From: an uncultured Chloroflexia bacterium
GTDB lineage: Bacteria; Chloroflexota; Anaerolineae; JAAYZQ01
Direction of reading: 5' to 3'
NCBI GenBank assembly: GCA_963700285.1
Contig: CAVOXA010000010.1
Location: 160,001 to 224,000 of the forward strand
DNA length: 64,000 nt
Shown: piece by piece, positions 1 through 64,000 of the stretch
Numbering within the stretch: position 1 is the stretch's first letter
Layout: every line of letters begins with the position of its first letter
Notes under the pieces: generated by a model
What the model was told of the DNA's origin: nothing
Seen by the model: the letters and a program-made list of their open reading frames with translations, nothing else
The model's database searches: none
Position numbers and translations under genes: made by a program

Positions 1-2321
1 GGGATGACCCGCGCCATCGACGCCGCCCGCTGCCACAGGGCAAAACCTTCTTCGTAGACCTCACGCGCTTTGCGAAAATCAAAGGCATTGTGATGGGTAA
101 GGCCCAAACTCATCAACGTCCGAGCAGCCCGTCCATCGTCCTCCTGTTCCTGGAGCAGTACCAGCGCCCGCCGGTAGTAGTCGATGGCTTCCCGGTGGGC
201 GTACAGCCCTCGCGCCCGGTCCCCTGCCTGCAGCAGGTAGGCGACCGCCTTCTGCGCCAGTGCCCGGTCCAACTCCCGACCTTGCTCAAAGTGGTAGGCC
301 AGCTCGCCGGCCAACGCCTCCGTCTGAGTAGTGCCGTAGAGGCGCTCCATTGCCGCGCCGGCCCGTCCGTGGGCGTGCTGCCGGCGCCGACGCGGAATCC
401 CAGCATAGACGACCTCCTGGATCTTGTGGTGGGTGAAGGCATAGTCCCGCGTCATGGCGCCCCTGCCCTCATCGAGCAGTCGCCGCCGCAGCAGAACGTC
501 CAATGCCTCCAGAGTCGCCTCCGTACCCCGCCCCCAAACTTCATTGAGCAGGTCGAAATCCAACTCACGACCCAAGATCGCTGCGAGGCACAACACCTCA
601 CGCGCACCGTCATCCAGGCTATCGACCCGGGCCTCGATGGCTTCACTGAGGCTGGTGGGCAGCGGCAGTGCTTCCTCGCTGACCTGGGCAAAGTTGCCTC
701 TCCAACGCCCTTTCTCTAGACGGACAAAGCCTGCCTCAAAGAGGGTTTTGACAATCTCCATCAGAAAGAATGGGTTGCCCTCCGTCTCTCGGAACAGTCG
801 CCTGGCCAGAGGAACGACGGCTTCACCCGCTCCCGACATCTCAACTACCATCGTCTCTACAGCCTCGAGCGCCAGCCGGGGCAGGCGTAACAACAGGGTC
901 CGCCCTTCCTGACTCAGCCTTCTCTGGAGAGCGTGCAGCGGATGTCGCCGTCCCACCGCTTCCGGGCGCAGAGTGACGACCAGCACGATCTTCTGGTCTG
1001 CAAGCTGGCGGGCCAGGTAGTGAAGCAGTTGTAGCGTAGACTCGCTGGCCCAATGCAGATCCTCGACGACCAGGAGAAGCGCCTGGGGCGAAGCCAAGTG
1101 GCTGAGAAGACCGGTCACACCCTCAAAGAGATATGCCTGTTCATGGGTAGAGTCTGCCGTATCTGGTACCTCCAAGCGGGTAGTTTGCTCCAGTATCTCG
1201 GGTACCAGGCGCGCCACCCCGGCGACGATCCGTGGCGCCAAACCTGCCAGTTCCGCTGGCGTTAGGTTGGGCAGAAGCGTATGCAGCGCCTCAGAGATGG
1301 GCTGGTAGGGCAGCAGGCGTTCGAATTCGTAGCAACGTCCCCACAACACTCGGCCGCCCCGCCAGCGCAGTTGCTGGGCTAGCTCTTCGGTCAGACGGGT
1401 CTTGCCCACGCCTGCTTCGCCACAGATGAACACCAGGCTTCCTCGCCCAGATTCAGCCCGTTGCCAGCAGGACTGCAGAAGCTCAGTCTCGCATTCCCTG
1501 CCTACCAGCCTGCTGGGCGCGATGGCATCGAGGGGGTTGCGACCATAAGGTGGGGGGTGGATGCCCCTTCCCCCCACACCCGAGGCTGCCCCTGTAGAGC
1601 GCCCCAAGACGGTACGTCCCTCAAGGATGGCGCGGTAGAGATCGATGGTCTCGACCATCGGTTTCGTACCCAACTCTGCCTGTACCACCTCAAAGCACCG
1701 GTGGTACTGCTCCAGCGCTGCGTTTCGCTGCCCCAACCAGTAATAGACACGCATGGCCAGACGGTGCGCGTCTTCCCGCAGGGGGTCACGCTGCAGCAGC
1801 CGCAGGGCTGTGGACAGCGCTCCACCTTGCTCACCGCTCGCCTCTTGAGAGACCATCAACCGCGCCAGCGCATCGGCATACAGGTACTCGAGGCGGTAGC
1901 GCTCATTGAGGATCCAGTCGTCGTACAGGCCATCCAGAAAATCGCTGCGGTAGAGCGTCACGCCCGACGCGAGGCGATGGGTATCGTTGTAAGCGATCTG
2001 TGACTCGAATTCGGCCACGTCGAGCCAGAGGTTGACTTGAGGATCAAACTGGACGGTGTGAGAATCGCCCAGGATGGCCTCCTCGTCAGGAAGGCAGCGG
2101 CGAATGTGCCATAGGGAATTGGCCAGGGAGTGGCGAGCTTTATGCTCCGGACGGTCTCCCCAGAAAAAGCCTGCCAGCCGCGCGCGTGGCTGGGGCTGGT
2201 GGCGATGGCAGACCAGGTAGGCTAGCAGGGATCGGGACTTGAGCGTGGGCGGCTTGGGCAATGGCTGGTCGCCATAGCGGATGTCCAGCGTGCCCAGGAA
2301 GTAGAATTGCAGCACAGGCAT
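1..2321 (-). CDS. SARP/BTAD-AAA ATPase-TPR transcriptional regulator (AfsR/DnrI-like), 3' end runs off the window
   Basis: Manual translation from ATG 2321: MPVLQFYFLGTLDIRYGDQPLPKPPTLKSRSLLAYL...LWLDVAEFE...YRSDFLDGLYDDWILNER (wHTH+BTAD). Walker A GEAGVGKT near 1400 and TPR-like YLLQAGDRARGLYAHREAIDYY near 240 are in the same frame. Absent from the ORF track, probably because there is no stop in the window. Confidence 0.88.
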   Translation of the reverse strand, partial: MPVLQFYFLGTLDIRYGDQPLPKPPTLKSRSLLAYLVCHRHQPQPRARLAGFFWGDRPEHKARHSLANSLWHIRRCLPDEEAILGDSHTVQFDPQVNLWLDVAEFESQIAYNDTHRLASGVTLYRSDFLDGLYDDWILNERYRLEYLYADALARLMVSQEASGEQGGALSTALRLLQRDPLREDAHRLAMRVYYWLGQRNAALEQYHRCFEVVQAELGTKPMVETIDLYRAILEGRTVLGRSTGAASGVGGRGIHPPPYGRNPLDAIAPSRLVGRECETELLQSCWQRAESGRGSLVFICGEAGVGKTRLTEELAQQLRWRGGRVLWGRCYEFERLLPYQPISEALHTLLPNLTPAELAGLAPRIVAGVARLVPEILEQTTRLEVPDTADSTHEQAYLFEGVTGLLSHLASPQALLLVVEDLHWASESTLQLLHYLARQLADQKIVLVVTLRPEAVGRRHPLHALQRRLSQEGRTLLLRLPRLALEAVETMVVEMSGAGEAVVPLARRLFRETEGNPFFLMEIVKTLFEAGFVRLEKGRWRGNFAQVSEEALPLPTSLSEAIEARVDSLDDGAREVLCLAAILGRELDFDLLNEVWGRGTEATLEALDVLLRRRLLDEGRGAMTRDYAFTHHKIQEVVYAGIPRRRRQHAHGRAGAAMERLYGTTQTEALAGELAYHFEQGRELDRALAQKAVAYLLQAGDRARGLYAHREAIDYYRRALVLLQEQEDDGRAARTLMSLGLTHHNAFDFRKAREVYEEGFALWQRAASMARVI

Positions 2322-2394
2322 TGAAACCACCCCGCACGACGCAAATTCCGGCCATGGGCTAGCTTGAAGGGAATCATTGACAGGCCGCTTTGGT

Positions 2395-2423
2395 ATTATA
2401 ACGGAGAATGCGCGACGGGTCAA
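2395..2423 (-). promoter_or_regulatory. sigma70-type promoter of the SARP regulator
   Basis: Minus strand TTGACC-17 nt-TATAAT about 75 nt upstream of the ATG. Confidence 0.6.
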
Positions 2424-2562
2424 TGAGCGGCCACCACCCACCACCTCGTCGGCCCCGGACGTTCGCTCAGCGTCTCATACATCAACGGTCCGGCGTCACT
2501 GAAACAGGCTGGGACCAGGACAATGGGCCCGCCTACTCTCGAGTGCCTTTGCGAACCCCTTC

Positions 2563-3591
2563 TCACCATCGCCCTTTGCGAGCAACCACCTTGCGCACAG
2601 CCTCGGCGATGTGCGGCGCCGTCAGACCATATTTGTCTATGACCTCCAAATAGGGCCCCGACTCGGCAAAGGTATCGCGGACCCCAATACGCTCCATCGG
2701 GATCGGCAGGTTTTCTACCAGGACTTCGGCCACCGCACTGCCCAACCCACCAAAGATGACATTGTTCTCGGCGGTGACGATGGCGCCCGTCTCACGAGCC
2801 GCCTGAAGGATGGTGCCCTCATCCAGCGGCTTCAGCGTGTGGCAGTCGATGACACGCACACTCAGCCCCTCGCCAGCCAGACGCTCGGCAGCAACCAAGG
2901 CATGGGCCACCAGATCGCGCAGGGCGACGATGGTGACGTCTGTACCATCCCGGATCACCACCGCTTTGCCGATCTCGTAGGGATAATCTTCCGTATACAG
3001 CACCGGAACCGGATCGCGGGTGAAGCTGATATAGACCGGCCCCTCCCAATCCACCATGGCCCAGATGGCCATCTTGGTCGTGACCGAGTCCGAGGGCACG
3101 ATGACGGTCGAGTTGGCGATGGATCGCAGGATGGACAGATCCTCCTGCCCCTGGTGAGTCACACCATCGGGCCCGGGCGTGATCCCACCGTGGCTGGCGG
3201 CGATCTTGACATTCAGGCGCGGATAGTGAATGCTGTTGCGAATCTGGTCCAGGGCCCGCAGGCTGGCGAAAACGGCGTAGGTTGAAACAAAGGGAATCAG
3301 GCCGGTTGTGGCCATCCCCGCAGCCGCGGCCATCATGTTCTGCTCGGCCACACCAAAATTGAACCATCTTTCCGGGTACTTTGCACCAAAGCGCCAGGTC
3401 TTGATCGATTTAGCCACGTCGGCGTCGAGCAGAACCACATCCTTGTTCTGTTCCCCGACTTCCAGGATGACCTCGGCGTAGGCATAGCGGGTCGGCTGCC
3501 TCTCCACGCCTGCAAAGGGATCGTCCAAAGGCAGTCTCTCGACAATCTCCGGGCGGACATGGTGGTAAGGCGATGCAGTAGCGTCCATCAT
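2563..3591 (-). CDS. transketolase, C-terminal (pyrimidine-binding) subunit
   Basis: FNFGVAEQNM, GPDGVTHQ and GGLGSAVAE motifs; overlaps the N-terminal subunit gene. Confidence 0.93.
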   Translation of the reverse strand: MMDATASPYHHVRPEIVERLPLDDPFAGVERQPTRYAYAEVILEVGEQNKDVVLLDADVAKSIKTWRFGAKYPERWFNFGVAEQNMMAAAAGMATTGLIPFVSTYAVFASLRALDQIRNSIHYPRLNVKIAASHGGITPGPDGVTHQGQEDLSILRSIANSTVIVPSDSVTTKMAIWAMVDWEGPVYISFTRDPVPVLYTEDYPYEIGKAVVIRDGTDVTIVALRDLVAHALVAAERLAGEGLSVRVIDCHTLKPLDEGTILQAARETGAIVTAENNVIFGGLGSAVAEVLVENLPIPMERIGVRDTFAESGPYLEVIDKYGLTAPHIAEAVRKVVARKGRW

Positions 3592-4430
3592 TCTGTCCCT
3601 CCCCGAATCTCTTGCAGTGCCTGTACAGCTTCTTCGTCACAGGGCGCTGCGCCATGCCACTTGGGCTGGTTCTCCATGAAGGATACGCCCTTGCCCTTGA
3701 CCGTATGGGCGATGATGGCTGTGGGGATACCCTTGATCGTCTTGGCCTTCTCCAGGGCCTCCACCACTTGGGACATATCGTGTCCGTCGATCTCGATCAC
3801 GTTCCAGCTAAATGCCCTCCACTTGTCTGGCAGGGGGTCTACGGGCATCACATCATCGACAAAAGTGTCATTCTGCAGCCCGTTCTTGTCGACGATAACG
3901 GTCAGATTATCCAGCTTCCACTTGGCGCCGGACATGGCGGCCTCCCAGATCGCCCCCTCCTGCGATTCACCGTCGCCAACCATGACCCAGACGTGGTAGC
4001 CCTTTTTACGCAGCTTGCCGCTCAGCGCCATGCCGATGCCGGCCGAAAAGCCCTGGCCCAGCGAGCCCACCGTCATGTCCACCCCCGGCGTCTTGCGCAT
4101 GTCGGCATGCCCCTGCAGAATGCTGTTCAGCTTGCGCAAGGTCTTGAGATGCGCCTTGTCATAGAAGCCCCGCTCGGCCAGCGCAGCATACCATACCGGG
4201 CAAGCGTGACCCTTGGACAGGATAAAGCGGTCCCGATCCGGCCAGTCCGGGTTCCCGGGATCGACGTTCATCAGCCGAAAATAAAGAGCAGTGACAATGT
4301 CCGCGGCCGACAGCGAGCCGCCCGGATGTCCGGCATTTGCCTCGTGGATCATGTTGATGATGTCACAGCGGATCGTGGCGGCCATCGTCTCTAGTTCTTC
4401 AACCGACATGGGAATCTGCTCATTGACCAT
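3588..4430 (-). CDS. transketolase, N-terminal (TPP-binding) subunit
   Basis: GHPGGSLS, RDRFILSKGH and GDGE...EG..WEA TPP motif; likely start MVNEQ at 4430. Confidence 0.93.
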   Translation of the reverse strand: MVNEQIPMSVEELETMAATIRCDIINMIHEANAGHPGGSLSAADIVTALYFRLMNVDPGNPDWPDRDRFILSKGHACPVWYAALAERGFYDKAHLKTLRKLNSILQGHADMRKTPGVDMTVGSLGQGFSAGIGMALSGKLRKKGYHVWVMVGDGESQEGAIWEAAMSGAKWKLDNLTVIVDKNGLQNDTFVDDVMPVDPLPDKWRAFSWNVIEIDGHDMSQVVEALEKAKTIKGIPTAIIAHTVKGKGVSFMENQPKWHGAAPCDEEAVQALQEIRGGTE

Positions 4431-4597
4431 AAGCGCTCCTACCAAACCTCCGTTGTGGCTTGCAGGTTAGGAAAAGGAAAGGACGACACAGGTGATACGC
4501 ATATTGCCCGCAGGCGCAGATCTTTTTGCACAACCACATACGGATATAGCACAGGATAGGGAGACTGTCAAGGTCTCAATCGTGAGATCGTGTCCTG

Positions 4598-4626
4598 TTG
4601 TCAACTACCGGTTTTTGCAGTATAAT
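4598..4626 (+). promoter_or_regulatory. sigma70-type promoter of the TspO-like gene
   Basis: TTGTCA-17 nt-TATAAT; RBS AAGGAG before ATG 4690. Confidence 0.55.
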
Positions 4627-4689
4627 GGTAGCAATCAAGACCCCTGCCTTATCGCTGAGGCGGCCGCATAGAGAAAGGAGACTTTGCAG

Positions 4690-5493
4690 ATGAAAGACAT
4701 TCTACGACAGGTACTCGTTCTACTATCCACCATTGGCGTCCTTGTGACCAACGGTCTGGCCAGTACCCTGCCCCTCAACAACCAGACCACGGGCCAGATC
4801 TCGGACCGTTTCGACGTTTATTTCGTGCCGGCGGGATACGTTTTCGCCATCTGGGGCCTGATCTACCTGGCTCTCATCGCCTATTCGCTCTACCAATTGC
4901 TGCCCTCCCAGCGGGAGAATCCGAGGCAGCGCAGCACGGGCTGGCTCTACGTTCTGAGCTGCATCGCCAACATCACCTGGCTTTTTCTCTGGCACTATGA
5001 ATACTTTGCCCTCACATTGGTGGCCATGGTAGCGCTGTTGCTGCTGCTCATCGCCATCTACCTGCGCCTGGGCACCGGCCGCACGCGCGTTCCAACCACC
5101 GAAACCTGGCTCCTTCGCGTACCCTTTAGCATCTACTTGGGCTGGATCACGGTGGCAACCATCGCCAACGCGACATCCCTGCTGGACTATTTGGGTTGGA
5201 ACGGTTGGCTCCTGAGCCCGGAGGCATGGGCAGCCATCATGCTGGTCGCGGCAGCGCTCATCGCTTCAGCAGTCAGCCTCACCCGGGGCGATATTGCCTA
5301 CGTCCTGGTGATCGTCTGGGCCTATGTCGGCATTGCTATCAAGCACAGCGGCACCCCGCTCGTAGTCATCCTGGCCGGGTTCCTGGCTGGCTTTGTATTG
5401 GCGACGCTGCTGCTGGGTGTGCCCCTGGCTGGGGGGAGGCAAGCGCCCCAACCCTCGGGCGCTGAGGGGCAAGACACCCGAGACCGCTGGTAA
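4690..5493 (+). CDS. TspO/MBR-related tryptophan-rich membrane protein
   Basis: FVPAGYVFAIWGLIY and PFSIYLGWITVATIAN motifs; several TM helices. Confidence 0.75.
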   Translation: MKDILRQVLVLLSTIGVLVTNGLASTLPLNNQTTGQISDRFDVYFVPAGYVFAIWGLIYLALIAYSLYQLLPSQRENPRQRSTGWLYVLSCIANITWLFLWHYEYFALTLVAMVALLLLLIAIYLRLGTGRTRVPTTETWLLRVPFSIYLGWITVATIANATSLLDYLGWNGWLLSPEAWAAIMLVAAALIASAVSLTRGDIAYVLVIVWAYVGIAIKHSGTPLVVILAGFLAGFVLATLLLGVPLAGGRQAPQPSGAEGQDTRDRW

Positions 5494-5505
5494 GCCGGGC
5501 CGCAT

Positions 5506-6816
5506 ATGGGCAAGGGCCTTCGCTGGTCACTGTTGCTCCTGGCCGGACTCTTGCTTCTGGGCCTATTCTGGTTTGGTTACAGTGCAGATCCCCAGATAAC
5601 TGCCCTGCGCAACATTGCCAGCTACAAGGTCGTCAAAGCAATCGGCGGGCCGTGGGACCGCACCGGAAAACCGGCCGGCGCCATCGCCGGCCGGGTCCGC
5701 GATGCAGGCGGTGAGCCGGTTCCTGGCGCCGTGGTGCTTGTCTCCTCGCCGCTGGGCCGCAGCTATTCGGCCGATACTGGCCCGGATGGCCAGTACCGTA
5801 TCGACGGTGTATCGCCGGGCCGCTACGTACCGGTCGCTGGCAAACGCGGTTATGACGATGCACTCAACCAGACCTGCCTGGCCGGACTCTGCTACAAGCA
5901 CGGCGTGACCGTCCAGCCAGGCAAAGCCACCGATGGCTACGATCTTGTTTTGGCCCCCGCGCACCCGCCGGAGATTCGTGTGGACAGTTCGCTGGTCGTC
6001 AGTCCCACAACAACCATAACCGTACAAGCTCCCATCCCCAGTTCAGCGCAGCGGACCCGCTTTAGCTTCGAACGAGCTGGCTTGTGGGTGAACGACTGCT
6101 ACCTCTATGAACCATTGGAGGAGGGCGGATCATTCCCGGTCATGTTGCTGGTCTTACCGGGGCCTGTGCTCAGTTGGGAGATCATCCCTGTTCCCTTTGC
6201 CGCCGAGGGATTCAGTGTCCTGGCCTGCTATCCGCTGCGCGGCATCGACCTCGATGAGGATGCGGCCGACCTGCTGACGGCCGTGGAATACCTGCGCCAG
6301 GGGCAGCTGCCTTCTCGCGCCGATCCGGAGCGCCTGGCCCTGGTCGCCGCCAGCTTTACTTCGCTGCACGCCTATCGCCTGCTGGGCTTGACGGATCAGG
6401 TAGACGTAGCCTTGGTGCTCGGCGGCATGGCCGATGGTTTCGCCTTCCACCACGATCTGGAGACGGGTGCGGCCCAGACCCGTCCACCTTTCGGTCAACT
6501 GCACATGGCTCTGGGCCTTCCAGACCGCTCGCCGGAACAGTACTTCAAGTACAGCATTGCCTATCATCTGGAGGGCCTGCCGCCCGCCTGCTTGCTCCAC
6601 GGCACGGCCGATGAACTGGTGCCCCTCTCCCAGAGCGTGCAGTTTGCTGAGGAGCTGGAGCACTGGGGGCTGCCCCACGAACTCTACACCTACGAGGGCC
6701 TATCGCACTACTTTGTGCAAGTTGCTGACGATGCCACTACACTGCAGATGTTCCAGGACGCGCTGGATTGCCTGCGCGGATTCTTGCCCGGGGAGGCGGA
6801 TCAATCAGGACCGTGA
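5506..6816 (+). CDS. exported/membrane-anchored protein: carboxypeptidase-regulatory-like domain + alpha/beta hydrolase
   Basis: N-terminal hydrophobic segment; IAGRVRDAGGEPVPGAVV...GQYRIDGVSPGRY beta-sandwich; LHGTADELVP and YEGLSHYF (Asp/His of the triad). Confidence 0.7.
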   Translation: MGKGLRWSLLLLAGLLLLGLFWFGYSADPQITALRNIASYKVVKAIGGPWDRTGKPAGAIAGRVRDAGGEPVPGAVVLVSSPLGRSYSADTGPDGQYRIDGVSPGRYVPVAGKRGYDDALNQTCLAGLCYKHGVTVQPGKATDGYDLVLAPAHPPEIRVDSSLVVSPTTTITVQAPIPSSAQRTRFSFERAGLWVNDCYLYEPLEEGGSFPVMLLVLPGPVLSWEIIPVPFAAEGFSVLACYPLRGIDLDEDAADLLTAVEYLRQGQLPSRADPERLALVAASFTSLHAYRLLGLTDQVDVALVLGGMADGFAFHHDLETGAAQTRPPFGQLHMALGLPDRSPEQYFKYSIAYHLEGLPPACLLHGTADELVPLSQSVQFAEELEHWGLPHELYTYEGLSHYFVQVADDATTLQMFQDALDCLRGFLPGEADQSGP

Positions 6817-6910
6817 CATACGGAGTCTGTTGGTTGCCCCCAATTGCACCAATCTTCCTAGCCCATCCCGAAATCTTTAGGTCTCTAGATTGTTGCCGTC
6901 GATCGCAACC

Positions 6911-9235
6911 CTACAGGCCCAGCGCCCTATGGCACGCAGTCTCGCCTTTGCCCGGCTGCAAGTCATGGCCCAGCAAAACCCGCTCAAGCGTGAGAGGAAG
7001 CTGGTGATGGCGGATGCCGGTCGCGTGAAATACCGCGTTGGCCAGGGCTGGAGCCGTCCCAACAAGAACTGGCTCGGCCAAGTTCTTGGCTCCATATGGC
7101 CCCTCCGGAAAATTGGTCTCGATGAACGTTGCCTCGATCTCTGGCACGTCTAACGCCGTCGGGATCAGGTAGGTGTCATAGTTCAGTGACTGGGGATAGC
7201 CGTCTTGGTAGTTCATCTCCTCCAGCAAACCATAGCCCATTCCCTGGGCGATACCTCCGTACATCTGACCATAGGCACCCTGAGGATAGATAATCGTGCC
7301 GCCGTCGTGGGCTGCCCAGACTTTGGACACCGTAACCTGTCCGATAGGCAGATCAACTTCAACTTCGACCACATGCGCTCCAAAAGTATAGCAGTAGTAA
7401 GGGGTACCGGTGCCGGTCTCTTCATGCCACTCGATGTGAGGCATGCTCCATTTGCCCTGCACTGACAAGGTCAGCCCCATCTGACGCGCCCTGTCCACGA
7501 CTTGCTCAAAGGGCAGTTCATCTTCGTCAGGATTGACGTACAGCTCGCCATGGCGAGTCACTTGAGCTGGAGTACAATCGAGGGCATCAGCGGCGGCATA
7601 GCGCAACAGCCTGTCCAACTTTTCGGCTGCAACCCGAGCAGCGTTGCCGCCCAACATGGAAGCTCGCGAGGCAACTGTGGGTCCTGATTCGATGGCCGTA
7701 TCGGTGTCTGGCCTCAGAACGCGGATGCGAGCCGGTTCCACACCCAGAGTTTCGGCCGCGATCAAGGCAAAGACAGTACGACTACCTTGACCATAGTCGG
7801 TCAAGCCCGAGGTCAAGGTGACGCGGCAATCGTCCCCAATTCGCAGCGTTGTGTTGGCATAATCTGCACCTTCACCGCCCAAACTGCTGCCATGCATGTA
7901 GCAAGCGACTCCAATGCCCTTTCGCACCTCGCCTCTCAACAATGGAAACTCCCTGCGCTTGCGTTTCCAGTCAGACTTGTCCCGCACCCACTCGAGGCAT
8001 TCGGCCAGCTTGACCTCATGGTCGACGACGTTGCCCGACATAAAGCGGTCGCCTTGCCGGACACAGTTTTGCAGTCGAAAATCAATGGGATCGCGGTCCA
8101 ATCTGTGGGCCAGGTCATCCATAGCCTGTTCCACCGCGGCGGCGGCATCTGTGTTGCCAAACCCACGAAAAGCGCCACAGAAGCCGTTGTTGGTATAGAC
8201 CGTGGTTGTATCGACGTGAACCGCCTGGTACCGGTAAGCACCAGCGGCATGCAAAGATGCCCTGAGCATGGCCAATGTTGTCATAGAGCTGTAGCAGCCA
8301 CTGTCGGCCAGCATGTCGACTTTTGCTGCCTGCAAGTTGCCATCTTGATCGGCGCCGATGCGAAACTGGATCGACATCGGCTCGCGCTTGTACGAGGCCA
8401 TCATCGATTCCTCTCGACCCAGCACCAGCCTGACCGGTCGCCCTGACTTGAGAGCCAGCGCCGCTACCTGCCCCGATGTTTGGTAGCCAACATCATCCTT
8501 CCCGCCAAAAGAGCCGCCAACCTGGGGCGTGATGATGCGCACTTTTTCAGAAGGCAGTCCCAACACAGTGCACATATGCGTGTGGTTGATAAAGGGGCTC
8601 TGCCCATTATACCGTATGGTGACACTGCCATCAGGATGGGGAATGGCCAACGCTGCCTCAGGTTCCAGGTATGCGTGCTCTTGACGGCCGGTACGGAAAG
8701 TTTCTTCGTACAGCACAGGGCTTTGCTCCAGTATGGGTTCCGGATCCCCATAGCGGACGATATGCTTCGCGCAAAAGTTGCCCTGTTCAGAAACAGGAAC
8801 GAGCGGGACCTGGGGCGCGTCCGGTGCCAGGGCCTGTTCCGGATCAAAGACGCCGGGCAGCTCTTCCAGCTCCAACTCGATGGCATCGACCCCGGCCCGG
8901 GCCGCGGCCGCCGTCTCCGCGGCGACTGCGGCAATCGCATTGCCCACATAGAGCACCTTCTGGTAGGCCAGTACATACTGGTCCTTGATGGGCCAGCCCC
9001 ACAGACTGTGCTCCACAAAGTCGTCCGAGGTAATGACAGCTACCACGCCTGGCACTTGCAGGGCTGGTTCGACATCCAAACGCACGATTTTGGCATGAGG
9101 CACCGGGCTGCGCAGCACCTTTGTATGGAGCATGTCGGGCAGCTGAATATCACCCACATACCGGATTGTGCCCATCATCTTTTCCAGACCATCGACACCA
9201 TCAGCGGGCCGGCCTACGTACTTGAGCGTCGTCAT
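6911..9235 (-). CDS. xanthine dehydrogenase-family molybdopterin-binding subunit
   Basis: QEHAYLEP, GGSFGGK, AFRGFG, GPTVASR and GAKNLAEP motifs; start MTTLKY at 9235 overlaps the upstream stop. Confidence 0.93.
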   Translation of the reverse strand: MTTLKYVGRPADGVDGLEKMMGTIRYVGDIQLPDMLHTKVLRSPVPHAKIVRLDVEPALQVPGVVAVITSDDFVEHSLWGWPIKDQYVLAYQKVLYVGNAIAAVAAETAAAARAGVDAIELELEELPGVFDPEQALAPDAPQVPLVPVSEQGNFCAKHIVRYGDPEPILEQSPVLYEETFRTGRQEHAYLEPEAALAIPHPDGSVTIRYNGQSPFINHTHMCTVLGLPSEKVRIITPQVGGSFGGKDDVGYQTSGQVAALALKSGRPVRLVLGREESMMASYKREPMSIQFRIGADQDGNLQAAKVDMLADSGCYSSMTTLAMLRASLHAAGAYRYQAVHVDTTTVYTNNGFCGAFRGFGNTDAAAAVEQAMDDLAHRLDRDPIDFRLQNCVRQGDRFMSGNVVDHEVKLAECLEWVRDKSDWKRKRREFPLLRGEVRKGIGVACYMHGSSLGGEGADYANTTLRIGDDCRVTLTSGLTDYGQGSRTVFALIAAETLGVEPARIRVLRPDTDTAIESGPTVASRASMLGGNAARVAAEKLDRLLRYAAADALDCTPAQVTRHGELYVNPDEDELPFEQVVDRARQMGLTLSVQGKWSMPHIEWHEETGTGTPYYCYTFGAHVVEVEVDLPIGQVTVSKVWAAHDGGTIIYPQGAYGQMYGGIAQGMGYGLLEEMNYQDGYPQSLNYDTYLIPTALDVPEIEATFIETNFPEGPYGAKNLAEPVLVGTAPALANAVFHATGIRHHQLPLTLERVLLGHDLQPGKGETACHRALGL

Positions 9236-9717
9236 ACTTCCCTCCTGCCACCGGCCCGCCGCCGGGCTGCGGTTGTCTCCACGGCGTCGACAATCTGTTG
9301 ATAGCCAGTGCACCGGCACAGGGTGCCAGAAATCCCATCCCGTATCTCCTCACGGGTGGGATGCTTGTTCTGCGCCAAAAACGCCTCGGCGGCCATAATC
9401 ATGCCCGGCGTACAATAGCCGCACTGCACAGCACCGAATTCCTGAAAGGCCAGTTGTAGGTCATTCGGTCCACCATCGGCGCCACGAATCCCCTCGATGG
9501 TCGTCACGGCTCGGTCGCCGACCTGGGGCGCCAGAAGCTGGCACGAGTTTACGACTTGGCCGTCCAGTAGCACCGCGCAGGCACCACATTCGCCCACCTC
9601 ACAGCCTGGTTTGGGGCCGGTCAGGCCCAAGTATTCTCTCAGGAGTTGAAGCAAGCTGATACTGGCTGGCGCCTCCACTTCCACCGGGTTGCCGTTCAAC
9701 GTGAAACTTATCTTCAT
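9232..9717 (-). CDS. xanthine dehydrogenase-family 2x[2Fe-2S] subunit
   Basis: GCEVGECGAC, QCGYCTPG and LCRCTGY. Confidence 0.95.
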   Translation of the reverse strand: MKISFTLNGNPVEVEAPASISLLQLLREYLGLTGPKPGCEVGECGACAVLLDGQVVNSCQLLAPQVGDRAVTTIEGIRGADGGPNDLQLAFQEFGAVQCGYCTPGMIMAAEAFLAQNKHPTREEIRDGISGTLCRCTGYQQIVDAVETTAARRRAGGRREV

Positions 9718-10568
9718 GCTTGCAGTACCTCATTCAATGCGCGCACGGTGAGCGCCGCGATGGCCCGTTCCTTGTATGGCGCCGACCAGCGCCCTCCTGA
9801 TTCTGCCATGAATAGCTCAGCCATGCGCTGCCCCGCCGCCTGTATCCGTTGTGCGGAAGGTCGTTGGCCCCAGAGCATCTCTTCGACGGCGGTTGCTCGC
9901 TGGAACCGGGCAAAGGCTGCTCCGGGCACCAGCCGAATCAGGACAACCTGGTTTTTGTTATCCAGCATGCCCATGGCCGCTACCGAAAGCCGGGCGATCG
10001 ACATTGCCCGGCGGCGGCCGATGCGCTGAAAGGCCGATCGGCTCCCTGCCGGCGCTACATCGAAAACGAACGCTTCGACCAAGCTGTCGCTGGAAAGCCC
10101 AGTTCGGTTCACACCGGTGACTAGATCGGCCACGGGAACCAGGTTCTCACCTGAACCGCTGACCACGACAGCACTGGCGCCCATGCAGACCAACGCTGGC
10201 AGCGTGTCGGCGCAGGCCGCTGCATTGACGACGTTTCCGCCTACGGTGGCAATGTTGCGGATCTGGGGGCTGCCGATTTGGCGACAAGCCTGGACCAGGA
10301 GAGGCGCCCTTTCCTGCAATCCTGGGTGGGCTGCGACCTCGGCGTGGGTTACCGCTGCGCCGATACGCACCTCGCCATCAACTTGGATGGCCCGAAGCTC
10401 CGGAACGTGTCCCACGTCCACCACTCTGTCACAGGAGCTCTCGCCGCTACGGAATTGGTTGACCAAGTCGGTGCCTCCAGCCAGAATGCGGCTTCTCAGG
10501 CCGGGCTCGCCGAGATAATCCACGGCCTCACGCAGGCTATGCGCACGTACGTACTCGAAATCTCCCAT
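9714..10568 (-). CDS. xanthine dehydrogenase-family FAD-binding subunit
   Basis: LAGGTDL and IGSPQIRNIATVGGN. Confidence 0.93.
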   Translation of the reverse strand: MGDFEYVRAHSLREAVDYLGEPGLRSRILAGGTDLVNQFRSGESSCDRVVDVGHVPELRAIQVDGEVRIGAAVTHAEVAAHPGLQERAPLLVQACRQIGSPQIRNIATVGGNVVNAAACADTLPALVCMGASAVVVSGSGENLVPVADLVTGVNRTGLSSDSLVEAFVFDVAPAGSRSAFQRIGRRRAMSIARLSVAAMGMLDNKNQVVLIRLVPGAAFARFQRATAVEEMLWGQRPSAQRIQAAGQRMAELFMAESGGRWSAPYKERAIAALTVRALNEVLQA

Positions 10569-10630
10569 ACTTTGATCTCCCTATTAACCGGAAGGCTGCA
10601 CAAGTGGCGGCTCACGGTCGATGAATAACA

Positions 10631-10658
10631 CCTCAGACTGGTTGCCTCCAGTCTGAGG
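10631..10658 (-). terminator. intergenic hairpin (terminator/attenuator or mRNA stabiliser) between AKR and xdh genes
   Basis: CCTCAGACTGG-ttgcct-CCAGTCTGAGG, an 11-bp perfect stem followed by TGTTATT on the minus strand. Confidence 0.5.
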
Positions 10659-10737
10659 CCAAACAGGGTCAGCGCGAGATCGGTGACTCCAAGCCCGCAA
10701 CTACAATACCCAGTTTAGGTGGATTTGTCTCCCACTG

Positions 10738-11712
10738 CTACTCCCAACAGTTATGAGGCCAGGCGTGACCGGCAAGTCGCTCAACGACCTCAGGCGGCAA
10801 ACTGCCCTTGTCTGATGCCTGGGTATTGGCCTTGACGTGCTCGATCCGCCGCATCCCAGCAAGAACTGACGATACAGCCGGATCGCTCAAGCAGAAGCGT
10901 AGTGCCCCTTCGGCCAGTGTTTCAACGTCGTCACCGACCAGCCAGTCGAGTGCCTCGGCATGCTCAATTGCCTGCGCCAGTCGATCGCCGCCAAAGTAGT
11001 TGTTCCGCCAGTCATCCTCGGGAAAGGTCGTATCCAGGGTGAGTTTGCCCGTTAACGCACCCTCGTCCAGCGGGCAGCGGACAACAATGCCAACATCATG
11101 CTTCTGAGCCAGAGGGAAGAGCAGATCCTGGGGCTCTTGCTGGTAGATATTGTAGACGACCTGGCACACGTCGATCAGGCCAGTCTCGATGGCCTTTTGC
11201 GGGATATGGGAGTCCTCCAAGGGAAAGACCAGTGAAAGGCCAAAGCTGCGGACTTTGCCTTGTTCTTGCAACTGAACGGCGGCCTCTTTCCATTCGTCAC
11301 AATCGGCCCACTCGTCCATCCATACATGGAGCATCTGTACATCCAATTGCTCCCGGCCCAGGTTCTTGAGGCTTTGCTCGCTGTTTTCGATAATCCACGC
11401 TTTGGTGTATGCATCGGCAAAAGAATCGCCTGACTTGGGTCCGAAATTGTAGTTCATCGGGCGGACCTTGGTTGCCACGTATACCTCTTCAGGCCGACCC
11501 TTTAGTACCTGCCCAATCAACCGTTCGCTGTGACCATTGCCATAACCCATCGCCGTGTCGATGAAATTCACGCCCAAATCCAGGGCCAGATTCATTGAGT
11601 TGAGGGCGTCCTCGTCGGTGCTGCCTTTCCACCAATCGAGGCCAATGCCCCATGCTCCGTAGCCGATCTCGGAGACCTCAAATCCTGCTTTACCTAGCTT
11701 GCGATAGCGCAT
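10738..11712 (-). CDS. aldo/keto reductase
   Basis: MRYRKLGKAGFEVSEIGYGAW, FIDTAMGYG and YVATK. Confidence 0.92.
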   Translation of the reverse strand: MRYRKLGKAGFEVSEIGYGAWGIGLDWWKGSTDEDALNSMNLALDLGVNFIDTAMGYGNGHSERLIGQVLKGRPEEVYVATKVRPMNYNFGPKSGDSFADAYTKAWIIENSEQSLKNLGREQLDVQMLHVWMDEWADCDEWKEAAVQLQEQGKVRSFGLSLVFPLEDSHIPQKAIETGLIDVCQVVYNIYQQEPQDLLFPLAQKHDVGIVVRCPLDEGALTGKLTLDTTFPEDDWRNNYFGGDRLAQAIEHAEALDWLVGDDVETLAEGALRFCLSDPAVSSVLAGMRRIEHVKANTQASDKGSLPPEVVERLAGHAWPHNCWE

Positions 11713-11762
11713 ATGTTCCTCCCTTGTCGTTTGTGGCTTGCCGGGCAAGCCCCCAGGTTTTT

Positions 11763-12629
11763 CTAGCTTAGCAGCTCGTGCAGGTGGTAGGAGTGTTTGC
11801 CAAAGGACCCACCAAAGTTCATGGCTCCGATCTGTACGACGCCTGGGACCTGAGCAGCTGCATTGATTGCTACTTTCATGGCACGCTGCATCAGGACTGG
11901 CGTGGAACCGAACATCAACAGGTTGAGGATCGACTCAACCCCATCGGGGACTTGGCTGTCTTCGATCCTGTCCCGCAGCGCGGGCACATAGTCCAGCTCG
12001 CGAAAGACCTGCTCCAAACCATAGCCCATGGGCGCTACCCCGTCCACGGCAGCGATGGCATCCTTGGCAGCCTTGACCGCCAGTACAGAAGACGCCTCAG
12101 ATTTGGCAAAGCACACGATATGCCCATCTGTGCCACGGGTCGAAAGGTGGACCGACTTTTCATAGGTGAATTCGCCGGTCATCGTCGGGACGACGCTCAG
12201 ACGGCGCTCACCCAGATCTCGTTCCGTGTCATAGCCTTGCCACCGCTCCGAGGTGAGGGCATACAGGTCCACTTTCTCGGTCGCCTCCGCATCCTCTACC
12301 ATGAAATCATAGATGGCCAGGGTCGGTATGAGGGTGCCCAGTACAATGCGCAGAGAAAGCTCCTCGCTAAAGGCCTGCCGGGCCTCGGGCGTCATCGTAC
12401 AGGAAACAATCACCCCCGGCCGGCCGTCGGGTGTTTCCGCGGGATGCGCCATCCGCTCTATTCCGGCATTGATCCGTGATCCCAGTTCACTCGAACCAGC
12501 GGCACCGACGAACTGGTGCGCGCCGCCCAAGGCCACGTCTTCAGAGATTGCCGTCAGGACGAGCCGGACCACTTCCAAGTCCCACGCCTCCGCAAAAGTG
12601 TCCTGAATGAGAACGTCGTTAATCTTCAT
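11763..12629 (-). CDS. ftr: divergent formylmethanofuran:tetrahydromethanopterin formyltransferase (Ftr/FhcD)-like protein
   Basis: N-terminal MKINDVLIQDTFAEAW, PAETPDGRPGV, VPTMTGEF and C-terminal GVVQIGAMNFGGSFGKHSYHLHELL match Ftr hallmarks; internal motifs are divergent. Confidence 0.82.
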   Translation of the reverse strand: MKINDVLIQDTFAEAWDLEVVRLVLTAISEDVALGGAHQFVGAAGSSELGSRINAGIERMAHPAETPDGRPGVIVSCTMTPEARQAFSEELSLRIVLGTLIPTLAIYDFMVEDAEATEKVDLYALTSERWQGYDTERDLGERRLSVVPTMTGEFTYEKSVHLSTRGTDGHIVCFAKSEASSVLAVKAAKDAIAAVDGVAPMGYGLEQVFRELDYVPALRDRIEDSQVPDGVESILNLLMFGSTPVLMQRAMKVAINAAAQVPGVVQIGAMNFGGSFGKHSYHLHELLS

Positions 12630-12653
12630 AGTCTCTCATTCTCCAGTGGGCGG

Positions 12654-13709
12654 CTACAGATCTTCATTGACCACCATGACTTTGAGCCCTATTCTCTCGT
12701 TGGCAAAGCCAAAAGCCTTTTGAATATCATCCAATGAGTAGTGGTGGGAGATAATGGTATCCAGCCGGACATTGCCCGATTGCATCAGCGCCACCGCCTT
12801 TTCATAGTCGGCACGAGTTGAATCATGCGTACCAACAAACCGAAGCTCCTTATAGTGAATCACATCCAGATTCAAGGTGACGGGGTCGCTGAGTGTTGCT
12901 GCAAAATACAGGACCTGGCCCTGCTTGGCCGACATTTGGAACGCCTCTTCCAGCACGGTAGGATCGAGACCCGCCGCACTCACCACGACGTCAGCACCAA
13001 ACCCCCCGGTAATCTCTTTCACTTTGTCTATCAGGTCCGTGTCTACCTCATGCGGTTTGTCTGCGTGAAGAATGTGGTTTGCCCCAAGGTCTCCGGCAAC
13101 ACTGAGCCTCTTTGGTTTCAAGTCGATGGCAATGACCTGCATGCCGCGGCTCTTTAGGAGCTGCACGTGGATGAGACCAATAGGACCGGAGCCAATGACA
13201 ACACCAAAGCCGCCCATAGGAATATCGATTAGCTTGTTGTTGCCATTGATGCAGCAAGCCAACGGTTCTGCAAAGGCCGCCTCGATGATGTCCACGTTAT
13301 CGGGCACCGGAACCAAGTTCTTGTAAGGATAGACTGCGTATTGCCCAAAGCCGCCGGCAATATAGCCGGCATCCACGCACAGGTTCTCGTGCCCGCGGCG
13401 GCAGTAACGGCAATAGCCACAGGGCAACCTGCCATCAGGCACCACCCTGGCTCCAACACCCAAACTGGGTTTGTCAGGCACCTCGTCCCCAATTGCATGG
13501 ATGGTCCCCGAAAGCTCGTGTCCCATCTGAAAAGGGAACTTGATCTTCCAGCCCGAGGGCTTTCTACCATTGTAGAGATTGAGATCCGTTCCGCAAATGC
13601 CACAGGCAGCAACCTTGACCACCACCTCATCGCTTCCTGGCTGAGGAATCTCGCTTTCCTTGAACACAAACTGGCCGTTCTCCTGAATCAACGCGTTTTT
13701 CGTCTTCAT
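12654..13709 (-). CDS. Zn-dependent alcohol/polyol dehydrogenase (sorbitol/threonine dehydrogenase type)
   Basis: CGICGTD, GHE, CGYCRYCRRGHENLC and GSGPIG. Confidence 0.92.
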   Translation of the reverse strand: MKTKNALIQENGQFVFKESEIPQPGSDEVVVKVAACGICGTDLNLYNGRKPSGWKIKFPFQMGHELSGTIHAIGDEVPDKPSLGVGARVVPDGRLPCGYCRYCRRGHENLCVDAGYIAGGFGQYAVYPYKNLVPVPDNVDIIEAAFAEPLACCINGNNKLIDIPMGGFGVVIGSGPIGLIHVQLLKSRGMQVIAIDLKPKRLSVAGDLGANHILHADKPHEVDTDLIDKVKEITGGFGADVVVSAAGLDPTVLEEAFQMSAKQGQVLYFAATLSDPVTLNLDVIHYKELRFVGTHDSTRADYEKAVALMQSGNVRLDTIISHHYSLDDIQKAFGFANERIGLKVMVVNEDL

Positions 13710-13748
13710 TGGTCCATCATCTCCTTTGGTTTTGCCCGAGCGCTCGCA

Positions 13749-15149
13749 TCACGACAAAGAATAGTAGGGTGATACTTCCAACCCAGCGTCGGCAAACCGT
13801 TTGATTGCGTACGCCTCAGCCTCTGAAACAATCTCTTCCTCATCAAAGCGAAGCAGCTTGCGTTCGTGCACGAGCACCTGGCCGTCAACGATCACGGTCT
13901 CTACGTCGCTGGATGCACTGGCACAGTAGACAAGGTTGTTCACAATGTTGTTGATCGGCCGCATGTGGGTAGCGGTCAGATCCACCAGTATGACGTCGGC
14001 CTTTTTTCCAGTCTCCAACGAGCCGATCTCGTTCTCCATTCCCAGGGCCCGAGCCCCGCCCATGGTAGCCATTTCCAACACCTGATAGGCACTGAGAGCA
14101 GCAGCGTCCATTACGCTTACCTTTTGCAGGAAAGCCGCCGTGCGCATTGCCTCGAACATGTCCATGTTGTCGTTGACAGCACAGCTATCGGTTCCCAAAG
14201 AGACCACCACGCCGGCATCCAACATCTTGGTGATAGGCGCTACCCCGTCAGCGACCTTCATGTTGCATTCAGGATTGTGGGCCACCGATGTGCCCGTGTC
14301 CTTCAACAACTGGATATCATCATCTGACAGCCAGATGCAGTGAGCGCCCAATACGTCCGGTCCCAGCAGCCCGATATCGAACAGGTAGCGAGTCGGAGTT
14401 GTTCCACAGAGGTTGTGGATGTTTTCCCACTCAAATTTGGTCTCGGCGACATGGATGTGAATGCCTACCTCATTCTGAGTGGCCAGGGCGCGTACCTTTT
14501 GCATCAACTCGCCGCCACAGGAATTGGGGCAGGCCAATCCGTAGCGAAAGGTAACCAGGCCATCCTTCTGGTGCTGGCAGTGCTGGATCAACTGGTCCGC
14601 AAGGTCCAGGGCGATATGTTCGGGGAGCAGCATGCCTTCTTTGCTCCATTGATCCACATCGGTCAAGGTCAGCGTTTGTACCACACGCAAGCCCATTTCC
14701 TCAAAGACATCGATCGTCTCTGGAGGTGTAGCCCACTCCATGTTCAGCAGACAGGTGATACCTGACCGCAGCGCGTCAACACAGCCCAGCCGAGAGGACT
14801 GGATCTGCAAACCAAAGTCACCGGCGAGATAGCCCTGGACAGCCATCACGATGCGCGGACTCGACACATTCTCAATCCAGTCTACCAGCTCGAGATCGTC
14901 CGGCGTTCCCTTTAGAAAATTCTGTAGAAAGTGGTGGTGCGTATCGATGAGCCCAGGTAGAACAGCGCGATGGTGAGCATCGATGACTTGGCCGGCAGAG
15001 TACTGGGCAACCAAGGTCTCTGTCGCGCCGATGTCCACGATCCTGCCATTCTTGATGGCCACCGCGCCATCGTAGAGAATGGTACGGTCCCTATCCATGG
15101 TAATGACCACGCCGTCGCGGATGAGCAGGTCGACCTTCATTGGGTTCAT
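13749..15149 (-). CDS. amidohydrolase, MtaD/AtzB-type heterocycle deaminase family (copy 1)
   Basis: PGLIDTHHH, HIHVAE, AHCIW, HNPECNMK, SLGTD and GSLETGKKAD. Confidence 0.9.
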   Translation of the reverse strand: MNPMKVDLLIRDGVVITMDRDRTILYDGAVAIKNGRIVDIGATETLVAQYSAGQVIDAHHRAVLPGLIDTHHHFLQNFLKGTPDDLELVDWIENVSSPRIVMAVQGYLAGDFGLQIQSSRLGCVDALRSGITCLLNMEWATPPETIDVFEEMGLRVVQTLTLTDVDQWSKEGMLLPEHIALDLADQLIQHCQHQKDGLVTFRYGLACPNSCGGELMQKVRALATQNEVGIHIHVAETKFEWENIHNLCGTTPTRYLFDIGLLGPDVLGAHCIWLSDDDIQLLKDTGTSVAHNPECNMKVADGVAPITKMLDAGVVVSLGTDSCAVNDNMDMFEAMRTAAFLQKVSVMDAAALSAYQVLEMATMGGARALGMENEIGSLETGKKADVILVDLTATHMRPINNIVNNLVYCASASSDVETVIVDGQVLVHERKLLRFDEEEIVSEAEAYAIKRFADAGLEVSPYYSLS

Positions 15150-15160
15150 CTCACTGCTCC

Positions 15161-16288
15161 TCAGTCGAGCGCCTCGTTAACGATCTGGGACAGAGACTTG
15201 GCCTTGATTTTCATACGTTTCGAGCGGCTCATTTGGCGGAATCGAACGTAACAATTTGGGCACGAGGTGATAATCTGTTTGGCCCCAGTCTCGATGGCCT
15301 GCTCCAACCGGTCGACAACGGCCTCATTGGCCAGACCCTGGCAGGTAAAGTACACGCCGCCACCGGCTCCACAACATTGGGCGTGATTACGGTTGGCAGG
15401 CATCTCGACCAAGTCAAGCCCTGGGATTGCATTGAGCAGATCTCGTGGCTCGTCGTACATGTCGAGGTGGCGACCCAGCACGCAGGGATCGTGCCAGGTG
15501 ACCAGTTCGGGCATCTCCGACAGCCTGCCCTCCACCAGGGGTCGCAGAAACTCGCTGATGTGCTGCACGTCGAACCCTGTCTCCAAGTCCATTTCGTCCG
15601 GCAGCAGGAATTTGAAGCTCTTGAAGCAAGCCGGGCAGGTTGTCAACAAAACCTCCGGGCTCTGGACCTGAATACGTTCCAACGTGATGGCGGCGACCTC
15701 TTTGGCGGCGTCGATCTGCCCCAGTTCGTACAATGGAAAGCCGCAGCAGGTGTCATCCTCAAACATGGCAAAGTCCAGGCCGAGCTTTTCCAGAATTTCA
15801 ACCACCGCTACGACGGTCTCTTCTGACATGCGGTTTGTGGTACACCCGGGGTAAAAGAGCACCGATACCTTTTCTTTCTTGGCTTTTGGGGCAGAGTCCT
15901 CATCGTCCCACTTGGGACCATATGGGTTCAGATGCTGCTTGGTCAGAGACACCACTCGCTTGTGGGCTGGCAGCGCGTGTCCCTTTTCGGCCAGGTCTAC
16001 CCGCCAAGCGTGGAATATCTCATTCAAGGGCAATCCAACAGGGCAGTGTGCTTCACAGCTTCCGCACAAGGTGCAAGCATAGGCATGGTCGAGGAAGGAT
16101 TCCGTAATCTCGATCTCGTCCTCGAGGGTCGCACGCGCCATTCGAACCCGCCCCCTGGCAAACTGCGTCTCCCAGCCGGGTGAGAAGGGATAGGTGGGGC
16201 AAACGTGCTCCACGCCCTCCCAGCCCCACACGCGACAGAAACCGCACCGTGAACAATCGTACAGATGACGCTTTTGCTCCTCCAACAT
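15161..16288 (-). CDS. Fe-S/CCG-domain oxidoreductase subunit (GlcF/HdrD-like)
   Basis: CSRCGFC...CP, CTLCGSCEAHCP and two CCG motifs (TCCGFP, QCCGAGGG); likely start MLEEQ at 16288. Confidence 0.88.
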   Translation of the reverse strand: MLEEQKRHLYDCSRCGFCRVWGWEGVEHVCPTYPFSPGWETQFARGRVRMARATLEDEIEITESFLDHAYACTLCGSCEAHCPVGLPLNEIFHAWRVDLAEKGHALPAHKRVVSLTKQHLNPYGPKWDDEDSAPKAKKEKVSVLFYPGCTTNRMSEETVVAVVEILEKLGLDFAMFEDDTCCGFPLYELGQIDAAKEVAAITLERIQVQSPEVLLTTCPACFKSFKFLLPDEMDLETGFDVQHISEFLRPLVEGRLSEMPELVTWHDPCVLGRHLDMYDEPRDLLNAIPGLDLVEMPANRNHAQCCGAGGGVYFTCQGLANEAVVDRLEQAIETGAKQIITSCPNCYVRFRQMSRSKRMKIKAKSLSQIVNEALD

Positions 16289-16301
16289 GAACTCGCTCCT
16301 A

Positions 16302-17642
16302 CTAGAGACCAACGACGTCTGGGTTCATAATATGATTGGGGTCAACCATCTGCTTGATCGCCTTAAGCAACCGCCAATAGCCAGTTGCGCCCAGATGTTT
16401 CTGCAAATGAGGTCCCCACTGCCGCCCCTTGGAATAGGGCGCTCCGCCCATCTCCAAGCCCTTGTCCATCATCTCCTCCATTGCACCCTGGATCTTCACA
16501 TATTCTTCTTTGTCGTCGGGGTGATGGAACATCAAGCTCACGTGCTCTGCTCCTGTGGGCTCGGGGAACATCTGCTGGGCATACAACCGGATGCCGCGCC
16601 GGTCCATGATCTCTCGCATCACAAGAGTCGCCTCTGCCAGCTGGCCAAATGGTAGGAAATAGTTCACCGCGCCGGCAATGCCGTCTTTGAATTCTTCGCC
16701 CGTGTTGAACCATCGATAGTCCCAGAATTTCTGAGGTGCTTCCGGGCCTTCGTAGCGAACGCTTGAATAGGCAGACACCAACTTTCGAATTCTCTTCACA
16801 CGGTGTACTACCTCTGGCTCATCCCCTTCAACGTTGACGTCAAAGAAAAACATTTCGGGCTTGATCACCGGAACCGATATGTAGCAGACCAGGTTGTGAT
16901 GGGCGATCTCACGAAAGATGTTGATGCCATCGCCCAAGTCTGTTCCAACATAGCGCTCCAAATAGATCTTTTCGGGCCAGGGGTAAATTCGCAAGGTGAT
17001 CTCGGTGACGATGCCCATGGCCCCCTCTGCCCCGATGAACAGCCCCGCCAGATCGGGACCCAACGCATAACGGAAGAAACTGCTGGCTGCCGGGTTTGCC
17101 GCTGTCCCAGTTTCGACAACCTCGCCCGTGGGTAGAACAGCCTTGAGCCCGAGTACCTGCTGGCCCTGGGTCACATACTTGACATTCCCCCAGCCAACAC
17201 CGGGGCGCGAAATGTGAGCGCCTACAGTACCGGCCATGGCACCCGATGGCGCAATGCCAATCTTCCAGCCTCGCTCCTCGAGTATGGTCATTAGCCGTAC
17301 AAAGGTGACTCCGCATTCGACCGTAACGGTTCCGGCATCGTCGTTGATGTCCAGTATCTTGTCCAGCCGCAGCGTCTCCAGGATGATGCCACCCTCCGAC
17401 TGGCAGCCACCCTCCTGGGCAGATCCCCCACCCCGGGGCGAAACCGGAACGTTAAACTCGTTGGCCAATCTCAGGATTGCGGCGATTTCAACCAAGGTTC
17501 CCGGTTTGACCACGATGGCGGGCCACCGAGGCGCCTCAGCTCCGAAATCCTGGGTATACGACAGGAGGATGAAAGGCTCGTCTGACACATATTCTGGGCC
17601 CACAATCTCGGCCAGCCTGGCTATGATCTGTTTCTTGTCCAT
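16302..17642 (-). CDS. FAD-binding oxidoreductase (GlcD/D-lactate dehydrogenase-like)
   Basis: PRGGGS, GTVGAHI, LFIGAEGAMGIVTEITL and DPNHIMNP. Confidence 0.88.
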   Translation of the reverse strand: MDKKQIIARLAEIVGPEYVSDEPFILLSYTQDFGAEAPRWPAIVVKPGTLVEIAAILRLANEFNVPVSPRGGGSAQEGGCQSEGGIILETLRLDKILDINDDAGTVTVECGVTFVRLMTILEERGWKIGIAPSGAMAGTVGAHISRPGVGWGNVKYVTQGQQVLGLKAVLPTGEVVETGTAANPAASSFFRYALGPDLAGLFIGAEGAMGIVTEITLRIYPWPEKIYLERYVGTDLGDGINIFREIAHHNLVCYISVPVIKPEMFFFDVNVEGDEPEVVHRVKRIRKLVSAYSSVRYEGPEAPQKFWDYRWFNTGEEFKDGIAGAVNYFLPFGQLAEATLVMREIMDRRGIRLYAQQMFPEPTGAEHVSLMFHHPDDKEEYVKIQGAMEEMMDKGLEMGGAPYSKGRQWGPHLQKHLGATGYWRLLKAIKQMVDPNHIMNPDVVGL

Positions 17643-17751
17643 ACTCCATCCTATCGCGATCCTCGAGTTTTCCTGACAGGACCCACTCTCTGCCGGAAAA
17701 GCAGCCCGGCCCATTGCCTGTCAAGCCTTGCGGCCATCGTCATGCGTAGGG

Positions 17752-18507
17752 CTACTGATCTCCGAACAGAACTTGGTGTATCTGGCGCACCGTCAATTCT
17801 GGATCCTCGGACTGCCAGACCCGGCGCCCAATAGCTACGCCTGCCGCTCCAGCTTCCACAATCTCGCGCACCATCTGCAGAGGGTCTTCAGCGCCTCTCT
17901 CATTCTTGGGGCCGCCAGCGACCACAATTGGTACAGGCGACGATCGAACAACGTGCTTGAAGGTCTCGATCTCGCCGCAATAGTTGGTCTTGACAATGTC
18001 CGCGCCCATTTCGTAGCCTATGCGCGCTGCGTGTGCCACCTGGGTAGGATCATAGGCAGCATCCATGGACGGCATCATTTCTGCAAGCACAGGGATTCCG
18101 TAGCGGTTCGATTGCTCGGTAAGCTGTCCCAGAAACCGCATGGTCTCAACCTCGTGACCTCGTCCAAAAAAGATCGAAACGGCGACTGCATCCGCATCGA
18201 GCCGGAGGGCCGTCTCCACCGTAGCCACGGGAGTCTCTTGCATGGCTTCTGGGGCCAGCCCAAGACTGATACTGACTCTGAGCACGATGGCGACCTCTGT
18301 TCCCATGATGGGCTGTACGGTACGGGTAATCCCCGGGCTCACCAGTAGAGCATTTGCGCCACCGGCCAACACCTGCTCGACGATGCCCTGGGGGCAGTCT
18401 ATCCCCTTGACAGGACCCAACCATGGGCCGTGATCTAGGGGGACCATCAAACAGCGCCCAAAAGGCCCTGTGAATATCCTTCTCAGTCTTCTACTCTTTC
18501 CTGTCAT
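17752..18507 (-). CDS. class I aldolase, DhnA/LsrF family
   Basis: VPLDHG, GADIVKTNY (Schiff-base Lys), VAGG and IGRRVWQ. Confidence 0.88.
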   Translation of the reverse strand: MTGKSRRLRRIFTGPFGRCLMVPLDHGPWLGPVKGIDCPQGIVEQVLAGGANALLVSPGITRTVQPIMGTEVAIVLRVSISLGLAPEAMQETPVATVETALRLDADAVAVSIFFGRGHEVETMRFLGQLTEQSNRYGIPVLAEMMPSMDAAYDPTQVAHAARIGYEMGADIVKTNYCGEIETFKHVVRSSPVPIVVAGGPKNERGAEDPLQMVREIVEAGAAGVAIGRRVWQSEDPELTVRQIHQVLFGDQ

Positions 18508-18564
18508 GTTTACTCCTCCATAGTCAGCATCATTGACCAACGCCACAAGCTCAGATCTGCGTCT

Positions 18565-20058
18565 TCAGGACACCATGTCGGTTTCCTCCAAGGCGAATTG
18601 TGCGAATGCCCTGTAATGCTGATATCCGCCTTCATAGACAGGGCCGAACTCGCTGCGGCAGTGGATTATAGCAGGTTCATCGAATGTCTGCAACAGGCTC
18701 ACTTCCAGTCTCTCGCGCCCCAGGTGCGCTTGGCACAGAGCATACAGCACTCGCGTTACGGTTTCTTTGCCGGCATAGATCAGGACATCGCGTTGGCAGA
18801 CATCGGCCACAATCTGGGGCCAACCCTGGGTGGCCGAGCCACCACCGGCAAGAGCAATTTGGTCGATTGGTACACCCAGTTCCTGGTAGAGATCCAGGAG
18901 GTGGCGTAGGCTGTAGGCCACGCCCTCCATGACGGCTCGCCCCAGGTGGCGCTGGTCGTGCGCTAACCGCAACCCGTAGAACCCGCCCCGTATCTCATCG
19001 CTCCAATAAGGGCTGCGTTCACCGGCCAGATAGGGAATGAAACATACTCCATCCGCGCCAGGCTCGATCTCAAGGGCATCCGCTACCCACTCTTCAAACG
19101 ACTTGGACTGTTCTTTGCCTCTGGCAAGGTTTTCGTAGGCCCAGACCAGGCAGCTGCCAGAGCTAGACGACACGCCGCCAAGCATCGGATATGGTCCGAA
19201 GGGATATATGTACAGCCTTTGGGCTGGATCCCGGACCTGATCCTGTTCAGCCAGCGGTGCGAAAACCATGGAAGAACTGCCCATCGAGCAGGTCACGCGC
19301 CCCGGTCTGGGTGGCGCTGCCCCAAATAAGGCGGCAACATCCCCCATACCTACCACAACCCGGATGGCCGGGCTCAGCCCCAACATCTCGGCTACCGCAG
19401 GCAGGATTGATCCGCCGCCGGCATCTGAGGCGCGAATTGGCGGCAGCACGCCGGGGTCCAGGCCTACGATCTGGAGCCGCTCAGCCGCCCACGCTCTCGT
19501 CTCCCAGTCCAATAGTACCGCCCCACCAGGCTCTGTCAAGTCTGTGCACAGCTCGCCCGTCATCCGGAAGCGGAGGTAGTCCTTAGGCCATAGGATCGTC
19601 CGCGTCTTGGCCAGCACCTCAGGCATGTGGCGACGGAGCCACAACAGCTTGGGAAGTGTATAGGTACTGTTGAGTTGAAAAGGCGGCAACTGGAGCGTGG
19701 CCATCAGCTCCTCCGTCTCGCTGGCTGCCCGCCGGTCTAGCCAGAGGATGGTCGGAGGGAGTACCTTTGCCTGGTCGTCCAGCAGCACGGCCGTATGCAT
19801 TTGACCTGTGAAGGACACAGCCTCAGTCTGGTCCAGCGCAAAACCCTGCCCGGTCAGGTCTGCCAGGGCATCTCGCAGAGCCTGCCACCAGTCCTCGGGA
19901 TCCTGCTCAGCCCAGCCCGGATTCGGCGTTTGATAGGAGTACCGTTGAGAGCTAGTCCCCTTGACTCGGCCATCAGGCGAATAGAGCACAGCCTTCAGCG
20001 AAGAGGTACCCACATCAATCGCCAGGATTGTATTCTCGGGCTTTTCGGTTCGTGCCAT
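18565..20058 (-). CDS. FGGY-family carbohydrate kinase (xylulokinase-like)
   Basis: AIDVGTSSLKA, GWAEQDPEDWW, TGQMH and PYLAGERSPYW. Confidence 0.92.
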   Translation of the reverse strand: MARTEKPENTILAIDVGTSSLKAVLYSPDGRVKGTSSQRYSYQTPNPGWAEQDPEDWWQALRDALADLTGQGFALDQTEAVSFTGQMHTAVLLDDQAKVLPPTILWLDRRAASETEELMATLQLPPFQLNSTYTLPKLLWLRRHMPEVLAKTRTILWPKDYLRFRMTGELCTDLTEPGGAVLLDWETRAWAAERLQIVGLDPGVLPPIRASDAGGGSILPAVAEMLGLSPAIRVVVGMGDVAALFGAAPPRPGRVTCSMGSSSMVFAPLAEQDQVRDPAQRLYIYPFGPYPMLGGVSSSSGSCLVWAYENLARGKEQSKSFEEWVADALEIEPGADGVCFIPYLAGERSPYWSDEIRGGFYGLRLAHDQRHLGRAVMEGVAYSLRHLLDLYQELGVPIDQIALAGGGSATQGWPQIVADVCQRDVLIYAGKETVTRVLYALCQAHLGRERLEVSLLQTFDEPAIIHCRSEFGPVYEGGYQHYRAFAQFALEETDMVS

Positions 20059-20083
20059 GGCGCACATCCAGTCAATGCAGTTT

Positions 20084-21532
20084 CTAAAGCAAGTCTTGTT
20101 TCTGGTAGTATGAGCGCGCGTCGGCCAGAATGCGTTCAATGTCGTCTTCTTGAGCTGACGTCAGAGGCTCTGGCTCATAGGTAGACAGAATCTCATCCAA
20201 TCGTTCTTGAGCATAATCGAGGGCTGTCTTTTTTCCCTGGGCAACCCAGTCCGGATAGGTCAAGCGGTCTGCGGCTTTGGGCATGAATTGACCAAGCTTC
20301 CACCAGGCTCGCGTGTGAGCCGTGTTGAGAAAGTGTCCGGGTATGGGTCCAACCTCGTTGATGACATCCACCGCTATGGTCTCGTCGGTGATAGTCTCGC
20401 CAGAGATGAGGTGGCCAATCATGCCAGCGATATCGTCATCCAGGATGGCCTGGATGGGATGAGCCGATATCTCGGCCGAAACGGAAAAATGGAGCAACAG
20501 GTGGTTCGCGCCCGACAGGGCAGAGATCAACCCGGCCAGGGCCTTCTCGTAACCAGCCTGGTAGTCAATGGTCTTGGCGGCCACATAGGAGGGCGAACCG
20601 TTGCCACAGGGCACGCCATAGTGGCGCCACATCTGGTTAAAGATAGCGTTGCTGATCGAGCCACCTATGCCCCCAAATGCGGGCGAACCTGTCGCCATGT
20701 TCATCGGTACGGAGAAATGGCCGACCAGCATCCGTTGGCCGGGGTTGAGCAGTTGAGCAATGACCACCATAGCCAGGTGCTCGGCGTTGCTGACCACTAT
20801 CGAGCCCGGAACTGTCGCCGGGCCAGTTCCGCCCATGATGCAGCCATCAACGGTCACGACGGGAAAACCTGCTTCGATCATACGCCGCGCGGTTGTGACG
20901 GCGTCTCCATCCCAGGAAAGAGGGGCAGACGAAGTTACGACTCCCGAAATCTCCACACCCAGGGCTTGGGCCATCTGGATATTGAACACCTCACTGCCTT
21001 TGGAGTAGCAAGTTGTCTGGTGTTTGGTCGAATGTCGCATCTTGAGGGCCACGCCTTCGGGTATGGCCATCACAGGCGAAACGTCCTCAAATCCGAAATA
21101 AGGATAGCAGCCCAAGCAACTCACGCCGGGCAGGAAATCAAGGACCTTGATGGCGTCTGCATACTCTGCCCGTGTAGGTGGTCTCGGTTCAAAGGTATCC
21201 AGCTCGATGGTGTGCATGCCCGAGCCGTGACTAAAATGCAACGCGTTGCCGCCGAACTCAAGATTGTGCCGTTCGTCCCTTGCTTTTGCCGAGAAGGTAC
21301 TGGGCACTTTGTCCAGGCACTCCTCGACCAGTCCGGCTGGAAACCGGACCCGCATCTCGTCCCGGGCAGCAGGGCAGCCATGGCCTTCCAGAAAACTCAG
21401 TGCCCATTCACTCTCGATACGCACACCAGTTTCCCCGAGGACCCTCAATGTGGCAGAATGAATCTCGGCCACCTCCTCCTCAGTGAGTAACTCCAGGGGG
21501 CGGATGTCGAGACAATATCCCGGTTTGTGCAT
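20084..21532 (-). CDS. mttB: MttB-superfamily corrinoid methyltransferase, non-pyrrolysine (copy 1)
   Basis: IHSATLRVLGETGV, GGTGPATVPGSIVVSNAEHLA and KTIDYQAGYEK; no in-frame TAG. Confidence 0.9.
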   Translation of the reverse strand: MHKPGYCLDIRPLELLTEEEVAEIHSATLRVLGETGVRIESEWALSFLEGHGCPAARDEMRVRFPAGLVEECLDKVPSTFSAKARDERHNLEFGGNALHFSHGSGMHTIELDTFEPRPPTRAEYADAIKVLDFLPGVSCLGCYPYFGFEDVSPVMAIPEGVALKMRHSTKHQTTCYSKGSEVFNIQMAQALGVEISGVVTSSAPLSWDGDAVTTARRMIEAGFPVVTVDGCIMGGTGPATVPGSIVVSNAEHLAMVVIAQLLNPGQRMLVGHFSVPMNMATGSPAFGGIGGSISNAIFNQMWRHYGVPCGNGSPSYVAAKTIDYQAGYEKALAGLISALSGANHLLLHFSVSAEISAHPIQAILDDDIAGMIGHLISGETITDETIAVDVINEVGPIPGHFLNTAHTRAWWKLGQFMPKAADRLTYPDWVAQGKKTALDYAQERLDEILSTYEPEPLTSAQEDDIERILADARSYYQKQDLL

Positions 21533-22186
21533 CAGCTCCTCCCCAGCCCCATCAGTTCCCTAGCCAGCCCTGACGGCCCCTGGCGCAGTGGCGTCATAGC
21601 CGTCGGCGCCGATCAGATCAGCGAACTCTTGGGTGACGCCGCCGCCGCCGACCATTACCCTGACTTGGTCCCGGAGACCAGACTCCTGCATCTGCTCGAT
21701 CACCCGTCTCTGCTCCGACATTGTGGTGGTCATCAGGGCAGACATGGCCAGAATGTCCGCATCATATTCTTCGATGGCCGCCATGAACTCGTCCCCGGTT
21801 ACATTGATGCCCAGATCATGCACGCGAAAGCCCTCCGCGGTCAGCAGGGTTGAGACCATGGCCTTGCCAATATTGTGCAAATCGCCAAAGACGGTGCCGA
21901 TGACCACAGTACCAAGGCTTACCCGCTCAGCTCCCTGCCTGGTGATCTCGGACTCGATGATGGGCGTTGCCGCCAACATGGCCTCTGAAGAGCCAACCAG
22001 ATCCGGCAGCCACAGTTCGCCTTTGCCAAACCCGTTGCCAACCTCGCGGATGGCCTCGGTGAGGATATCCAAGGCTTGAAGAGGATCAATTCCCTCGTCG
22101 ACTGCTCTTTGAGCCCAATCTGCGGCCCCTGCAGCGTCATATTCCAACACTGCCTGCTTCAGACCTCCAAGTATTACGTTCGACAT
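21531..22186 (-). CDS. corrinoid (B12-binding) protein, MttC/MtmC-like (copy 1); probable indel near the C-terminus
   Basis: GDLHNIGK (DxHxxG), SALMTTT and VMVGGG. The track ORF stops at 21560, but removing one G gives ...GAVRLARELMGLGRS* overlapping the mttB ATG. Confidence 0.88.
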
Positions 22187-22336
22187 GATCTGCTCCTCAC
22201 CCACCTCAAACTGAACATAGCCACCACCCACTTGCGGTTCCCCTTCCGATTGCCGCCTTGAACGATCAGCTCGTACCAGTAAAAGAGAACCACAAGCAGA
22301 TGGCAGTTGCCTCAACTCATTGGACTATCGACCATC

Positions 22337-23724
22337 TCACTTGAGTGGCATGCCCAGCTTTATGACTTGTTCCTTCACCCGATCGTAGATTCGCTGCCAC
22401 TCGTCGGTGGGCGTCAGCGTCTCTACGTCGTAGCACTCGGCAAAGCTCTGGCCCTTGGGAGCCTGACCCAGTTGCGCCTCGTACAGGGGCAGCAGCTTGT
22501 TGGCGATATCGTTGGCCTGGGCCCGGCTCATGCCGGCACAATTTTTGAATACCTCACCCGCGAACTTGATTTCGAGGGGCGACAGGTAGTTCGTATACTT
22601 GCCACCCGCCGACCGCGTTCCGGTACACGAGGTCGCTCCCGAGACAGCCAGGTTCATCATGCCCACCGCCGACTCGTAGAGTAGCATTTCGGTCGCCGGC
22701 CCGGCAGTCTGGTTGAGGACCGAATTGACGCAAAGATGACTGTTGCGGCTGAGGGCCTGGAAAACCACGCCCAGCGCCCACTGAGCATCGCGTCCCGTGT
22801 TGCCCATGTACCTCATGTCATAGGGGAAAGAGGCGCCATTGATGGCCTGATAGGCAGTGTAGAGCAATATGGTGCAGGCGATGCAAGAGACCGTGGCCCC
22901 TTCGGGTCCGCCGGCATAACCACCAATCATCGACCACGACCCGCCATAGACCATCCCATCGCAGTTGTAGGCCTGGGCTAGCTTGTGTAGGTTCTCGTAG
23001 GAGGTCTTGATCTCGACTGGGGACAGGACCAGGACAATGTCCCTCTCTGGTTTGTAGCCACCGGGGATGCCATAGCCGCCTAGAACGCCATAGTGGGTGG
23101 GGGATGTTCCCGTGCAATACAAGCCCATGCCCTCGCGCCCGGTCCGGCGCAGAGCTTCATGGGTGGCCTCGGCCTGCTACTTGCCAACCAGCATCTCGTA
23201 GGGTGACCCAGCACGGATGGTACTGCCCCACAGGGTTTCCACCGAAGGGCCCTCGATGCAGTCAACCTCAGGGATCCGGGCAATGCCCTCCAGAACCGGC
23301 AGGAACAGATCCTCAGTCATGGCAATGCTAAGAGGACAGACCCAGATAGTCTCTGTCGGATCCTCAACACCGCGGTATTTGAACACAGCCGCTTGTTCGC
23401 CCTCGCCAAGGGTGAACTGTGAGGGCGCTGCTTCCAACGCCGCATCGATTTCCTCGCGGCTGAAGGTGATTCGCCGCTGCGTATCGGTGCACAGCATTCC
23501 AACCTCGACAGCCGTGTCCATGCCGGCCTGAAAAAAACGATCCGCCAGATCGTCGTCCTGATTGACGGGGTTCGCTGGATCACATGTCTTGACCAAGTCG
23601 TACTTTTTCAGGTTTTGGCTATGGTCTGGGGGATGACTCGGGTATCCCACTCAAACGCCTCGCACACCGGTCCCGTGTGCGCCCTGTCCAATACTTGCAT
23701 TAGCCTATCGCGATCAAGAGCCAT
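22337..23724 (-). CDS. mtmB: monomethylamine:corrinoid methyltransferase MtmB homologue, interrupted by one frameshift (~23615) and one in-frame TAG (23177-23179)
   Basis: Reconstructed: MALDRDRLMQVLDRAHTGPVC...DDDLADRFFQAG...GSPYEMLVGK*QAEATHEALRRTGREGMGL...GGYAGGPEG...AGPATEMLLYE...GQSFAECYDVETLTPT; about 460 codons, as expected for MtmB. Confidence 0.88.
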
Positions 23725-23779
23725 TGCTCATCCTCCTTACTTCTGTATGTGTCAGAGGCGTGTCGAACCCAGGAGCTGC

Positions 23780-24465
23780 TCAGGCAACGATCGTCTCGCT
23801 GGCTGGCAGCCTTACCCGACTCGATCAGTTGCTTGCAGAGTCCCGCGGCCTGCGCCGCATTCTCGGCCCATCCATCGGCACCAATCTCGGCTGGCAAATT
23901 CGGGAGTGACCGGGCCGCCACCCACGATGATATAGTACTTTTCTCTCTGCCCCATCTCTGAGAGGAGGTCGATCACCTCTTTTTGATAGGGCAGCGATGC
24001 TGTCATCAGGCTGGAAAGGGCCAAGATATCCGCCCGCTGCTCTTTGGCTGCCTTGATGAATTCCAGCGGAGAGACATTGACCCCCAGGTCGGTCACTTCG
24101 AATCCGCCGACGGTCAGCATCGTGGCGACCAGGTTCTTGCCGATGTCGTGCAGGTCGCCTGACACCGTGCCGAGCACGACGCGACCGCCGGACTCTTTGC
24201 TCGCCCGTGGCCTGGAGGTGGGGCTGCAGTATGGCCATGCAGCGCTTCATCTTTTCGCCCGCGATCATCAGATCGGGCAAAAAGATCTCAAAGGCTGCGA
24301 ATTGGGCACCAATCTCATCCATGGCTTCAGTCGCGACGTCAATGGCTGCCATGACGTCTGCCCCTTCAGCGACCAGGCGTTCTGTAATCTCTTCGACCTC
24401 TTCGTAGCTGCTTCATCTGACAGCAATGCCTCGCGCAATACCAACACATCCTCTTGTTTGCTCAT
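23780..24465 (-). CDS. corrinoid (B12-binding) protein (copy 2), several apparent indels; 3' end approximate
   Basis: Fragments in three frames: EIFLPDLMIAG, GTVSGDLHDIGKNLV, SSLM, IIVGGGPVT and IGADGWAENA. Confidence 0.82.
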
Positions 24466-24529
24466 CTTCCTCCCTCAACTAGGATTGTGATTTCACTTGC
24501 AACGACATGAGCGCCGCTAGCGTCTTAGT

Positions 24530-25953
24530 TCAGCTTGGCTGCTTTCTGCAGCCTGCACAATCCGCCTCAGTTCCCGCTCCTGCTCCTCTGGCAGCGGTGG
24601 CACCTGGTAGGTCTGCAGCAGATCGCGGGCACGCGTCTCGAGCGCGGTCCGCCATATCCCTGGACCCGCTGGCAGCCCACGCGTCATAGCCCTGCCGGTC
24701 GGCCAGGCGCGGCAGGAATTGCTCCTGGCGCCAAAGACTCAAGGTGTGCATACTGTCCAGGTAGTTGCCTGCATGACCAATCTCTCTGATGACATCCAGG
24801 GCCAGGGTCTCTTCCGTCACCGGGATGCCTTCCAGAATACGCCCGACCATGCCATTGATCTCGTTGTCGATCACCAATTGAACCGGAGACCACATCTTTT
24901 CGGTCTCCAGGGCACCACCATTGGAGATCAGGTTCGAACCGGCCTCGGCCAGCATCACTACAGTCATAGCCTTTTCCAGAGCAGACTGCTCATCCAGACA
25001 CTTGGAGTCGGTGATTGGAAACTCGGGGTGAGAAGGAATCCCATAGCGCCTGCCAATCTGGGCCAGGGCTGCGCCCAAAAGGCCGATTTCGACTGTACCT
25101 ATGCACAATCCGGCGTCCCGCACGTCCATCAAGTGGGGATAGCTGGCCAAGGTGACAGGCGCACCGGGCTGAAACAGTTGCAGCAGGACCACCGCAGCCA
25201 GATGCTCGGCGTTTTGCAGCACCAGGGTGCCGGCCAGAGTCACCGGGCTGTTGGCCCCAAGGGTGGGACCGGGCAAGGATGCAGACGGGGTGACCGGCTC
25301 GGACATAGGCCAGGCCGCCCTCGATCTGATCCTCGGGATAGGTCAGCGGTGAGATCGAGTTGATCTGGCCGTAGACCTGCTGATTGGTGACCTCGGCCAT
25401 CTCGATCACCCAAGGAACACATCCACCAAAGACACCGCCTGCCGTGACCTTTTGCGTGTTGCGCATCTGCTCGGCTGTGACCCATCTCGATCATAATCGG
25501 CAGAGGCAAGTTTGAGATGGTGGTTGTCGGCACAATGGCCAGGTGGATCTCGTCCATTGCGTCTACCAACCGCACCAGGGGACCAACATCCTCAAAGGTA
25601 GCCTCTCGCCGGACGTTTGATTCGAGATCCAAAAGATGCAAGCCAGGATGTGACTGGAAATACAGCCGATCTCCACCGACCTCCAGATCATAGTCGCGAT
25701 TTCTGGCTCGGATGGTGAATTGGGAGGGACACTGCTCAATGCATTCTTGGACCAGGGGTTCAGGAAAGTACACCCGACCGCTGGCGCTGTCAACCTGGCA
25801 GCCACCTCGCTCGAGAATGCCGAGCGCTTGGTCGCTGGCAAAGACGACACCCACCTGGCTCAGGATCTGCATCGTGCCATCGTGAACCAAATCCAAGTCT
25901 GCGTTAGGCAGTGGGCCTTTAGGGTCTCGAAAGACATGGCTTGCCAGCGGCAT
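24530..25953 (-). CDS. mttB: MttB-superfamily corrinoid methyltransferase, non-pyrrolysine (copy 2), apparent indels
   Basis: Three overlapping ORFs: VHDGTMQILSQVGV; NSISPLTY; GANSPVTLAGTLVLQNAEHLA...TDSKCLDEQSALEK. Confidence 0.85.
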
Positions 25954-26019
25954 GGGGCTTTCCTATCAAACTCAATCTCAATCGGCGGCGAGTAAATGAT
26001 ATAATATCTAGTCAAAGAC

Positions 26020-26048
26020 ATCATATCATATCTCAGCCGCTTTGTCAA
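26020..26048 (-). promoter_or_regulatory. sigma70 promoter of the leftward (mttB to xdh) operon
   Basis: Minus strand TTGACA-17 nt-TATGAT with extended TG. Confidence 0.75.
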
Positions 26049-26538
26049 GCCCCATGAAGTAACCGTCACAGATTGGGGACAACTTGCCAAGTTGGGTCAG
26101 CGGGCCTTGCCGCCCTCGTCCCGCTTGGCTCAGTGTTTTGGTCCAATCGAAACAGATGGAATAGATTTGTTATTTCCAGAAATCAGTTGATTTGCAATCC
26201 GCTGAGAGCTGCTCTGCTGGGTCTCCAGTTCCGTGATGGTAGGCAGGGTCCATTATGGGCAGGGGCCAGCCCTGTTCTTCGGCCTTTTGCAGAGGCTCAA
26301 GCTCCTTTCAGGCGTATTTTCCCCTTTGCTCATGTCCCCAACGTGAGACGCCTACCCATGAAGTGTCCATTCTGGTGCAAACACTGTCGTCCAACTGAAC
26401 CCGTACCAAACCCTTTCTCGGCACGGTTCTGCCCCAATGGGTCCTAATTCGCTGCCTACCCGGGATCATGTGCAGCCAAACTGGGTCCTCTTGGGTTTAG
26501 TCTTAGACGCTGCAAGCGCCCTGCTGTCAAGGGGGTAC

Positions 26539-26567
26539 TTGACAACGCCCTGAAACTATGATATAAT
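26539..26567 (+). promoter_or_regulatory. sigma70 promoter of the rightward (gntR-ABC) operon
   Basis: Perfect TTGACA-17 nt-TATAAT with TGn extension. Confidence 0.8.
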
Positions 26568-26642
26568 CTTTCCTAGCTCTTGTTATATCCATTTCGGTGT
26601 CAAAGCTCAGACGCCTGGTACTTGTATGGTGAGGTCGTGACG

Positions 26643-27413
26643 ATGGTATCCGACATTCTGGATCGCGCTCTAGACAATCGCACAGCCGGCATCCCACTCT
26701 ATCGCCACATTGAGGAGGATCTCCTCGGCCAGATTACACAAGGAGACCTCCAGTCAGGCGAGATGATCCCCGCTGAACGAGAACTGTGCGAGCACTATGG
26801 CGTGAGCCGCATCACCGTTCGACGCGCGATTGGCGAGTTAGAGACTCGGGGCTACGTCCAACGATACCAGGGCAAGGGTACGTTCGTAAGCCGCACCCGG
26901 ATTCGGCGTGAGATGGGACACCTCCTGAGCTTCTCTGAGGAAATGCGATCCCAGGGTCACGCCCCCGGATCCAAGCTACTCAATCTCCAGCATTGTCCAG
27001 CCGACAAGTCCATCGCCTCTGCCCTCCAGTTGGACAAGGGAGAACCGGTCTGGATTGTCGAACGATTGAGGCTTGCCGACGATGAGGTCATCTCACTAAG
27101 CATTTCCTACCTACATCTGCCTCGGGATGTCTATTTGACCCCACTCGAACTCGGCGGGCACAGCTCGTTGTGGTCGTTGCTTGCCAACAAGGGGGTACAC
27201 ATCACCGAAGGCAACGCCTCAGTTCGAGCGACTGTGGCCGATAGCCATTATGCGCAACTGTTGGGCATAGAGGAAGGCGACCCTCTATTGGTACGCGAAG
27301 GCGTAAACTACTCAAGTAGAAAGCAGCCGATTCCTGTGGAAGCCTTTGAGATCGTCAGTCGCGCGGATCGCTACCAGTATTCGTTGCACTTGATCCACCA
27401 GACGGTCGAGTGA
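26643..27413 (+). CDS. GntR/HutC-family regulator (UTRA domain)
   Basis: IPAERELCEHYGVSRITVRRAI...QGKGTFV, LLSFSEEM and VERLRLAD. Confidence 0.93.
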   Translation: MVSDILDRALDNRTAGIPLYRHIEEDLLGQITQGDLQSGEMIPAERELCEHYGVSRITVRRAIGELETRGYVQRYQGKGTFVSRTRIRREMGHLLSFSEEMRSQGHAPGSKLLNLQHCPADKSIASALQLDKGEPVWIVERLRLADDEVISLSISYLHLPRDVYLTPLELGGHSSLWSLLANKGVHITEGNASVRATVADSHYAQLLGIEEGDPLLVREGVNYSSRKQPIPVEAFEIVSRADRYQYSLHLIHQTVE

Positions 27414-27579
27414 GATTTGATGTACTTTGACCACAGGGAACAGCAATGTCTGGCACGCCTGACCCTGAGCCAGGCGATGCTTGTACATGAAAGGAGGCGC
27501 GAGTACTCAAAAAGTGTAGGACTACCGTCACGTTTCTGTCGTTCAGCAGAGAAGTTAGATTTTTCAAGGAGGATAAGTA

Positions 27580-29029
27580 ATGACGGCTAAGAAAAGCTTG
27601 TTCCTGATCATGGTTCTGGTGTTACTCTTGGCTGCATGTGGCCCAACACCCGAGCCCCAGACGGTCGTGCAGACCGTAGAGGTCGAAAAGACGGTTATCG
27701 AGACAGTTGTGGAAACCGTCGAAGTTGAGGTCGAAAAGACGGTTGTCGAGACGGTTGTGGAAACCGTCGAGGTCGAAGTCGAGGTTCCCGTCATCGAGAC
27801 TGTCGTCGTAGAGGTCGAGGGCAAGGCTCCCGAGCAGATCTCCTTTGCCGGTCACCAGTACTTCAACCTGTCCTTCGGCGCAGCCCCTGCTCCCTTGGAG
27901 GACATGAAGGCCAGGGCCACAGGAAGCCTACCCTGGTATGGACATCCAGTTGATCATGCAGCCTCTGGATGCCAACAAGTGGCACGACAATCTCACCACC
28001 TATTTCATCGCTGAAGATCAGACGGTGGACATCTTGTACACCGCAGGCTACTGGATAGCCGAGTTTGGTGCCGCCGACTGGCTGGTGGACCTCAAGGAGG
28101 TGGTGGATCCGGAGCTTTTGGCCAAGTACGATCCCGCCTACCTTGATGTATTCACCTACGACGGCAAGCTGCTGGGCATCGGCCCCTCGTGGGGCGGCAT
28201 CGGCGGTCTGTACTATCGCTCCGATCTGTTGGATGAGTATGGCATCGAACCGCCCGAGACCTACGATGACATCATCGCTGCCTGCGACACGATTCAGGCG
28301 GACCAGCCCGAGCTGGGTTGCTGGGACTGGCCGGCGATGAGGAACGTTGTCCTGGTCAACCGCTGGTCCGAGTATCTTTATGGCTTTGGCGGCACATACC
28401 TGAACGAGGACGGAACCTGCGCCATGAATTCGCCAGAGGCTGTTGCGGCCCTCGAGTTCATGACCATGCTCTTTGAAGAGGGCTATAGCCCGGAGGAAGC
28501 ACTGTCATGGAAGGAAGAGGACGCCAACGTGCGCTTCGCGAGTGGCGAGACCATCTTTTTCAGCGGGCGGCAGGACCTTCTCTTCTGGATCAACAACCCT
28601 GATAGTTCCAAGGTGGTGGATATGTGGGGCTTTATCCCGAACCCGGCCCAGCCTGGTGGCAAGCACTCTGGCTATACCGAGTTCTGGGCATTCTCCATCA
28701 GCAAGTTCAGCGACAATCCTGAGGAGGCCCTGGGCGTCCTGGAGGAATGGGGAAGCTTTGACACCATGAAGAACTTTAACCTGGCTTGGGGACCGATCCA
28801 GGGTCACGGCGATGTATACACCGATCCCGACGTTCTTGAGGCCAACCCGTACCTGCCTCTCGTCGAAGAGATCGCCTTGACCGCTCTGGCGCCTATGCCC
28901 AGCGAGAACTTTGGTGAGGTGTCTGATATCCTGCAGGCCGAGATCCATTCGGCTCTCTCAGGCCTGAGCACACCCCAAGAAGCACTTGACAATGCCTGCG
29001 CTGCCATCGACGCCATAAGCATGCCCTAG
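27580..29029 (+). CDS. carbohydrate-type ABC transporter substrate-binding lipoprotein (frameshift ~27920)
   Basis: Lipobox LAAC, V/E/T-rich linker, then SBP_bac_1-like LYYRSDLL, PETYDD and MNSPEAVAAL. Confidence 0.88.
27679..27790 (+). repeat. 48-nt coding tandem repeat (EVEKTV[I/V]ETVVETVEV) in the SBP linker
   Basis: GAGGTCGAAAAGACGGTT at 27679 and 27727. Confidence 0.8.
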
Positions 29030-29065
29030 TCTCACCACGACCGCATGATGGCGGTACCTACCTAT

Positions 29066-29112
29066 GGGTGCCGCGCCGCCAACCTGTCGGTTTCCTGAGC
29101 GGCGCGGCACCC
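29066..29112 (+). terminator. 14-bp GC-rich hairpin after the SBP gene (mRNA stabiliser/partial terminator)
   Basis: GGGTGCCGCGCCGC...GCGGCGCGGCACCC. Confidence 0.6.
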
Positions 29113-29177
29113 TCTAGGTTCGCAGATAGCGATCACTGCAGCCGAGAGCTGCAAGACTCACATGAGGTGACCTGTCG

Positions 29178-30074
29178 ATGAAGATCAGGCTGCGAGAGCC
29201 AGCTCTAGCTGCTACTATTTATTCTACCAGCCTTTGTATTTGTGGCACTCTTTCTTTATTATCCCCTTCTTCAAACTGCTTTTATAGCTTTTTCAAACTG
29301 CACCGGACCGTAGACTGGCTGAATGACACCTTTGTCGGGCTGCAGAACTATGCTGCCGTATTCAGGAGCGAGGCATTTCGATCTTCGTTTCTGTTTACTC
29401 TATACTTTACAGTCATGACGGTTGCCCTTGAGCTTTGCCTGGGATTGGGCATGGCCATCGCGACCTTTTCAGTCCACCCCAGGCTTCGCGGTATCTTGAG
29501 GGCAGTGATGGTGGTACCATGGGCCATCCCCCCCATCGTTTCGGCAATGCTGTGGAAATGGCTGTTCCATGCCGATGCCGGTGTATTTGCCTATCTTTTG
29601 ACCAGCAGTGGTCTGGTCGAGAACCTCCCTCCTTTTCTCACCGACCCGACCTTGGCCATTCACAGCATCATCATCGCCTCGGTGTGGAAGAACGCATCCA
29701 TCATGGGCATTCTCCTGCTGGGGGGTTTGGCATCCATCCCAAAGGATGTCTACGATGCCGCCAAGGTGGATGGAGCCCGGACCTGGTTTCGCTTCCGGCG
29801 GGTGACCTTGCCCATGCTTCTGCCAACCATCTTGGTCACCGTCCTGTTTCGGACTCTGCTGGCGCTGCGCATGTTCGAGCTTTCCTATGGAATGACTGGC
29901 GGCGGACCTGGCACGACGACAGATACACTTAGTACCTTTGCCTACAAGTACTACTTTACCTACTCCAGGTTTGGTGTAGGGTCTTCGTATGCCATGGTCA
30001 TATTTGCCATCGTTCTTGCCGTGGCCATCATCTATGTGAGTAGGGTACGGGGAAACCTGAGGTTCAAGGAATGA
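29178..30074 (+). CDS. sugar ABC transporter permease 1 (compensating indels near the N-terminus)
   Basis: FVGLQNY, PWAIP and EAA loop YDAAKVDGA...VTLPML. Confidence 0.9.
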   Translation: MKIRLREPALAATIYSTSLCICGTLSLLSPSSNCFYSFFKLHRTVDWLNDTFVGLQNYAAVFRSEAFRSSFLFTLYFTVMTVALELCLGLGMAIATFSVHPRLRGILRAVMVVPWAIPPIVSAMLWKWLFHADAGVFAYLLTSSGLVENLPPFLTDPTLAIHSIIIASVWKNASIMGILLLGGLASIPKDVYDAAKVDGARTWFRFRRVTLPMLLPTILVTVLFRTLLALRMFELSYGMTGGGPGTTTDTLSTFAYKYYFTYSRFGVGSSYAMVIFAIVLAVAIIYVSRVRGNLRFKE

Positions 30075-31002
30075 GCACAGCCAATCGATATCAACGCCGA
30101 CGGCTATTCGGCCGGGTGTGGGAGCTCGTGGTCACCATTCGCTGTTGTTGCCTTTTGCCTGGGGCCCCTGTTCTGGGTGCTGTCAACTTCTCTGAAACCG
30201 ATGGGGGCCGAATACCTGATTCCGCCGGAACTCTGGCCATCCAAGCCAACTCTGCAATCCTACGAGGTCATTCTGGGAATATCCCAACCCGGTCAGAGCG
30301 GACGATTCAGAGCAAAGCTCCATAACGGGCGCGGAGGAGGTAGGGGTGGCATCAACCCTTGGCTTTCTCACTCCCATTCGAAACAGCCTGATTGTCGCAT
30401 CCACAGTCGCCATCTGCGCTCTGCTGGTTTCAGCATTGGCAGCCTATGCCATTGCGCGCTTGCGCTTCCGGTGGAAGATCCAATCCCTGATGCTTCTGTG
30501 GGTTGGCGGGTTGCTGCCAGCGGTCATGGTCATCGCACCTACCTTTGTCCTCATGAGATCTCTCGGTTTGCTCAAGACCCTGCCAGCGATGATCCTGCCC
30601 AACATTGCCTACAATATCCCGCTGGCCACCTGGTTGCTGGCCGTCTATTTCTCCACGCTGCCATGGGAGCTGGAGGATGCGGCCAAAGTTGATGGCTACA
30701 AACCCTTCCAGATCTTTTGGAAGGTGATCCTGCCACTTTCGGCACCAGGGCTGTTCTCGGCGGGCGTCTTTGCCTTTCTCGGCTCGTGGGGTGAGTTTAT
30801 GCTGGCCAGCGTCGTGAGTATGGGCATCGCCGAGGTACAGACGGTGCCGGTGGCGATTCTGAATCTGTCTTTCGAGTATCGCTACCAGTGGACCTGGATC
30901 TCAGCGGCGATCATCGTGTCGGTGGGCCTGATGGTTTTTGTTGCACTCATCTTCCAGCGCTGGGTAATTCAAGGTTTGACAGCGGGTTCGGTCAAGTATT
31001 GA
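30071..31002 (+). CDS. sugar ABC transporter permease 2 (apparent indels)
   Basis: STSLKP...IPPELWPSKPTL, NSLIVA, ELEDAAKVDG and QGLTAGSVK. Confidence 0.88.
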
Positions 31003-31124
31003 GGCCCTGTGGAGAGCGCACAATTCCCAGTCTGATAGCGCAGGGGAAAGGCTCAATGGCGCCGTACAACCCGTGTTGAAAGGGCACCGGCCGGTGTCAA
31101 GCAACAAGATGAAAGGGATTCTTT

Positions 31125-32229
31125 ATGGCTGAAGTCCGCGTTGAGTATATGTGCAAGCTGTTCGGTCAAGTCAAGGCACTAGACGAGGTTAGCTGCACAT
31201 TTGAGGATGGCCAACTCACAGTGCTGGTTGGGCCGTCCGGCTGCGGCAAAACGACCCTGCTCCGCTCAATCGCGGGGCTGGAGGAGCCCTCAAGCGGCTC
31301 GATCTACATCGGTGAAGAGAACGTCGACGGCGCTCCCGCCTGGGAGCGCGATCTGGCCATGGTGTTTCAGAGCTACGCGCTCTATCCTCATATGTCCGTC
31401 TATAAGAACATCGCTTTCCCGTTGCAGGCTACAAAGACCCCCAAGGATGAGATCAAGTACTCGCGTACACAACACAGCCAGAATCCTTCAGATCGAGAAG
31501 CTGCTTGAGAGAAAGCCACGGGAGCTGTCAGGTGGGCAGATGCAAAGGGTTGCCCTCGGGCGGGCAATCGTTCGTGAACCTGCCGTTTTTCTGATGGACG
31601 AACCCCTCTCCAACCTGGATGCCAAACTGCGGGTGATCATGAGGGCCGAACTCAGGCACTTGCAGCAGCAGCTCGGCGTCACCACCATCTATGTCACCCA
31701 CGACCAGGCGGAGGCCATGACTCTGGCCGACAAACTGATTGTGATGAACGATGGCTGCATACAGCAGGTCGGAAAACCCGAAGACGTCTATCGCTACCCG
31801 CAGAACAAGTTCGTGGCCGGCTTTATTGGCAGCCCCCCAATGAACTTTATCGACTGCCGATTGGACACGGCCCAAAATGCCTTGATCAGTGACCTCATGG
31901 AACGCAAGCTTGATCCCAATGTGGTCCAAGCTGCGACCACACAGGGCTCCAACGAACGGATCCTCGGAGTGAGGCCCGAGGACCTGACTGCAGAGCCAAC
32001 GCCATCCCCGGGTGCCATACAAGGCAAAGTCTACGTAATGGAACAGCTGGGGAGAGAGATATTGCTCAACGCCATGGTCGGTGACGAGATGGTCAGGGCT
32101 TTTGTACCGGCAGACTCGGAGTTCGAAGCTGAGCAGCAGGTATGGCTTACTTTCCATGACGAGAGCCTCCATATTTTCGACGGCGATTCCGAGGAGACTC
32201 TCTATTCCGGCAACCGGGTGCCAGCCTAG
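31125..32229 (+). CDS. MalK-type ABC ATPase (frameshift ~31457)
   Basis: GPSGCGKTT, LSGGQMQR, LMDEPLSNLDAKLR and YVTHDQ. Confidence 0.92.
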
Positions 32230-32412
32230 CGCCTTAGGGCGGGAATCGTACACTGGTTGCGGACCAATTCACACAGTGATTTGGCGGTTGGGCAACAAGA
32301 ATCCGAAGCGTGGAGGGACTTGGCGCCACCCGCACCAGAAACTCCAGATATAGCGCTAGCGCTCCAGCCATTGTACCCATTCCAGTCTGTTCAGGAAGGA
32401 AGGAGTGGACCC

Positions 32413-33766
32413 ATGAATATTGTCATGATTATCTCGGACACTTTTCGTCGAGACCATTTGGGCTGCTATGGCAATCCCTGGATCCATACGCCGCATCTCG
32501 ACCGGCTCGCCGAGCAGTCCATCGTCTTTGACCAAGCCTATGCAGCTTCATTTCCCACCGTACCCCATCGCGCCGACGTGTTGACCGGCAAGTACAACTT
32601 TACCTACCTGGGATGGCAACCTCTTCCCCAGAGCGAGATCACCCTGCCCCAAGTACTGAGTGCGGCGGGCTACAGCACCATGGGCATCGTCGATACACCT
32701 TTCTACATGAGAAACGGCTACGGCTATGATCGTGGTTTTGCGAGACTTTGACTTTGTTCGAGGACAGAACTACATGTCGCCGACGTGGGAAGACGCGATC
32801 CAGGACCGCCGTCATGAAGCGGACTATTTTGCCCCGGCCACGATGGCTCGCGCCGAACAATGGCTGGAAAGGCACTACAAGGAGCGATTCTTCCTGTTGG
32901 TGGATGCTTGGGATCCTCACGAGCCTTGGGACCCACCGGACTACTATGCGGCGCTGTACGACGGCTACGATGGCAAGCCCGCCCACTGGCCCTGTTACTG
33001 GGACTGGCAGGAGGCAGGGCTCACCGAACAGGATGTCATGAGAGCACACGCCGCCTATTGTGGCGAAATCACCATGGTCGACCGCTCGGTCGGCCGGCTC
33101 CTGGAACGACTCGAGTCTCTGGGGCTGCTGGAGGACACGGCCATCATCTTTACCTCGGACCATGGGCACTATTTTGGGGAACACGGACTGTTTGGCAAAG
33201 CCATGCAGAGAGACGAACATGGTTTCAACACGGACACCTTTGCCCCAGGGCGGTGGTACCGTTCCCCTCTCTTTGATGAGGTGACACGAGTGCCACTCCT
33301 CATTTCCCTTCCACAGAGAGAACCCGGTCGCCTGGACGCCCTGGTCTCCTCGCCGGACTTGATGCCGACGATCCTGGATCTGGTAGGGATAGAGGTACCC
33401 GAGAGCGTCCAGAGTGCCTCGCTGGTACCGCTGATCCATGGTGACCTGGAAGGTGTCCACGATTTGGTTGTCACTTCCTGGCCCTTGTACATCCCCGGGC
33501 AGACGATTCGGGTCGTGGACGACCTGCAACGAGGAGTCGTGGAACCATTGCCGAGTACCATCACCGATGGTGAGTGGGCCCTGCATTTTGCCGTTGAAGG
33601 TGCTCCAGTGGAACTGTACCATACGGCATCAGATCCCGAACAGCAGGAGAACTGCTATCGTGAAAACGAAACAATCGCCAGGGATCTGCACACGAGATTT
33701 GTCAAGTTCCTGGAGGAGATGGGTACTGAGGAAGGGCGTATCGCCCCTCGTAGACGGCTGGCGTAG
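32413..33766 (+). CDS. sulfatase-like hydrolase (alkaline phosphatase superfamily; frameshift ~32737)
   Basis: MIISDTFRRDHLGCYG, SFPTVPHRADVLTG, DPHEPWDPP and FTSDHG. Confidence 0.88.
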
Positions 33767-33851
33767 TGATGGTTGTCAGTTACGCCAGAGGTTCGCGGGG
33801 AACGCAGATCAAGACCGAGATTGGTCCCGGATCTGACCAGAGGATAGCACT

Positions 33852-35261
33852 ATGAGGAGCCAGCGAACCGCTCCCACTGCGGTCGACCTTCTTGTTCAGC
33901 ATGGTACGGTGGTCACTATGGACCCGGCCAAGACCATTCTGTACGACGGCGCTGTGGCCATCGACAGCGGGCGCATCGTGGCCATTGGACCAGAGGATGA
34001 GATCCTGGGCCGCTATGTTGGCCTGAAGACGATCAACGCTGGTGAGAAAGCGGTACTGCCGGGCCTGATTGATACCCACCATCATTTCCTACAAAATTTC
34101 CTGAAAGGCGCGCGGGACGACCTGCCCTTTGTGGAATGGATCGCTCAGATATCTTCTCCTCTCATCAGCCTCGCCATTCAGGACTATTTGGACGGCAGCT
34201 ATGAACTCCAGCGGCAGGCGACGCGCTTGGGCTGCACGGAAGCACTGCTATCGGGGATTACGACCATTCTCAACATGGAATGGGCCACAGCACCCCAAAT
34301 CGTCGATGTATACGAACAAGCCGGCTTGCGGGTTGTCCACACATTGTACTTGACCGACGTCGACCAGTGGGGCAGTCCGGGGATGCTCTTGCCCATCGAT
34401 GCCACCATGGACCTGGCTGACAGGCTAATCAGACGCTGCAGCGAGTCTGACGGCGGCCGTGTCACATTTCGCTACGGCCCAGCTTGCGAGAACTCGGCCA
34501 GTACTGGTCTCCTCGGCGAGATCCGGTCGCTGGCGGATGAGAACCATGTTGGCATCCACATCCACGTTGCCGAGAGCCAGTTCGGCTGGGACAATATCCA
34601 CCAACTGCATAACAAAACCCCCGTCGAATACTTGCGCGACATCGGGTTCTTGGGCCCCGACGTATTGGGCGCTCACTGCATATGGCTTTCCGACAACGAT
34701 ATCCAGATTCTCAAAGACAGCGGCGCCTCGGTATCTTATAGCCCCGAATGCCACATGAAGCTGGCACTGGGGGTCGCACCGATCGTGAAAATGCTGGAAG
34801 CGGGAGTGCCCGTATCATTGGCCACCGACACCTGTGCGGTCAATGACAACATGGATATCTTTGAGGCGATGCGGGCCGGCGCCTTCCTGCAAAAGATCTC
34901 TACCATGGATCCGTCCGTCCTGCCCGCCTACCAGGCTCTGGAAATGGCTACCATGGGAGGGGCAGTGTCATTGGGTATGGCCGGCGACATTGGTTCCCTA
35001 GAGGTCGGGAAGAAGGCGGATCTCATACTTGTGGACCTAAGCGGCACGCACATGCAGCCCATCAACAATCTCATCAACAACCTGGTCTATTGCGCTAGCG
35101 CCGCCAGCGACGTCAAGACCGTGATTGTGGATGGCCGGATTATCGTCGAAGAGGGAACACTGCTGTCCTGGGGCGAAGGCCAGGTCGTCGCCGAGGCTCT
35201 GGAGTATGCCAACAGCCGGTTTCGAGAAGCGCGCCTGCCCGTATCGGCCTACTATCAGTAG
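33852..35261 (+). CDS. amidohydrolase, MtaD/AtzB-type heterocycle deaminase family (copy 2)
   Basis: PGLIDTHHHFLQNFLKG, HIHVAE and SLATD..VNDNMD; clear paralogue of 13749-15149. Confidence 0.9.
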   Translation: MRSQRTAPTAVDLLVQHGTVVTMDPAKTILYDGAVAIDSGRIVAIGPEDEILGRYVGLKTINAGEKAVLPGLIDTHHHFLQNFLKGARDDLPFVEWIAQISSPLISLAIQDYLDGSYELQRQATRLGCTEALLSGITTILNMEWATAPQIVDVYEQAGLRVVHTLYLTDVDQWGSPGMLLPIDATMDLADRLIRRCSESDGGRVTFRYGPACENSASTGLLGEIRSLADENHVGIHIHVAESQFGWDNIHQLHNKTPVEYLRDIGFLGPDVLGAHCIWLSDNDIQILKDSGASVSYSPECHMKLALGVAPIVKMLEAGVPVSLATDTCAVNDNMDIFEAMRAGAFLQKISTMDPSVLPAYQALEMATMGGAVSLGMAGDIGSLEVGKKADLILVDLSGTHMQPINNLINNLVYCASAASDVKTVIVDGRIIVEEGTLLSWGEGQVVAEALEYANSRFREARLPVSAYYQ

Positions 35262-35297
35262 CCTAGCACACTGGATATACGGAGGAGAGAAGCAACA

Positions 35298-36548
35298 ATG
35301 GAGACAACACCCACCGATCTTTACCAAAAAAGAGCGCAGCGAGTGGAAGCGGCGGTTCGCCTGCAGGTTCCGGATCGCGTTCCCTTTTTCCTTTTCTCCG
35401 GCTATCTTCCATGCCGTTATGTTGGCATGCCACTTCAAGAGGCCCACCATGATAGCGACCGCTACTTTTCTGCCTGCAAGCAGCTAACACTCGACCTGGC
35501 ACCCGACATATACTTTAACGCCGGCAGCCCTGTCAAAACCGCGGGCGCTGCCCTTGAGGCCCTTGAGATGAAACAGATCAAGTGGCCCGGGCATGGCATC
35601 CCGCCTGACTCCCCATTTCAATACATCGATGCCGACTGGGTACAGGCCGATGAGGTCGAAACACTGCTGGCGGATCCTTCCGACTATACCATCCGTACTT
35701 ATTTGCCCCGCATCTATGGCGCCCTGCAGGGGTTTGGTAGCCTGCCGCCCTTGAGTTGGATGCTGATGGGCTATGTGACTACCGGACTGGCCTCGGCCGT
35801 GACCATGCCGGCTGTGGCCAGTGCTCTGGAAGCTCTGGCCGTTGCGGGCCGGGCGGCGGCTGACTGGGCCGTGGGCGAAGCCAAACTGGATCAGGAACTC
35901 GCGTCCCTGGGTTTCCCTGTGCTAGCGGGTTCGGGAACCCTTGCTCCTCTCGATTTGGTGGGCATCATCCGCGGCTCGCGGGGGATGATGCTCGATATGT
36001 ATCGCCAGCCCGACAAGCTGCTCGCCCTGAACGAGAAGCTGTTGCCCATCACCATCGATACGGCCCTGGCTCTGGCACAGATGAGCGGTAACCCACGGGT
36101 TTTTATGGCCATCAACCGCGGGGCCGATGGATTAATGAGCCTCGAGCACTTTAAGACCTTCTACTGGCCCGGCTTCAAAGACGTGGTCTTGGCACTGACT
36201 GATGCAGGATTGACGCCCGTTATCCATTTCCAGGGCTGTTTCGACACCCGGATGGAGTATTTCACCGAGTTTCCCAAAGGCAAGGTCATCGGCCTCTTTG
36301 ATCAATCCGACATGTTCCGAGCCAAAGAGATCTTGGGCAAGACGATGTGCATTGCCGGAAACATGCCCATCTCTCTGCTTCACACGGGACCAGTGGACGA
36401 GGTCAAGGCCTATGCCCAAAAGCTCATCGATGTTGTGGGCAAGGACGGCGGCTTTATCATGTCCTCGAATACAGTTCTGGACGATGCGGATCCTTATCTT
36501 GTCAAGGTTTGGTTGGACTTTACGAAAGAGTATGGAGTCTACAGCTGA
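35298..36548 (+). CDS. uroporphyrinogen decarboxylase/MtaA-CmuA-fold protein
   Basis: PDRVPF, RGSRGMMLDMYRQPDKL, FKTFYWP, CIAGNMP and GKDGGFIM. Confidence 0.82.
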   Translation: METTPTDLYQKRAQRVEAAVRLQVPDRVPFFLFSGYLPCRYVGMPLQEAHHDSDRYFSACKQLTLDLAPDIYFNAGSPVKTAGAALEALEMKQIKWPGHGIPPDSPFQYIDADWVQADEVETLLADPSDYTIRTYLPRIYGALQGFGSLPPLSWMLMGYVTTGLASAVTMPAVASALEALAVAGRAAADWAVGEAKLDQELASLGFPVLAGSGTLAPLDLVGIIRGSRGMMLDMYRQPDKLLALNEKLLPITIDTALALAQMSGNPRVFMAINRGADGLMSLEHFKTFYWPGFKDVVLALTDAGLTPVIHFQGCFDTRMEYFTEFPKGKVIGLFDQSDMFRAKEILGKTMCIAGNMPISLLHTGPVDEVKAYAQKLIDVVGKDGGFIMSSNTVLDDADPYLVKVWLDFTKEYGVYS

Positions 36549-36616
36549 ATCAGTGTGAGTAGAGTAGCCATACCACACTGATGCTGTCGATTGTGACTTG
36601 CATCACAAGATAGAGC

Positions 36617-36652
36617 TTGATAGCCGTACGGATCTATGCTATACTGTACGGC
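36617..36652 (+). promoter_or_regulatory. TA promoter with overlapping inverted-repeat operator
   Basis: TTGATA-17 nt-TATACT; GCCGTAC (36623) and GTACGGC (36646) flank the -10. Confidence 0.65.
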
Positions 36653-36664
36653 AGAAGGGCTCAC

Positions 36665-36904
36665 ATGGAGAAAACCAAGCTAACTGTGCGTGTTCCACGG
36701 GATCTACTCGATGATGCCAAGCGCTACGCCAGGGAGAACAACACGACCCTTACCCGTCTGGTGTCGGAATACCTGCGCAGGTTGGGCACTCGGGATATTC
36801 TCCTGGCCGATGCGCCAATTGTCCGCCGTCTCACGGGCATCTTGCCTCTCGAAGCTTCAGTAGAAGAGTACCACGAGTACTTGGAAGGGAAATATGGCGG
36901 CTGA
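36665..36904 (+). CDS. ribbon-helix-helix antitoxin (DUF6364-like)
   Basis: KTKLTVRV...AKRYA...TLTRLVSEYL...VRRLTGIL...YLEGKY; overlaps the PIN gene. Confidence 0.8.
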   Translation: MEKTKLTVRVPRDLLDDAKRYARENNTTLTRLVSEYLRRLGTRDILLADAPIVRRLTGILPLEASVEEYHEYLEGKYGG

Positions 36905-37097
36905 CGTCAAGGCACTGATCGACCTCAATGTGATCCTCGACGTGCTGCAGCGGCGAGAGCCGTTCTATGATAGGTCAGTACAGATCCTCGCTCTCGCCGA
37001 GATGGGCCAGATAGAGGGCTGGGTTGCTGCCCACAGCCTTATAACGCTTTTCTACATCATGGCAAAGCATCAAACAACAGAGCAAGCCCGTACCTAA
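36894..37097 (+). pseudogene. truncated PIN-domain (VapC-like) toxin
   Basis: ALIDLNVILDVL..REPF N-terminus; stops after 67 aa, about half of a PIN domain, immediately before a terminator. Confidence 0.7.
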
Positions 37098-37099
37098 AG

Positions 37100-37127
37100 A
37101 ACAGCCCCTTCCGTTGAAGGGGCTGTT
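37100..37127. terminator. bidirectional intrinsic terminator
   Basis: AACAGCCCCTTC-cgtt-GAAGGGGCTGTT between convergent genes. Confidence 0.8.
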
Positions 37128-37154
37128 GTGTTTCTGGCCCGAAACAATGTTGGC

Positions 37155-38420
37155 TTATTCCTCAGGCAGCGCATCCAGCAACTCGAGGGCCTTCAAAAGC
37201 TGCGTATCCTCGCCCTCCAGCAACTCCGTCACCGTCAGATCCTCCAGATCCCTGGGATAGAGGAGATCTGCCGTCATGGGCAGGTCAACAGTGATGTCCG
37301 GCTCGATGCCCTGCTTGCGGATCAGGCGACCATCGGCCGTCAGCCACTGGCTGGTACCGAGCATCAGAGCCGATCCATCTTCCAGGACAAAGGGCTCCAG
37401 CACGGTTCCGGTTCCGAATGTGGTCTCGCCTACCACCAAACCCCGCTCATGGTCCTGGATGGCCCCGGCAAAGATCTCTGACGAACTAGCCGAACCCTCG
37501 TTGACCAGGAGAACCATGGGGATGTCCAGCGCCACACCACCCCGCTTGTCAGGATAGGGCGTGCGGTTGCCGTGGGCATCCTCCTGCTGGAGCACATTGC
37601 CGCCCTCCACGAACTCGCTGGTCACCTTGATAACCTGTTCCAGGAGCCCGCCGGGGTTGTTGCGCAGATCTACGACAAGGCTGGTTGCGCCGGTGGCTTC
37701 CGCCTCGCGGATGGCATTGACGATCTGCTTGCTGGCGTTGGCGTTGAACTGGCTCAAGCGTACCATGGCGACCTCTGTACCGGGGATCATGGCCCAGGTA
37801 GCCGCCGGAATGGTGATCTCGCCACGGACGATGGTGATCTCTGGGCTCTCATTTACCTCGGGGCGCAGGACCGTCAGGACCACCTCGGTCCCAGCTTCGC
37901 CGCGGATAACCTCTACGATGTCGTTGATGGTCCAAGTTGTGACGTCCTCACCGTCCACTTCCATGATGATATCGCCGGCCAAAATACCGGCCTCCTCTGC
38001 AGGCGAGCCCTCAAAGGGAGAGACGATGATGGGCAAACCGTTTTCCATGCCTACATAGGCGCCAATCCCCTGAAACTTGCCCGAGATGTCTGTACGCTGC
38101 CGGGTCAATTCCTCCGGCGTCATAAAGGTCGTGTGTCCTTCGTCTCCCAGGGCCTGGAGCATACCCCGGATGGCCCCATATTCAAGGTCCGTCTCTTCCA
38201 GCGCCTCGCGGTCGACGAATTCTTCCTGGACGATCTGCCACGCCTGCCAGAAGGTGTCAAAGTCGACCTCGCCCTCTATCCCAGACGCGGTTGCAGGGGC
38301 TGCGCTTGCCGCTTTGGCGCCCAGCCCTGTCTGTCCCAGGATAATCCCTGCTCCAAAGGCTGTGGTAGTAAGCATCAAGACAACGACAGCAATGATTACA
38401 ATGATGAGCGCTCGTTTCAT
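37155..38420 (-). CDS. S41 (CtpA-like) carboxyl-terminal protease with PDZ domain
   Basis: Signal/anchor MKRALII, FQGIGA, DLRNNPGG, SASSSEI, TFGTG and GIEPD. Confidence 0.92.
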   Translation of the reverse strand: MKRALIIVIIAVVVLMLTTTAFGAGIILGQTGLGAKAASAAPATASGIEGEVDFDTFWQAWQIVQEEFVDREALEETDLEYGAIRGMLQALGDEGHTTFMTPEELTRQRTDISGKFQGIGAYVGMENGLPIIVSPFEGSPAEEAGILAGDIIMEVDGEDVTTWTINDIVEVIRGEAGTEVVLTVLRPEVNESPEITIVRGEITIPAATWAMIPGTEVAMVRLSQFNANASKQIVNAIREAEATGATSLVVDLRNNPGGLLEQVIKVTSEFVEGGNVLQQEDAHGNRTPYPDKRGGVALDIPMVLLVNEGSASSSEIFAGAIQDHERGLVVGETTFGTGTVLEPFVLEDGSALMLGTSQWLTADGRLIRKQGIEPDITVDLPMTADLLYPRDLEDLTVTELLEGEDTQLLKALELLDALPEE

Positions 38421-38601
38421 CGTACCATCCCTTTCCAAACACAATATGCTCGAGAGGACTGGTGGTCCTCCCAGAAAAGCCTTGACGACATTCGCCCCGG
38501 CGATTGGCGGCTGCGACCGCCACCACTGGCGCGAATGAAAGGCAGTGATTTCAATTTCGGTCCAACTCTGCCACCACAGAATAGCACAATGGGGCGGCAA
38601 C

Positions 38602-38644
38602 CGTCTTTAAGCCACCTTTGTGGCAACCTTATGATGACCTTAAG
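38602..38644 (-). promoter_or_regulatory. putative OmpR-family direct-repeat binding site upstream of the S41 protease
   Basis: Minus strand CTTAAG-gtcat-CATAAG-N17-TTAAAGACG; same layout as at 61877-61918. Confidence 0.5.
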
Positions 38645-38705
38645 CCGGGCTTGACAGATCTTACCGCTGCGCGAAGGCCTGCGGGAGGATCTTTTCGTAC
38701 AAAGG

Positions 38706-40169
38706 CTATTCATCAAGACCAAAACGCAAAGCCCTGGCTTCTGACACGCCGGAATGGAGGGAAGAGGACTGGGGAAGCAGGATAACAAAGCGACTGCCCT
38801 CACCGGGCGCGCTCTCCACCGTGAGCGTCCCGCCATGAGCCACGACCAGGTCCCGGGCAATGCTCAGACCCAGGCCCATGCCCTGGGGAAAACGTTTGTC
38901 ACGCTGGCTGCGGTAGAAGGGCTCGAAAATACGCTCCTGCTCAGAGGGTGCAATGCCGATACCGGAATCCACGACGTTGATGGCGACTTTTTCTGGCTTG
39001 GCCTCGGCTTCTATAGAAATGGTTCCTTCAGACGTGTACTTGATGGCGTTGCTCAGCAGGTTGCCCAACGCCTGGGCCAGACGGTCAGGGTCGATCTCGA
39101 CCGGAGGTAGCGAGTCGGGGATGTCTATCTCCCAATACAGGCCTTTGTCGTGGGCGGCCTGCCGCCAGGGGATCACGGCACGTGGCAGCCAGGCGCTGAG
39201 GGACACGGACTCGCGGTTCAACTCCAGGCTTCCCAAAACCTGCCCGTGCAGGTCAGCCAAGCTATCCACCAGGGGGCGCAGCCGTTGTACCTGGTCATCC
39301 ATGCCTTCTAGCAGCTCGCGACGTAGCGCTGGCTCCTCGTCGGCCCCGCCCAACAGGGCGTGGAGCGCTGACTGTACCGCCCCCAGGGGCCGTCCCAGTT
39401 CGTGCACCAGGTTCGCCAGCAGATGGCGCCGGGATTCCTCCAACAGTTTGAGCTGTTCAATCAGGGTGTTAAAAGCCCGCAATAGCATGCGGATCTCTTC
39501 TGGATCCTGCTCTGGAAGCGTCTTCCAGTGGCTCCCACTGGCCACGCCATAGATGCCATCCGTCACCCTCCGCAGCGAGCGCCCCAGGCTCAGGGCAAGG
39601 ACCAGACCAAGGATTACACCCAACACGAGACCTACAAGCAAGGTGCCCAAGATCAGACGGCGCAGACCGGTAAATCGTTCGTGGAGCTGAGACAAGCCCT
39701 GGGTCATATGCACAGCGCCCATGACCTCCTGATTGGGCCCCACCACCGGAACGAGGACTTGCACGATCTCGGCCTGCAGGCTCGTGCTATAGTTGACGTG
39801 TACCTCCCGCTCGCCAGCCAAGGCAGCGTACACATCCGCCAGGTCCGGTGTTTGGCTCAACTGCCCACCGCTGCCAGCTTTGCTGGCCGCCAGCAGGTTC
39901 CCATTCGCGTCATAGAGCATCACCTGGGACTGCGAACGGATGCTGTACAGCGTCACAAAGCGCTGGGCTTCGGCACTGTCCGCCCAGATCACGGGCTGGC
40001 CGCTGGCCATGTTGGCCGTCGTTGCACCCTGCGCCACCATCTCATCGGCCAGGCTGGTCAGTTGGCTCTGTGTCTCCAGGATATAGATCAAGGCCGCAGC
40101 CACCAAAGGAATCACCAACAACAGGGGCAGAATGTGGCTCAGGATGAGGCGGCCACGGAGGGTACGCAT
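38706..40169 (-). CDS. HAMP-containing sensor histidine kinase
   Basis: Two TMs, H-box LVHELGRPL, NLLSNAIKY, DSGIGI and GMGLGL. Confidence 0.93.
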   Translation of the reverse strand: MRTLRGRLILSHILPLLLVIPLVAAALIYILETQSQLTSLADEMVAQGATTANMASGQPVIWADSAEAQRFVTLYSIRSQSQVMLYDANGNLLAASKAGSGGQLSQTPDLADVYAALAGEREVHVNYSTSLQAEIVQVLVPVVGPNQEVMGAVHMTQGLSQLHERFTGLRRLILGTLLVGLVLGVILGLVLALSLGRSLRRVTDGIYGVASGSHWKTLPEQDPEEIRMLLRAFNTLIEQLKLLEESRRHLLANLVHELGRPLGAVQSALHALLGGADEEPALRRELLEGMDDQVQRLRPLVDSLADLHGQVLGSLELNRESVSLSAWLPRAVIPWRQAAHDKGLYWEIDIPDSLPPVEIDPDRLAQALGNLLSNAIKYTSEGTISIEAEAKPEKVAINVVDSGIGIAPSEQERIFEPFYRSQRDKRFPQGMGLGLSIARDLVVAHGGTLTVESAPGEGSRFVILLPQSSSLHSGVSEARALRFGLDE

Positions 40170-40174
40170 CGTGC

Positions 40175-40885
40175 TCAGACCTCTGCGCTGGCCGGCTGCG
40201 GTACCAGCTTGTAACCCACGCCGCGTACCGTGATGATACGCTGCGGGTATTTGGGCTCGCTCTCGATCTTTTCTCGCAGCCAGCGGATGTGAACATAGAC
40301 GACCTGAGGTTCGCCTACATATTCTGCGCCCCAGACCTGTGCCAGCAGATCATCCACCGATACGACGTCGCCGGCGCTGAGGGCCAGCGCATGGAGCAGC
40401 GAGAACTCGCGTGGAGCCAGCTCCAGCTTCTTGCCGGCCAACGTGACCACATGCGCCGCGGACTCGATGACGAGGTCTCCGACCTCGATCCGGTTGGCGG
40501 CGGGAGCTGACGCTTCTCCGCGCTCGGAGCGCCGCAGGACAGCCTTGATGCGGGCCAACAGCACGTTCACGTCGAAGGGCTTGGTCACATAATCATCCGC
40601 GCCCAGCTCCAGCCCCAATGCCTGGTCCAGCTCGCGCCGCCGGGCGGTCACAAAGATGATGGGCGTATTGGCTTCTTGCCGAAAGTTGCGCAAGGCATCC
40701 AGGCCGTCCATGCCCGGCAGGCCGATATCCAGAAGGATCAGATCAGGCGCGTCGCGGCGGGCCAGCCTCAGGGCATTTTCCGCGTCGGCTGCCGTGCTGG
40801 CCCGATAGCCGGCCTGTTCCAGATTATAGGCCAGACTGCGCCGCATCAGGGCATCGTCATCTACCAGCAGGATGTGTTTGGTCAT
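40175..40885 (-). CDS. OmpR-family response regulator
   Basis: LLVDDD, LLDIGLP, GADDYVTKPF and ITVRGVGY. Confidence 0.95.
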   Translation of the reverse strand: MTKHILLVDDDALMRRSLAYNLEQAGYRASTAADAENALRLARRDAPDLILLDIGLPGMDGLDALRNFRQEANTPIIFVTARRRELDQALGLELGADDYVTKPFDVNVLLARIKAVLRRSERGEASAPAANRIEVGDLVIESAAHVVTLAGKKLELAPREFSLLHALALSAGDVVSVDDLLAQVWGAEYVGEPQVVYVHIRWLREKIESEPKYPQRIITVRGVGYKLVPQPASAEV

Positions 40886-41220
40886 AGGTTCCGCCCGCTT
40901 CTCCTTGATACCTCGCTATTGTACTACAGAGCTGCATTTTTTGGAAGTTGATGCCAGACCACCACAGATTGCTCTGTACAAGGGTAATGGTCTACCAGCC
41001 CATGGCACGCAATCTGGAAATTAGCCGTTAGATCAAGGGGATCGGCCCAGGCAGAACATCGTGAGCGTAACCACGATCATCGGTAGGTTTGCGGCACCGG
41101 CAGGGATGGTGCAAAAAGATGGCCGATGAGATTCTGCCGCGTCCCGGCACGACCGCAGAAGGTTTCCGCGTCGCTACACCCAATGACCCGGGCCAAAGCC
41201 GATCAATTGCTCCTGCATAT

Positions 41221-41249
41221 TTGACGAAAACATAGATATGGATTATAAT
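41221..41249 (+). promoter_or_regulatory. distal sigma70 promoter upstream of yceI
   Basis: TTGACG-17 nt-TATAAT. Confidence 0.65.
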
Positions 41250-41357
41250 AAATACAAAGATCTAGTGGTTGGCATGCGACCGGGTCGCTCGAAGACTACT
41301 TGATAAGTTGATGCGATCCGGCACGATCGCAACAGTGCTCGGATCCAGTCGTGCTGT

Positions 41358-41386
41358 TTGACTTAAGAGAAATCTTGGACTATAAT
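41358..41386 (+). promoter_or_regulatory. proximal sigma70 promoter of yceI
   Basis: TTGACT-17 nt-TATAAT, then RBS AAAGGA. Confidence 0.7.
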
Positions 41387-41410
41387 AGAATGAAAGAAAG
41401 GAACTAACCC

Positions 41411-41932
41411 ATGGCTTGGAAAGTTGATCCTACCACATCAAAAGTCGAGTTCACGATCAAGCACCTCATGATCACCAGACAGAGAGGCCGCTTCGAGTCC
41501 TTTGAGGGAAGCCTCAATATGGACGAGGCGGACCCACAGGCATCCTCGGTCGAGGGGACCATCGATGTCGCCAGCATTCGAACCGGCATTGGGCCGCGCG
41601 ACAGTAACCTGCGTTCGTCGGCCTATTTCGACGCAAAGCGCTTCCCGCAGATGAGCTTCCGCAGCACGCGCGTTGGGCCCTTTGAAGGGGATCGGTTTCA
41701 GGTTTTTGGTGATCTGACCATCAAGGAGACGACCCGTCCCGTAGTATTCGACGTCGTCAACAAGGGAGAGATGCCAGGCACTCAGGATGGGCGACGTTGG
41801 GCCTTTCACGCCAGCATCGTCCTGAACCGTAAGGACTATGGCGTCTACTGGAACGCACTGACAGAATTGGGCGGCCTGCTCCTTGGGGACGATGTACAGG
41901 GCGAACTCGAACTGCAAATGGTGTATGAATAA
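41411..41932 (+). CDS. yceI: YceI-family polyisoprenoid/quinone-binding protein (no signal peptide)
   Basis: WKVDPTTSKVEFTIKHLMI, SIRTG..RDSNLRS..YFD..RFP, GDLTIK and LNRKDYG. Confidence 0.9.
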   Translation: MAWKVDPTTSKVEFTIKHLMITRQRGRFESFEGSLNMDEADPQASSVEGTIDVASIRTGIGPRDSNLRSSAYFDAKRFPQMSFRSTRVGPFEGDRFQVFGDLTIKETTRPVVFDVVNKGEMPGTQDGRRWAFHASIVLNRKDYGVYWNALTELGGLLLGDDVQGELELQMVYE

Positions 41933-42034
41933 CCTTTCCTGATCTGAAAGGATGCGGCGGCCGGCATATTGTGCTGGCAACTCCTTGGCCGACGCTGGTC
42001 ATCGAGATCTCATAGACGGTGAATGGAGCTCCCT

Positions 42035-42595
42035 ATGACAGGTAGAACAAAAGCCCGACGCAAGGGACTGCGCCGGGCACTCCTTATCCTTCTGCCTTTG
42101 GCCCTGGTGGCTGTCGCTGCCATGGTCGTGCAGAGCCAGGCCACGGCTGAAGAGACCCCCGCCGAAGCGATCCAATTTAACCACCAGAAGCATGTCTCTG
42201 CCGGTGCCCAATGCCTCTTCTGCCACCCAGGTGGCTACCTCGGCACGGTGGCTGGCATTCCCTCCGTACGCAAGTGCGTAGGCTGTCACGAAAACATCCA
42301 GGTCACGAGTGAAGCGGGCCAGGTCCAGGTCGACCAATTGATGCAGATCTGGGAATCGCGCGAGCCCCTGATCTGGCGCAAAGTCGTTGACCTGCCTGAT
42401 TTTGTCTACTTTTCCCACATGCCCCACATCTCAGCCGGCAAGAATTGCGAAAGATGCCACGGCGACGTGGGCCAAATGACCGTCACCGTGCAGGCCTTCC
42501 GCATCAACATGGGCTTCTGTCTGAAGCAGTGCCACCGCCACGAGGATCCTGCCCGGCGCGAACGCCTGATGGCCTGTGTCACGTGCCACCAGTAG
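42035..42595 (+). CDS. actA: membrane-anchored pentaheme cytochrome c (ActA/QrcA-like)
   Basis: TM helix; CLFCH, CVGCH, CERCH, CLKQCH and CVTCH; LPDFVYFSH and MGFC hallmarks. Confidence 0.88.
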   Translation: MTGRTKARRKGLRRALLILLPLALVAVAAMVVQSQATAEETPAEAIQFNHQKHVSAGAQCLFCHPGGYLGTVAGIPSVRKCVGCHENIQVTSEAGQVQVDQLMQIWESREPLIWRKVVDLPDFVYFSHMPHISAGKNCERCHGDVGQMTVTVQAFRINMGFCLKQCHRHEDPARRERLMACVTCHQ

Positions 42596-42670
42596 GGGCG
42601 GACAGACCCCGCCAGAGACAAGCACGATTGCGGACCGACGGCGTCCGATGGGGGAGCAAAGAGGCCACCG

Positions 42671-44862
42671 ATGTCAAACCAACTGACCCGACGTAATTTT
42701 CTCAAGGTAAGCGCCATGGCAGCAGCCGCCACCGTCGTAAGCGGCTGCACCCCCACCATGCAGCGCACCGAGTATTTGGAATCGTACGTGATGCCTCCTG
42801 AGGAGGGGCTGCCAGGCGAGAACTTGTGGTACGCCAGTACCTGCCGGCAGTGTTCGGCCGGATGTGGTACCTTGGTGCGGCTGAGCGGCGGGCGTGCGCG
42901 AAAAGTCGAGGGCAACCCCTTGCATCCTCTGAATCAGGGCAAACTGTGCGCCCGGGGGCAGGCCGCGCTTCAGGAGACGTGGGATCCCGACCGTCTGCGA
43001 AACGCTGTGCAACAGCCGCAGCGCGGCTCGAGGCAGTTCGAACCATTGTACTGGCCCGAAGCACTGTCGATGCTTTCCGATCGTCTAGGCAGCGTGGATC
43101 CGGCCTCGGTCGCCTTCCTGGGTGGCAACCTGTCTACCCATCTATGGGTCGTCGTCAGGCGCTTCATGGAGGCCATGGGAGGTCGGTCGCCGGTGGCCTA
43201 TACGCTGGCGGATGATCTGTGGGGCCAGCAAGCCCTGGTCAAGAGCAGCGAGGCGCTGTTTGGGGCGGCTGCCGTCCCCCTGTTCGACGTGGCAAACGCC
43301 AACGCGGTATTTTCCTTCGGGGCCAGCTTCCTCGAAACCTGGCTCTCTCCCGTTCATTACGGCCAGGCCTATGCCCGGATGCGCCGTGGGCTTGTAGGCA
43401 AGCGGGGCTACCTGGTGCAGTTCGAGCCTCGCCTGTCCAGCACAGCCGCCGTCGCCGACGAGTGGATCCCGGTCCGACCGGGCACAGAAGGTTTGGTGGC
43501 CCTGGGGCTGGGCAAAATCCTCGTCGAGGAGGGATTGGCCGGTTCACCGCCAGACCCCCAACTCTACGCTGGAGTGGATGTTGGGGAGGTCGCGGCGGCT
43601 AGCGGCGTACCTGTCGAGACGTTGGAGAGACTGGCCCGGCTGTTTGCTGACGTGGGCAGCGTGGTGGCCATCCCAGGTGGGGCCGTAGCCGGTCATTTGA
43701 ACGGCGGTCCAGCCCTGGCTGCCGTACAAGCCCTGAACCAGCTCACCGGCCAACTGGGGCAGCCCGGCGGCGTCTACCTCCCCCCGCTCCGGCGGGCGAA
43801 GCCTTCACGCCTGCGCCTCTTTCGACCTACGCTGACGTCGGTGCCCTCACCGACGACATGGCCGCCGGTCGCGTGCAGGTGCTGCTGGTCCACGGCACGA
43901 ACCCCATGTTCGCGCTGCCACCTGGGCTGGGTTTCTCCGAGGCCCTGGCAAAGGTCGCCCTTGTCGTCTCCTTCAGTCCAACCGTAGACGAGACGGCCGT
44001 CCAGGCTGACCTGATCCTGCCCGATCACACCAGCTTGGAGGGCTGGGGTTACTATGCGCCGGCAGTTTCGAGCCGGACCATCGTCAGCAGCCAGCAACCG
44101 ATTATGCGCCCTCTGTACAGCACGCAGGCTACGGTCGATGTGTTCCTAGCGCTGGCGAGGGAACTGGGCGGTAGGGTAGCTCAGGCACTGCCCTGGCCCA
44201 ACGAAGTCGACTTTGTACGGGAAACGGTCGAGACGCTGAACGATGGGTCGGTGTCTCCCGACGTCTTCTGGGCCGAATGGCGCCAGCGCGGTGGCTACTG
44301 GTCCGAATCGGAAGAAACGCAGGCGCCAGCAGCCAGCGGTGGATTCTCCGGGCCATCGAGCGTGGCCGCACCAGGCCCCGGAGCAGATGCAGATCAGTAT
44401 CCCTACATGCTCTATCCCTACCCGTCCATCGCCCTGCTGGACGGGCGGGGGGCCAACAAGTCGTGGTTGCAGGAGATGCCGGATCCGATGACGACCGTCG
44501 CCTGGCAAACCTGGATCGAGCTCCATCCCCACACGGCCGAGGCGCTGGGTGTAGAGGCGGATGACATCGTACGGGTCATCTCCCCGGCCGGCGAAGTAGA
44601 AGCCATCGTCTACGTCTACCCCGGCATCGCTGACGAGGAGGTGGTGGCCATGCCCATCGGCCGGGGGCACACGGACTATGGCCGCTTTGCAGCGGGCAAG
44701 GGTACCAATCCGATCCGGCTCCTGAGTCCCGAGGCCGACCCAGCAACTGGAACCCTGGCCTGGGCGGCGACGCGGGTGCGCATTGAGCCCACCGGGGAGC
44801 AGAAAACACTGGCCCGCCTGGAAAGTCCGGCCGGCGTTGACTATATGCTGGAAGAGCACTAG
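42671..44862 (+). CDS. actB: Tat-exported molybdopterin-oxidoreductase-like subunit (ActB1/QrcB-like; frameshift ~43790)
   Basis: RRNFLK Tat motif + VSGC lipobox, CRQCSAGC-x27-C, KVEGNPLHP, ADLILPDHTSLEGWG and WLQEMPDPMT..W. Confidence 0.87.
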
Positions 44863-44927
44863 GCGCGTTACGTACCAGCAGAACATTGGAGCAAGGTAGA
44901 ATCTGATTTTGGGGGGAGCCGAGTTCT

Positions 44928-45641
44928 ATGACAGACAACTACCATTGGGGTATGGTCATTGACCTGGACCTCTGCACGGCGTGCCAGGCCTGCGTTGTGG
45001 CCTGCCACGCCGAGAACAATGTACCCGCGGTAGGTGAGGAAGAGGTGGTCCGCAGCCGGGGCATGCACTGGATCCGCATTGAACGCCACTGGCACGGGGG
45101 TGAAGAACACCCGCGAGCCGAGTTTATGCCCCTCCTGTGCCAGCAGTGCCAGAAAGCACCCTGCGAGCCAGTCTGCCCCATGTATGCCACCTACCACGAT
45201 ACCAACAACCAGATCAACGTGCAGGTCTACAACCGCTGCGCCGGCATCCGCTATTGCGGCGTCAACTGCCCCTACAAGGTCCGGACCTTTAACTGGTTCG
45301 ATCCCTACTTCCCGGAGCCGTTGAACGAGCAGCTCAATCCTGACGTTACGGTCCGCCGGCGCGGCATCATGGAGAAATGCAGTTTCTGCATCCAGCGCAT
45401 CCGGCGGGCCAGGGAGTGGTACAAGAACCAGGGCCTGCCTCTGGACACGTCCAAGGTCATCCCGGCCTGCGCGCAAACCTGCCCTACCGGCGCACTGGTT
45501 TTCGGGGACCTGGAAGATCCAGAGAGCGAGGTAGCGCAGTTGTACCAAAGCCCCCGGGGCTTTGCCCTGCTCGAGGAACTGGGTACCAAGCCCTCCATCC
45601 GTTACCTGAAACGAGGCGAGTCCTATGTCCCTTACGGATAG
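44928..45641 (+). CDS. 4Fe-4S ferredoxin subunit (ActB2/QrcC/NrfC-like)
   Basis: CTACQACVVACHAEN, CQQC..APCEPVCP, QVYNRC.G.RYC..NCPY and RGIMEKCSFC. Confidence 0.92.
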   Translation: MTDNYHWGMVIDLDLCTACQACVVACHAENNVPAVGEEEVVRSRGMHWIRIERHWHGGEEHPRAEFMPLLCQQCQKAPCEPVCPMYATYHDTNNQINVQVYNRCAGIRYCGVNCPYKVRTFNWFDPYFPEPLNEQLNPDVTVRRRGIMEKCSFCIQRIRRAREWYKNQGLPLDTSKVIPACAQTCPTGALVFGDLEDPESEVAQLYQSPRGFALLEELGTKPSIRYLKRGESYVPYG

Positions 45642-47079
45642 TGTCAAGGACTGGGCGGGGAGCAGCGCCCCCTCCGCGCAGACGCACGAGGAAGTCGACT
45701 ACAGCAGCTCGCTGATGTATGACCCCCGGCCGCAAGGGGAAATGAACCGCATCGTCTTGGAGGCGATGCAGCGCACCGGCCGGGAATATTGGATCGTAGT
45801 GGGTATCCTCGCCTTCCTGGCTCTGGGCGGCTTTCTGGGCGCCTGGCTGTACATGATCCTGACCGGGATGGGCGTAACCGGACTGAGCCGCCCAAACTTT
45901 TGGGGTATGTTTATCGCCAGCTTTATCTTTTGGATCGGCATCAGCCACGCCGGCACCTTCATATCGGCCATCCTGCGAGTCTTTAATGCCGAATACCGCC
46001 TGCCGATCACGCGCGCTGCGGAGATGATGACCAGCACCTCCCTCCTCGTGGCCGCGTCGTTTCTGGGCATCCATGTGGGCCGGGTTTGGGTCGCCTATTG
46101 GATCGCGCCCTATCCCAACCAGCGCGGTTTGTGGCCCAACTACCACTCCCCCTTCCTTTGGGACGAGATGGCCATTGCGACCTACCTGGTGGGCAGCACG
46201 CTCTATCTCTTCCTGCCGCTGATCCCAGACCTGGCCATGGCTCGCGACCATTTGAAGGGCTGGCGCTACCGGCTCTACCGGGCGCTGTCCCTGGGCTGGA
46301 CGGGCACCGAGCGCCAGTGGCAGAATCTGCACACCGCCATCAAGATCTTTTCCATCGCCATCATCCCCGTCATGTTCTCGGTGCACACCATCGTCTCCTG
46401 GGACTTGGCCATGACCAAGGCGATTGGCTGGCGCAGCTCGATCTTTGCGCCCTACTTTATCGTCGGCGCCGTGTTCTCGGGGCTGTCGGCAGCCATCACG
46501 GTGCTGATCATCGCCCGTTCCAGCATGAAGCTCCAGTATTTTATCCGCCGCGAGCACCTCGACGGCTTGGCCAGGCTGGTGCTGATCTTTTCCTTCATCT
46601 GGACCTACTTTTTCTTTGCCGACTTTCTCATGGAATGGTACGGCGGCGATGCCGCGGGACACGCGCTCACTGAGCTCCTGACCCAGGGCGCGATGGCTCC
46701 CTTCTGGTACACCATGCTCTTCTTCAACATCGTCGTGCCCTGCCTGACGCTCTGGAACAAAAGGGTGCGCAACTCGCCTATCGCGCTCCTGTTGATCACC
46801 CTCGGCATCAATATCGGCATGTATTTGGAGCGCTACATCATCGTCACCGGCTTCCTACAGCGCAACCACCTCCCCTTCAACTGGGGCGATTACTCGCCAT
46901 CGGTGGTAGAGATCTCGATCGTGACCGGCTCGCTGGCCGCCTTTCTCCTCTTGTACGCGCTACTGTCGCGCCTGATACCCTTGATCCCGATCTGGGAAGT
47001 GCGCGAGGGCCAGATAGCCCACGGCCTGAAGCGCGTGGGCGCGACCACGCTCAAGACGGTTACCGAGCTGGAAGAATAG
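45625..47079 (+). CDS. actC: NrfD-family quinol-binding membrane subunit ActC
   Basis: FWIGISHAGTFISAIL, R.AEMMT, IHVGRVW, SPFLWD, SVHTIVSWD and YLERY. Confidence 0.92.
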   Translation: MSLTDSVKDWAGSSAPSAQTHEEVDYSSSLMYDPRPQGEMNRIVLEAMQRTGREYWIVVGILAFLALGGFLGAWLYMILTGMGVTGLSRPNFWGMFIASFIFWIGISHAGTFISAILRVFNAEYRLPITRAAEMMTSTSLLVAASFLGIHVGRVWVAYWIAPYPNQRGLWPNYHSPFLWDEMAIATYLVGSTLYLFLPLIPDLAMARDHLKGWRYRLYRALSLGWTGTERQWQNLHTAIKIFSIAIIPVMFSVHTIVSWDLAMTKAIGWRSSIFAPYFIVGAVFSGLSAAITVLIIARSSMKLQYFIRREHLDGLARLVLIFSFIWTYFFFADFLMEWYGGDAAGHALTELLTQGAMAPFWYTMLFFNIVVPCLTLWNKRVRNSPIALLLITLGINIGMYLERYIIVTGFLQRNHLPFNWGDYSPSVVEISIVTGSLAAFLLLYALLSRLIPLIPIWEVREGQIAHGLKRVGATTLKTVTELEE

Positions 47080-47089
47080 GAGTTAAGCC

Positions 47090-47632
47090 ATGGCGGAACA
47101 ACCACAGCCGCTGGAACCAGCCATTGTCATGAGCTCATTCTTGGAGATCGACCCCACGACCGCTGCCCTCCAAGAGCTTCGGTCGTTGGGCATCCCGGAC
47201 GGAGATGTGACCGTGCGTTCCAGCTTACCCTACTCGGCCGAAATCCTGGGGCGACCCCACGCCAAGAGCAAGCTGACCGTCATCAGCCTCGTGGCAGCCC
47301 TGGTGGGTTTGGGGGTGGGCATCTTTTTCACGGTCATCACGCCCTTTCTGTATATCATCCGCGTGGGTGGGCAGCCCATCGTGCCCCTGCCGCCTACGGC
47401 CCTGCTCCTGTACGAGTTCATCATGCTCGCCCTGATCATAGGCACCTTTGGCGGCTTCCTGGCGCTGAACCGCTTCCCAGACAGCAAGCCCCAGCACTAC
47501 GATCCCGATCTGACCAACGGCCGGATCAACCTGCTGGTCCACTCGCCTGCGGACAGAAAGGCCAACGTCGTCGCCATCCTCGAGGCACACGGGGGCGAGG
47601 TCATCCAGGATCCGGAACGGAGGAGTCTATGA
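47090..47632 (+). CDS. actD: ActD (DUF3341) subunit
   Basis: Two TMs with VGGQP and YEF; position after actC. Confidence 0.78.
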   Translation: MAEQPQPLEPAIVMSSFLEIDPTTAALQELRSLGIPDGDVTVRSSLPYSAEILGRPHAKSKLTVISLVAALVGLGVGIFFTVITPFLYIIRVGGQPIVPLPPTALLLYEFIMLALIIGTFGGFLALNRFPDSKPQHYDPDLTNGRINLLVHSPADRKANVVAILEAHGGEVIQDPERRSL

Positions 47633-48165
47633 GCGCACACGCCGAAAAGGAGCGGCCCAGGATCTGGCGTTGGCTCATCCCCCTTCTGATCCTACTGGCA
47701 GTTGGAGCCCTGCTGCTCATGCTGACCTACGAGATCATCTATGTGGATTTCGTCAGCTTTATGGAGGATCAGCCTTCGGTTGGCTACCAGGAGCCGCCGC
47801 GCCGGTACGCGGCAGAGGGAGCGGTGTCCATTGAGCGACCTGCCTACCTCAATGAACCGGCCACCATGGTGAACCCTGTCCCGTCCGACGAGGTATCCCT
47901 GCAGCGTGGGGCGCTCCTCTTTGGCACGCATTGTGCCCTGTGTCACGGGCCCAAGGGCCGGGGTGACGGGCCCATCGTAGACTACTGGAAGCCCGATGCT
48001 CGCCGGCCAGCCGACCTGTCCGCAGAGCGATTCAAGCAGTATCCCGACAGCCTGTTGTACGGGGTCATTACCCAGGGGATTGGCGGTATGCCGCCCCTGC
48101 GCGAAAACATGAACGAGCGTCAATACTGGGATGTGATCAACTTTGTGCGTACGCTCCAACCATGA
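47629..48165 (+). CDS. actE: monoheme cytochrome c ActE
   Basis: MEDQPS, NPVP..RG..LF..CALCHG..G.GDG and G.GGMP. Confidence 0.85.
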   Translation: MSAHAEKERPRIWRWLIPLLILLAVGALLLMLTYEIIYVDFVSFMEDQPSVGYQEPPRRYAAEGAVSIERPAYLNEPATMVNPVPSDEVSLQRGALLFGTHCALCHGPKGRGDGPIVDYWKPDARRPADLSAERFKQYPDSLLYGVITQGIGGMPPLRENMNERQYWDVINFVRTLQP

Positions 48166-48182
48166 CCGGTGGAAAGGAACCG

Positions 48183-48644
48183 ATGGTGAAACGTTTTACC
48201 CTTCTGACCATGGCCCTGATGGTAATCGCCTTGTTCGCTCTTGGCTGTGCCTACCAACCGGATGTGCCGCCAACGCCGATCCCGACCCTGGCTCCCGCTA
48301 CGATGCCGCCTGCACCGCCGACCCAACCTGCCGCCAGCGCGGAGGCGACGGCCGGCCCTGCCCCCGAAGGAGGCACTGCCGGCGCCAACGACCTGGTAAC
48401 AGCGGGCAGCCAAGTATTCGAGCAGACCTGCGCCGTTTGTCACAATCTGAACACAGAGACCAAGGTGGGGCCAGGCCTGGCCGGCCTCTTTGACCGGCAG
48501 CAGCTACCCAACGGCAATCCTGTCAGCGAGGCGAACCTGAAGGAATGGATTGTCACAGGCGGTGGCGCCATGCCGGGACTGCCCCTGACTGACGAGCAGC
48601 TAGCAGGGGTCGTTGCCTTCCTCCAGGACGCGACGCAGCAATAG
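48183..48644 (+). CDS. lipoprotein monoheme cytochrome c with Pro-rich tether
   Basis: ALGC lipobox, PTPIPTLAP linker, CAVCH, VGPGL and GGGAMP. Confidence 0.85.
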   Translation: MVKRFTLLTMALMVIALFALGCAYQPDVPPTPIPTLAPATMPPAPPTQPAASAEATAGPAPEGGTAGANDLVTAGSQVFEQTCAVCHNLNTETKVGPGLAGLFDRQQLPNGNPVSEANLKEWIVTGGGAMPGLPLTDEQLAGVVAFLQDATQQ

Positions 48645-48665
48645 CCCACAGGGAATAATGAGGCC

Positions 48666-49571
48666 GTGACCGCTTCAGCCACATCGGGACGGATGCCAGT
48701 CAAAGACCTCTTGCTCCACCTGAGGTTGCAGTGGCAGATCCTCCTGGCCCCCCTGTTCCTGTGGGGCTTTCTGCTTTCGGCAGGCGCAAGAGCGCCCGGC
48801 CTGATCACGCCCGAGTTCTGGCTCGTCTTTTTCATCTTTCACGTAATGTTCTACGGCGGAGCCACAGCCCTAAACTCCTACTATGACCAGGATGAAGGCC
48901 CTGTCGGCGGGCTGTGGGAGCCGCCTCAGGCTACCCATGACCTCTTGGTCTTTGCTGTGGCGCTACAAGTTCTCGGGCTGGGGCTGCTCTTCTTCATCAG
49001 CCGTCCCCTCTTTGTCCTGGCCCTGATCATGGGGGCCGTAGGCAACGCCTACTCCCATCCAGCCACCCGCCTCAAAGCAAAGCCCTGGACCAGCCTGCTG
49101 GCGGTGAGCGTTTTCCAGGGCATGGGTGGCACGGCTGCGGGTTGGCTCTACGCCCAGGAGAACTGGCAGACCTTGTTCACCGCGGAGGGGATCCTGGCCA
49201 TGCTGGCTGCGGCGCTGATCATCACCGGCTTTTACCCGCTGACGCAGATCTACCAACGGGAACAGGACCGGAAGCAGGGAGTGGTCTCATTTGCCGTCTA
49301 TGCAGGAGAAAGATGCTTCCCCCTGGCCATCACCTGCATGCTGGCGGCGGCTGGTTTGCTGGGCTATCTCGCCTGGCGTACCTTTGGCCCCTTTGAGGCC
49401 CTGCTGGCGTTTGTTGGCCCGGTCGGGCTGGCGGTCTATATCGGTATCTGGTGGCGGCGGTACGACGACAGCCAGGTACGGACCAACTACCTGTGGATGA
49501 TGCGCCTGGGCTATCTGATGACCGGCGGGTTCCTGGTTTTTCTCCTTTACGTATTCTTCCTGGGGCTTTAG
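48666..49571 (+). CDS. UbiA-family prenyltransferase
   Basis: Many TMs; ALNSYYDQDEGP, AYSHP..RLK and YPLTQIYQREQD..QG. Confidence 0.82.
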   Translation: MTASATSGRMPVKDLLLHLRLQWQILLAPLFLWGFLLSAGARAPGLITPEFWLVFFIFHVMFYGGATALNSYYDQDEGPVGGLWEPPQATHDLLVFAVALQVLGLGLLFFISRPLFVLALIMGAVGNAYSHPATRLKAKPWTSLLAVSVFQGMGGTAAGWLYAQENWQTLFTAEGILAMLAAALIITGFYPLTQIYQREQDRKQGVVSFAVYAGERCFPLAITCMLAAAGLLGYLAWRTFGPFEALLAFVGPVGLAVYIGIWWRRYDDSQVRTNYLWMMRLGYLMTGGFLVFLLYVFFLGL

Positions 49572-49575
49572 AGCT

Positions 49576-50796
49576 ATGCCCCACTGGGATTACGACGTCA
49601 TTGTCGTCGGCGCCGGCGTTGCCGGGGCCTCCAGCGCCATCCTGCTGGGCCGGGAGGGCTATCGCGTTCTGCTGGTGGACCGGGCCGTGTTCCCCCGCCA
49701 CAAAACGTGCGGTGAAGGGATCATGCCCGAGGGGGTGAGGATCCTCGGCGCTCTGGGGGTGCTGCCTGCCGTCCTCGAGCAGGCCGGCCCTCAAGTCCGG
49801 GGCCTCAGGTTCCGCAGCCAGGCCGGTGTGTGGGCTCAGGCCGATTTTCCCCCGGTGTCGGGCGAGCGCGCCTACAGCGTCGTGGTCCGTCGCTACGAAC
49901 TGGATCATCTACTCGTTCAGGCTGCAAAGTCCTTGTCCAACGTCACCGTCCGGGAGGGCTTTGCGATGTTGGAAGCCCTCCACGATGGAGGCTCGATCCA
50001 GGGCATTGTCGGCCATCCGGTGGATCGGATGGGGGGCCGCGAGACACTGCAGGCGCCGCTGACGCTGGCCGCCGACGGTATGCGCTCCCAGTTTCACAAC
50101 CGGTATGGCATCACCAGGGCAGTTCGACGCCGTCAGCGCTGGGGAATATCGGGGCACCTTCATGGAGTCCAGGACCTGCGTCCCTACATCGAGGTCCTGT
50201 ACCAAGGGGAGTACGAGGTTTATCTTGCCCCGCTGGGCGGTGACCTGGCACTAGTGGCGATTCTGCTGGAAAAGAAGGCAATGCGCGCCTTCCGGGGTGA
50301 TCTAGCCAGCGCCTACCACCAGTTCTTGAAGGCGGATTCGGCGCTCGGCCCCAGGATCCGACAGAGCGAGGTCGTACCCCCGGTGGGGGCCCGGGGACCA
50401 CTGGGATTCACAGTCGAGCCGGTCTACCTGCCTGGCCTACTGCTGGTGGGCGACAGCGCCGGGTTCATCGACCCCATCACCGGCGAAGGGATGACCCTGG
50501 CGCTCAAGGGCGTGCAGGCGGCCGTGCCGGTCGTAAAACGGGCCTTTGAAACCGGGGATTTTGGCCATGATGTCCTGGGCCAGTATGCGATGGAGCGGGC
50601 ACGAACCATTGAGGATGTAGCCAAGCTCACCCAGCTCATGTTGGAGGTGTCACGCTCCAGCCTGCTGGCCGATCGGGCGATCCGCCGCCTGAGTAAGGAC
50701 GAAAAGCTGTTTCAGAAGCTCATGGGCATCGTCACCGGCGCCAACCGCTACAACGATTTTACGCTCAGGGATAGGCTGGCCCTGGCCTTGGGGTGA
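49576..50796 (+). CDS. NAD(P)/FAD-dependent oxidoreductase (geranylgeranyl reductase/aromatic hydroxylase family)
   Basis: DVIVVGAGVAG, FPRHKTCGEG, ADG and GDSAGFIDPITGEGM. Confidence 0.88.
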   Translation: MPHWDYDVIVVGAGVAGASSAILLGREGYRVLLVDRAVFPRHKTCGEGIMPEGVRILGALGVLPAVLEQAGPQVRGLRFRSQAGVWAQADFPPVSGERAYSVVVRRYELDHLLVQAAKSLSNVTVREGFAMLEALHDGGSIQGIVGHPVDRMGGRETLQAPLTLAADGMRSQFHNRYGITRAVRRRQRWGISGHLHGVQDLRPYIEVLYQGEYEVYLAPLGGDLALVAILLEKKAMRAFRGDLASAYHQFLKADSALGPRIRQSEVVPPVGARGPLGFTVEPVYLPGLLLVGDSAGFIDPITGEGMTLALKGVQAAVPVVKRAFETGDFGHDVLGQYAMERARTIEDVAKLTQLMLEVSRSSLLADRAIRRLSKDEKLFQKLMGIVTGANRYNDFTLRDRLALALG

Positions 50797-50860
50797 TACG
50801 GTTTTCTCCAATTTTCCGCCGGCCAAAACTTGGCCCAGATGCAGCACTCGGACCAGAACC

Positions 50861-51565
50861 ATGCTAGATCACCGTGTGTCAGGTCCCGAATGGATGGACG
50901 GGCCCGATTTTGGCCGCCAGCAGGTAGCTGATACCTTTCGTTTCTTGGTGCCGGTGAATCGCCTGTTTGGCGGGATCCGCCCAGCACTGTCCTTCTTCCG
51001 ACAGGAGAGCCGAACCTGGGACCGCCAGCAAACCTACCATATCCTCGACGCGGGATGCGGCGTGGGAGATGTGGCCCTGGCCCTCGCCAAGTGGGCCCGT
51101 CGCAGCGGCTTCCAACTCCGGATCGATGCTGTGGACAAGCATCCCGCGGCTGTCGAGCTTGGCCGCCAGAAGTGCCAGGCCTACCCCGAGATCGAGTTCT
51201 TTTGCCGCGATGTCCTGCAGTACAAGGGCGCAGAGTATGACTATGTCCACGCCTCCCAGTTCGTCCACCACTTCCCGGACGAGGAGGTTGGTCCCCTGCT
51301 ATGGCATTTTCTGGCCATGTGCCAACACAAAGTGGTGGTCAACGATCTAGTACGCGCCCCGCTGGCCTATCTGGCCACCTGGCTGTTCACGCTGGTGACA
51401 TCGCCCGTGTTCCGACACGACGCACGGTTATCGGTCAAGCGGGGGTTCCGGCTCGAGGAGCTTCGAAAACTGCTAAAAGAAGGCGGCGTCCATGATTTTC
51501 GCCTTGAGCGTCGCTTTTTCTACCGCTTTCTTCTTGTCGTGAACAAGATGGACATTCCTACCTAA
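50861..51565 (+). CDS. class I SAM-dependent methyltransferase (type III PKS-associated type)
   Basis: R...EWMD...VNRLFGG, ILDAGCGVGD, FVHH, NDL.R and HD..LSV.RGF. Confidence 0.85.
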   Translation: MLDHRVSGPEWMDGPDFGRQQVADTFRFLVPVNRLFGGIRPALSFFRQESRTWDRQQTYHILDAGCGVGDVALALAKWARRSGFQLRIDAVDKHPAAVELGRQKCQAYPEIEFFCRDVLQYKGAEYDYVHASQFVHHFPDEEVGPLLWHFLAMCQHKVVVNDLVRAPLAYLATWLFTLVTSPVFRHDARLSVKRGFRLEELRKLLKEGGVHDFRLERRFFYRFLLVVNKMDIPT

Positions 51566-51717
51566 CCGGTTCCGTACCGAAGGCAAGCCTCCCTCGAGCG
51601 ACCCGGCCCTGCATCCCGGGCCGCGCGCGTTTCCCGAGAGCACGGTATTTTGCTTACAGACGGAACCGGCCAACGATGATAGGCTGTACGTCAATCAGCA
51701 ACCAGGAGTACCACAGG

Positions 51718-52776
51718 ATGTTAGACGTACGCATCGTAGCAACGGGCACGGCCAATCCTCCCTTGCGTGCCTCACAACAGGAGAGTTTTGACGTCTATGT
51801 TGAACTTGTCCCTCTCTCCGACGACGCCAGGTCGTTGTTGCGAAGGATCTCGGTGGAAAACGAGTCTATCGGTTTCCGCCACTTTGCCATGGACACACCA
51901 ACAGATGTGCTTCAGGACTCCCAGGACGAGCTGATCGCTCGATACAAAAAGTTCGGCGTACAGGTGGCCGTTGAGGCTGCGAACAAAGCGCTGACCGGGG
52001 CTGGCCTGACGCCTGACGACATCGATATCTTGGTGGTGAACACCTGCACCGGCTACCTATGCCCCGGTCTGACTAGCTACGTGGCCGAGGCATTGCCGCT
52101 CAGAGCGGACGTTCACCCCTTTGACCTGCAGGGCATGGGCTGCGGCGGCGCAGTGCCCAACCTGGAGACGGCCTACAACTTTCTGCAGGTCCACCCCAAC
52201 AGTAATGCCCTGGTCATTGCTGTCGAGATCTGTAGCGCAACCGTCTACTTTGACGAAGCGCCTGACATCCTCGTATCAAACGCGATATTTGGCGACGGAG
52301 CGGGTGCCGCCGTGCTAACCAACCGGCCCGGGAACGGTGGTATGCGCCTCAAGCGCTTCGCCGCTGGCCTGTTCCCCCAGGATCGACAGCACTTGCACTA
52401 TCGAACTGAGAACTCGAAGCTGCGCAACGTGCTCAGCATGAGGGTCCCCGTCCTTGGAGCCCGGCACGGCAAGGAAGTGATCGACCAGCTCTTGTCGCAG
52501 AATGGGACGGGCTACCAAGATATCCGGCACTGGATCGTGCACCCCGGTGGGGAAAAGGTACTCGATGCTTTCGAGCAGGCCCTTGACCTCCCAGCCGACG
52601 AACTGGCGCCCTCTCGTAGTGTATTGTACAACTATGGAAACATGTCCTCCGCAACGGTGATGTTTGTGCTGGAGGAAGTGTTGCGCAGTCGCTCGCCCCA
52701 GCCTGGCGACCTGGCCCTGATGTGCAGCTTTGGCGCGGGTTTTGGCGTGTATGCTGTGCTGCTAGAGTTTCTATAA
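51718..52776 (+). CDS. type III polyketide synthase
   Basis: Cys-His-Asn triad: GMGCGG, VHPGG and YGNMSS; also FGDGA and SFGAG. Confidence 0.93.
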   Translation: MLDVRIVATGTANPPLRASQQESFDVYVELVPLSDDARSLLRRISVENESIGFRHFAMDTPTDVLQDSQDELIARYKKFGVQVAVEAANKALTGAGLTPDDIDILVVNTCTGYLCPGLTSYVAEALPLRADVHPFDLQGMGCGGAVPNLETAYNFLQVHPNSNALVIAVEICSATVYFDEAPDILVSNAIFGDGAGAAVLTNRPGNGGMRLKRFAAGLFPQDRQHLHYRTENSKLRNVLSMRVPVLGARHGKEVIDQLLSQNGTGYQDIRHWIVHPGGEKVLDAFEQALDLPADELAPSRSVLYNYGNMSSATVMFVLEEVLRSRSPQPGDLALMCSFGAGFGVYAVLLEFL

Positions 52777-52796
52777 ACAAAAGTACTGTGATAGAC

Positions 52797-52824
52797 AAAG
52801 GCCGGGGGCATGCCCCCGGCCTTT
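52797..52824. terminator. bidirectional terminator between PKS and batE
   Basis: Perfect palindrome AAAGGCCGGGGGCATGCCCCCGGCCTTT. Confidence 0.8.
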
Positions 52825-52860
52825 GCGATCTGAGCCGCCGGAGCTTTAAAAAATCCTTTG

Positions 52861-53685
52861 CTAGCCTTCTATGGGCTCTATCGCGGCGGCTGGTACCCAG
52901 CCCTCCAGGTCGCCCCCAGACAGAGCCAAACGTACCCAGCTTCCCTGGGCCTCGACGACTCGCACCTCGGTGCCATCATGGAGCGTGAACTCGGTCACGT
53001 ATTGCGTGCCGGGCCCGCTGACGACATCCACCTCGGTAGCTACGATCACGCCCTCCGCTTGGTTGTTATCCACGTACAGATAGCTCCCCAGCGCCAGAAC
53101 GGCTACTACCAAAGCAAGTACCACGGGAACAAGGCCAACCTGCAGGCTTTTTCGCCAGGCGCTGCCAGCCCTGGCGGTGCTGATCACAATGGCCATCAGT
53201 ACAAAGAGGATCCAGGCACCCAGGGCTGCCATGGCAACTTCATTGAGGCTGAACCAGCTCTTCACCGATTGGCCCACGAAACTCAGAACGCCGCTGTTTT
53301 CGGCGGCTTCGAACTCGTCCACCGCCTGAGCACGAGCCAGCCCCAGGTTCGCCTTGATATCGGCGTCCCTCGGCGCAAGCTGTTGGGCACGCCGGTAGTT
53401 GACAATGGCCCGGCCATAGTCTCCCTGCTTAAAGTAGGCATTGCCCAGATTGTAGAACAGGGCGCTGTCGGCAAAGCCCTGGTCCACCAACTGCTGGTAG
53501 GCCTGTGCTGCCTGGTCATACTGGCCCATGTCGTAAAGCTGGCTCGCCGTGCTCATCGTTTCGGCCGCTGCCTGTGCGGAGCCAATGCTGGCCGGGGACG
53601 ACTTGGCCAACAGCAGCGTTTGGTTCGCGGCAAACAGGCCGATCATGATCAGACTGATCAAAGCAATCAGAACAACTCGTTTCAT
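52861..53685 (-). CDS. batE: BatE-like TPR + SH3b protein
   Basis: YNLGNAYFK..DYGRAIVNYRRA...ANL, two TMs and SGPG....EFTLHDGTEV...EGWV. Confidence 0.85.
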   Translation of the reverse strand: MKRVVLIALISLIMIGLFAANQTLLLAKSSPASIGSAQAAAETMSTASQLYDMGQYDQAAQAYQQLVDQGFADSALFYNLGNAYFKQGDYGRAIVNYRRAQQLAPRDADIKANLGLARAQAVDEFEAAENSGVLSFVGQSVKSWFSLNEVAMAALGAWILFVLMAIVISTARAGSAWRKSLQVGLVPVVLALVVAVLALGSYLYVDNNQAEGVIVATEVDVVSGPGTQYVTEFTLHDGTEVRVVEAQGSWVRLALSGGDLEGWVPAAAIEPIEG

Positions 53686-53753
53686 CTCTCGCCTCCTCAG
53701 CGTACAGCGCGGACCCAAGCGGATTCCACGGAACACGAAACCCGTAGCACGCC

Positions 53754-55559
53754 CTACAGTACCTTCTCCAGGGTATCGATCAACAGGTCGACTTCTTTCA
53801 ACAAGCTGGCTGCATGGTCCGGGCTATCGGCGCCGGGCGCAAATCGACCTAGCTCGCTGCTGACCAGAACAACTTCGACGCGCTCGATCAGCTCGGACGC
53901 GACGCCCTTGGCTGCCAGGGTTTCGGCCAGAGCTTGATGCGTCAGGCCCACCACCGGCCGGTCCAGCTTGTCCGCCAGATAGGTAGTCAAGATCTGGCCC
54001 GCGGCACTATAGGCGTCCCCTTTCTGCTTGCGCGCTAGGGCCAGGGCTTTCTTGGCTTTCCTGCGAGCCTGGGAACTACGGGCCAGGCCCAGATTGTTCT
54101 CCCAATATCGCTGCCTCCTCTGCCAGACCCAGTACCCCAGGACACCAAACACCGGGAAGGCCCACGCTGCCCAATACAGCCCCGACCGGGTCACCGGTTG
54201 TTCTGCTGAAGCGAATCCAGACGGCACCGGTTTCAGGTGCCGGATGTCCGTGGCCGCCTGGGCCACGTCCTCTTTGGCCCCAGTCACCGGCAGCGACGAA
54301 CCCACCGCCGCGTCCGGCTGCGCCTCGCCGGCTGCAATAGAGACAGAAATCGGCTCCGTACTGATCGTCTGGTATGTGCCAGCGGCAGGATCAAAGTAGG
54401 TATAGGCCAACGCGGGGATCGTGGATTCACCCTCGACGCTGGGTACCAGCAACCGCTTGTAGACGCGACTGCCCACAGCCTCGCCGTCGCGCACCTGGGT
54501 GTGGACCGTCGATTCAGACTCAAATTCCCGCCAGCCGGGCATCTCTGGCCAGACAGGATCTGGCATCGCGTTGAGGTTGCCCCGGCCGCTGAGTGTGACC
54601 TGCCAGGTCAAGGGCTCGTTCACCTTGCTCTCTGTAGCATCCACCGTTCCTGTCAAGGTGAACTGCCCCACCGCGCCATTGAAACCCTCTGGGGCTGTAG
54701 GCGGCAAGGGCTGAACGTCCAGCGCAATCGGCTGGGTCTGCAGCGTCGAGCCCCGGCGGAACAGGCTGCCCGGCACCGTGAGACTGGCCGGCTCGACGGT
54801 CACCGGACCGACGACGGACGGAAAGAGAATGGTACGCACCTCTGCCACCTGGTAGACGCGACCTGAAGCCTGGACCCTGTAGTCGGACTGTTCCGTCTCA
54901 TGCTCGCTCCAAAAACCCTGGAACGATGGGGCCTCGTACTGGGGTTGTCCAGCCAGGTTCACTGCCCGGTAGAAACGAAAGGTATAGACCACTTGCTCTC
55001 CGACGTAGGGCCTGGGGTTGTCCACCTCCGCTTCGATGAACAAGTCCTGTCCCCGCAGCTCCGCTGCCGGTGGCGCGGGCTGGACGGGCGGCGGTGACGA
55101 TTGGCTCTGGGGCTGCACGGGTTGGCCAGATGCAGGTGCGCCCGTCCCGGGCGCGCCCGTTCCCTGCACAACGCGCACGACGATCGGCTCCGTGCTAAAG
55201 GTCTGGCCGTTCATCGTCACCTGGATCGGCTCGATGACCAGGTCGCCTGCCTCATAGGGCTGCAGACGATAGAGATGGCTCAAACGGCTGCTGACAGCCC
55301 CATTGATCATGCTTATCTGCGAGGAGGTGCTCGTACCGATTACGTTGAACCCCTGCAGGTTCGGCAGCGACGGGGCCGGCGCGTTCATCGCTGCAGCATT
55401 GACCGTCACCGTTAGCGTCAGCATCTCGTCCGTGGACAATGATGTGCGATCCACCTGGGCGACAATGGTCTCCTGGTCCTGTGCGGCACTGATTCCCACG
55501 AATGACAGAAAGAGAAGGGCCAAGATAACAGGTATTAGGTACTTTGTTCTGGATTTCAT
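53754..55559 (-). CDS. batD: BatD-family protein
   Basis: Signal peptide, SQISMING, PYVGEQ and FNGAVGQF; C-terminal TM. Confidence 0.87.
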   Translation of the reverse strand: MKSRTKYLIPVILALLFLSFVGISAAQDQETIVAQVDRTSLSTDEMLTLTVTVNAAAMNAPAPSLPNLQGFNVIGTSTSSQISMINGAVSSRLSHLYRLQPYEAGDLVIEPIQVTMNGQTFSTEPIVVRVVQGTGAPGTGAPASGQPVQPQSQSSPPPVQPAPPAAELRGQDLFIEAEVDNPRPYVGEQVVYTFRFYRAVNLAGQPQYEAPSFQGFWSEHETEQSDYRVQASGRVYQVAEVRTILFPSVVGPVTVEPASLTVPGSLFRRGSTLQTQPIALDVQPLPPTAPEGFNGAVGQFTLTGTVDATESKVNEPLTWQVTLSGRGNLNAMPDPVWPEMPGWREFESESTVHTQVRDGEAVGSRVYKRLLVPSVEGESTIPALAYTYFDPAAGTYQTISTEPISVSIAAGEAQPDAAVGSSLPVTGAKEDVAQAATDIRHLKPVPSGFASAEQPVTRSGLYWAAWAFPVFGVLGYWVWQRRQRYWENNLGLARSSQARRKAKKALALARKQKGDAYSAAGQILTTYLADKLDRPVVGLTHQALAETLAAKGVASELIERVEVVLVSSELGRFAPGADSPDHAASLLKEVDLLIDTLEKVL

Positions 55560-55638
55560 GGTCTGCCTTGCTCCTCAATCGTGAATCGTGATGCGTGATT
55601 CCAGTTTTGCGTCTCACACATCACGATTCGCGTCCTCC

Positions 55639-56462
55639 CTACCAATCCTCCAGGGGCGGCGCGCCGGGGAAGACCAGCATCTGCTGCAGGGACTCCTCCA
55701 GACTCTCTGTGCCCTGGGCTGCAGCCTCGAGTAGCTGTCGGGCTTGCTCTTTGCTCAAGCCAGCGACCTGCTGAGGCTGGTTGCCGGCCTGTTCCTTCTG
55801 CTCCTGATCCTGCGGCTGACCATCCTGTTGCTGGTCTGCTGCTGATCCTGGTTCTGCTGGTCCTGCTGATCCTGGTTCTGCTGGTCCTGCTGATCCTGGT
55901 TCTGCTGATCTTGCTGATCCTGGTTCTGCTGGTCCTGCTGATCCTGGTTCTGCTGATCTTGCTGATCCTGGTTCTCTTGATCCTGTTGTTCCTGGTCTTG
56001 CTGATCCTGTTGCTCTTGTTGCTGTTCCTGCAGTTTCCGCAACGCCAGTTCCAGGTTCTGCTTGGCTTCCAGATCGTCAGGCTTCAGACGCAACGCCTCT
56101 TTGTAGACCTCGATGGCCATCTCGTACTGCTCGGTCTGGAAGAAAGTGTTGCCCAGGTTGTACAGGCTGTTTTGGTCCAGATCAGGCTGGCTTTCTTCGC
56201 CCAGTAGGGCCTGTTCGATCTCCTGTTGAGCCTGCTCATAGTCCTCCAGCCGGTAGTGGCTGTTGGCCGCGTTGTAGTGTGGCTCAGCCAGTTCGGGCGA
56301 TTCCCCCGCGGCCTGCTGATAGGCCACCAGAGAACCTGTGTAATCCTGATTCGCAAACGCTTCGTTGCCGTCGTTGTTCAGCCTCTCAGCCGACTGACCG
56401 CAACTGGCCAGGGCCAGCACCAGCAGCAACAGAGTCGGCGCGAGTACAATCAGCTTCTTCAT
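55639..56462 (-). CDS. batC: BatC-like TPR lipoprotein with Gln-rich tail (apparent indels in/after the repeat)
   Basis: LASC lipobox, YNLGN...YKEALRLKPDDLEAKQNLELA; the C-terminal EQARQLLE...EDW* ends at 55639 in a shifted frame. Confidence 0.82.
55841..55985 (-). repeat. 24-nt coding tandem repeat (QQNQDQQD)n, about 5-6 units
   Basis: GCTGATCCTGGTTCTGCTG(G/A)TC(C/T)T repeated. Confidence 0.85.
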
Positions 56463-56464
56463 CT

Positions 56465-57542
56465 TTATCCCTCCCCTTCTATTGACCGCTGGCCGCCGAC
56501 CATCGCTCGTGCATGGCCGCGCGCCTTCTGAGCTACCTTGGCCACGATGCGATCCGGGATCAACTCGATGGCGATCATGAGAGCCAGCGCCGCCAGCAGG
56601 AATGGCTGGAATCGTTCGATCCCCAGGATTTCAAGTTGGCTGGACAGCTCGGCCTTTTGTAGCATGTTCAGTTCTTCAACAAACGCAGCCAGCTCACTGC
56701 CATCCGCGCTGGCCCGAAAGTACCGGCCCCCGCCGACCTCGGCAATCTGCTGCAGTGTGGCCTCGTCGAGCTTGGAGAGAACCACTTCGCCCTGCTGGTC
56801 CTGCTTGTAGCCAATGATCTGACCCCGGGCGTCGTATTCTGGGATCGGCTCGCCCTGCGGCGATCCAAAACCAATGGCGTAGAGCATGATGCCCTGTTCG
56901 GCTGCCGCTTCTGCCATGGCCAGCGCATCGCCGCCGTGATCCTCGCCATCGGTGATCAACACGATCACCTTCTGGCTGGTCCGCGACATGTCAAAGCCGG
57001 CCATGGCCGTGCGGATGGCGTCACCGATGGCGGTACCGGGCCTCGAAATCACCTCCGGCCGGGCGTTGTCCAGGAAGGTCAGGGCCGTGCCATAGTCGGA
57101 GGTCAGCGGGAACTGGACAAAGCTGGCTCCCGAAAAGAGGACCAGGCCGATCTCGTCGCCGCCCAGCCGCGTCATCAGGTCGGCAATCTCCATCTTGGCC
57201 CGGCTCAGGCGGTCGGGCTTGATGTCTTGGGCCAACATGCTCTTGGACACGTCCAGGGCAACCATCACCTCGATGCCCTCCTGCTCGACCTCCTGGATCA
57301 CCGTGCCCCACATGCGGCCGGGCCAGCGAGATGAGCAGCAATGCCAGGACGACGAGCCACAGGCCATCCCGCCAGCGGCGGCCGCGCCAGTTGACCGTGT
57401 TGCTCAGGCGCTGCACCAGCGCCGGATCTCCCAGCCGGCCGAGATCCCTCTTGCGCCGCCGGGCCGCCCACACCAGAAAGAGACCCATCAGCGGCAGTAG
57501 TGTCAACAATCCGTACAAGAAAACCGGTTGTGCGAAAGTCAT
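56465..57542 (-). CDS. batB: BatB-like vWA protein (frameshift ~57315)
   Basis: MTFAQP...LARP, DVSKSM (MIDAS), PLTSD and ITDGEDH. Confidence 0.87.
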
Positions 57543-57645
57543 AGTTACCCATCCTTTTCCGTCTTGCTCAGAGCATCGTGTTGCGTGATTCGTGGTCCGT
57601 GACCTGTGGACATGTTGGGCGTCACACGCACCACGTGCCACGTAC

Positions 57646-58655
57646 CTACGGCAGTTTCCTAAACAGCGTTTTCCGCAGGAACGCCTCGCTCACGACGAGC
57701 CCCAGGGCAGGCAAAAGCAGCCAGCCCATCAGTTCCTGGTAGCGGGTAAAACGTTCTACCTCTATCTGAGATTTCTCCAGGCTGTCGATCTCGTCATAGA
57801 TCTGCTTTCAGTCCCGCTGTATCCTCCGCCCGGAAGTAGCGACCGCCGGTGGCAGCGGCAATCTCTTGCAGCGTGGCCTCGTCTAACTGGCTTTCCTGAT
57901 AAGTGATCTGCTGCCGGCCAAAAGCGTCTACTATGGGGACCGGTACCTGTCCAGGCCGTCCCATGCCGATGGTATAGACCTTGATCCCCAACACCTCGGC
58001 CGCTTGCGCCGCCGTCAAGGGATCGATCTCGCCGGCGTTGTTGACGCCATCGGTCAGCAGGATGACGACTTTGCTCTTGGCATCCGAGTCCTTGAGCATG
58101 TTGCCAGCGTTGGCCAGCCCCATGCCGATGGCTGTGCCATCGTCGATGCCCAGGTCGGTGGCCAGCTTGCTGCGATCCAGCAGCCGGATCAGCACGTTGT
58201 GGTCGGTCGTGGGCGGGCTCTGGCTAAAGGCGTCGCTGGCAAAGACCACCAGGCCGATGGCGTCGTAGGGACGTCCCTGCACAAAGTCGGCGATGACATC
58301 CTTGGCCGCCTCCAGCCGGTTCTGCGGCTCAAAGTCGAGCGAGGCCATGCTGCCCGAGATGTCCAGTGCCAGGGCAATGTCTACGCCCTCGCCCTTGATG
58401 ATCTCGCGGGCCTGCCCCGTCTGCGGCCGGGCGACGGCGATGACGATCAAGGCCATGGCCAGGATCCGCAGCGCGGTCAGAGTGGGGCGCAGGGCAATGC
58501 GCCACGAACGAGTAGGCTTGGCCGCCAGCTTGACGTCGGCGTAGCGCAGGCCCGAAGGCCGCGACCACTTTCTGGCCAGCAGAGGCCAGGCTGCCAAGAC
58601 AGGTAGCAAGCAGCAACAGACTGAGAAGCCATGGTGATTCGAAACGAAAGATCAT
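57646..58655 (-). CDS. batA: BatA-like vWA protein (apparent indels near both ends)
   Basis: MIFRFESPW, ARPQ, DISGSM, DGTAIG, LLTDGVNNAG and TGGRYFRA. Confidence 0.87.
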
Positions 58656-58659
58656 GAGT

Positions 58660-59696
58660 CTAACTCCTATTCCCAGATTGGTAGCTGAGCCGGCGTGTTG
58701 GCACAGGAGCGGCCGGAGGCTGCTCCTCAGTCGCAGCCTCAAGCTCTGGCCTGGGCCTGGTCAAGTCTACCAGCGAGCGAGCCTCGACCGTCGCCTGGCT
58801 GGCCGTTTCCACGTCCGGAATGAACTTGGCAAACTTGACCAGGTCAGCTGTCCATAAACAGGTCCAGAAAGCGCCGGGTGTGATCCGGGGCAAGGTCCGA
58901 CTGCCGCAGAATGGGCTTCAGCTCGGTCGTGGTCCGATCAAGAACACGCAGATGGAACTGATCCGCCAGATAGGTCCGCAGACAATCGGTTACCAGGGTA
59001 TAGTACTCCTTGGCGCGTCCCTGTTCCAGCAGGCCCAGCCCTTCTATGCGTGCCAACTCGTCGTAGGCCACCTGCCAGGGCGGGCGATTGTCTACGGCAG
59101 GGGCCAGGCCAAAGGGCTTGCCCTGCCAGCGGCGGTAGGCCCACCAGCCCCCCACGGCTGCGGCTGCTGCTACGAGCAGTCCGCCTGCGATCCAGGGCCA
59201 TACCGGCGGTACGGCCAGCCCCGCTTGTGGCTTGATGTCCCTTAGCTCCGTATCATCCTCGGCCAGCGTCGGGTTCACGGTCAGCCGGGCGGACGGGACC
59301 ACCTCTTCGGTCACCTGCCCGGCGCCGTCGCTGATGGTCAGCGGCAGTTCGGGCGTCTGGAAATCGCCCAGGTTGAACAGGGTGACCTCGATGATCTGGC
59401 TGTGTCGTTTCCGTACCATCGTCGTTGGCTACAGTGGCGGCCTGGGATTGGCTCCGTACCTCAAACTCGCCCCACATCTGCTCCAGTTTGGGGATGATGA
59501 CCTGGTAGCCCGCCGGATGCTTCACCTCCAGCGTCAACTGGACGGGGTCGCCCACGGCCAGCTCGCCCCTGTCAGGCGTCAGTGTCGCCTGCACCCCGTC
59601 GTCAGCTTGGGCCTGCGTGACGACCATGAGCGTGAGGGTGAAGAGGAGGAACCAGAAGGCTAGCCGTCTTACGTCTATTCTAACCATTCGAATCAT
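58660..59696 (-). CDS. conserved bat-operon membrane protein (DUF4381-like; apparent indels)
   Basis: VGDPVQLTLEV, LRDIK + TM, YY..LRTYL...TT.E and DLVKFAK. Confidence 0.75.
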
Positions 59697-59779
59697 TCCT
59701 TTCTACGGTTCACGGATCAGGGACTGGGCAAGTGGGGCCGCGAGCCCTCGGACTGCCAGAGCCCAGGTTCGCGAGTTCC

Positions 59780-60670
59780 CTAATGCCTAATCCGCTTGTT
59801 GCGCTTCTGAAAAAAGATGGTCAGCGCCTTGGCATAGTCCTGGTCGGTCTGGATCTTGACGCGGTCGACGCCCGCGTTTGCCAGGGTCTTTTGCTTGACA
59901 GCCTCGAACTGCCCAGTACGCCGGGCAAAATCGCTGCCGCCAGGCTGGGTCACTCGTGTCCAGCCACACCAGCTCGCCTGATTCGGCATCCTCCAGGGCC
60001 AGCATGACCCACGTCGGCGATCTCGGACTCCATGCGGGTCATGCAGGTCAACGGCGATCAGGTCGTGCCTGCGGTTTGTCATGAAAAGGGGCTTGCTATA
60101 GCGGTCTGGGTCATCCATAAAGTCCGAAACCAGAAAGATGATGCTCCGGCGTTTGAGTATCTGGTTGATGCTGTCCAGCGCCAGCTTGATGTCGGTACCA
60201 TTGCCCTCTGGCTCAAAGGCCAGCAGCTCGCGGATCAGGCGCAGCACGTGGCTGCGCCCCTTGCGCGGCGGGATATACAGTTCCACCCTGTCGGTAAAGA
60301 TCAACAGCCCGACTTTGTCCTTGTTGTTCGTGGCCGAGAAGGACAGCACCGATGCCAGCTCGGCTGCCAACTCTCGCTTGAACACGCCTTGCGAGGCAAA
60401 GTCGCCCGATCCGCTGGCATCAACCACCAACATGACGGTCAGCTCACGTTCCTCGACATACTCTTTGACAAAGGGCTGTCCCATCCGGGCGGTAACGTTC
60501 CAATCGATGGTCCGTACCTCGTCGCCGGGCTGGTAGGGCCGTACTTCGTCAAATTCCATGCCCCTTCCCTTAAAGACAGAGTGATACTCACCGGCGAAAC
60601 TGTCATTGACCAGCCGTCGCGTTCGGATCTCGATGTGACGGATTTTGCTCATCAGTTCGGTTGTTAGCAT
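59780..60670 (-). CDS. DUF58 vWA-like protein
   Basis: GEYHSVFKGRGMEFDEVRPYQPGDEVRTIDWNVTAR and EERE. Confidence 0.92.
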   Translation of the reverse strand: MLTTELMSKIRHIEIRTRRLVNDSFAGEYHSVFKGRGMEFDEVRPYQPGDEVRTIDWNVTARMGQPFVKEYVEERELTVMLVVDASGSGDFASQGVFKRELAAELASVLSFSATNNKDKVGLLIFTDRVELYIPPRKGRSHVLRLIRELLAFEPEGNGTDIKLALDSINQILKRRSIIFLVSDFMDDPDRYSKPLFMTNRRHDLIAVDLHDPHGVRDRRRGSCWPWRMPNQASWCGWTRVTQPGGSDFARRTGQFEAVKQKTLANAGVDRVKIQTDQDYAKALTIFFQKRNKRIRH

Positions 60671-60805
60671 AGTTCACATACTCCAATTGCCTTGATGCGT
60701 ACGGCGTGTTGCGTGGTACGTACTGCGTGGTACGTGTTGCGTGTTGCGTGCTATGCGCGCGTGCCCTCATCGGCACGGGCCACGTTGCACGCATCACGCA
60801 TCACG

Positions 60806-61799
60806 CTACGGTACTTCGGTATAGTCCAGGATCCGCTGTACAATGTCGGCGCTGGCCACATTCTCTGCCTCGGCCTCGTAGCTGACAATCACACGGTGGC
60901 GCAGCACGTCAGGAGCAACCTCTTTGACGTCATCGGGTGTCACAAAGCCGCGGCCTTTGATGAAGGCCTGTGCCCTGGCTGCGAGGATCAGGTTGATGCC
61001 AGCCCGCGGCGAAGCCCCAAAGGCGATAAAGGGCCGCAGATCCGACAGGCCATTGTTGCCCGGGTTGCGGGTGGTCAGCACCAGGTTGAGGACATAGTTC
61101 TTGATCTTGTCGTCCACATAGACCTGCCGTACCATCTCTCTGGCTCGCAGGATCTGGTCTGGGCTGACAACCGGCCTGACTGGCGGCAGCGGCTCACCCG
61201 TCATGCGGTCAATGATCAGGCGCTCCTCGTTGGGCTTGGGATAGCCAACGATTACCTTGAGCATAAAGCGATCCACCTGTGCTTCCGGCAGGGGATAGGT
61301 GCCTTCCTGCTCGATGGGGTTCTGCGTGGCCAGTACCAGGAACAGGTCGTCCATCTGGTAGGTGGTGTTGCCGATGGTGATCTGCCGCTCCTGCATCGCC
61401 TCCAGCAACGCGCTCTGCACTTTGGCCGGCGCGCGGTTGATCTCGTCGGCCAGGACAAAGTTGGCGAACAGCGGGCCCTGGTGGACGGCGAACTCGCCCG
61501 TCTTCATGTTGTACATCTGGGTCCCCACCAGGTCGGCGGGCAGCAGGTCGGGCGTGAACTGGATGCGGGAAAAATCGGCCTGGATGGCCTGGGCCATGGT
61601 CTTGATCAGACAGCGTCTTGGCCAGGCCAGGCACGCCTTCCAGCAGGATGTGGCCGTCGGCCAGCAGCGCGATCAGTACCCGCTCGACCATCGATTCCTG
61701 GCCCACCATCACAGTGTTGACCTCGGCCAGGAGGTCGTGCAGAAAGAGCGCCTCCCTTTCCACCTGTGCATTGAGTTGCCGAATGTTTGCGATATCCAT
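60806..61799 (-). CDS. moxR: MoxR-family AAA+ ATPase (frameshift ~61610)
   Basis: EGVPGLAKT, RIQFTPDLLPAD, LADEINRAPAKVQSALLEAM and ATQNPIE. Confidence 0.93.
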
Positions 61800-61876
61800 A
61801 GTAACCTCTCCTCTATGCGATTTCAACCAAGTGGGTTGATGGTACTGGGCACAGCATATCATAGAGGAGGATACTG

Positions 61877-61918
61877 CGTCTTTAACCCAAGTTCAAGGGT
61901 TGCTTAAGAATGCTTAAG
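61877..61918 (-). promoter_or_regulatory. putative direct-repeat regulator site upstream of moxR
   Basis: Minus strand CTTAAG-catt-CTTAAG-N17-TTAAAGACG. Confidence 0.5.
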
Positions 61919-61920
61919 GT

Positions 61921-62123
61921 AACCTCCCGCAGGTTATCCATGGTGTGACTTGCCCTCGTCGTGAAACCTGGATAACCACAGGGCGGGCTCTACAACGACA
62001 AACCTGCGGGAGGTTCGGCCGCACGCTCAACCTCCCGCAGGTTCTCCACCGAGTAGCTTGCCCTGGTCGTGAAACCCTGGTTGCCACAGGGCAAGCTCTG
62101 TCACGACAAACCTGCGGGAGTTT
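61921..62123. repeat. two tandem 95-bp REPIN-like units (period 108)
   Basis: AACCTCCCGCAGGTT-65 nt-AACCTGCGGGAG(G/T)TT at 61921-62015 and 62029-62123, with related spacers. Confidence 0.85.
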
Positions 62124-62134
62124 CGGCGGGAGGG

Positions 62135-62163
62135 TTGACAAAAATGACAACTAGGCTTACAAT
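62135..62163 (+). promoter_or_regulatory. sigma70 promoter of the recombinase-like gene
   Basis: TTGACA-17 nt-TACAAT. Confidence 0.7.
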
Positions 62164-62202
62164 AACCGCTGCGTGCTATGCGAAGTGAAGGAGGAAAAGC
62201 CC

Positions 62203-63153
62203 ATGTCCATCGAACAACTGCCGCTCTTTCCGGGCAACGAGCCCCAAACGGTAACCCAGCGATCCGATCTGAGCGCCGATTCACCCCTCAGCACGGCCAT
62301 GGAGCGCTTCCGCAACCACATGGTCCAGCAGGACTATGCCGATAACACCATCAAATCTTTCCTGGGCGACCTGCGCATCCTTGGCCGCTATCTGAAACAG
62401 GATCTTGCTGTCGGCCAGATCAGCACCAAAAACCTGCTGGCCTACCTCCACTGGCTACAGCACGAACGGGGCAAGCCCTGCAGTCCCAAATCGTACGCCC
62501 GGCGGCTGACCACGCTCAAGGTGTTCTTTGCCTGGCTGGCTCGCCTGGAGGTCATACCGGCCGATCCTGCCGCTGCCCTGGTTCACAAACCGGTCCAGAC
62601 CCCACTGCCCCGCATCCTCTACGACCAGCAGGTGGAGGAGGTACTGGCCCTCACCCAGAGCATGAGGGCCGGCGACACAACTGCCGAAAAGCCCGATCCC
62701 CGGCCCCACCTGCTGGTCACCCTGCTGCTGCATACCGGCATCAAAAAGCAGGAATGCATGGACATCAAGCTGATCCACATTGACGCAGCCAACGTCGCCG
62801 GGCCAGCGGTCCAAATCCGCTACGAAAAACCGCGCATGCAGTACAAAGAAAGACGCCTGCGCCTACCCTCGGGCTGGCCCAGTACGCTGGCCGAATACCG
62901 CAAGGCCTACGAGCCCCAGGAGTACCTTTTTCCCTGCACAGCCCGGAACCTGGAATATGTGCTGACCGACGTCGGCAAGCAGGCCGGCCTGGGCGGCGGC
63001 CTGTCCTTCGAGATGCTGCGCTGGACCTGCGCCGTCCGCGACTACCAGGCCCGCATGGACCCCGATCGCCTGCGGCGCAAGATGGGGCTGTCGCAAATGA
63101 GCTGGAAAGAAACCGAACCCAAGATCATCCGCCTTGCAGAACCGGCACTGTGA
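62203..63153 (+). CDS. XerD-like tyrosine recombinase homologue with degenerate catalytic residues
   Basis: SAM-like domain (NTIKSF..DL, SPKSYARRLTTLKVFF.WL, DPA, LPRIL); box I LLHTGIKKQE and box II FEMLRWTCA. Confidence 0.82.
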   Translation: MSIEQLPLFPGNEPQTVTQRSDLSADSPLSTAMERFRNHMVQQDYADNTIKSFLGDLRILGRYLKQDLAVGQISTKNLLAYLHWLQHERGKPCSPKSYARRLTTLKVFFAWLARLEVIPADPAAALVHKPVQTPLPRILYDQQVEEVLALTQSMRAGDTTAEKPDPRPHLLVTLLLHTGIKKQECMDIKLIHIDAANVAGPAVQIRYEKPRMQYKERRLRLPSGWPSTLAEYRKAYEPQEYLFPCTARNLEYVLTDVGKQAGLGGGLSFEMLRWTCAVRDYQARMDPDRLRRKMGLSQMSWKETEPKIIRLAEPAL

Positions 63154-63157
63154 GCGC

Positions 63158-63191
63158 AACCTCCCGCAGGTTTCCGAACCTGCGGGAGGTT
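63158..63191. repeat. REP doublet left of RAYT
   Basis: AACCTCCCGCAGGTT-TCCG-AACCTGCGGGAGGTT. Confidence 0.9.
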
Positions 63192-63213
63192 CATCTGTCC
63201 AAGGAGGCCAACC

Positions 63214-63792
63214 ATGCCCTACCGTGGTGACGTATTCGCCCCAGACCACTACTACCACGTCTACAATCGGGCCGTGGACGGAGCCCTGCTCTTTTTCAAC
63301 CCCGGCAACTATGAGCACTGCTTGCGCCTCGTCAAACGCTACCAGGAAAAGTATGGCGCCGCCGTGATCGCCTATTGCCTCATGCCCAACCACTACCACT
63401 TTCTCCTCCGCCAGGAGACCGATGTCCCGCTCTCCAGGTTCATCAACGTGCTCTTTAATGCCTACGTGCAAGCCGTGAACCGGCAGCAGGGGCGCAAAGG
63501 AACGCTATTCGAGGGACGCTTCAAGCACATCTGGGTCGACCGTGAGGAGTACCTGGTCCACCTCTGTCGCTATATCCACCTCAACCCATTGAAGGCAGGT
63601 CTTGTGCCACGATTGGAGGACTGGGCCTACTCCAACTACCTGGAATGGCTCGGCCAGCGGGCCGGGACGCTAAAGGACGAGGCTTTCATCCACGATCGAT
63701 TCCCGACACCCGGGTCATACCAGCAGTTCGTGGCCGATTATGCCGGAGAGCTACAGGCCCGCGACCTTGTCGAAAAGTATCTCTGGGACTAG
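63214..63792 (+). CDS. rayT: REP-associated tyrosine (Y1 HUH) transposase
   Basis: YHVYNR, AYCLMPNHYH (HUH), G.LFEGRFK and RYIHLNP..AGLV...DW..S.Y; flanked by REP doublets. Confidence 0.9.
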   Translation: MPYRGDVFAPDHYYHVYNRAVDGALLFFNPGNYEHCLRLVKRYQEKYGAAVIAYCLMPNHYHFLLRQETDVPLSRFINVLFNAYVQAVNRQQGRKGTLFEGRFKHIWVDREEYLVHLCRYIHLNPLKAGLVPRLEDWAYSNYLEWLGQRAGTLKDEAFIHDRFPTPGSYQQFVADYAGELQARDLVEKYLWD

Positions 63793-63797
63793 CCCTC

Positions 63798-63832
63798 AAC
63801 CTCCCGCAGGTTTCGGAAACCTGCGGGAGGTT
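63798..63832. repeat. REP doublet right of RAYT
   Basis: AACCTCCCGCAGGTT-TCGGA-AACCTGCGGGAGGTT. Confidence 0.9.
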
Positions 63833-63853
63833 GGGCAGCACGAGGCACAGACT

Positions 63854-64000
63854 ATGAGAAACCAAACCCGATTGCTCCTCCTGGCTCTATTCTTCAGCCT
63901 GCTGGCCGTCCCTGCCCTGGCCCAATCCACAGCGCCGCCAGAGCCAACCCCGCCTCCGGCCATTATGGTCATCCAGCCCACGCCAGTCCCATCGCCCGCA
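63854..64000 (+). CDS. exported protein, 5' partial
   Basis: MRNQTRLLLLALFFSLLAVPALAQ signal peptide followed by a Pro-rich linker. Confidence 0.6.
   Translation, partial: MRNQTRLLLLALFFSLLAVPALAQSTAPPEPTPPPAIMVIQPTPVPSPA

Follow-up and report, generated by a model that had tools for sequence, protein, structure and literature searches.

A rare Chloroflexota gene cassette that may break down a methylated guanine-type nucleoside without oxygen

The locus at positions 6911..36548 of the window, a 64,000 nt stretch of an uncultured Chloroflexota bacterium to which all positions refer, raises the question of which substrate would call for deaminases, sugar-type catabolic enzymes and corrinoid methyltransferases together. 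The answer that we tentatively prefer is anaerobic breakdown of a methylated guanine-type nucleoside or a closely similar conjugate of base and sugar chain, through direct B12-dependent demethylation, deamination and reductive ring opening, with 7-methylguanosine predicted to fit best. This reading draws on genes, their order, conservation, residue patterns and co-occurrence, with substrate and reactions predicted; if true, it would represent an undescribed, oxygen-free route for recycling modified RNA bases into methyl groups, ring and sugar.

Family profile annotation recovered every gene family listed in the original prediction where it had been placed, and the genes are real. The minus strand encodes, in order, XDH-family L, S and M subunits, an aldo-keto reductase (AKR), an Ftr-like protein, a Zn-dependent dehydrogenase (ADH), amidohydrolase 1, a CCG Fe-S protein, a FAD_binding_4 protein, a DeoC/DhnA aldolase, an FGGY kinase, MttB2, corrinoid protein 2, MtmB, corrinoid protein 1 and MttB1; the plus strand encodes a GntR-UTRA regulator, an SBP_bac_1 ABC importer, a sulfatase-family protein (absent from the earlier list), amidohydrolase 2 and a URO-D-fold protein. 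Back-to-back sigma70-like promoters lie between the operons, the left at 26020..26048 (minus strand, TTGACA-17-TATGAT, 11/12 consensus match) and the right at 26539..26567 (plus strand, TTGACA-17-TATAAT, perfect 12/12), with four such sites observed versus 1.0 +/- 0.9 in shuffled sequence. Together with conservation as one unit, this bears out the proposed single divergent unit with GntR. None of the enzymes reached an NCBIfam equivalog cut-off, so the labels "pentose catabolism", "GlcDF" and "Ftr" indicate no more than family resemblance.

A core comprising GntR, the ABC importer, Tyr-type MtmB with its corrinoid protein, MttB, FGGY kinase, aldolase, FAD/CCG dehydrogenase, deaminase, ADH, Ftr-like protein and AKR was found in nine other Chloroflexota genomes, giving ten Chloroflexota carriers whose relatedness makes them non-independent samples, and a reduced core was found in two Bacillota genomes (G841 and G873). 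The order fggy-aldo-FAD-CCG-amh1-adh-ftr recurs in G000, G015, G023, G084, G440, G441, G442 and both Bacillota carriers and spans two contigs in G019; in G503 and G533 the core is present as far as the contigs extend. An ortholog of the FAD enzyme occurs in 6/401 class genomes, indicating that the cassette is rare, and the MtmB clade (at least 70% identity) occurs in 6/291, exactly the same six carriers. Linkage of the methyltransferase block in relatives, on which the original prediction had staked itself, holds: 10/10 Chloroflexota carriers have MtmB within this locus, which in G019 is split over two contigs. XDH, the URO-D-fold protein, MttB1 and amidohydrolase 2, which the original prediction listed in the unit, are accessory rather than core, as is the sulfatase. 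The two Bacillota carriers have no MtmB of the close clade (best match 43-45%), and an ECF-type importer follows ftr in both; the widest core thus does not include the methyl module.

Overlooked previously, mtmB, cor1, mttB1, sbp, perm2, malK and the sulfatase gene are broken in this assembly by about 11 breaks (roughly 10 frameshifts and one in-frame TAG at 23177-23179), all confined to 21.5-33 kb. This clustering, the genome's ~25 MttB loci and 16 related amidohydrolase loci, and the absence of the cassette from the same-genus genome G001 would suit a cassette degenerating in this strain or a chance assembly of common families. We consider this barely credible, given that the orthologs (G015, G019, G023 and others) are intact, in the same order and 54-85% identical, and that short-read contigs from sediment runs, at low depth with 1-2 contigs per site, showed single-base indels at four mapped breaks (25274, 25481, 27919 and 31457), with further indels close to gene starts at 24412, 29278/9 and 30135. 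Because of the indels at those four breaks, the frame breaks look like assembly errors. None of the short-read pieces listed covers the TAG; since the orthologous residue is Trp, Leu or Arg in the 15 ortholog loci listed and pylB was above cut-off in 0/5 genomes tested, it is not pyrrolysine.

Amidohydrolase 1 (13749..15149, minus strand) is a core enzyme of the guanine-deaminase class with H71-x-H73, Q76, H233/E236, H270 and D321, and amidohydrolase 2 (33852..35261, plus strand) is its 63% paralog in a second subclade with a PACENS motif. Their identity to enzymes of solved structure is only ~33-37%, and databases label them MTA/SAH deaminase. The beta-1 Gln76 is kept in 120/120 homologs; according to the available parts of PMC12828455 and PMC13054789, this residue is the mark of the guanine class, whose enzymes act on oxo-amino rings and among which are N2,N2-dimethylguanine hydrolases. 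As far as those parts describe the NdmH/AtzB/8-oxoguanine deaminase cluster, it shares the beta-1 Gln, the Glu/His/Asp machinery and a beta-4 loop Cys with the cassette enzymes, which differ in forming a separate subfamily (NMEW after beta-3, ACPNS/ACENS loop) without a clear match to the NdmH CQNN motif and in being set in a corrinoid-linked anaerobic cassette. Where aligned MtaD-type structures have a Glu and the PH(A/S) His, these enzymes have R/L and L/P-A-C. The proposed N6-methyladenosine and other adenine-type substrates are unlikely because adenosine-class features are missing from both deaminases, which carry the guanine-class Gln, and methylxanthines lose support as entry substrates because the guanine-class deaminase of every full-length core would find no amino group. 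In the methylated-guanine reading, the two enzymes would likely swap a 2-amino or 2-alkylamino group for oxygen, and a dimethylamine-releasing variant on N2,N2-dimethylguanine is possible within it.

The MtmB homolog (22337..23724, minus strand), the cassette's most conserved gene product (70-85%), has Tyr at the Pyl202 position and carries one frameshift and the TAG. Next to it are corrinoid protein 1 (23780..24465, minus strand, two frameshifts) and the accessory Pyl-free MttB1 (24530..25953, minus strand, three frameshifts; in 3/10 Chloroflexota carriers and L112), with Pyl-free MttB2 (20084..21532, minus strand, Tyr at the Pyl site) and corrinoid protein 2 (21560..22186, minus strand; in 5/10 Chloroflexota carriers) on the other side. 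On the original prediction, the amidohydrolases would release methylamine from N6-methyladenosine or a similar compound, leaving MtmB/MttB to demethylate the free amine. Alkylamine release by AtzB-cluster enzymes, MtmB homology and the database labels favor this, but we find it improbable: the MtaD-type residues are replaced, pylB was not found in the five genomes, and the MtqB paper (PMC13044021) attributes methylamine use to Pyl, so that the relay to an MtmB without it is unlikely.

A point against the methylated-guanine reading is that the only Pyl-free MtmB homologs tested, in PMC13044021 and the available part of bioRxiv 714501, act on tetramethylammonium/choline or methylate estradiol, respectively. 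MtqB shares the MtmB family, an adjacent corrinoid gene and the absence of Pyl with the cassette, and MtmB itself (PDB 1NTH/1L2Q) the family and the adjacent corrinoid gene; unlike either, the cassette MtmB belongs to a Tyr clade tied to heterocycle genes. The betaine demethylases MtgB/MtcB/MtpB/MtyB (PMC13080624) similarly share the Pyl-free MttB fold, a corrinoid partner and, in several relatives, MT2; however, MttB2 retains none of MtgB Y97, R312, H348 and F356, and in MttB1 His stands in for R312, a residue that every characterised betaine-type MttB has. Betaine-binding residues are thus absent from the cassette MttBs. A pterin-binding MT2 lies within the cassette in 5/10 Chloroflexota carriers and in L134, and the accessory URO-D-fold protein (35298..36548, plus strand), whose 73% ortholog adjoins a corrinoid gene and mttB1 in L112, is a possible extra corrinoid methyltransferase. 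Could the module instead methylate the ring to activate it, by analogy with EmtAB and estradiol? The available part of bioRxiv 714501 describes EmtA as an MtmB homolog methylating its substrate, and methyl-THF could supply methyl groups via MT2; still, a catabolic unit with several different kinds of methyltransferase suits removal from multiple positions better, making the reverse direction highly improbable. Under demethylation of a guanine-type substrate, Tyr-type MtmB and the MttB homologs would likely pass ring or amine methyls directly to the corrinoid proteins, which would likely hand them on via tetrahydrofolate to the Wood-Ljungdahl pathway. Because the Pyl-free enzymes tested so far use quaternary nitrogen, a cationic N7-methyl would be a fitting donor for this type. 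Acetyl-CoA synthase is encoded in 5/5 carriers tested, here at C22. The earlier caveats that RACE/RamA and nucleosidase/phosphorylase genes are missing hold within the window and not genome-wide, as RACo/RamA-type genes lie at C22 and C1 and a nucleoside hydrolase is encoded at C1.

Evidence for a purine-type ring comes from neighboring and co-occurring genes. UacX-like (DHO_dh/Fe-S) and SsnA-like genes lie at C1, and an SsnA-like ortholog is present in 11/12 carriers (not found in G441) versus 47/401 class genomes (~12%), including 6/6 carriers of that sample (~2e-4 with four genera taken as independent); it directly adjoins the core in G015, G019, G442 and L137. On the other side, these proteins score below the SsnA cut-off (226-340 versus 444-455 bits). 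Upstream of the core in G841 are YgeY (above cut-off), a carbamoyltransferase, UacX-like and SsnA-like genes, LacI, a corrinoid gene, MtmB (43%), XDH, AOR and a BMP/PnrA-type importer, gene types matching the reductive purine pathway in the available part of bioRxiv 2025.05.19.654654. As described in the accessible portions of that preprint and 2025.04.24.650524, the reductive urate (2,8-dioxopurine) pathway uses XdhD/XdhAC, YgfK or UacX, SsnA, HyuA, YgeW/UacY, YgeY and YgeX. Its counterparts in the cassette and the carriers are the XDH, the SsnA-like and UacX-like genes (at C1 here, next to the core in relatives), the dihydropyrimidinase of G441 and the G841 YgeY and carbamoyltransferase, but within those portions the pathway lacks a methyl, sugar, deaminase or Ftr-like module, and only XDH of its set is in the window, often replaced by AOR pairs. 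The purine-type part of the original prediction is therefore supported, and its specific examples are not. The C1-encoded enzymes would likely reduce and open the ring.

The accessory XDH large subunit (6911..9235, minus strand; Pfam MoCoBD), a likely ring hydroxylase below all equivalog cut-offs, is followed by 2Fe-2S (9232..9717, minus strand) and FAD (9714..10568, minus strand) subunits assigned by family match. A 78% partial paralog of the large subunit adjoins the SsnA-like/UacX-like genes at C1 and a 55% ortholog adjoins mtmB-cor-gntR in L133; tungsten AORs stand in for XDH in most relatives. The core VAO-fold, GlcD-like FAD dehydrogenase (16302..17642, minus strand) adjoins its likely partner, the core GlcF/HdrD-like CCG/4Fe-4S protein (15161..16288, minus strand), as in GlcDF/D-lactate dehydrogenase, but lacks the metal-binding His/His/Glu-His motifs; at its C-terminus it aligns with VAO members that oxidise phenols, sharing their Tyr but not their Arg. 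XDH or the AORs likely, and the FAD/CCG dehydrogenase probably, would adjust ring oxidation state. The sugar chain would likely be dismantled by the XylB-like FGGY kinase (18565..20028, minus strand; Met-His and Asp kept, the Asn after Asp replaced; xylulokinase score 343 bits versus cut-off 380), the class I DhnA-type aldolase (17752..18546, minus strand; Schiff-base Lys kept, nearest solved relative MJ0400), the core ADH (12654..13709, minus strand; family match, orthologs in relatives) and the AKR (10738..11712, minus strand; core in Chloroflexota carriers, 60-67% orthologs). The core, single-copy Ftr-like protein (11763..12629, minus strand), which may move an N-formyl unit, shares both domains and ~33% identity with Ftr/FhcD (PDB 1FTR, 1M5S, 6S6Y) but differs in new invariant residues (D168-G-H170, E206 and H279), Asn for Glu245 (120/120 homologs), a shortened Ser209 loop, its gene neighbors and the absence of Mch from 4/5 carriers tested.

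Uptake would proceed through the CUT1 importer (27580..32229, plus strand; SBP_bac_1 lipoprotein, two permeases, MalK-type ATPase; frameshifts in sbp, perm2 and malK), with likely sensing by the core HutC-type GntR-UTRA regulator (26643..27413, plus strand; family match, orthologs in relatives). Against a nucleoside, the closest relatives of the Chloroflexota SBP are maltose/trehalose binders rather than nucleoside binders, a xylulokinase-like kinase with an aldolase is not the usual ribose route, the annotated flanking ORFs include no nucleosidase/phosphorylase, and a search of G023 (98% complete) for a nucleoside hydrolase found none. Also counting against the preferred reading, the best match of the G841/L134 BMP importer, though below cut-off, is a putative importer of vitamin B6, and in G441 and G442 the cassette gains another ABC system as well as a GH38 glycosidase. 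The main rival, which we regard as unlikely, has as its substrate a 2-amino-4-oxo heterocycle, pterin-type or derived from another cofactor, with an open polyol chain, such as neopterin-type pterins, methanopterin fragments or ribityl-pyrimidines. Kinase, dehydrogenase and aldolase would shorten the chain to DHAP and an aldehyde for AOR or AKR to finish, leaving a nucleosidase unneeded, in keeping with a core without a glycosidic-bond enzyme. The kinase-aldolase-FAD dehydrogenase order resembles polyol routes (GlpK/GlpD, EryA/EryB), pterin deaminases also fit the guanine-class Gln, and known Ftr-fold members bind a pterin. The ECF importers in both Bacillota carriers agree, as do the GH38 and Thr-type hydrolase accessories, the latter the sulfatase-superfamily protein (32413..33766, plus strand, one frameshift) in which Thr occupies the nucleophile position of Cys/Ser-x-Pro-x-Arg. 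So does a ribitol-bound sugar-ABC protein, 5IAI, among the solved structures related to the SBP. Left unexplained are 2-3 tightly linked Pyl-free N-methyltransferases in 10/10 Chloroflexota carriers, and the purine-type ring-module neighbors (YgeY above cut-off in G841) and the absence of Mch from 4/5 carriers tested argue against it.

Less likely again are two loose modules, for sugar/polyol use and choline-type quaternary-amine demethylation, placed under shared regulation to use, instead of a purine, a glycoside with an N-methylated amino sugar or aminocyclitol. The disaccharide-class SBP and the MtqB precedent fit, as do the GH38, Gfo/Idh/MocA and isomerase genes at the cassette in G441 and G442, but a guanine-class deaminase in every full-length core, the SsnA-like enrichment and MttBs without betaine residues do not. 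The top ADH match, below cut-off, is scyllo-inosose dehydrogenase, which suits the two-module alternative.

The cassette, a divergent 30-kb unit at 6911-36548 of the window with a left operon running from XDH to MttB1 (-) and a right operon from GntR to the URO-D protein (+), is real and conserved. Every gene family named for it in the original prediction was recovered in the window with Pfam, which added a sulfatase-superfamily gene to the list. Nine further Chloroflexota genomes carry the cassette (G015, G019, G023, G084, G440 (= G496), G441, G442, G503 and G533), as do two Bacillota (G841 and G873), and 34 metagenome loci matched the anchor, the GlcD-like FAD enzyme, with gene order mostly kept where the locus was long enough. 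The broadest common core comprises gntR, fggy, the aldolase, the FAD enzyme, its Fe-S partner (the CCG protein), amidohydrolase 1, ADH and the Ftr-like protein; the aldolase is absent from its usual place at loci L137 and L139. MtmB and corrinoid 1 occur in 10/10 Chloroflexota carriers and MttB2 in 9/10, the missing one being G503 with a contig of only 8 kb, followed by corrinoid 2 and the pterin-binding MT2 (5/10 each), MttB1 (3/10) and amidohydrolase 2 (3 carriers). A search for this last gene covered the carriers other than G503 and G533 and did not find it in five whole genomes.

Sampling gave an FAD ortholog in 6/401 genomes of the class, one additional carrier among 400 genomes sampled from the phylum and two carriers among 401 Bacillota. 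The close MtmB clade occurred in 6/291 class genomes, and these were the identical six that hold the FAD ortholog. Because both markers select the same genomes, the methyltransferase block is linked in relatives, and the unlinking that the original prediction had named as evidence against itself is not what we found. The close MtmB clade was not found in the Bacillota carriers, both of which place an ECF-type importer after ftr. A scan of genomes with the Ftr-like alignment returned at least 6 cassette loci and at least 74 canonical Ftr loci, and a plasmid search yielded no cassette genes beyond distant amidohydrolases (best ~36%).

The window's own genome (G000; 7.05 Mb, completeness 89%, contamination 6.5%) has close relatives labelled Anaerolineae or Chloroflexia in databases. 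Seven cassette genes between 21.5 and 33 kb of the window are disrupted in this assembly. Given that low-depth short-read contigs carry single-base indels, four of them coinciding with mapped breaks and three lying close to the starts of genes, and that orthologs of the disrupted genes are intact in other genomes, we read the breaks as assembly errors. Between mttB1 and gntR lie two near-perfect sigma70-like promoters pointing apart; a common operator, ATGATATAAT, was rejected because it overlaps the extended -10 box and relatives match it only with 1-3 mismatches. Sequencing runs matched at most 17% of the words searched, and one sediment RNA run produced contigs spanning sbp and the cor2/mtmB junction, which do not demonstrate transcription. 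A split transketolase pair at 2563-4445 (-) was excluded from the cassette, since two opposite-strand genes intervene and the sole relative's nearby matches reach 30-36%. Downstream, genes at 42023-49571 (+) for a multiheme cytochrome, a molybdopterin-family protein, a ferredoxin and an NrfD-type membrane protein resemble alternative complex III when their translations are compared by eye.

By strict criteria, most parts of the cassette fall outside the families that they resemble. Membership of MtaD (MTA/SAH/adenosine deaminase) was rejected because S-P-R/L-I and L/P-A-C stand where MtaD-type structures have Glu and His, which we take to be functional residues of MtaD (the Glu of the P-x-E segment and the His of PH(A/S)). 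For the NdmH motif, defined by the CQNN residues and W85/W93/Y98/Y133, the loop at CQNN reads C-P-N-S-C or C-E-N-S-A when placed through an alignment to 7WW2, not NdmH itself. AlphaFold, given an alignment of 8 rows, modelled amidohydrolase 1 at a mean pLDDT of 55, and the model was set aside. Both proteins carry a Gln after beta-1 and the full His/Glu/Asp set, with Q76, H71, H73, H233, E236, H270 and D321 each kept in 120/120 top homologs. They thereby show the complete pattern of a GuaD-class AHS III deaminase, for which PMC12828455 gives Gln after beta-1 plus HxH, HxxE, His and Asp and associates the Gln position with guanine-class enzymes. Guanine-cluster members free dimethylamine from N2,N2-dimethylguanine, according to PMC13054789. 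Judged from these residues, the cassette's chemistry points to a guanine-type base as the ring substrate.

We next considered genes that may open the ring. In G015, G019, G442 and L137 the core has as neighbours an SsnA-like amidohydrolase and its DHO_dh/Fe-S partner, and SsnA-like genes were found in 11/12 carrier genomes versus 47/401 class genomes, a contrast inflated by kinship. SsnA (TIGR03314) is the best or near-best model for these proteins, yet they score under its cut-off. In G000 the SsnA-like gene and this partner lie at C1:540-543 kb, together with a partial XDH copy (78% to the window's) and a paralogous amidohydrolase-FAD-CCG trio, and reductive-purine partners (XDH, YgfK/UacX types) are present there and in relatives. 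The corresponding trio of G440 adjoins SsnA without sugar genes, which suggests that the FAD/CCG enzyme acts on the base. XDH itself adjoins the core in G000 alone; an ortholog (46-65%) adjoins mtmB in the distant locus L133, an orthologous AOR pair replaces XDH at the core in five relatives, and two AORs of more remote kinship occur in G440. Since the AOR pair of G084 is grouped with SsnA-like and UacX-like genes, on a separate contig from the core, the AORs and XDH are likely parts of this ring module. The XDH large subunit scores under equivalog cut-offs and, relative to R. capsulatus Glu232/Arg310, keeps the Arg, which is common also to aldehyde oxidoreductase and nicotinate dehydrogenase, and replaces Glu with Asp. 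G841 contributes a YgeY gene, a carbamoyltransferase gene and a BMP importer, and the reductive purine pathway, as described in two preprints (bioRxiv 2025.05.19.654654 and 2025.04.24.650524), shares SsnA-like, UacX-like, YgeY and carbamoyltransferase gene types with the cassette neighbourhood.

The C1 genes belong to a second island (G000:C1:532300-542600; L146:6351-16638) that encodes a regulator, fmt, a beta-1-Gln amidohydrolase, paralogs of the FAD and CCG proteins, an XDH large subunit (truncated; 78% to that of the window) and SsnA-like and UacX-like proteins, its amidohydrolase-FAD-CCG trio being 75% conserved with G440:C39. G084, at 2.7 Mb, holds 18 related amidohydrolases, 10 XDH-family large subunits, 6 MtmB homologs, 4 nucleoside hydrolases and 2 Mch, and is an apparent N-heterocycle specialist.

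The cassette MtmB has Tyr at Pyl202, and pylB passed its cut-off in none of the five carrier genomes searched, so it was not assigned to the methylamine methyltransferases. An in-frame TAG in mtmB, ~20 codons ahead of the pyrrolysine site, was likewise rejected as pyrrolysine given the same pylB result and the Trp, Leu or Arg at this position among the orthologs listed. Two Pyl-free MtmB homologs have tested activities: MtqB demethylates tetramethylammonium and choline (PMC13044021) and EmtA methylates estradiol (bioRxiv 714501). At the MtgB substrate positions R312, H348, Y97 and F356, a pairwise alignment places G, L, S and I in MttB2, replacements kept likewise in five orthologs; lacking all four residues, MttB2 was excluded from the betaine-type MttB proteins (MtgB and kin), every characterised one of which conserves the R312-equivalent Arg according to PMC13080624. 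We infer that the methyltransferases attack a methylated ring nitrogen directly, not free methylamine, and that a cationic one would suit best, such as N7 of 7-methylguanosine. Acetyl-CoA synthase was present in 5/5 carriers tested, and RACo-type activators are encoded elsewhere in G000. That genome also holds two tandem MtmB homologs (C15:51100-59200, L148; 34-36% to the cassette MtmB) beside a corrinoid gene, a class III aminotransferase, a malic-enzyme-like gene and an amidohydrolase, and a GntR-UTRA gene flanked by a pair of corrinoid genes and a URO-D paralog (C22:309600-313200, L149; 50% to the window's).

The reading is at its weakest for the sugar module. The binding protein of the importer is SBP_bac_1, closest to maltose/trehalose binders, and was thus not assigned to nucleoside ABC importers (BMP/PnrA), a Bmp-family protein being met only in G841. 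The FGGY kinase is XylB-like and was not accepted as a xylulokinase, scoring 343 bits against a TIGR01312 cut-off of 380 with an incomplete Asp-Asn sugar site (Met-His and the Asp are conserved, and all 16 matches listed have another residue in place of the Asn). The aldolase keeps its catalytic Lys. The HxGDGNxH and GEHG metal motifs of GlcD/D-LDH are missing from the FAD enzyme, which was excluded from that family and received no name from an Atlas search. Formylglycine sulfatase was rejected for the sulfatase-superfamily protein, which has T-V-P-H-R in place of Cys/Ser-x-Pro-x-Arg. No nucleosidase appeared among the annotated flanking ORFs (a subset picked by a coding-score filter), and a nucleoside hydrolase is encoded away from the cassette in 4/5 carriers tested. 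The sugar is either freed by an enzyme encoded away from the cassette or cleaved as a chain that is still attached, and the second option also suits the main rival substrate, a pterin or cofactor carrying a polyol chain; the order of kinase, aldolase and FAD dehydrogenase is like that of polyol pathways. The methylated guanine-type nucleoside remains our favoured candidate substrate.

The Ftr-like protein replaces Glu245 with Asn in 120/120 top homologs, has a shortened Ser209 loop and possesses its own invariant residues; it was excluded from Ftr/FhcD because Glu245 and Ser209, presumably the catalytic residues of that family, are not kept. Mch, a marker of the H4MPT pathway, occurred in 1/5 host genomes and was absent from G000 at its 89% completeness. 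Directly after ftr, the Bacillota loci encode a membrane protein (L134:15993-16640, in G841, and L157:11750-12376; 73% identical) whose Atlas label is only 'ECF S component', with QueT a weak lead at 0.88.

Taken as a whole, the cassette looks like reductive purine catabolism fused to corrinoid demethylation. Taken to its full extent, sediment Chloroflexota would run a complete oxygen-free pathway for RNA methylguanosine, in which a cationic purine gives up its N7-methyl to cobalamin through a Pyl-free MtmB, the formyl group left after ring opening is dealt with by a repurposed Ftr, kinase and aldolase chemistry cleaves off the sugar with no need of a nucleosidase, and acetogenesis receives the methyl carbon; we regard this whole as improbable, at the level of a speculative proposal. 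Methylated bases of decaying RNA enter every anoxic sediment and digester, and to our knowledge the N-demethylases for methylated base rings all require oxygen. No description of corrinoid-dependent purine demethylation or of this gene set was found in searches of open-access full text, the papers returned being judged by title and the opening of the abstract. If true, the pathway would link the turnover of nucleic acids with C1 metabolism, and functions would be gained for Pyl-free MtmB proteins and for bacterial Ftr homologs now labelled in databases as methanogenesis genes. Four of the enzyme subfamilies in the cassette are orphans (Tyr-MtmB, non-betaine MttB, the guanine-class deaminase pair and Ftr without Glu245); the range of candidate substrates for them is narrow, and intact orthologs exist.

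Additional clusters were observed. In G441 and G442 a GH38 glycosidase accompanies a paralogous ABC importer (L106:4541-12513 and L107:7562-10450), and the G441 cluster also encodes two Gfo/Idh/MocA dehydrogenases, an isomerase-like TIM barrel and a sulfatase. Further along the window's own contig, G000:C10:1346000-1365000 (L147) encodes a CUT1 ABC importer, two FGGY kinases, two DhnA aldolases, a 5'-nucleotidase, an amidohydrolase, a HAD hydrolase, UbiD and an AOR, and is a candidate second nucleoside-type pathway.

Follow-up and report, generated by a model that had tools for sequence, protein, structure and literature searches.

Respiratory quinones arise by a few known routes. The locus described here raises the question of whether a bacterium can encode, in one run of genes, both a quinol-oxidizing respiratory complex and the pathway to a quinone dedicated to it. 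The locus lies in the window, the whole 64,000-nucleotide stretch that was analysed. Our proposal, a reading of the sequences to which we give an even chance, is that the module, found in one subgroup of the Anaerolineae, yields a prenylated polyketide (hydro)quinone and that the linked, ActF-less ACIII would oxidize it. Polyketide quinones (PkQs) act as alternative electron carriers according to the accessible part of PMC9927152, with pkqABC operons in Mycobacterium smegmatis and Streptomyces MNU77; in the accessible parts of the cited literature such carriers have been shown only in Actinobacteria, without a dedicated partner enzyme. A literature search, mostly outside subscription journals, found no description of ACIII coupled to a polyketide/prenyl module, and the titles and abstract openings of ACIII and Anaerolineae papers do not mention one.

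Profile searches at the locus bore out the twelve genes of the earlier note, from yceI to the PKS, in place, strand and family:

41221-41249 and 41358-41386, + strand: two sigma70-like promoter matches 5' of yceI, 11/12 each, by consensus match alone
41411..41932, + strand: YceI-family lipid/polyprenyl-binding protein, no evident signal peptide (PF04264, E 8e-43)
42023..42595, + strand: ActA, penta-heme cytochrome c, four CxxCH and one CxxxCH (motifs; QrcA model 73 bits, cut-off 180)
42671..44862, + strand: ActB1, Tat/lipobox molybdopterin-oxidoreductase-like subunit, one frameshift near 43779
44928..45641, + strand: ActB2, Fe-S subunit, its own gene (PF13247; QrcC model 248 bits, cut-off 400)
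45625..47079, + strand: ActC, quinol-binding NrfD-like subunit, predicted from homology
47090..47632, + strand: ActD (PF11821, E 6e-20)
47629..48165, + strand: ActE, mono-heme cytochrome c, one CxxCH (motif and profile)
48162..48644, + strand: lipoprotein mono-heme cytochrome c, lipobox-like Cys29 (motif and profile)
48666..49571, + strand: UbiA-superfamily prenyltransferase, PKS-associated subfamily (PF01040, predicted fold, motifs)
49576..50796, + strand: FAD-dependent oxidoreductase of the geranylgeranyl-reductase/halogenase/monooxygenase group (profiles, structure match)
50861..51565, + strand: class I SAM methyltransferase, PRK06202-like (167 bits, cut-off 243)
51718..52776, + strand, ORF open from 51676: type III PKS (profile, alignment)
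52797..52824, + strand: strong GC hairpin, probable terminator, between the PKS and a convergent TPR gene (folding)

The act genes, in the order actA-B1-B2-C-D-E, and the cytochrome c gene are followed by ubiA and the genes for the FAD enzyme, the methyltransferase (MT) and the type III PKS. The gaps that had been put at about 20 nt (cytochrome c to ubiA) and 4 nt (ubiA to FAD gene) measure 21 and 4 nt, with 64 nt between the FAD and MT genes and 110 nt between MT and PKS (152 nt if the PKS begins at its probable start, 51718); actC overlaps actB2, actE overlaps actD and the cytochrome c gene overlaps actE. The strong terminator noted earlier after the PKS was recovered as a hairpin of -31.3 kcal/mol (z -4.8; 0/200 shuffles as strong), although a terminator scan of the window did not list 52797-52824. 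Five intergenic stretches folded inside the run gave z-scores of -1.8 to +0.7, all weaker than the post-PKS hairpin. The scan found six sigma70-like sites against 4.2 ± 2.0 in shuffles, so their total is not above chance. One metatranscriptome (X17) contains contigs that show no difference from the window where they match it, in actB1, in the PKS and at 48626-48810; because these are contigs, with just 19 letters inside the cytochrome c gene and no silent-region control, we did not count them as evidence of transcription.

Which class of complex is encoded? The earlier description, ACIII/Qrc-like, held in its first half. These features of ACIII are present: a multiheme ActA, ActB as two genes, ActC with His/Asp/Asp, ActD and a mono-heme ActE. 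Homologues of ActA, B, C, D and E are shared with the ACIII of Rhodothermus marinus, Flavobacterium johnsoniae and Roseiflexus castenholzii, and solved ACIII ActC chains match the locus ActC at E 7e-83 to 3e-77. The quinol-site His, Asp and Asp are common to the locus and ActABCDEF complexes, which caa3 genes often adjoin; unlike these, the locus lacks ActF, splits ActB into two genes, adds a lipoprotein cytochrome c, carries the pocket substitutions Pro138->Leu and Leu168->Phe, and has biosynthetic genes attached. No ActF (the second NrfD-like subunit) occurs at the locus, and the sole PF03916 match in the related genome G079 is ActC (G000 has further matches, on C1 with other Fe-S genes as neighbours), which makes this predicted ACIII-type complex an ActF-less variant that, by its subunits, would work like ACIII. 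QrcABCD of sulfate reducers shares separate multiheme, molybdopterin-like and Fe-S subunits with the locus, and QrcA, QrcB and QrcC are the top NCBIfam models. Qrc identity was nevertheless rejected: all scores fall below cut-off (QrcA and QrcC as listed above; QrcB 146 and 128 against 440, the intact G079 protein reaching 318), the NCBIfam models gave no match to QrcD, and the locus has ActD/ActE, caa3 linkage and a Q-site His where QrcD has Asp120 (PMC8076601). The lipoprotein cytochrome c is likely the electron acceptor of the complex, and from the caa3 linkage in relatives we infer quinol:cytochrome c oxidoreductase activity.

The synteny check suggested earlier was run, and act/biosynthetic adjacency is conserved in other genomes; it is thus not peculiar to this one. 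Across 401 genomes of the same class, the seven top-scoring of 59 ActC matches belong to exactly the seven genomes with a UbiA at 53% or higher. A close PKS (57-100%) occurs in five of these seven and in 0/394 others, where the best reaches at most 40%, and among the other 52 genomes with ActC just one has any UbiA of the locus subfamily, a distant one. All 21 distinct close UbiAs with at least 200 nt upstream have, on the same strand and no more than 1.3 kb away, a gene of act, cytochrome c, cytochrome b5-like or cox type (five more close UbiA rows, with at most 159 nt upstream, lie outside this count), against 0/62 distant UbiAs with at least 600 nt upstream near act, cytochrome or cox genes. 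Sampling 301 genomes across the phylum added no close UbiA, the best being 44%. The full run from act to ubiA-FAD-MT-PKS was found again in another family (G079) and in G006, where a contig break inside ubiA interrupts it. The ubiA gene lies inside or adjoins caa3 genes in G038, G085, L039, L129 and L141, and in L129 the FAD gene sits between coxB and coxA.

The tightest link of the module is act-cytochrome c-ubiA. The coupling to a dedicated quinone claimed earlier is supported in part: the gene linkage holds across metagenomes as well as three families of the class, whereas a PKS in a constant run does not. Among eight linked genomes the PKS stands beside the operon for certain in two (three counting G006), lies elsewhere in three (G009, G019, G038), and was not found in two, G032 (91% complete) and G085 (95%), both of which keep ubiA. 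YceI, which the earlier note placed in the run, belongs to it at this locus but was rejected as a constant part, since yceI precedes act only in the locus's own-family subclade (5' of act in G009, G019, L127 and L134; absent there in G032, G038, G079 and L126). The 13 linked ActC sequences form one clade (support 100/100), hence one origin of the linkage. That origin, together with the departure of the PKS in several genomes, would suit chance adjacency or the functionless inheritance of one old insertion, but the linkage has outlived several operon rearrangements and a divergence that leaves UbiA identity at 52-55%, and we consider this explanation highly improbable.

The constancy of ubiA raises a second possibility, that UbiA acts directly for the respiratory complexes (a heme or an imported aromatic might be what it prenylates), with PKS, MT and FAD enzyme as looser passengers. 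The ubiA gene, alone of the four, adjoins act or cox wherever the sequence is informative and often lies beside ctaB or cox genes; G085 retains it without the other three. The UbiA model (pLDDT 83) has 14 structure matches at E<=0.001, every one in the UbiA superfamily, with motif 1 NSYYDxDxGP and an atypical motif 2, TQxYQRxxD. Against MenA, MqnP and CtaB models its best NCBIfam score is 23 bits, far below cut-off; genuine menA, mqnP-like and ctaB genes are located elsewhere in linked genomes. Identity as heme O synthase was rejected (19.5 bits, cut-off 210), a separate true ctaB being present in G085, G038, L039 and L141. The same score and the separate ctaB speak against direct service to heme, as does the tracking of type III PKSs by the UbiA subfamily genome-wide, in 19/26 versus 23/375 genomes, counts in which kin are not independent. 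We regard direct service as improbable. The ESM Atlas returned generic UbiA and U32 clusters only.

The chemistry of the module can be read in part from its enzymes. The PKS, of the chalcone-synthase fold family, has an intact Cys156-His289-Asn322 triad (numbering from 51676) and Pks11 as best solved match (E 1e-37). Its Tyr242, at the CHS-Gly256 position, aligns with THNS Tyr224, which selects a malonyl-CoA starter (PMC6274091). The position is Tyr in 110, Phe in nine and Trp in none of 120 clade members, against Trp in 23 and Phe in two of 25 distant PKSs; an aromatic residue there is compatible also with alkylresorcinol synthases (ArsB Trp281). The active site points less than had been assumed to the long-chain alkylresorcinol of srs/agq type that the earlier note expected. 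The FAD enzyme scores best on the geranylgeranyl-reductase family (124 bits against a cut-off of 159), and its top solved match is a halogenase, so it is no more than a putative ring hydroxylase. In G038 and L039 a U32 protein takes its place 5' of MT-PKS, a swap that rests on two proteins 76% identical; U32 proteins catalyse O2-independent quinone hydroxylation, according to the accessible part of PMC10990095.

Compared by gene class, the locus shares a type III PKS, a methyltransferase and an oxidoreductase with pkqABC and srsABC, but those have Trp at the ArsB-281 position where the locus has Tyr, and pkqABC, in the accessible part of PMC9927152, is a three-gene operon with neither prenyltransferase nor respiratory complex. 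The nearest four-gene precedent, agqABCD of Actinoplanes missouriensis, has the same four enzyme classes, prenyltransferase included (PMC7692728, PMC10896814, accessible parts), with the FAD enzyme of the locus as a putative counterpart of its hydroxylase. Its product is an alkyl-O-dihydrogeranyl-methoxyhydroquinone, an O-prenyl ether (PMC7692728), and no respiratory linkage was seen in those parts; we infer that ethers of this type would not cycle as quinones. The hidABC (hierridin) and planctomycetal MT-oxidoreductase-PKS operons share the FAD oxidoreductase, methyltransferase and PKS, but, as far as section 15 of PMC10896814 goes, lack UbiA, make alkylresorcinol products and have no conserved neighbours.

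These precedents speak for a phenolic lipid without a respiratory role, either an O-prenyl ether as from agq or an antioxidant or membrane lipid resembling hierridin; its genes would stay in the operon because O2 respiration calls for it, while ACIII would use salvaged menaquinol. Known PKS-MT-FAD(-UbiA) sets yield such lipids, the UbiA subfamily accompanies PKS sets without act in many other bacteria, the hosts carry menaquinone-salvage genes, and ActC retains a site of MK type (His/Asp/Asp). Yet a phenolic lipid would leave unexplained the distinct Tyr-type PKS, the coxB-FAD-coxA placement, and the clade-defining substitutions in the ActC pocket with their partial reversal in G085; we consider it unlikely, though the strongest of the alternatives.

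ActC keeps His150, Asp180 and Asp260 but has Leu147 for R. castenholzii Pro138, Phe177 for Leu168, and also Glu181. Four columns (147, 148, 160, 177) are strictly diagnostic of the linked clade, and two of them are quinol-pocket residues as named in PMC7439408, section 9 (hypergeometric p 0.002). Glu181 occurs in 11/13 linked and 0/16 unlinked ActC sequences. In G085, without PKS, MT, close FAD enzyme or U32, ActC has lost both Glu181 and His150. A control clade without the module (f37+G007) has pocket substitutions too, at positions 100 and 147 (p 0.009). Prenylated aromatic inhibitors of respiration exist, aurachins among them, and the module might make a quinone-analogue inhibitor, with the altered pocket as self-resistance; the confinement of the linked-clade changes to that clade would suit this. 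However, the locus ActC is the genome's sole ActC, with no second, resistant copy, the run contains no exporter gene, and core caa3 genes are interspersed with those of the module, so that we hold an inhibitor to be very improbable. A dedicated quinone is what three independent lines of sequence evidence fit: the remodelled pocket, ubiA in ACIII-caa3 superoperons, and the FAD/U32 swap.

Do the hosts depend on such a quinone? Genes mqnA/D, mqnC and menB were found in 0/8 linked genomes, against de novo menaquinone genes in 7/15 unlinked ACIII genomes (Fisher p 0.05); of the eight unlinked genomes without them, seven have menA and five an MqnP-like gene. Six of the eight linked genomes have a separate ubiD-mqnP-like operon, with an ABC importer visible beside five, and in G000 menA adjoins the same kind of importer; a quinone prenyltransferase is not what the hosts lack. 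We rejected the PKS product as sole quinone, given these salvage operons and the 8/15 unlinked ACIII genomes equally without de novo genes. No heme-copper or bd oxidase was matched in G032 or G079, the caa3 genes of G000 itself are frameshifted, and a NosZ search, which gave zero matches even in its controls, carries no weight. Counted against the main reading are the salvage genes, the two PKS-less genomes, the pocket changes in the control clade, the O-prenyl ether of agq, the single evolutionary event behind the linked ActC clade, and the fact that lacking de novo menaquinone genes is not special to these hosts.

In the mechanism we propose, the PKS would build a small resorcinol/orsellinate-type ring from malonyl-CoA, probably on a short starter (Tyr242); hydroxylation of the ring to a hydroquinone would fall to the FAD enzyme if O2 is used, or to the U32 enzyme if it is not; the methyltransferase would methylate it; and UbiA would C-prenylate it, polyprenyl diphosphate or quinone being perhaps carried by YceI. 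ActC would oxidize the quinol at His150/Asp180, and electrons would travel through the Fe-S clusters of ActB2 and the hemes of ActA and ActE, reach the lipoprotein cytochrome c and go from there to caa3 oxidase. By this scheme the quinone would add to menaquinone, for which the hosts would depend on imported naphthoate. More tentatively, and at rather less than even chances, this may represent a new pathway by which a respiratory isoprenoid quinone is made, with a PKS head group, FAD (O2) or U32 (no O2) hydroxylation, a tail from a dedicated UbiA and an ACIII pocket remodelled to match, giving menaquinone-auxotrophic Anaerolineae a self-made branch to caa3. The conserved operon offers a candidate new quinone and, with two named pocket positions, a natural test of ACIII quinone specificity; it bears on the respiration of Anaerolineae without de novo menaquinone genes. 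As the four biosynthetic genes are small and heterologously expressible, the claim is testable without culture of the host.

The frameshift in actB1, which here forms two overlapping ORFs (42671-43987 and 43858-44862), is likely an assembly error: the contig of a relative about 94% identical has one extra base in the C-run at 43779, actB1 is a single ORF in 22/22 related loci, and frame changes occur in 4/30 tested genes of the same genome, from a baseline covering 170/296 candidate ORFs.

We find that genes for an alternative complex III (ACIII) and a UbiA recur together beyond the genome under study (G000; 7.05 Mb, 22 contigs), in which an earlier note had proposed a complex encoded with its own polyketide quinone pathway. 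A synteny search yielded eight linked genomes including G000, plus metagenome loci, with a close UbiA at act or cox genes. Among 401 same-class genomes, UbiA homologues form a close group (at least 53%; 7 genomes, G000 among them) and a distant group (at most 47%; 19 genomes). The seven close-UbiA genomes are exactly those with the seven best-scoring ActC matches, and a close type III polyketide synthase (PKS) occurs in 5/7 of them versus 0/394 others; the eighth linked genome, G019, came from a first sample of 61 relatives. The UbiA subfamily also tracks type III PKSs (19/26 genomes, or 18/25 without the unpublished genome G338, versus 23/375, kin not being independent).

Layouts in linked genomes (G) and a fetched locus (L). 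cytc, lipoprotein cytochrome c; MT, methyltransferase; b5, cytochrome b5-like gene.
G079: act...cytc-(cytochrome b5/DUF2231)-ubiA-FAD-(flavoprotein)-MT-PKS
G032: as G079, PKS missing
G006: order as in G000, interrupted by a contig break in ubiA
G009, G019: yceI-act-cytc-ubiA-FAD-MT; PKS on a different contig
G038: act-cytc-b5-ubiA-cox; U32-MT-PKS on a different contig
G085: act-cytc-b5-ubiA-cox
L039: act...cox-ubiA-ctaB-sco, facing U32-MT-PKS

Across every locus fetched (80 of the 188 metagenome matches among them), a respiratory neighbour lies within 1.3 kb of 21/21 distinct close UbiAs with at least 200 nt upstream (act or cytochrome c in 16, only a cox or b5-like gene in 5) and of 0/62 distant UbiAs with at least 600 nt upstream; these counts leave out 16 distant rows and five close rows that had at most 159 nt upstream. 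An inherited accident of adjacency seems hardly credible. In locus L129, the FAD gene sits between coxB and coxA. Fourteen of the 100 top UbiA clusters have a contig of the same size, by eye, as a top PKS cluster's, which is only a hint because one such contig (1430 nt) cannot hold both genes and necessarily matches by chance.

Every gene listed in the earlier note was found in the window (G000:C10:160001-224000), all on the + strand, with the short gaps that it reported (cytc-ubiA 21 nt, ubiA-FAD 4 nt); several act genes overlap, and the FAD-MT and MT-PKS gaps are 64 and 110 nt. Where it placed a strong terminator after the PKS there is a hairpin, a probable terminator (z -4.8; five internal intergenic stretches gave z -1.8 to +0.7 in the same folding test). 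YceI, which it counted as part of the set, lies upstream of act in G000's own-family subclade and not elsewhere. The actB1 gene is split into two ORFs in G000, and this is likely an assembly error, because a ~94% identical contig from sequencing run X1 has one base more at 43779 than the window, actB1 is a single ORF in 22/22 related loci, and 4/30 tested G000 genes, actB1 among them, show a frame change. Two other features of the window are:
38706-40885 (-), OmpR-type regulator and histidine kinase, divergent from yceI; not at the same place in G009 or G019
56465-57641 (-), two overlapping ORFs resembling one frameshift-split gene, putatively vWA (BatB-like), in a Bat-like operon converging on the PKS

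The complex had been labelled ACIII/Qrc-like, and only the first half of that label stands. Compared with solved structures, ActC gives E 7e-83 to 3e-77 for ActC chains but no better than 1e-6 and 1e-4 for ActF chains. It retains the quinol-site His, Asp and Asp, and is encoded with ActD and a mono-heme ActE; all Qrc models scored under cut-off. ActF is not present alongside ActA-E, the G000 genome holds no second ActC copy, and in G079 the sole NrfD-family match genome-wide is ActC. As similar ActC genes occur in 59/401 same-class genomes, and 17 unlinked act loci share the A-B1-B2-C-D-E order to the limits of their contigs, an ActF-less ACIII is common in the class. In this widespread form ActB is split and ActF is missing from the neighbourhood. 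Because relatives' loci connect the complex to the caa3 oxidase, quinol oxidation would be favoured over Qrc-type quinone reduction.

In the ActC tree, the 13 linked sequences, 12 of them distinct, group in a single clade apart from the 16 unlinked ActCs (support 100/100). The pocket residues listed in PMC7439408 (Trp84, Ile88, Phe91, Pro138, Leu168, His141, Asp171, Asp252 and Ile249; NrfD-family site residues were taken from PMC8076601) align respectively with Trp93, Ile97, Phe100, Leu147, Phe177, His150, Asp180, Asp260 and Val257 of G000. Columns 147, 148, 160 and 177 are fixed in 13/13 linked ActCs with states absent from 16/16 unlinked ones, and two of these four diagnostic columns fall in the pocket (p 0.002). 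Glu181 occurs in 11/13 linked versus 0/16 unlinked ActCs; the exception is the G085 ActC (L060:4256-5710; likewise L140), where Ala replaces it and Asp replaces the otherwise invariant quinol-site His150. Searches of the G085 genome for PKS, MT, U32 and the close FAD gene found none. We think it quite unlikely that UbiA serves the respiratory complexes directly. Five of six control groupings gave no pocket column, and the other (f37+G007) gave two (p 0.009); thus changes in the pocket occur also without the ubiA-FAD(or U32)-MT-PKS module. An inhibitor with self-resistance is very unlikely as the product.

The predicted UbiA structure shows the UbiA fold, and the protein fits no named family among NCBIfam models. 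The PKS retains its catalytic triad; its best NCBIfam match is DpgA (193 bits; cut-off 425) and its best solved-structure match Pks11. Its Tyr242 aligns with THNS Tyr224 and a Pks11 Trp. Of 120 clade members, 110 carry Tyr and 9 carry Phe at this position, against Trp in 23 and Phe in 2 of the 25 distant PKSs encoded in fetched loci. At most, this hints at a short starter, because one review reports that THNS Tyr224 selects malonyl-CoA, yet that ArsB Trp281 favours alkylresorcinols (PMC6274091). The FAD enzyme is closest to geranylgeranyl-reductase and halogenase groups, and in two genomes a Cys-rich U32 protein substitutes for it, directly before MT-PKS:
L033:6796-7998, U32 protein
L039:8106-9302, U32 protein
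This uncharacterised U32 subfamily, with CxxxC and further Cys, is a candidate O2-independent aromatic hydroxylase; the swap resembles the interchange of flavin and U32 enzymes described for ubiquinone synthesis (PMC10990095).

From gene content, linkage and residue states, which are what was observed, we infer each chemical step of the following scheme. The PKS would form a small phenolic ring, and hydroxylation, methylation and C-prenylation would turn this ring into a quinone. ActC would oxidise the corresponding quinol, with Fe-S clusters and hemes relaying the electrons to the lipoprotein cytochrome c and from there to caa3. We consider this the most likely reading, with about even chances that the module makes a prenylated quinone which ActC oxidises. 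In M. smegmatis and Streptomyces MNU77, polyketide quinones are reported to carry electrons (PMC9927152); the agq product is described as an O-dihydrogeranyl ether with no assigned function (PMC7692728, PMC10896814). A co-regulated non-redox lipid as the module product is somewhat unlikely. Unlike the G000 locus, the hid and planctomycete trios, as PMC10896814 presents them, are without UbiA. The component parts are of known kinds, and our literature search found no description of ACIII joined to a quinone-type PKS pathway, nor of their conserved union with a remodelled ActC pocket.

Searches for mqnA/D, mqnC and menB found them in 0/8 linked versus 7/15 unlinked ACIII genomes (p 0.05). A ubiD-mqnP-like operon is present in 6/8 linked genomes, an NMT1-type ABC importer being visible with five, and in G000 menA adjoins such an importer:
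G000:C1:1413000-1417800 (L083), importer-menA operon; related loci L214-L219
The importer operon is conserved, with menA in G000 and with ubiD and mqnP-like genes in G009, G019, G032, G038 and G079; ubiE lies beside it in G079, and the short contig of G085 shows ubiD-mqnP only. The importer may take up naphthoate for menaquinone salvage. Given these salvage genes, linked hosts likely obtain menaquinone by salvage, which would make the PKS product their second quinone. G000 encodes a bd oxidase; several frameshifts interrupt its caa3 operon of coxB, coxA, ctaG and ctaB (G000:C1:475500-482000; L081), exceed the genome baseline expectation and may be assembly noise or decay. Neither caa3 nor bd oxidase was found in G032 or G079.

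Many linked loci carry a cytochrome b5-like and DUF2231 membrane protein, absent in G000, between cytochrome c and ubiA or cox:
L059:8231-8932
L053:8343-9062
L060:7401-8102
L126:9232-9975
L039:17820-18557
In the genus of G079 and G032, unrelated genes are inserted between actB1 and actB2: EamA, NTPase and CopG-like in G079 (L059:12640-14950), and an NTPase-like gene and an unassigned ORF in G032 (L052:13200-15460). Where yceI is absent, a GlcD-like FAD-linked oxidase precedes actA (L059:18133-19713, L053:28-1368, L126:1768-2125) and might feed electrons into the quinone pool.
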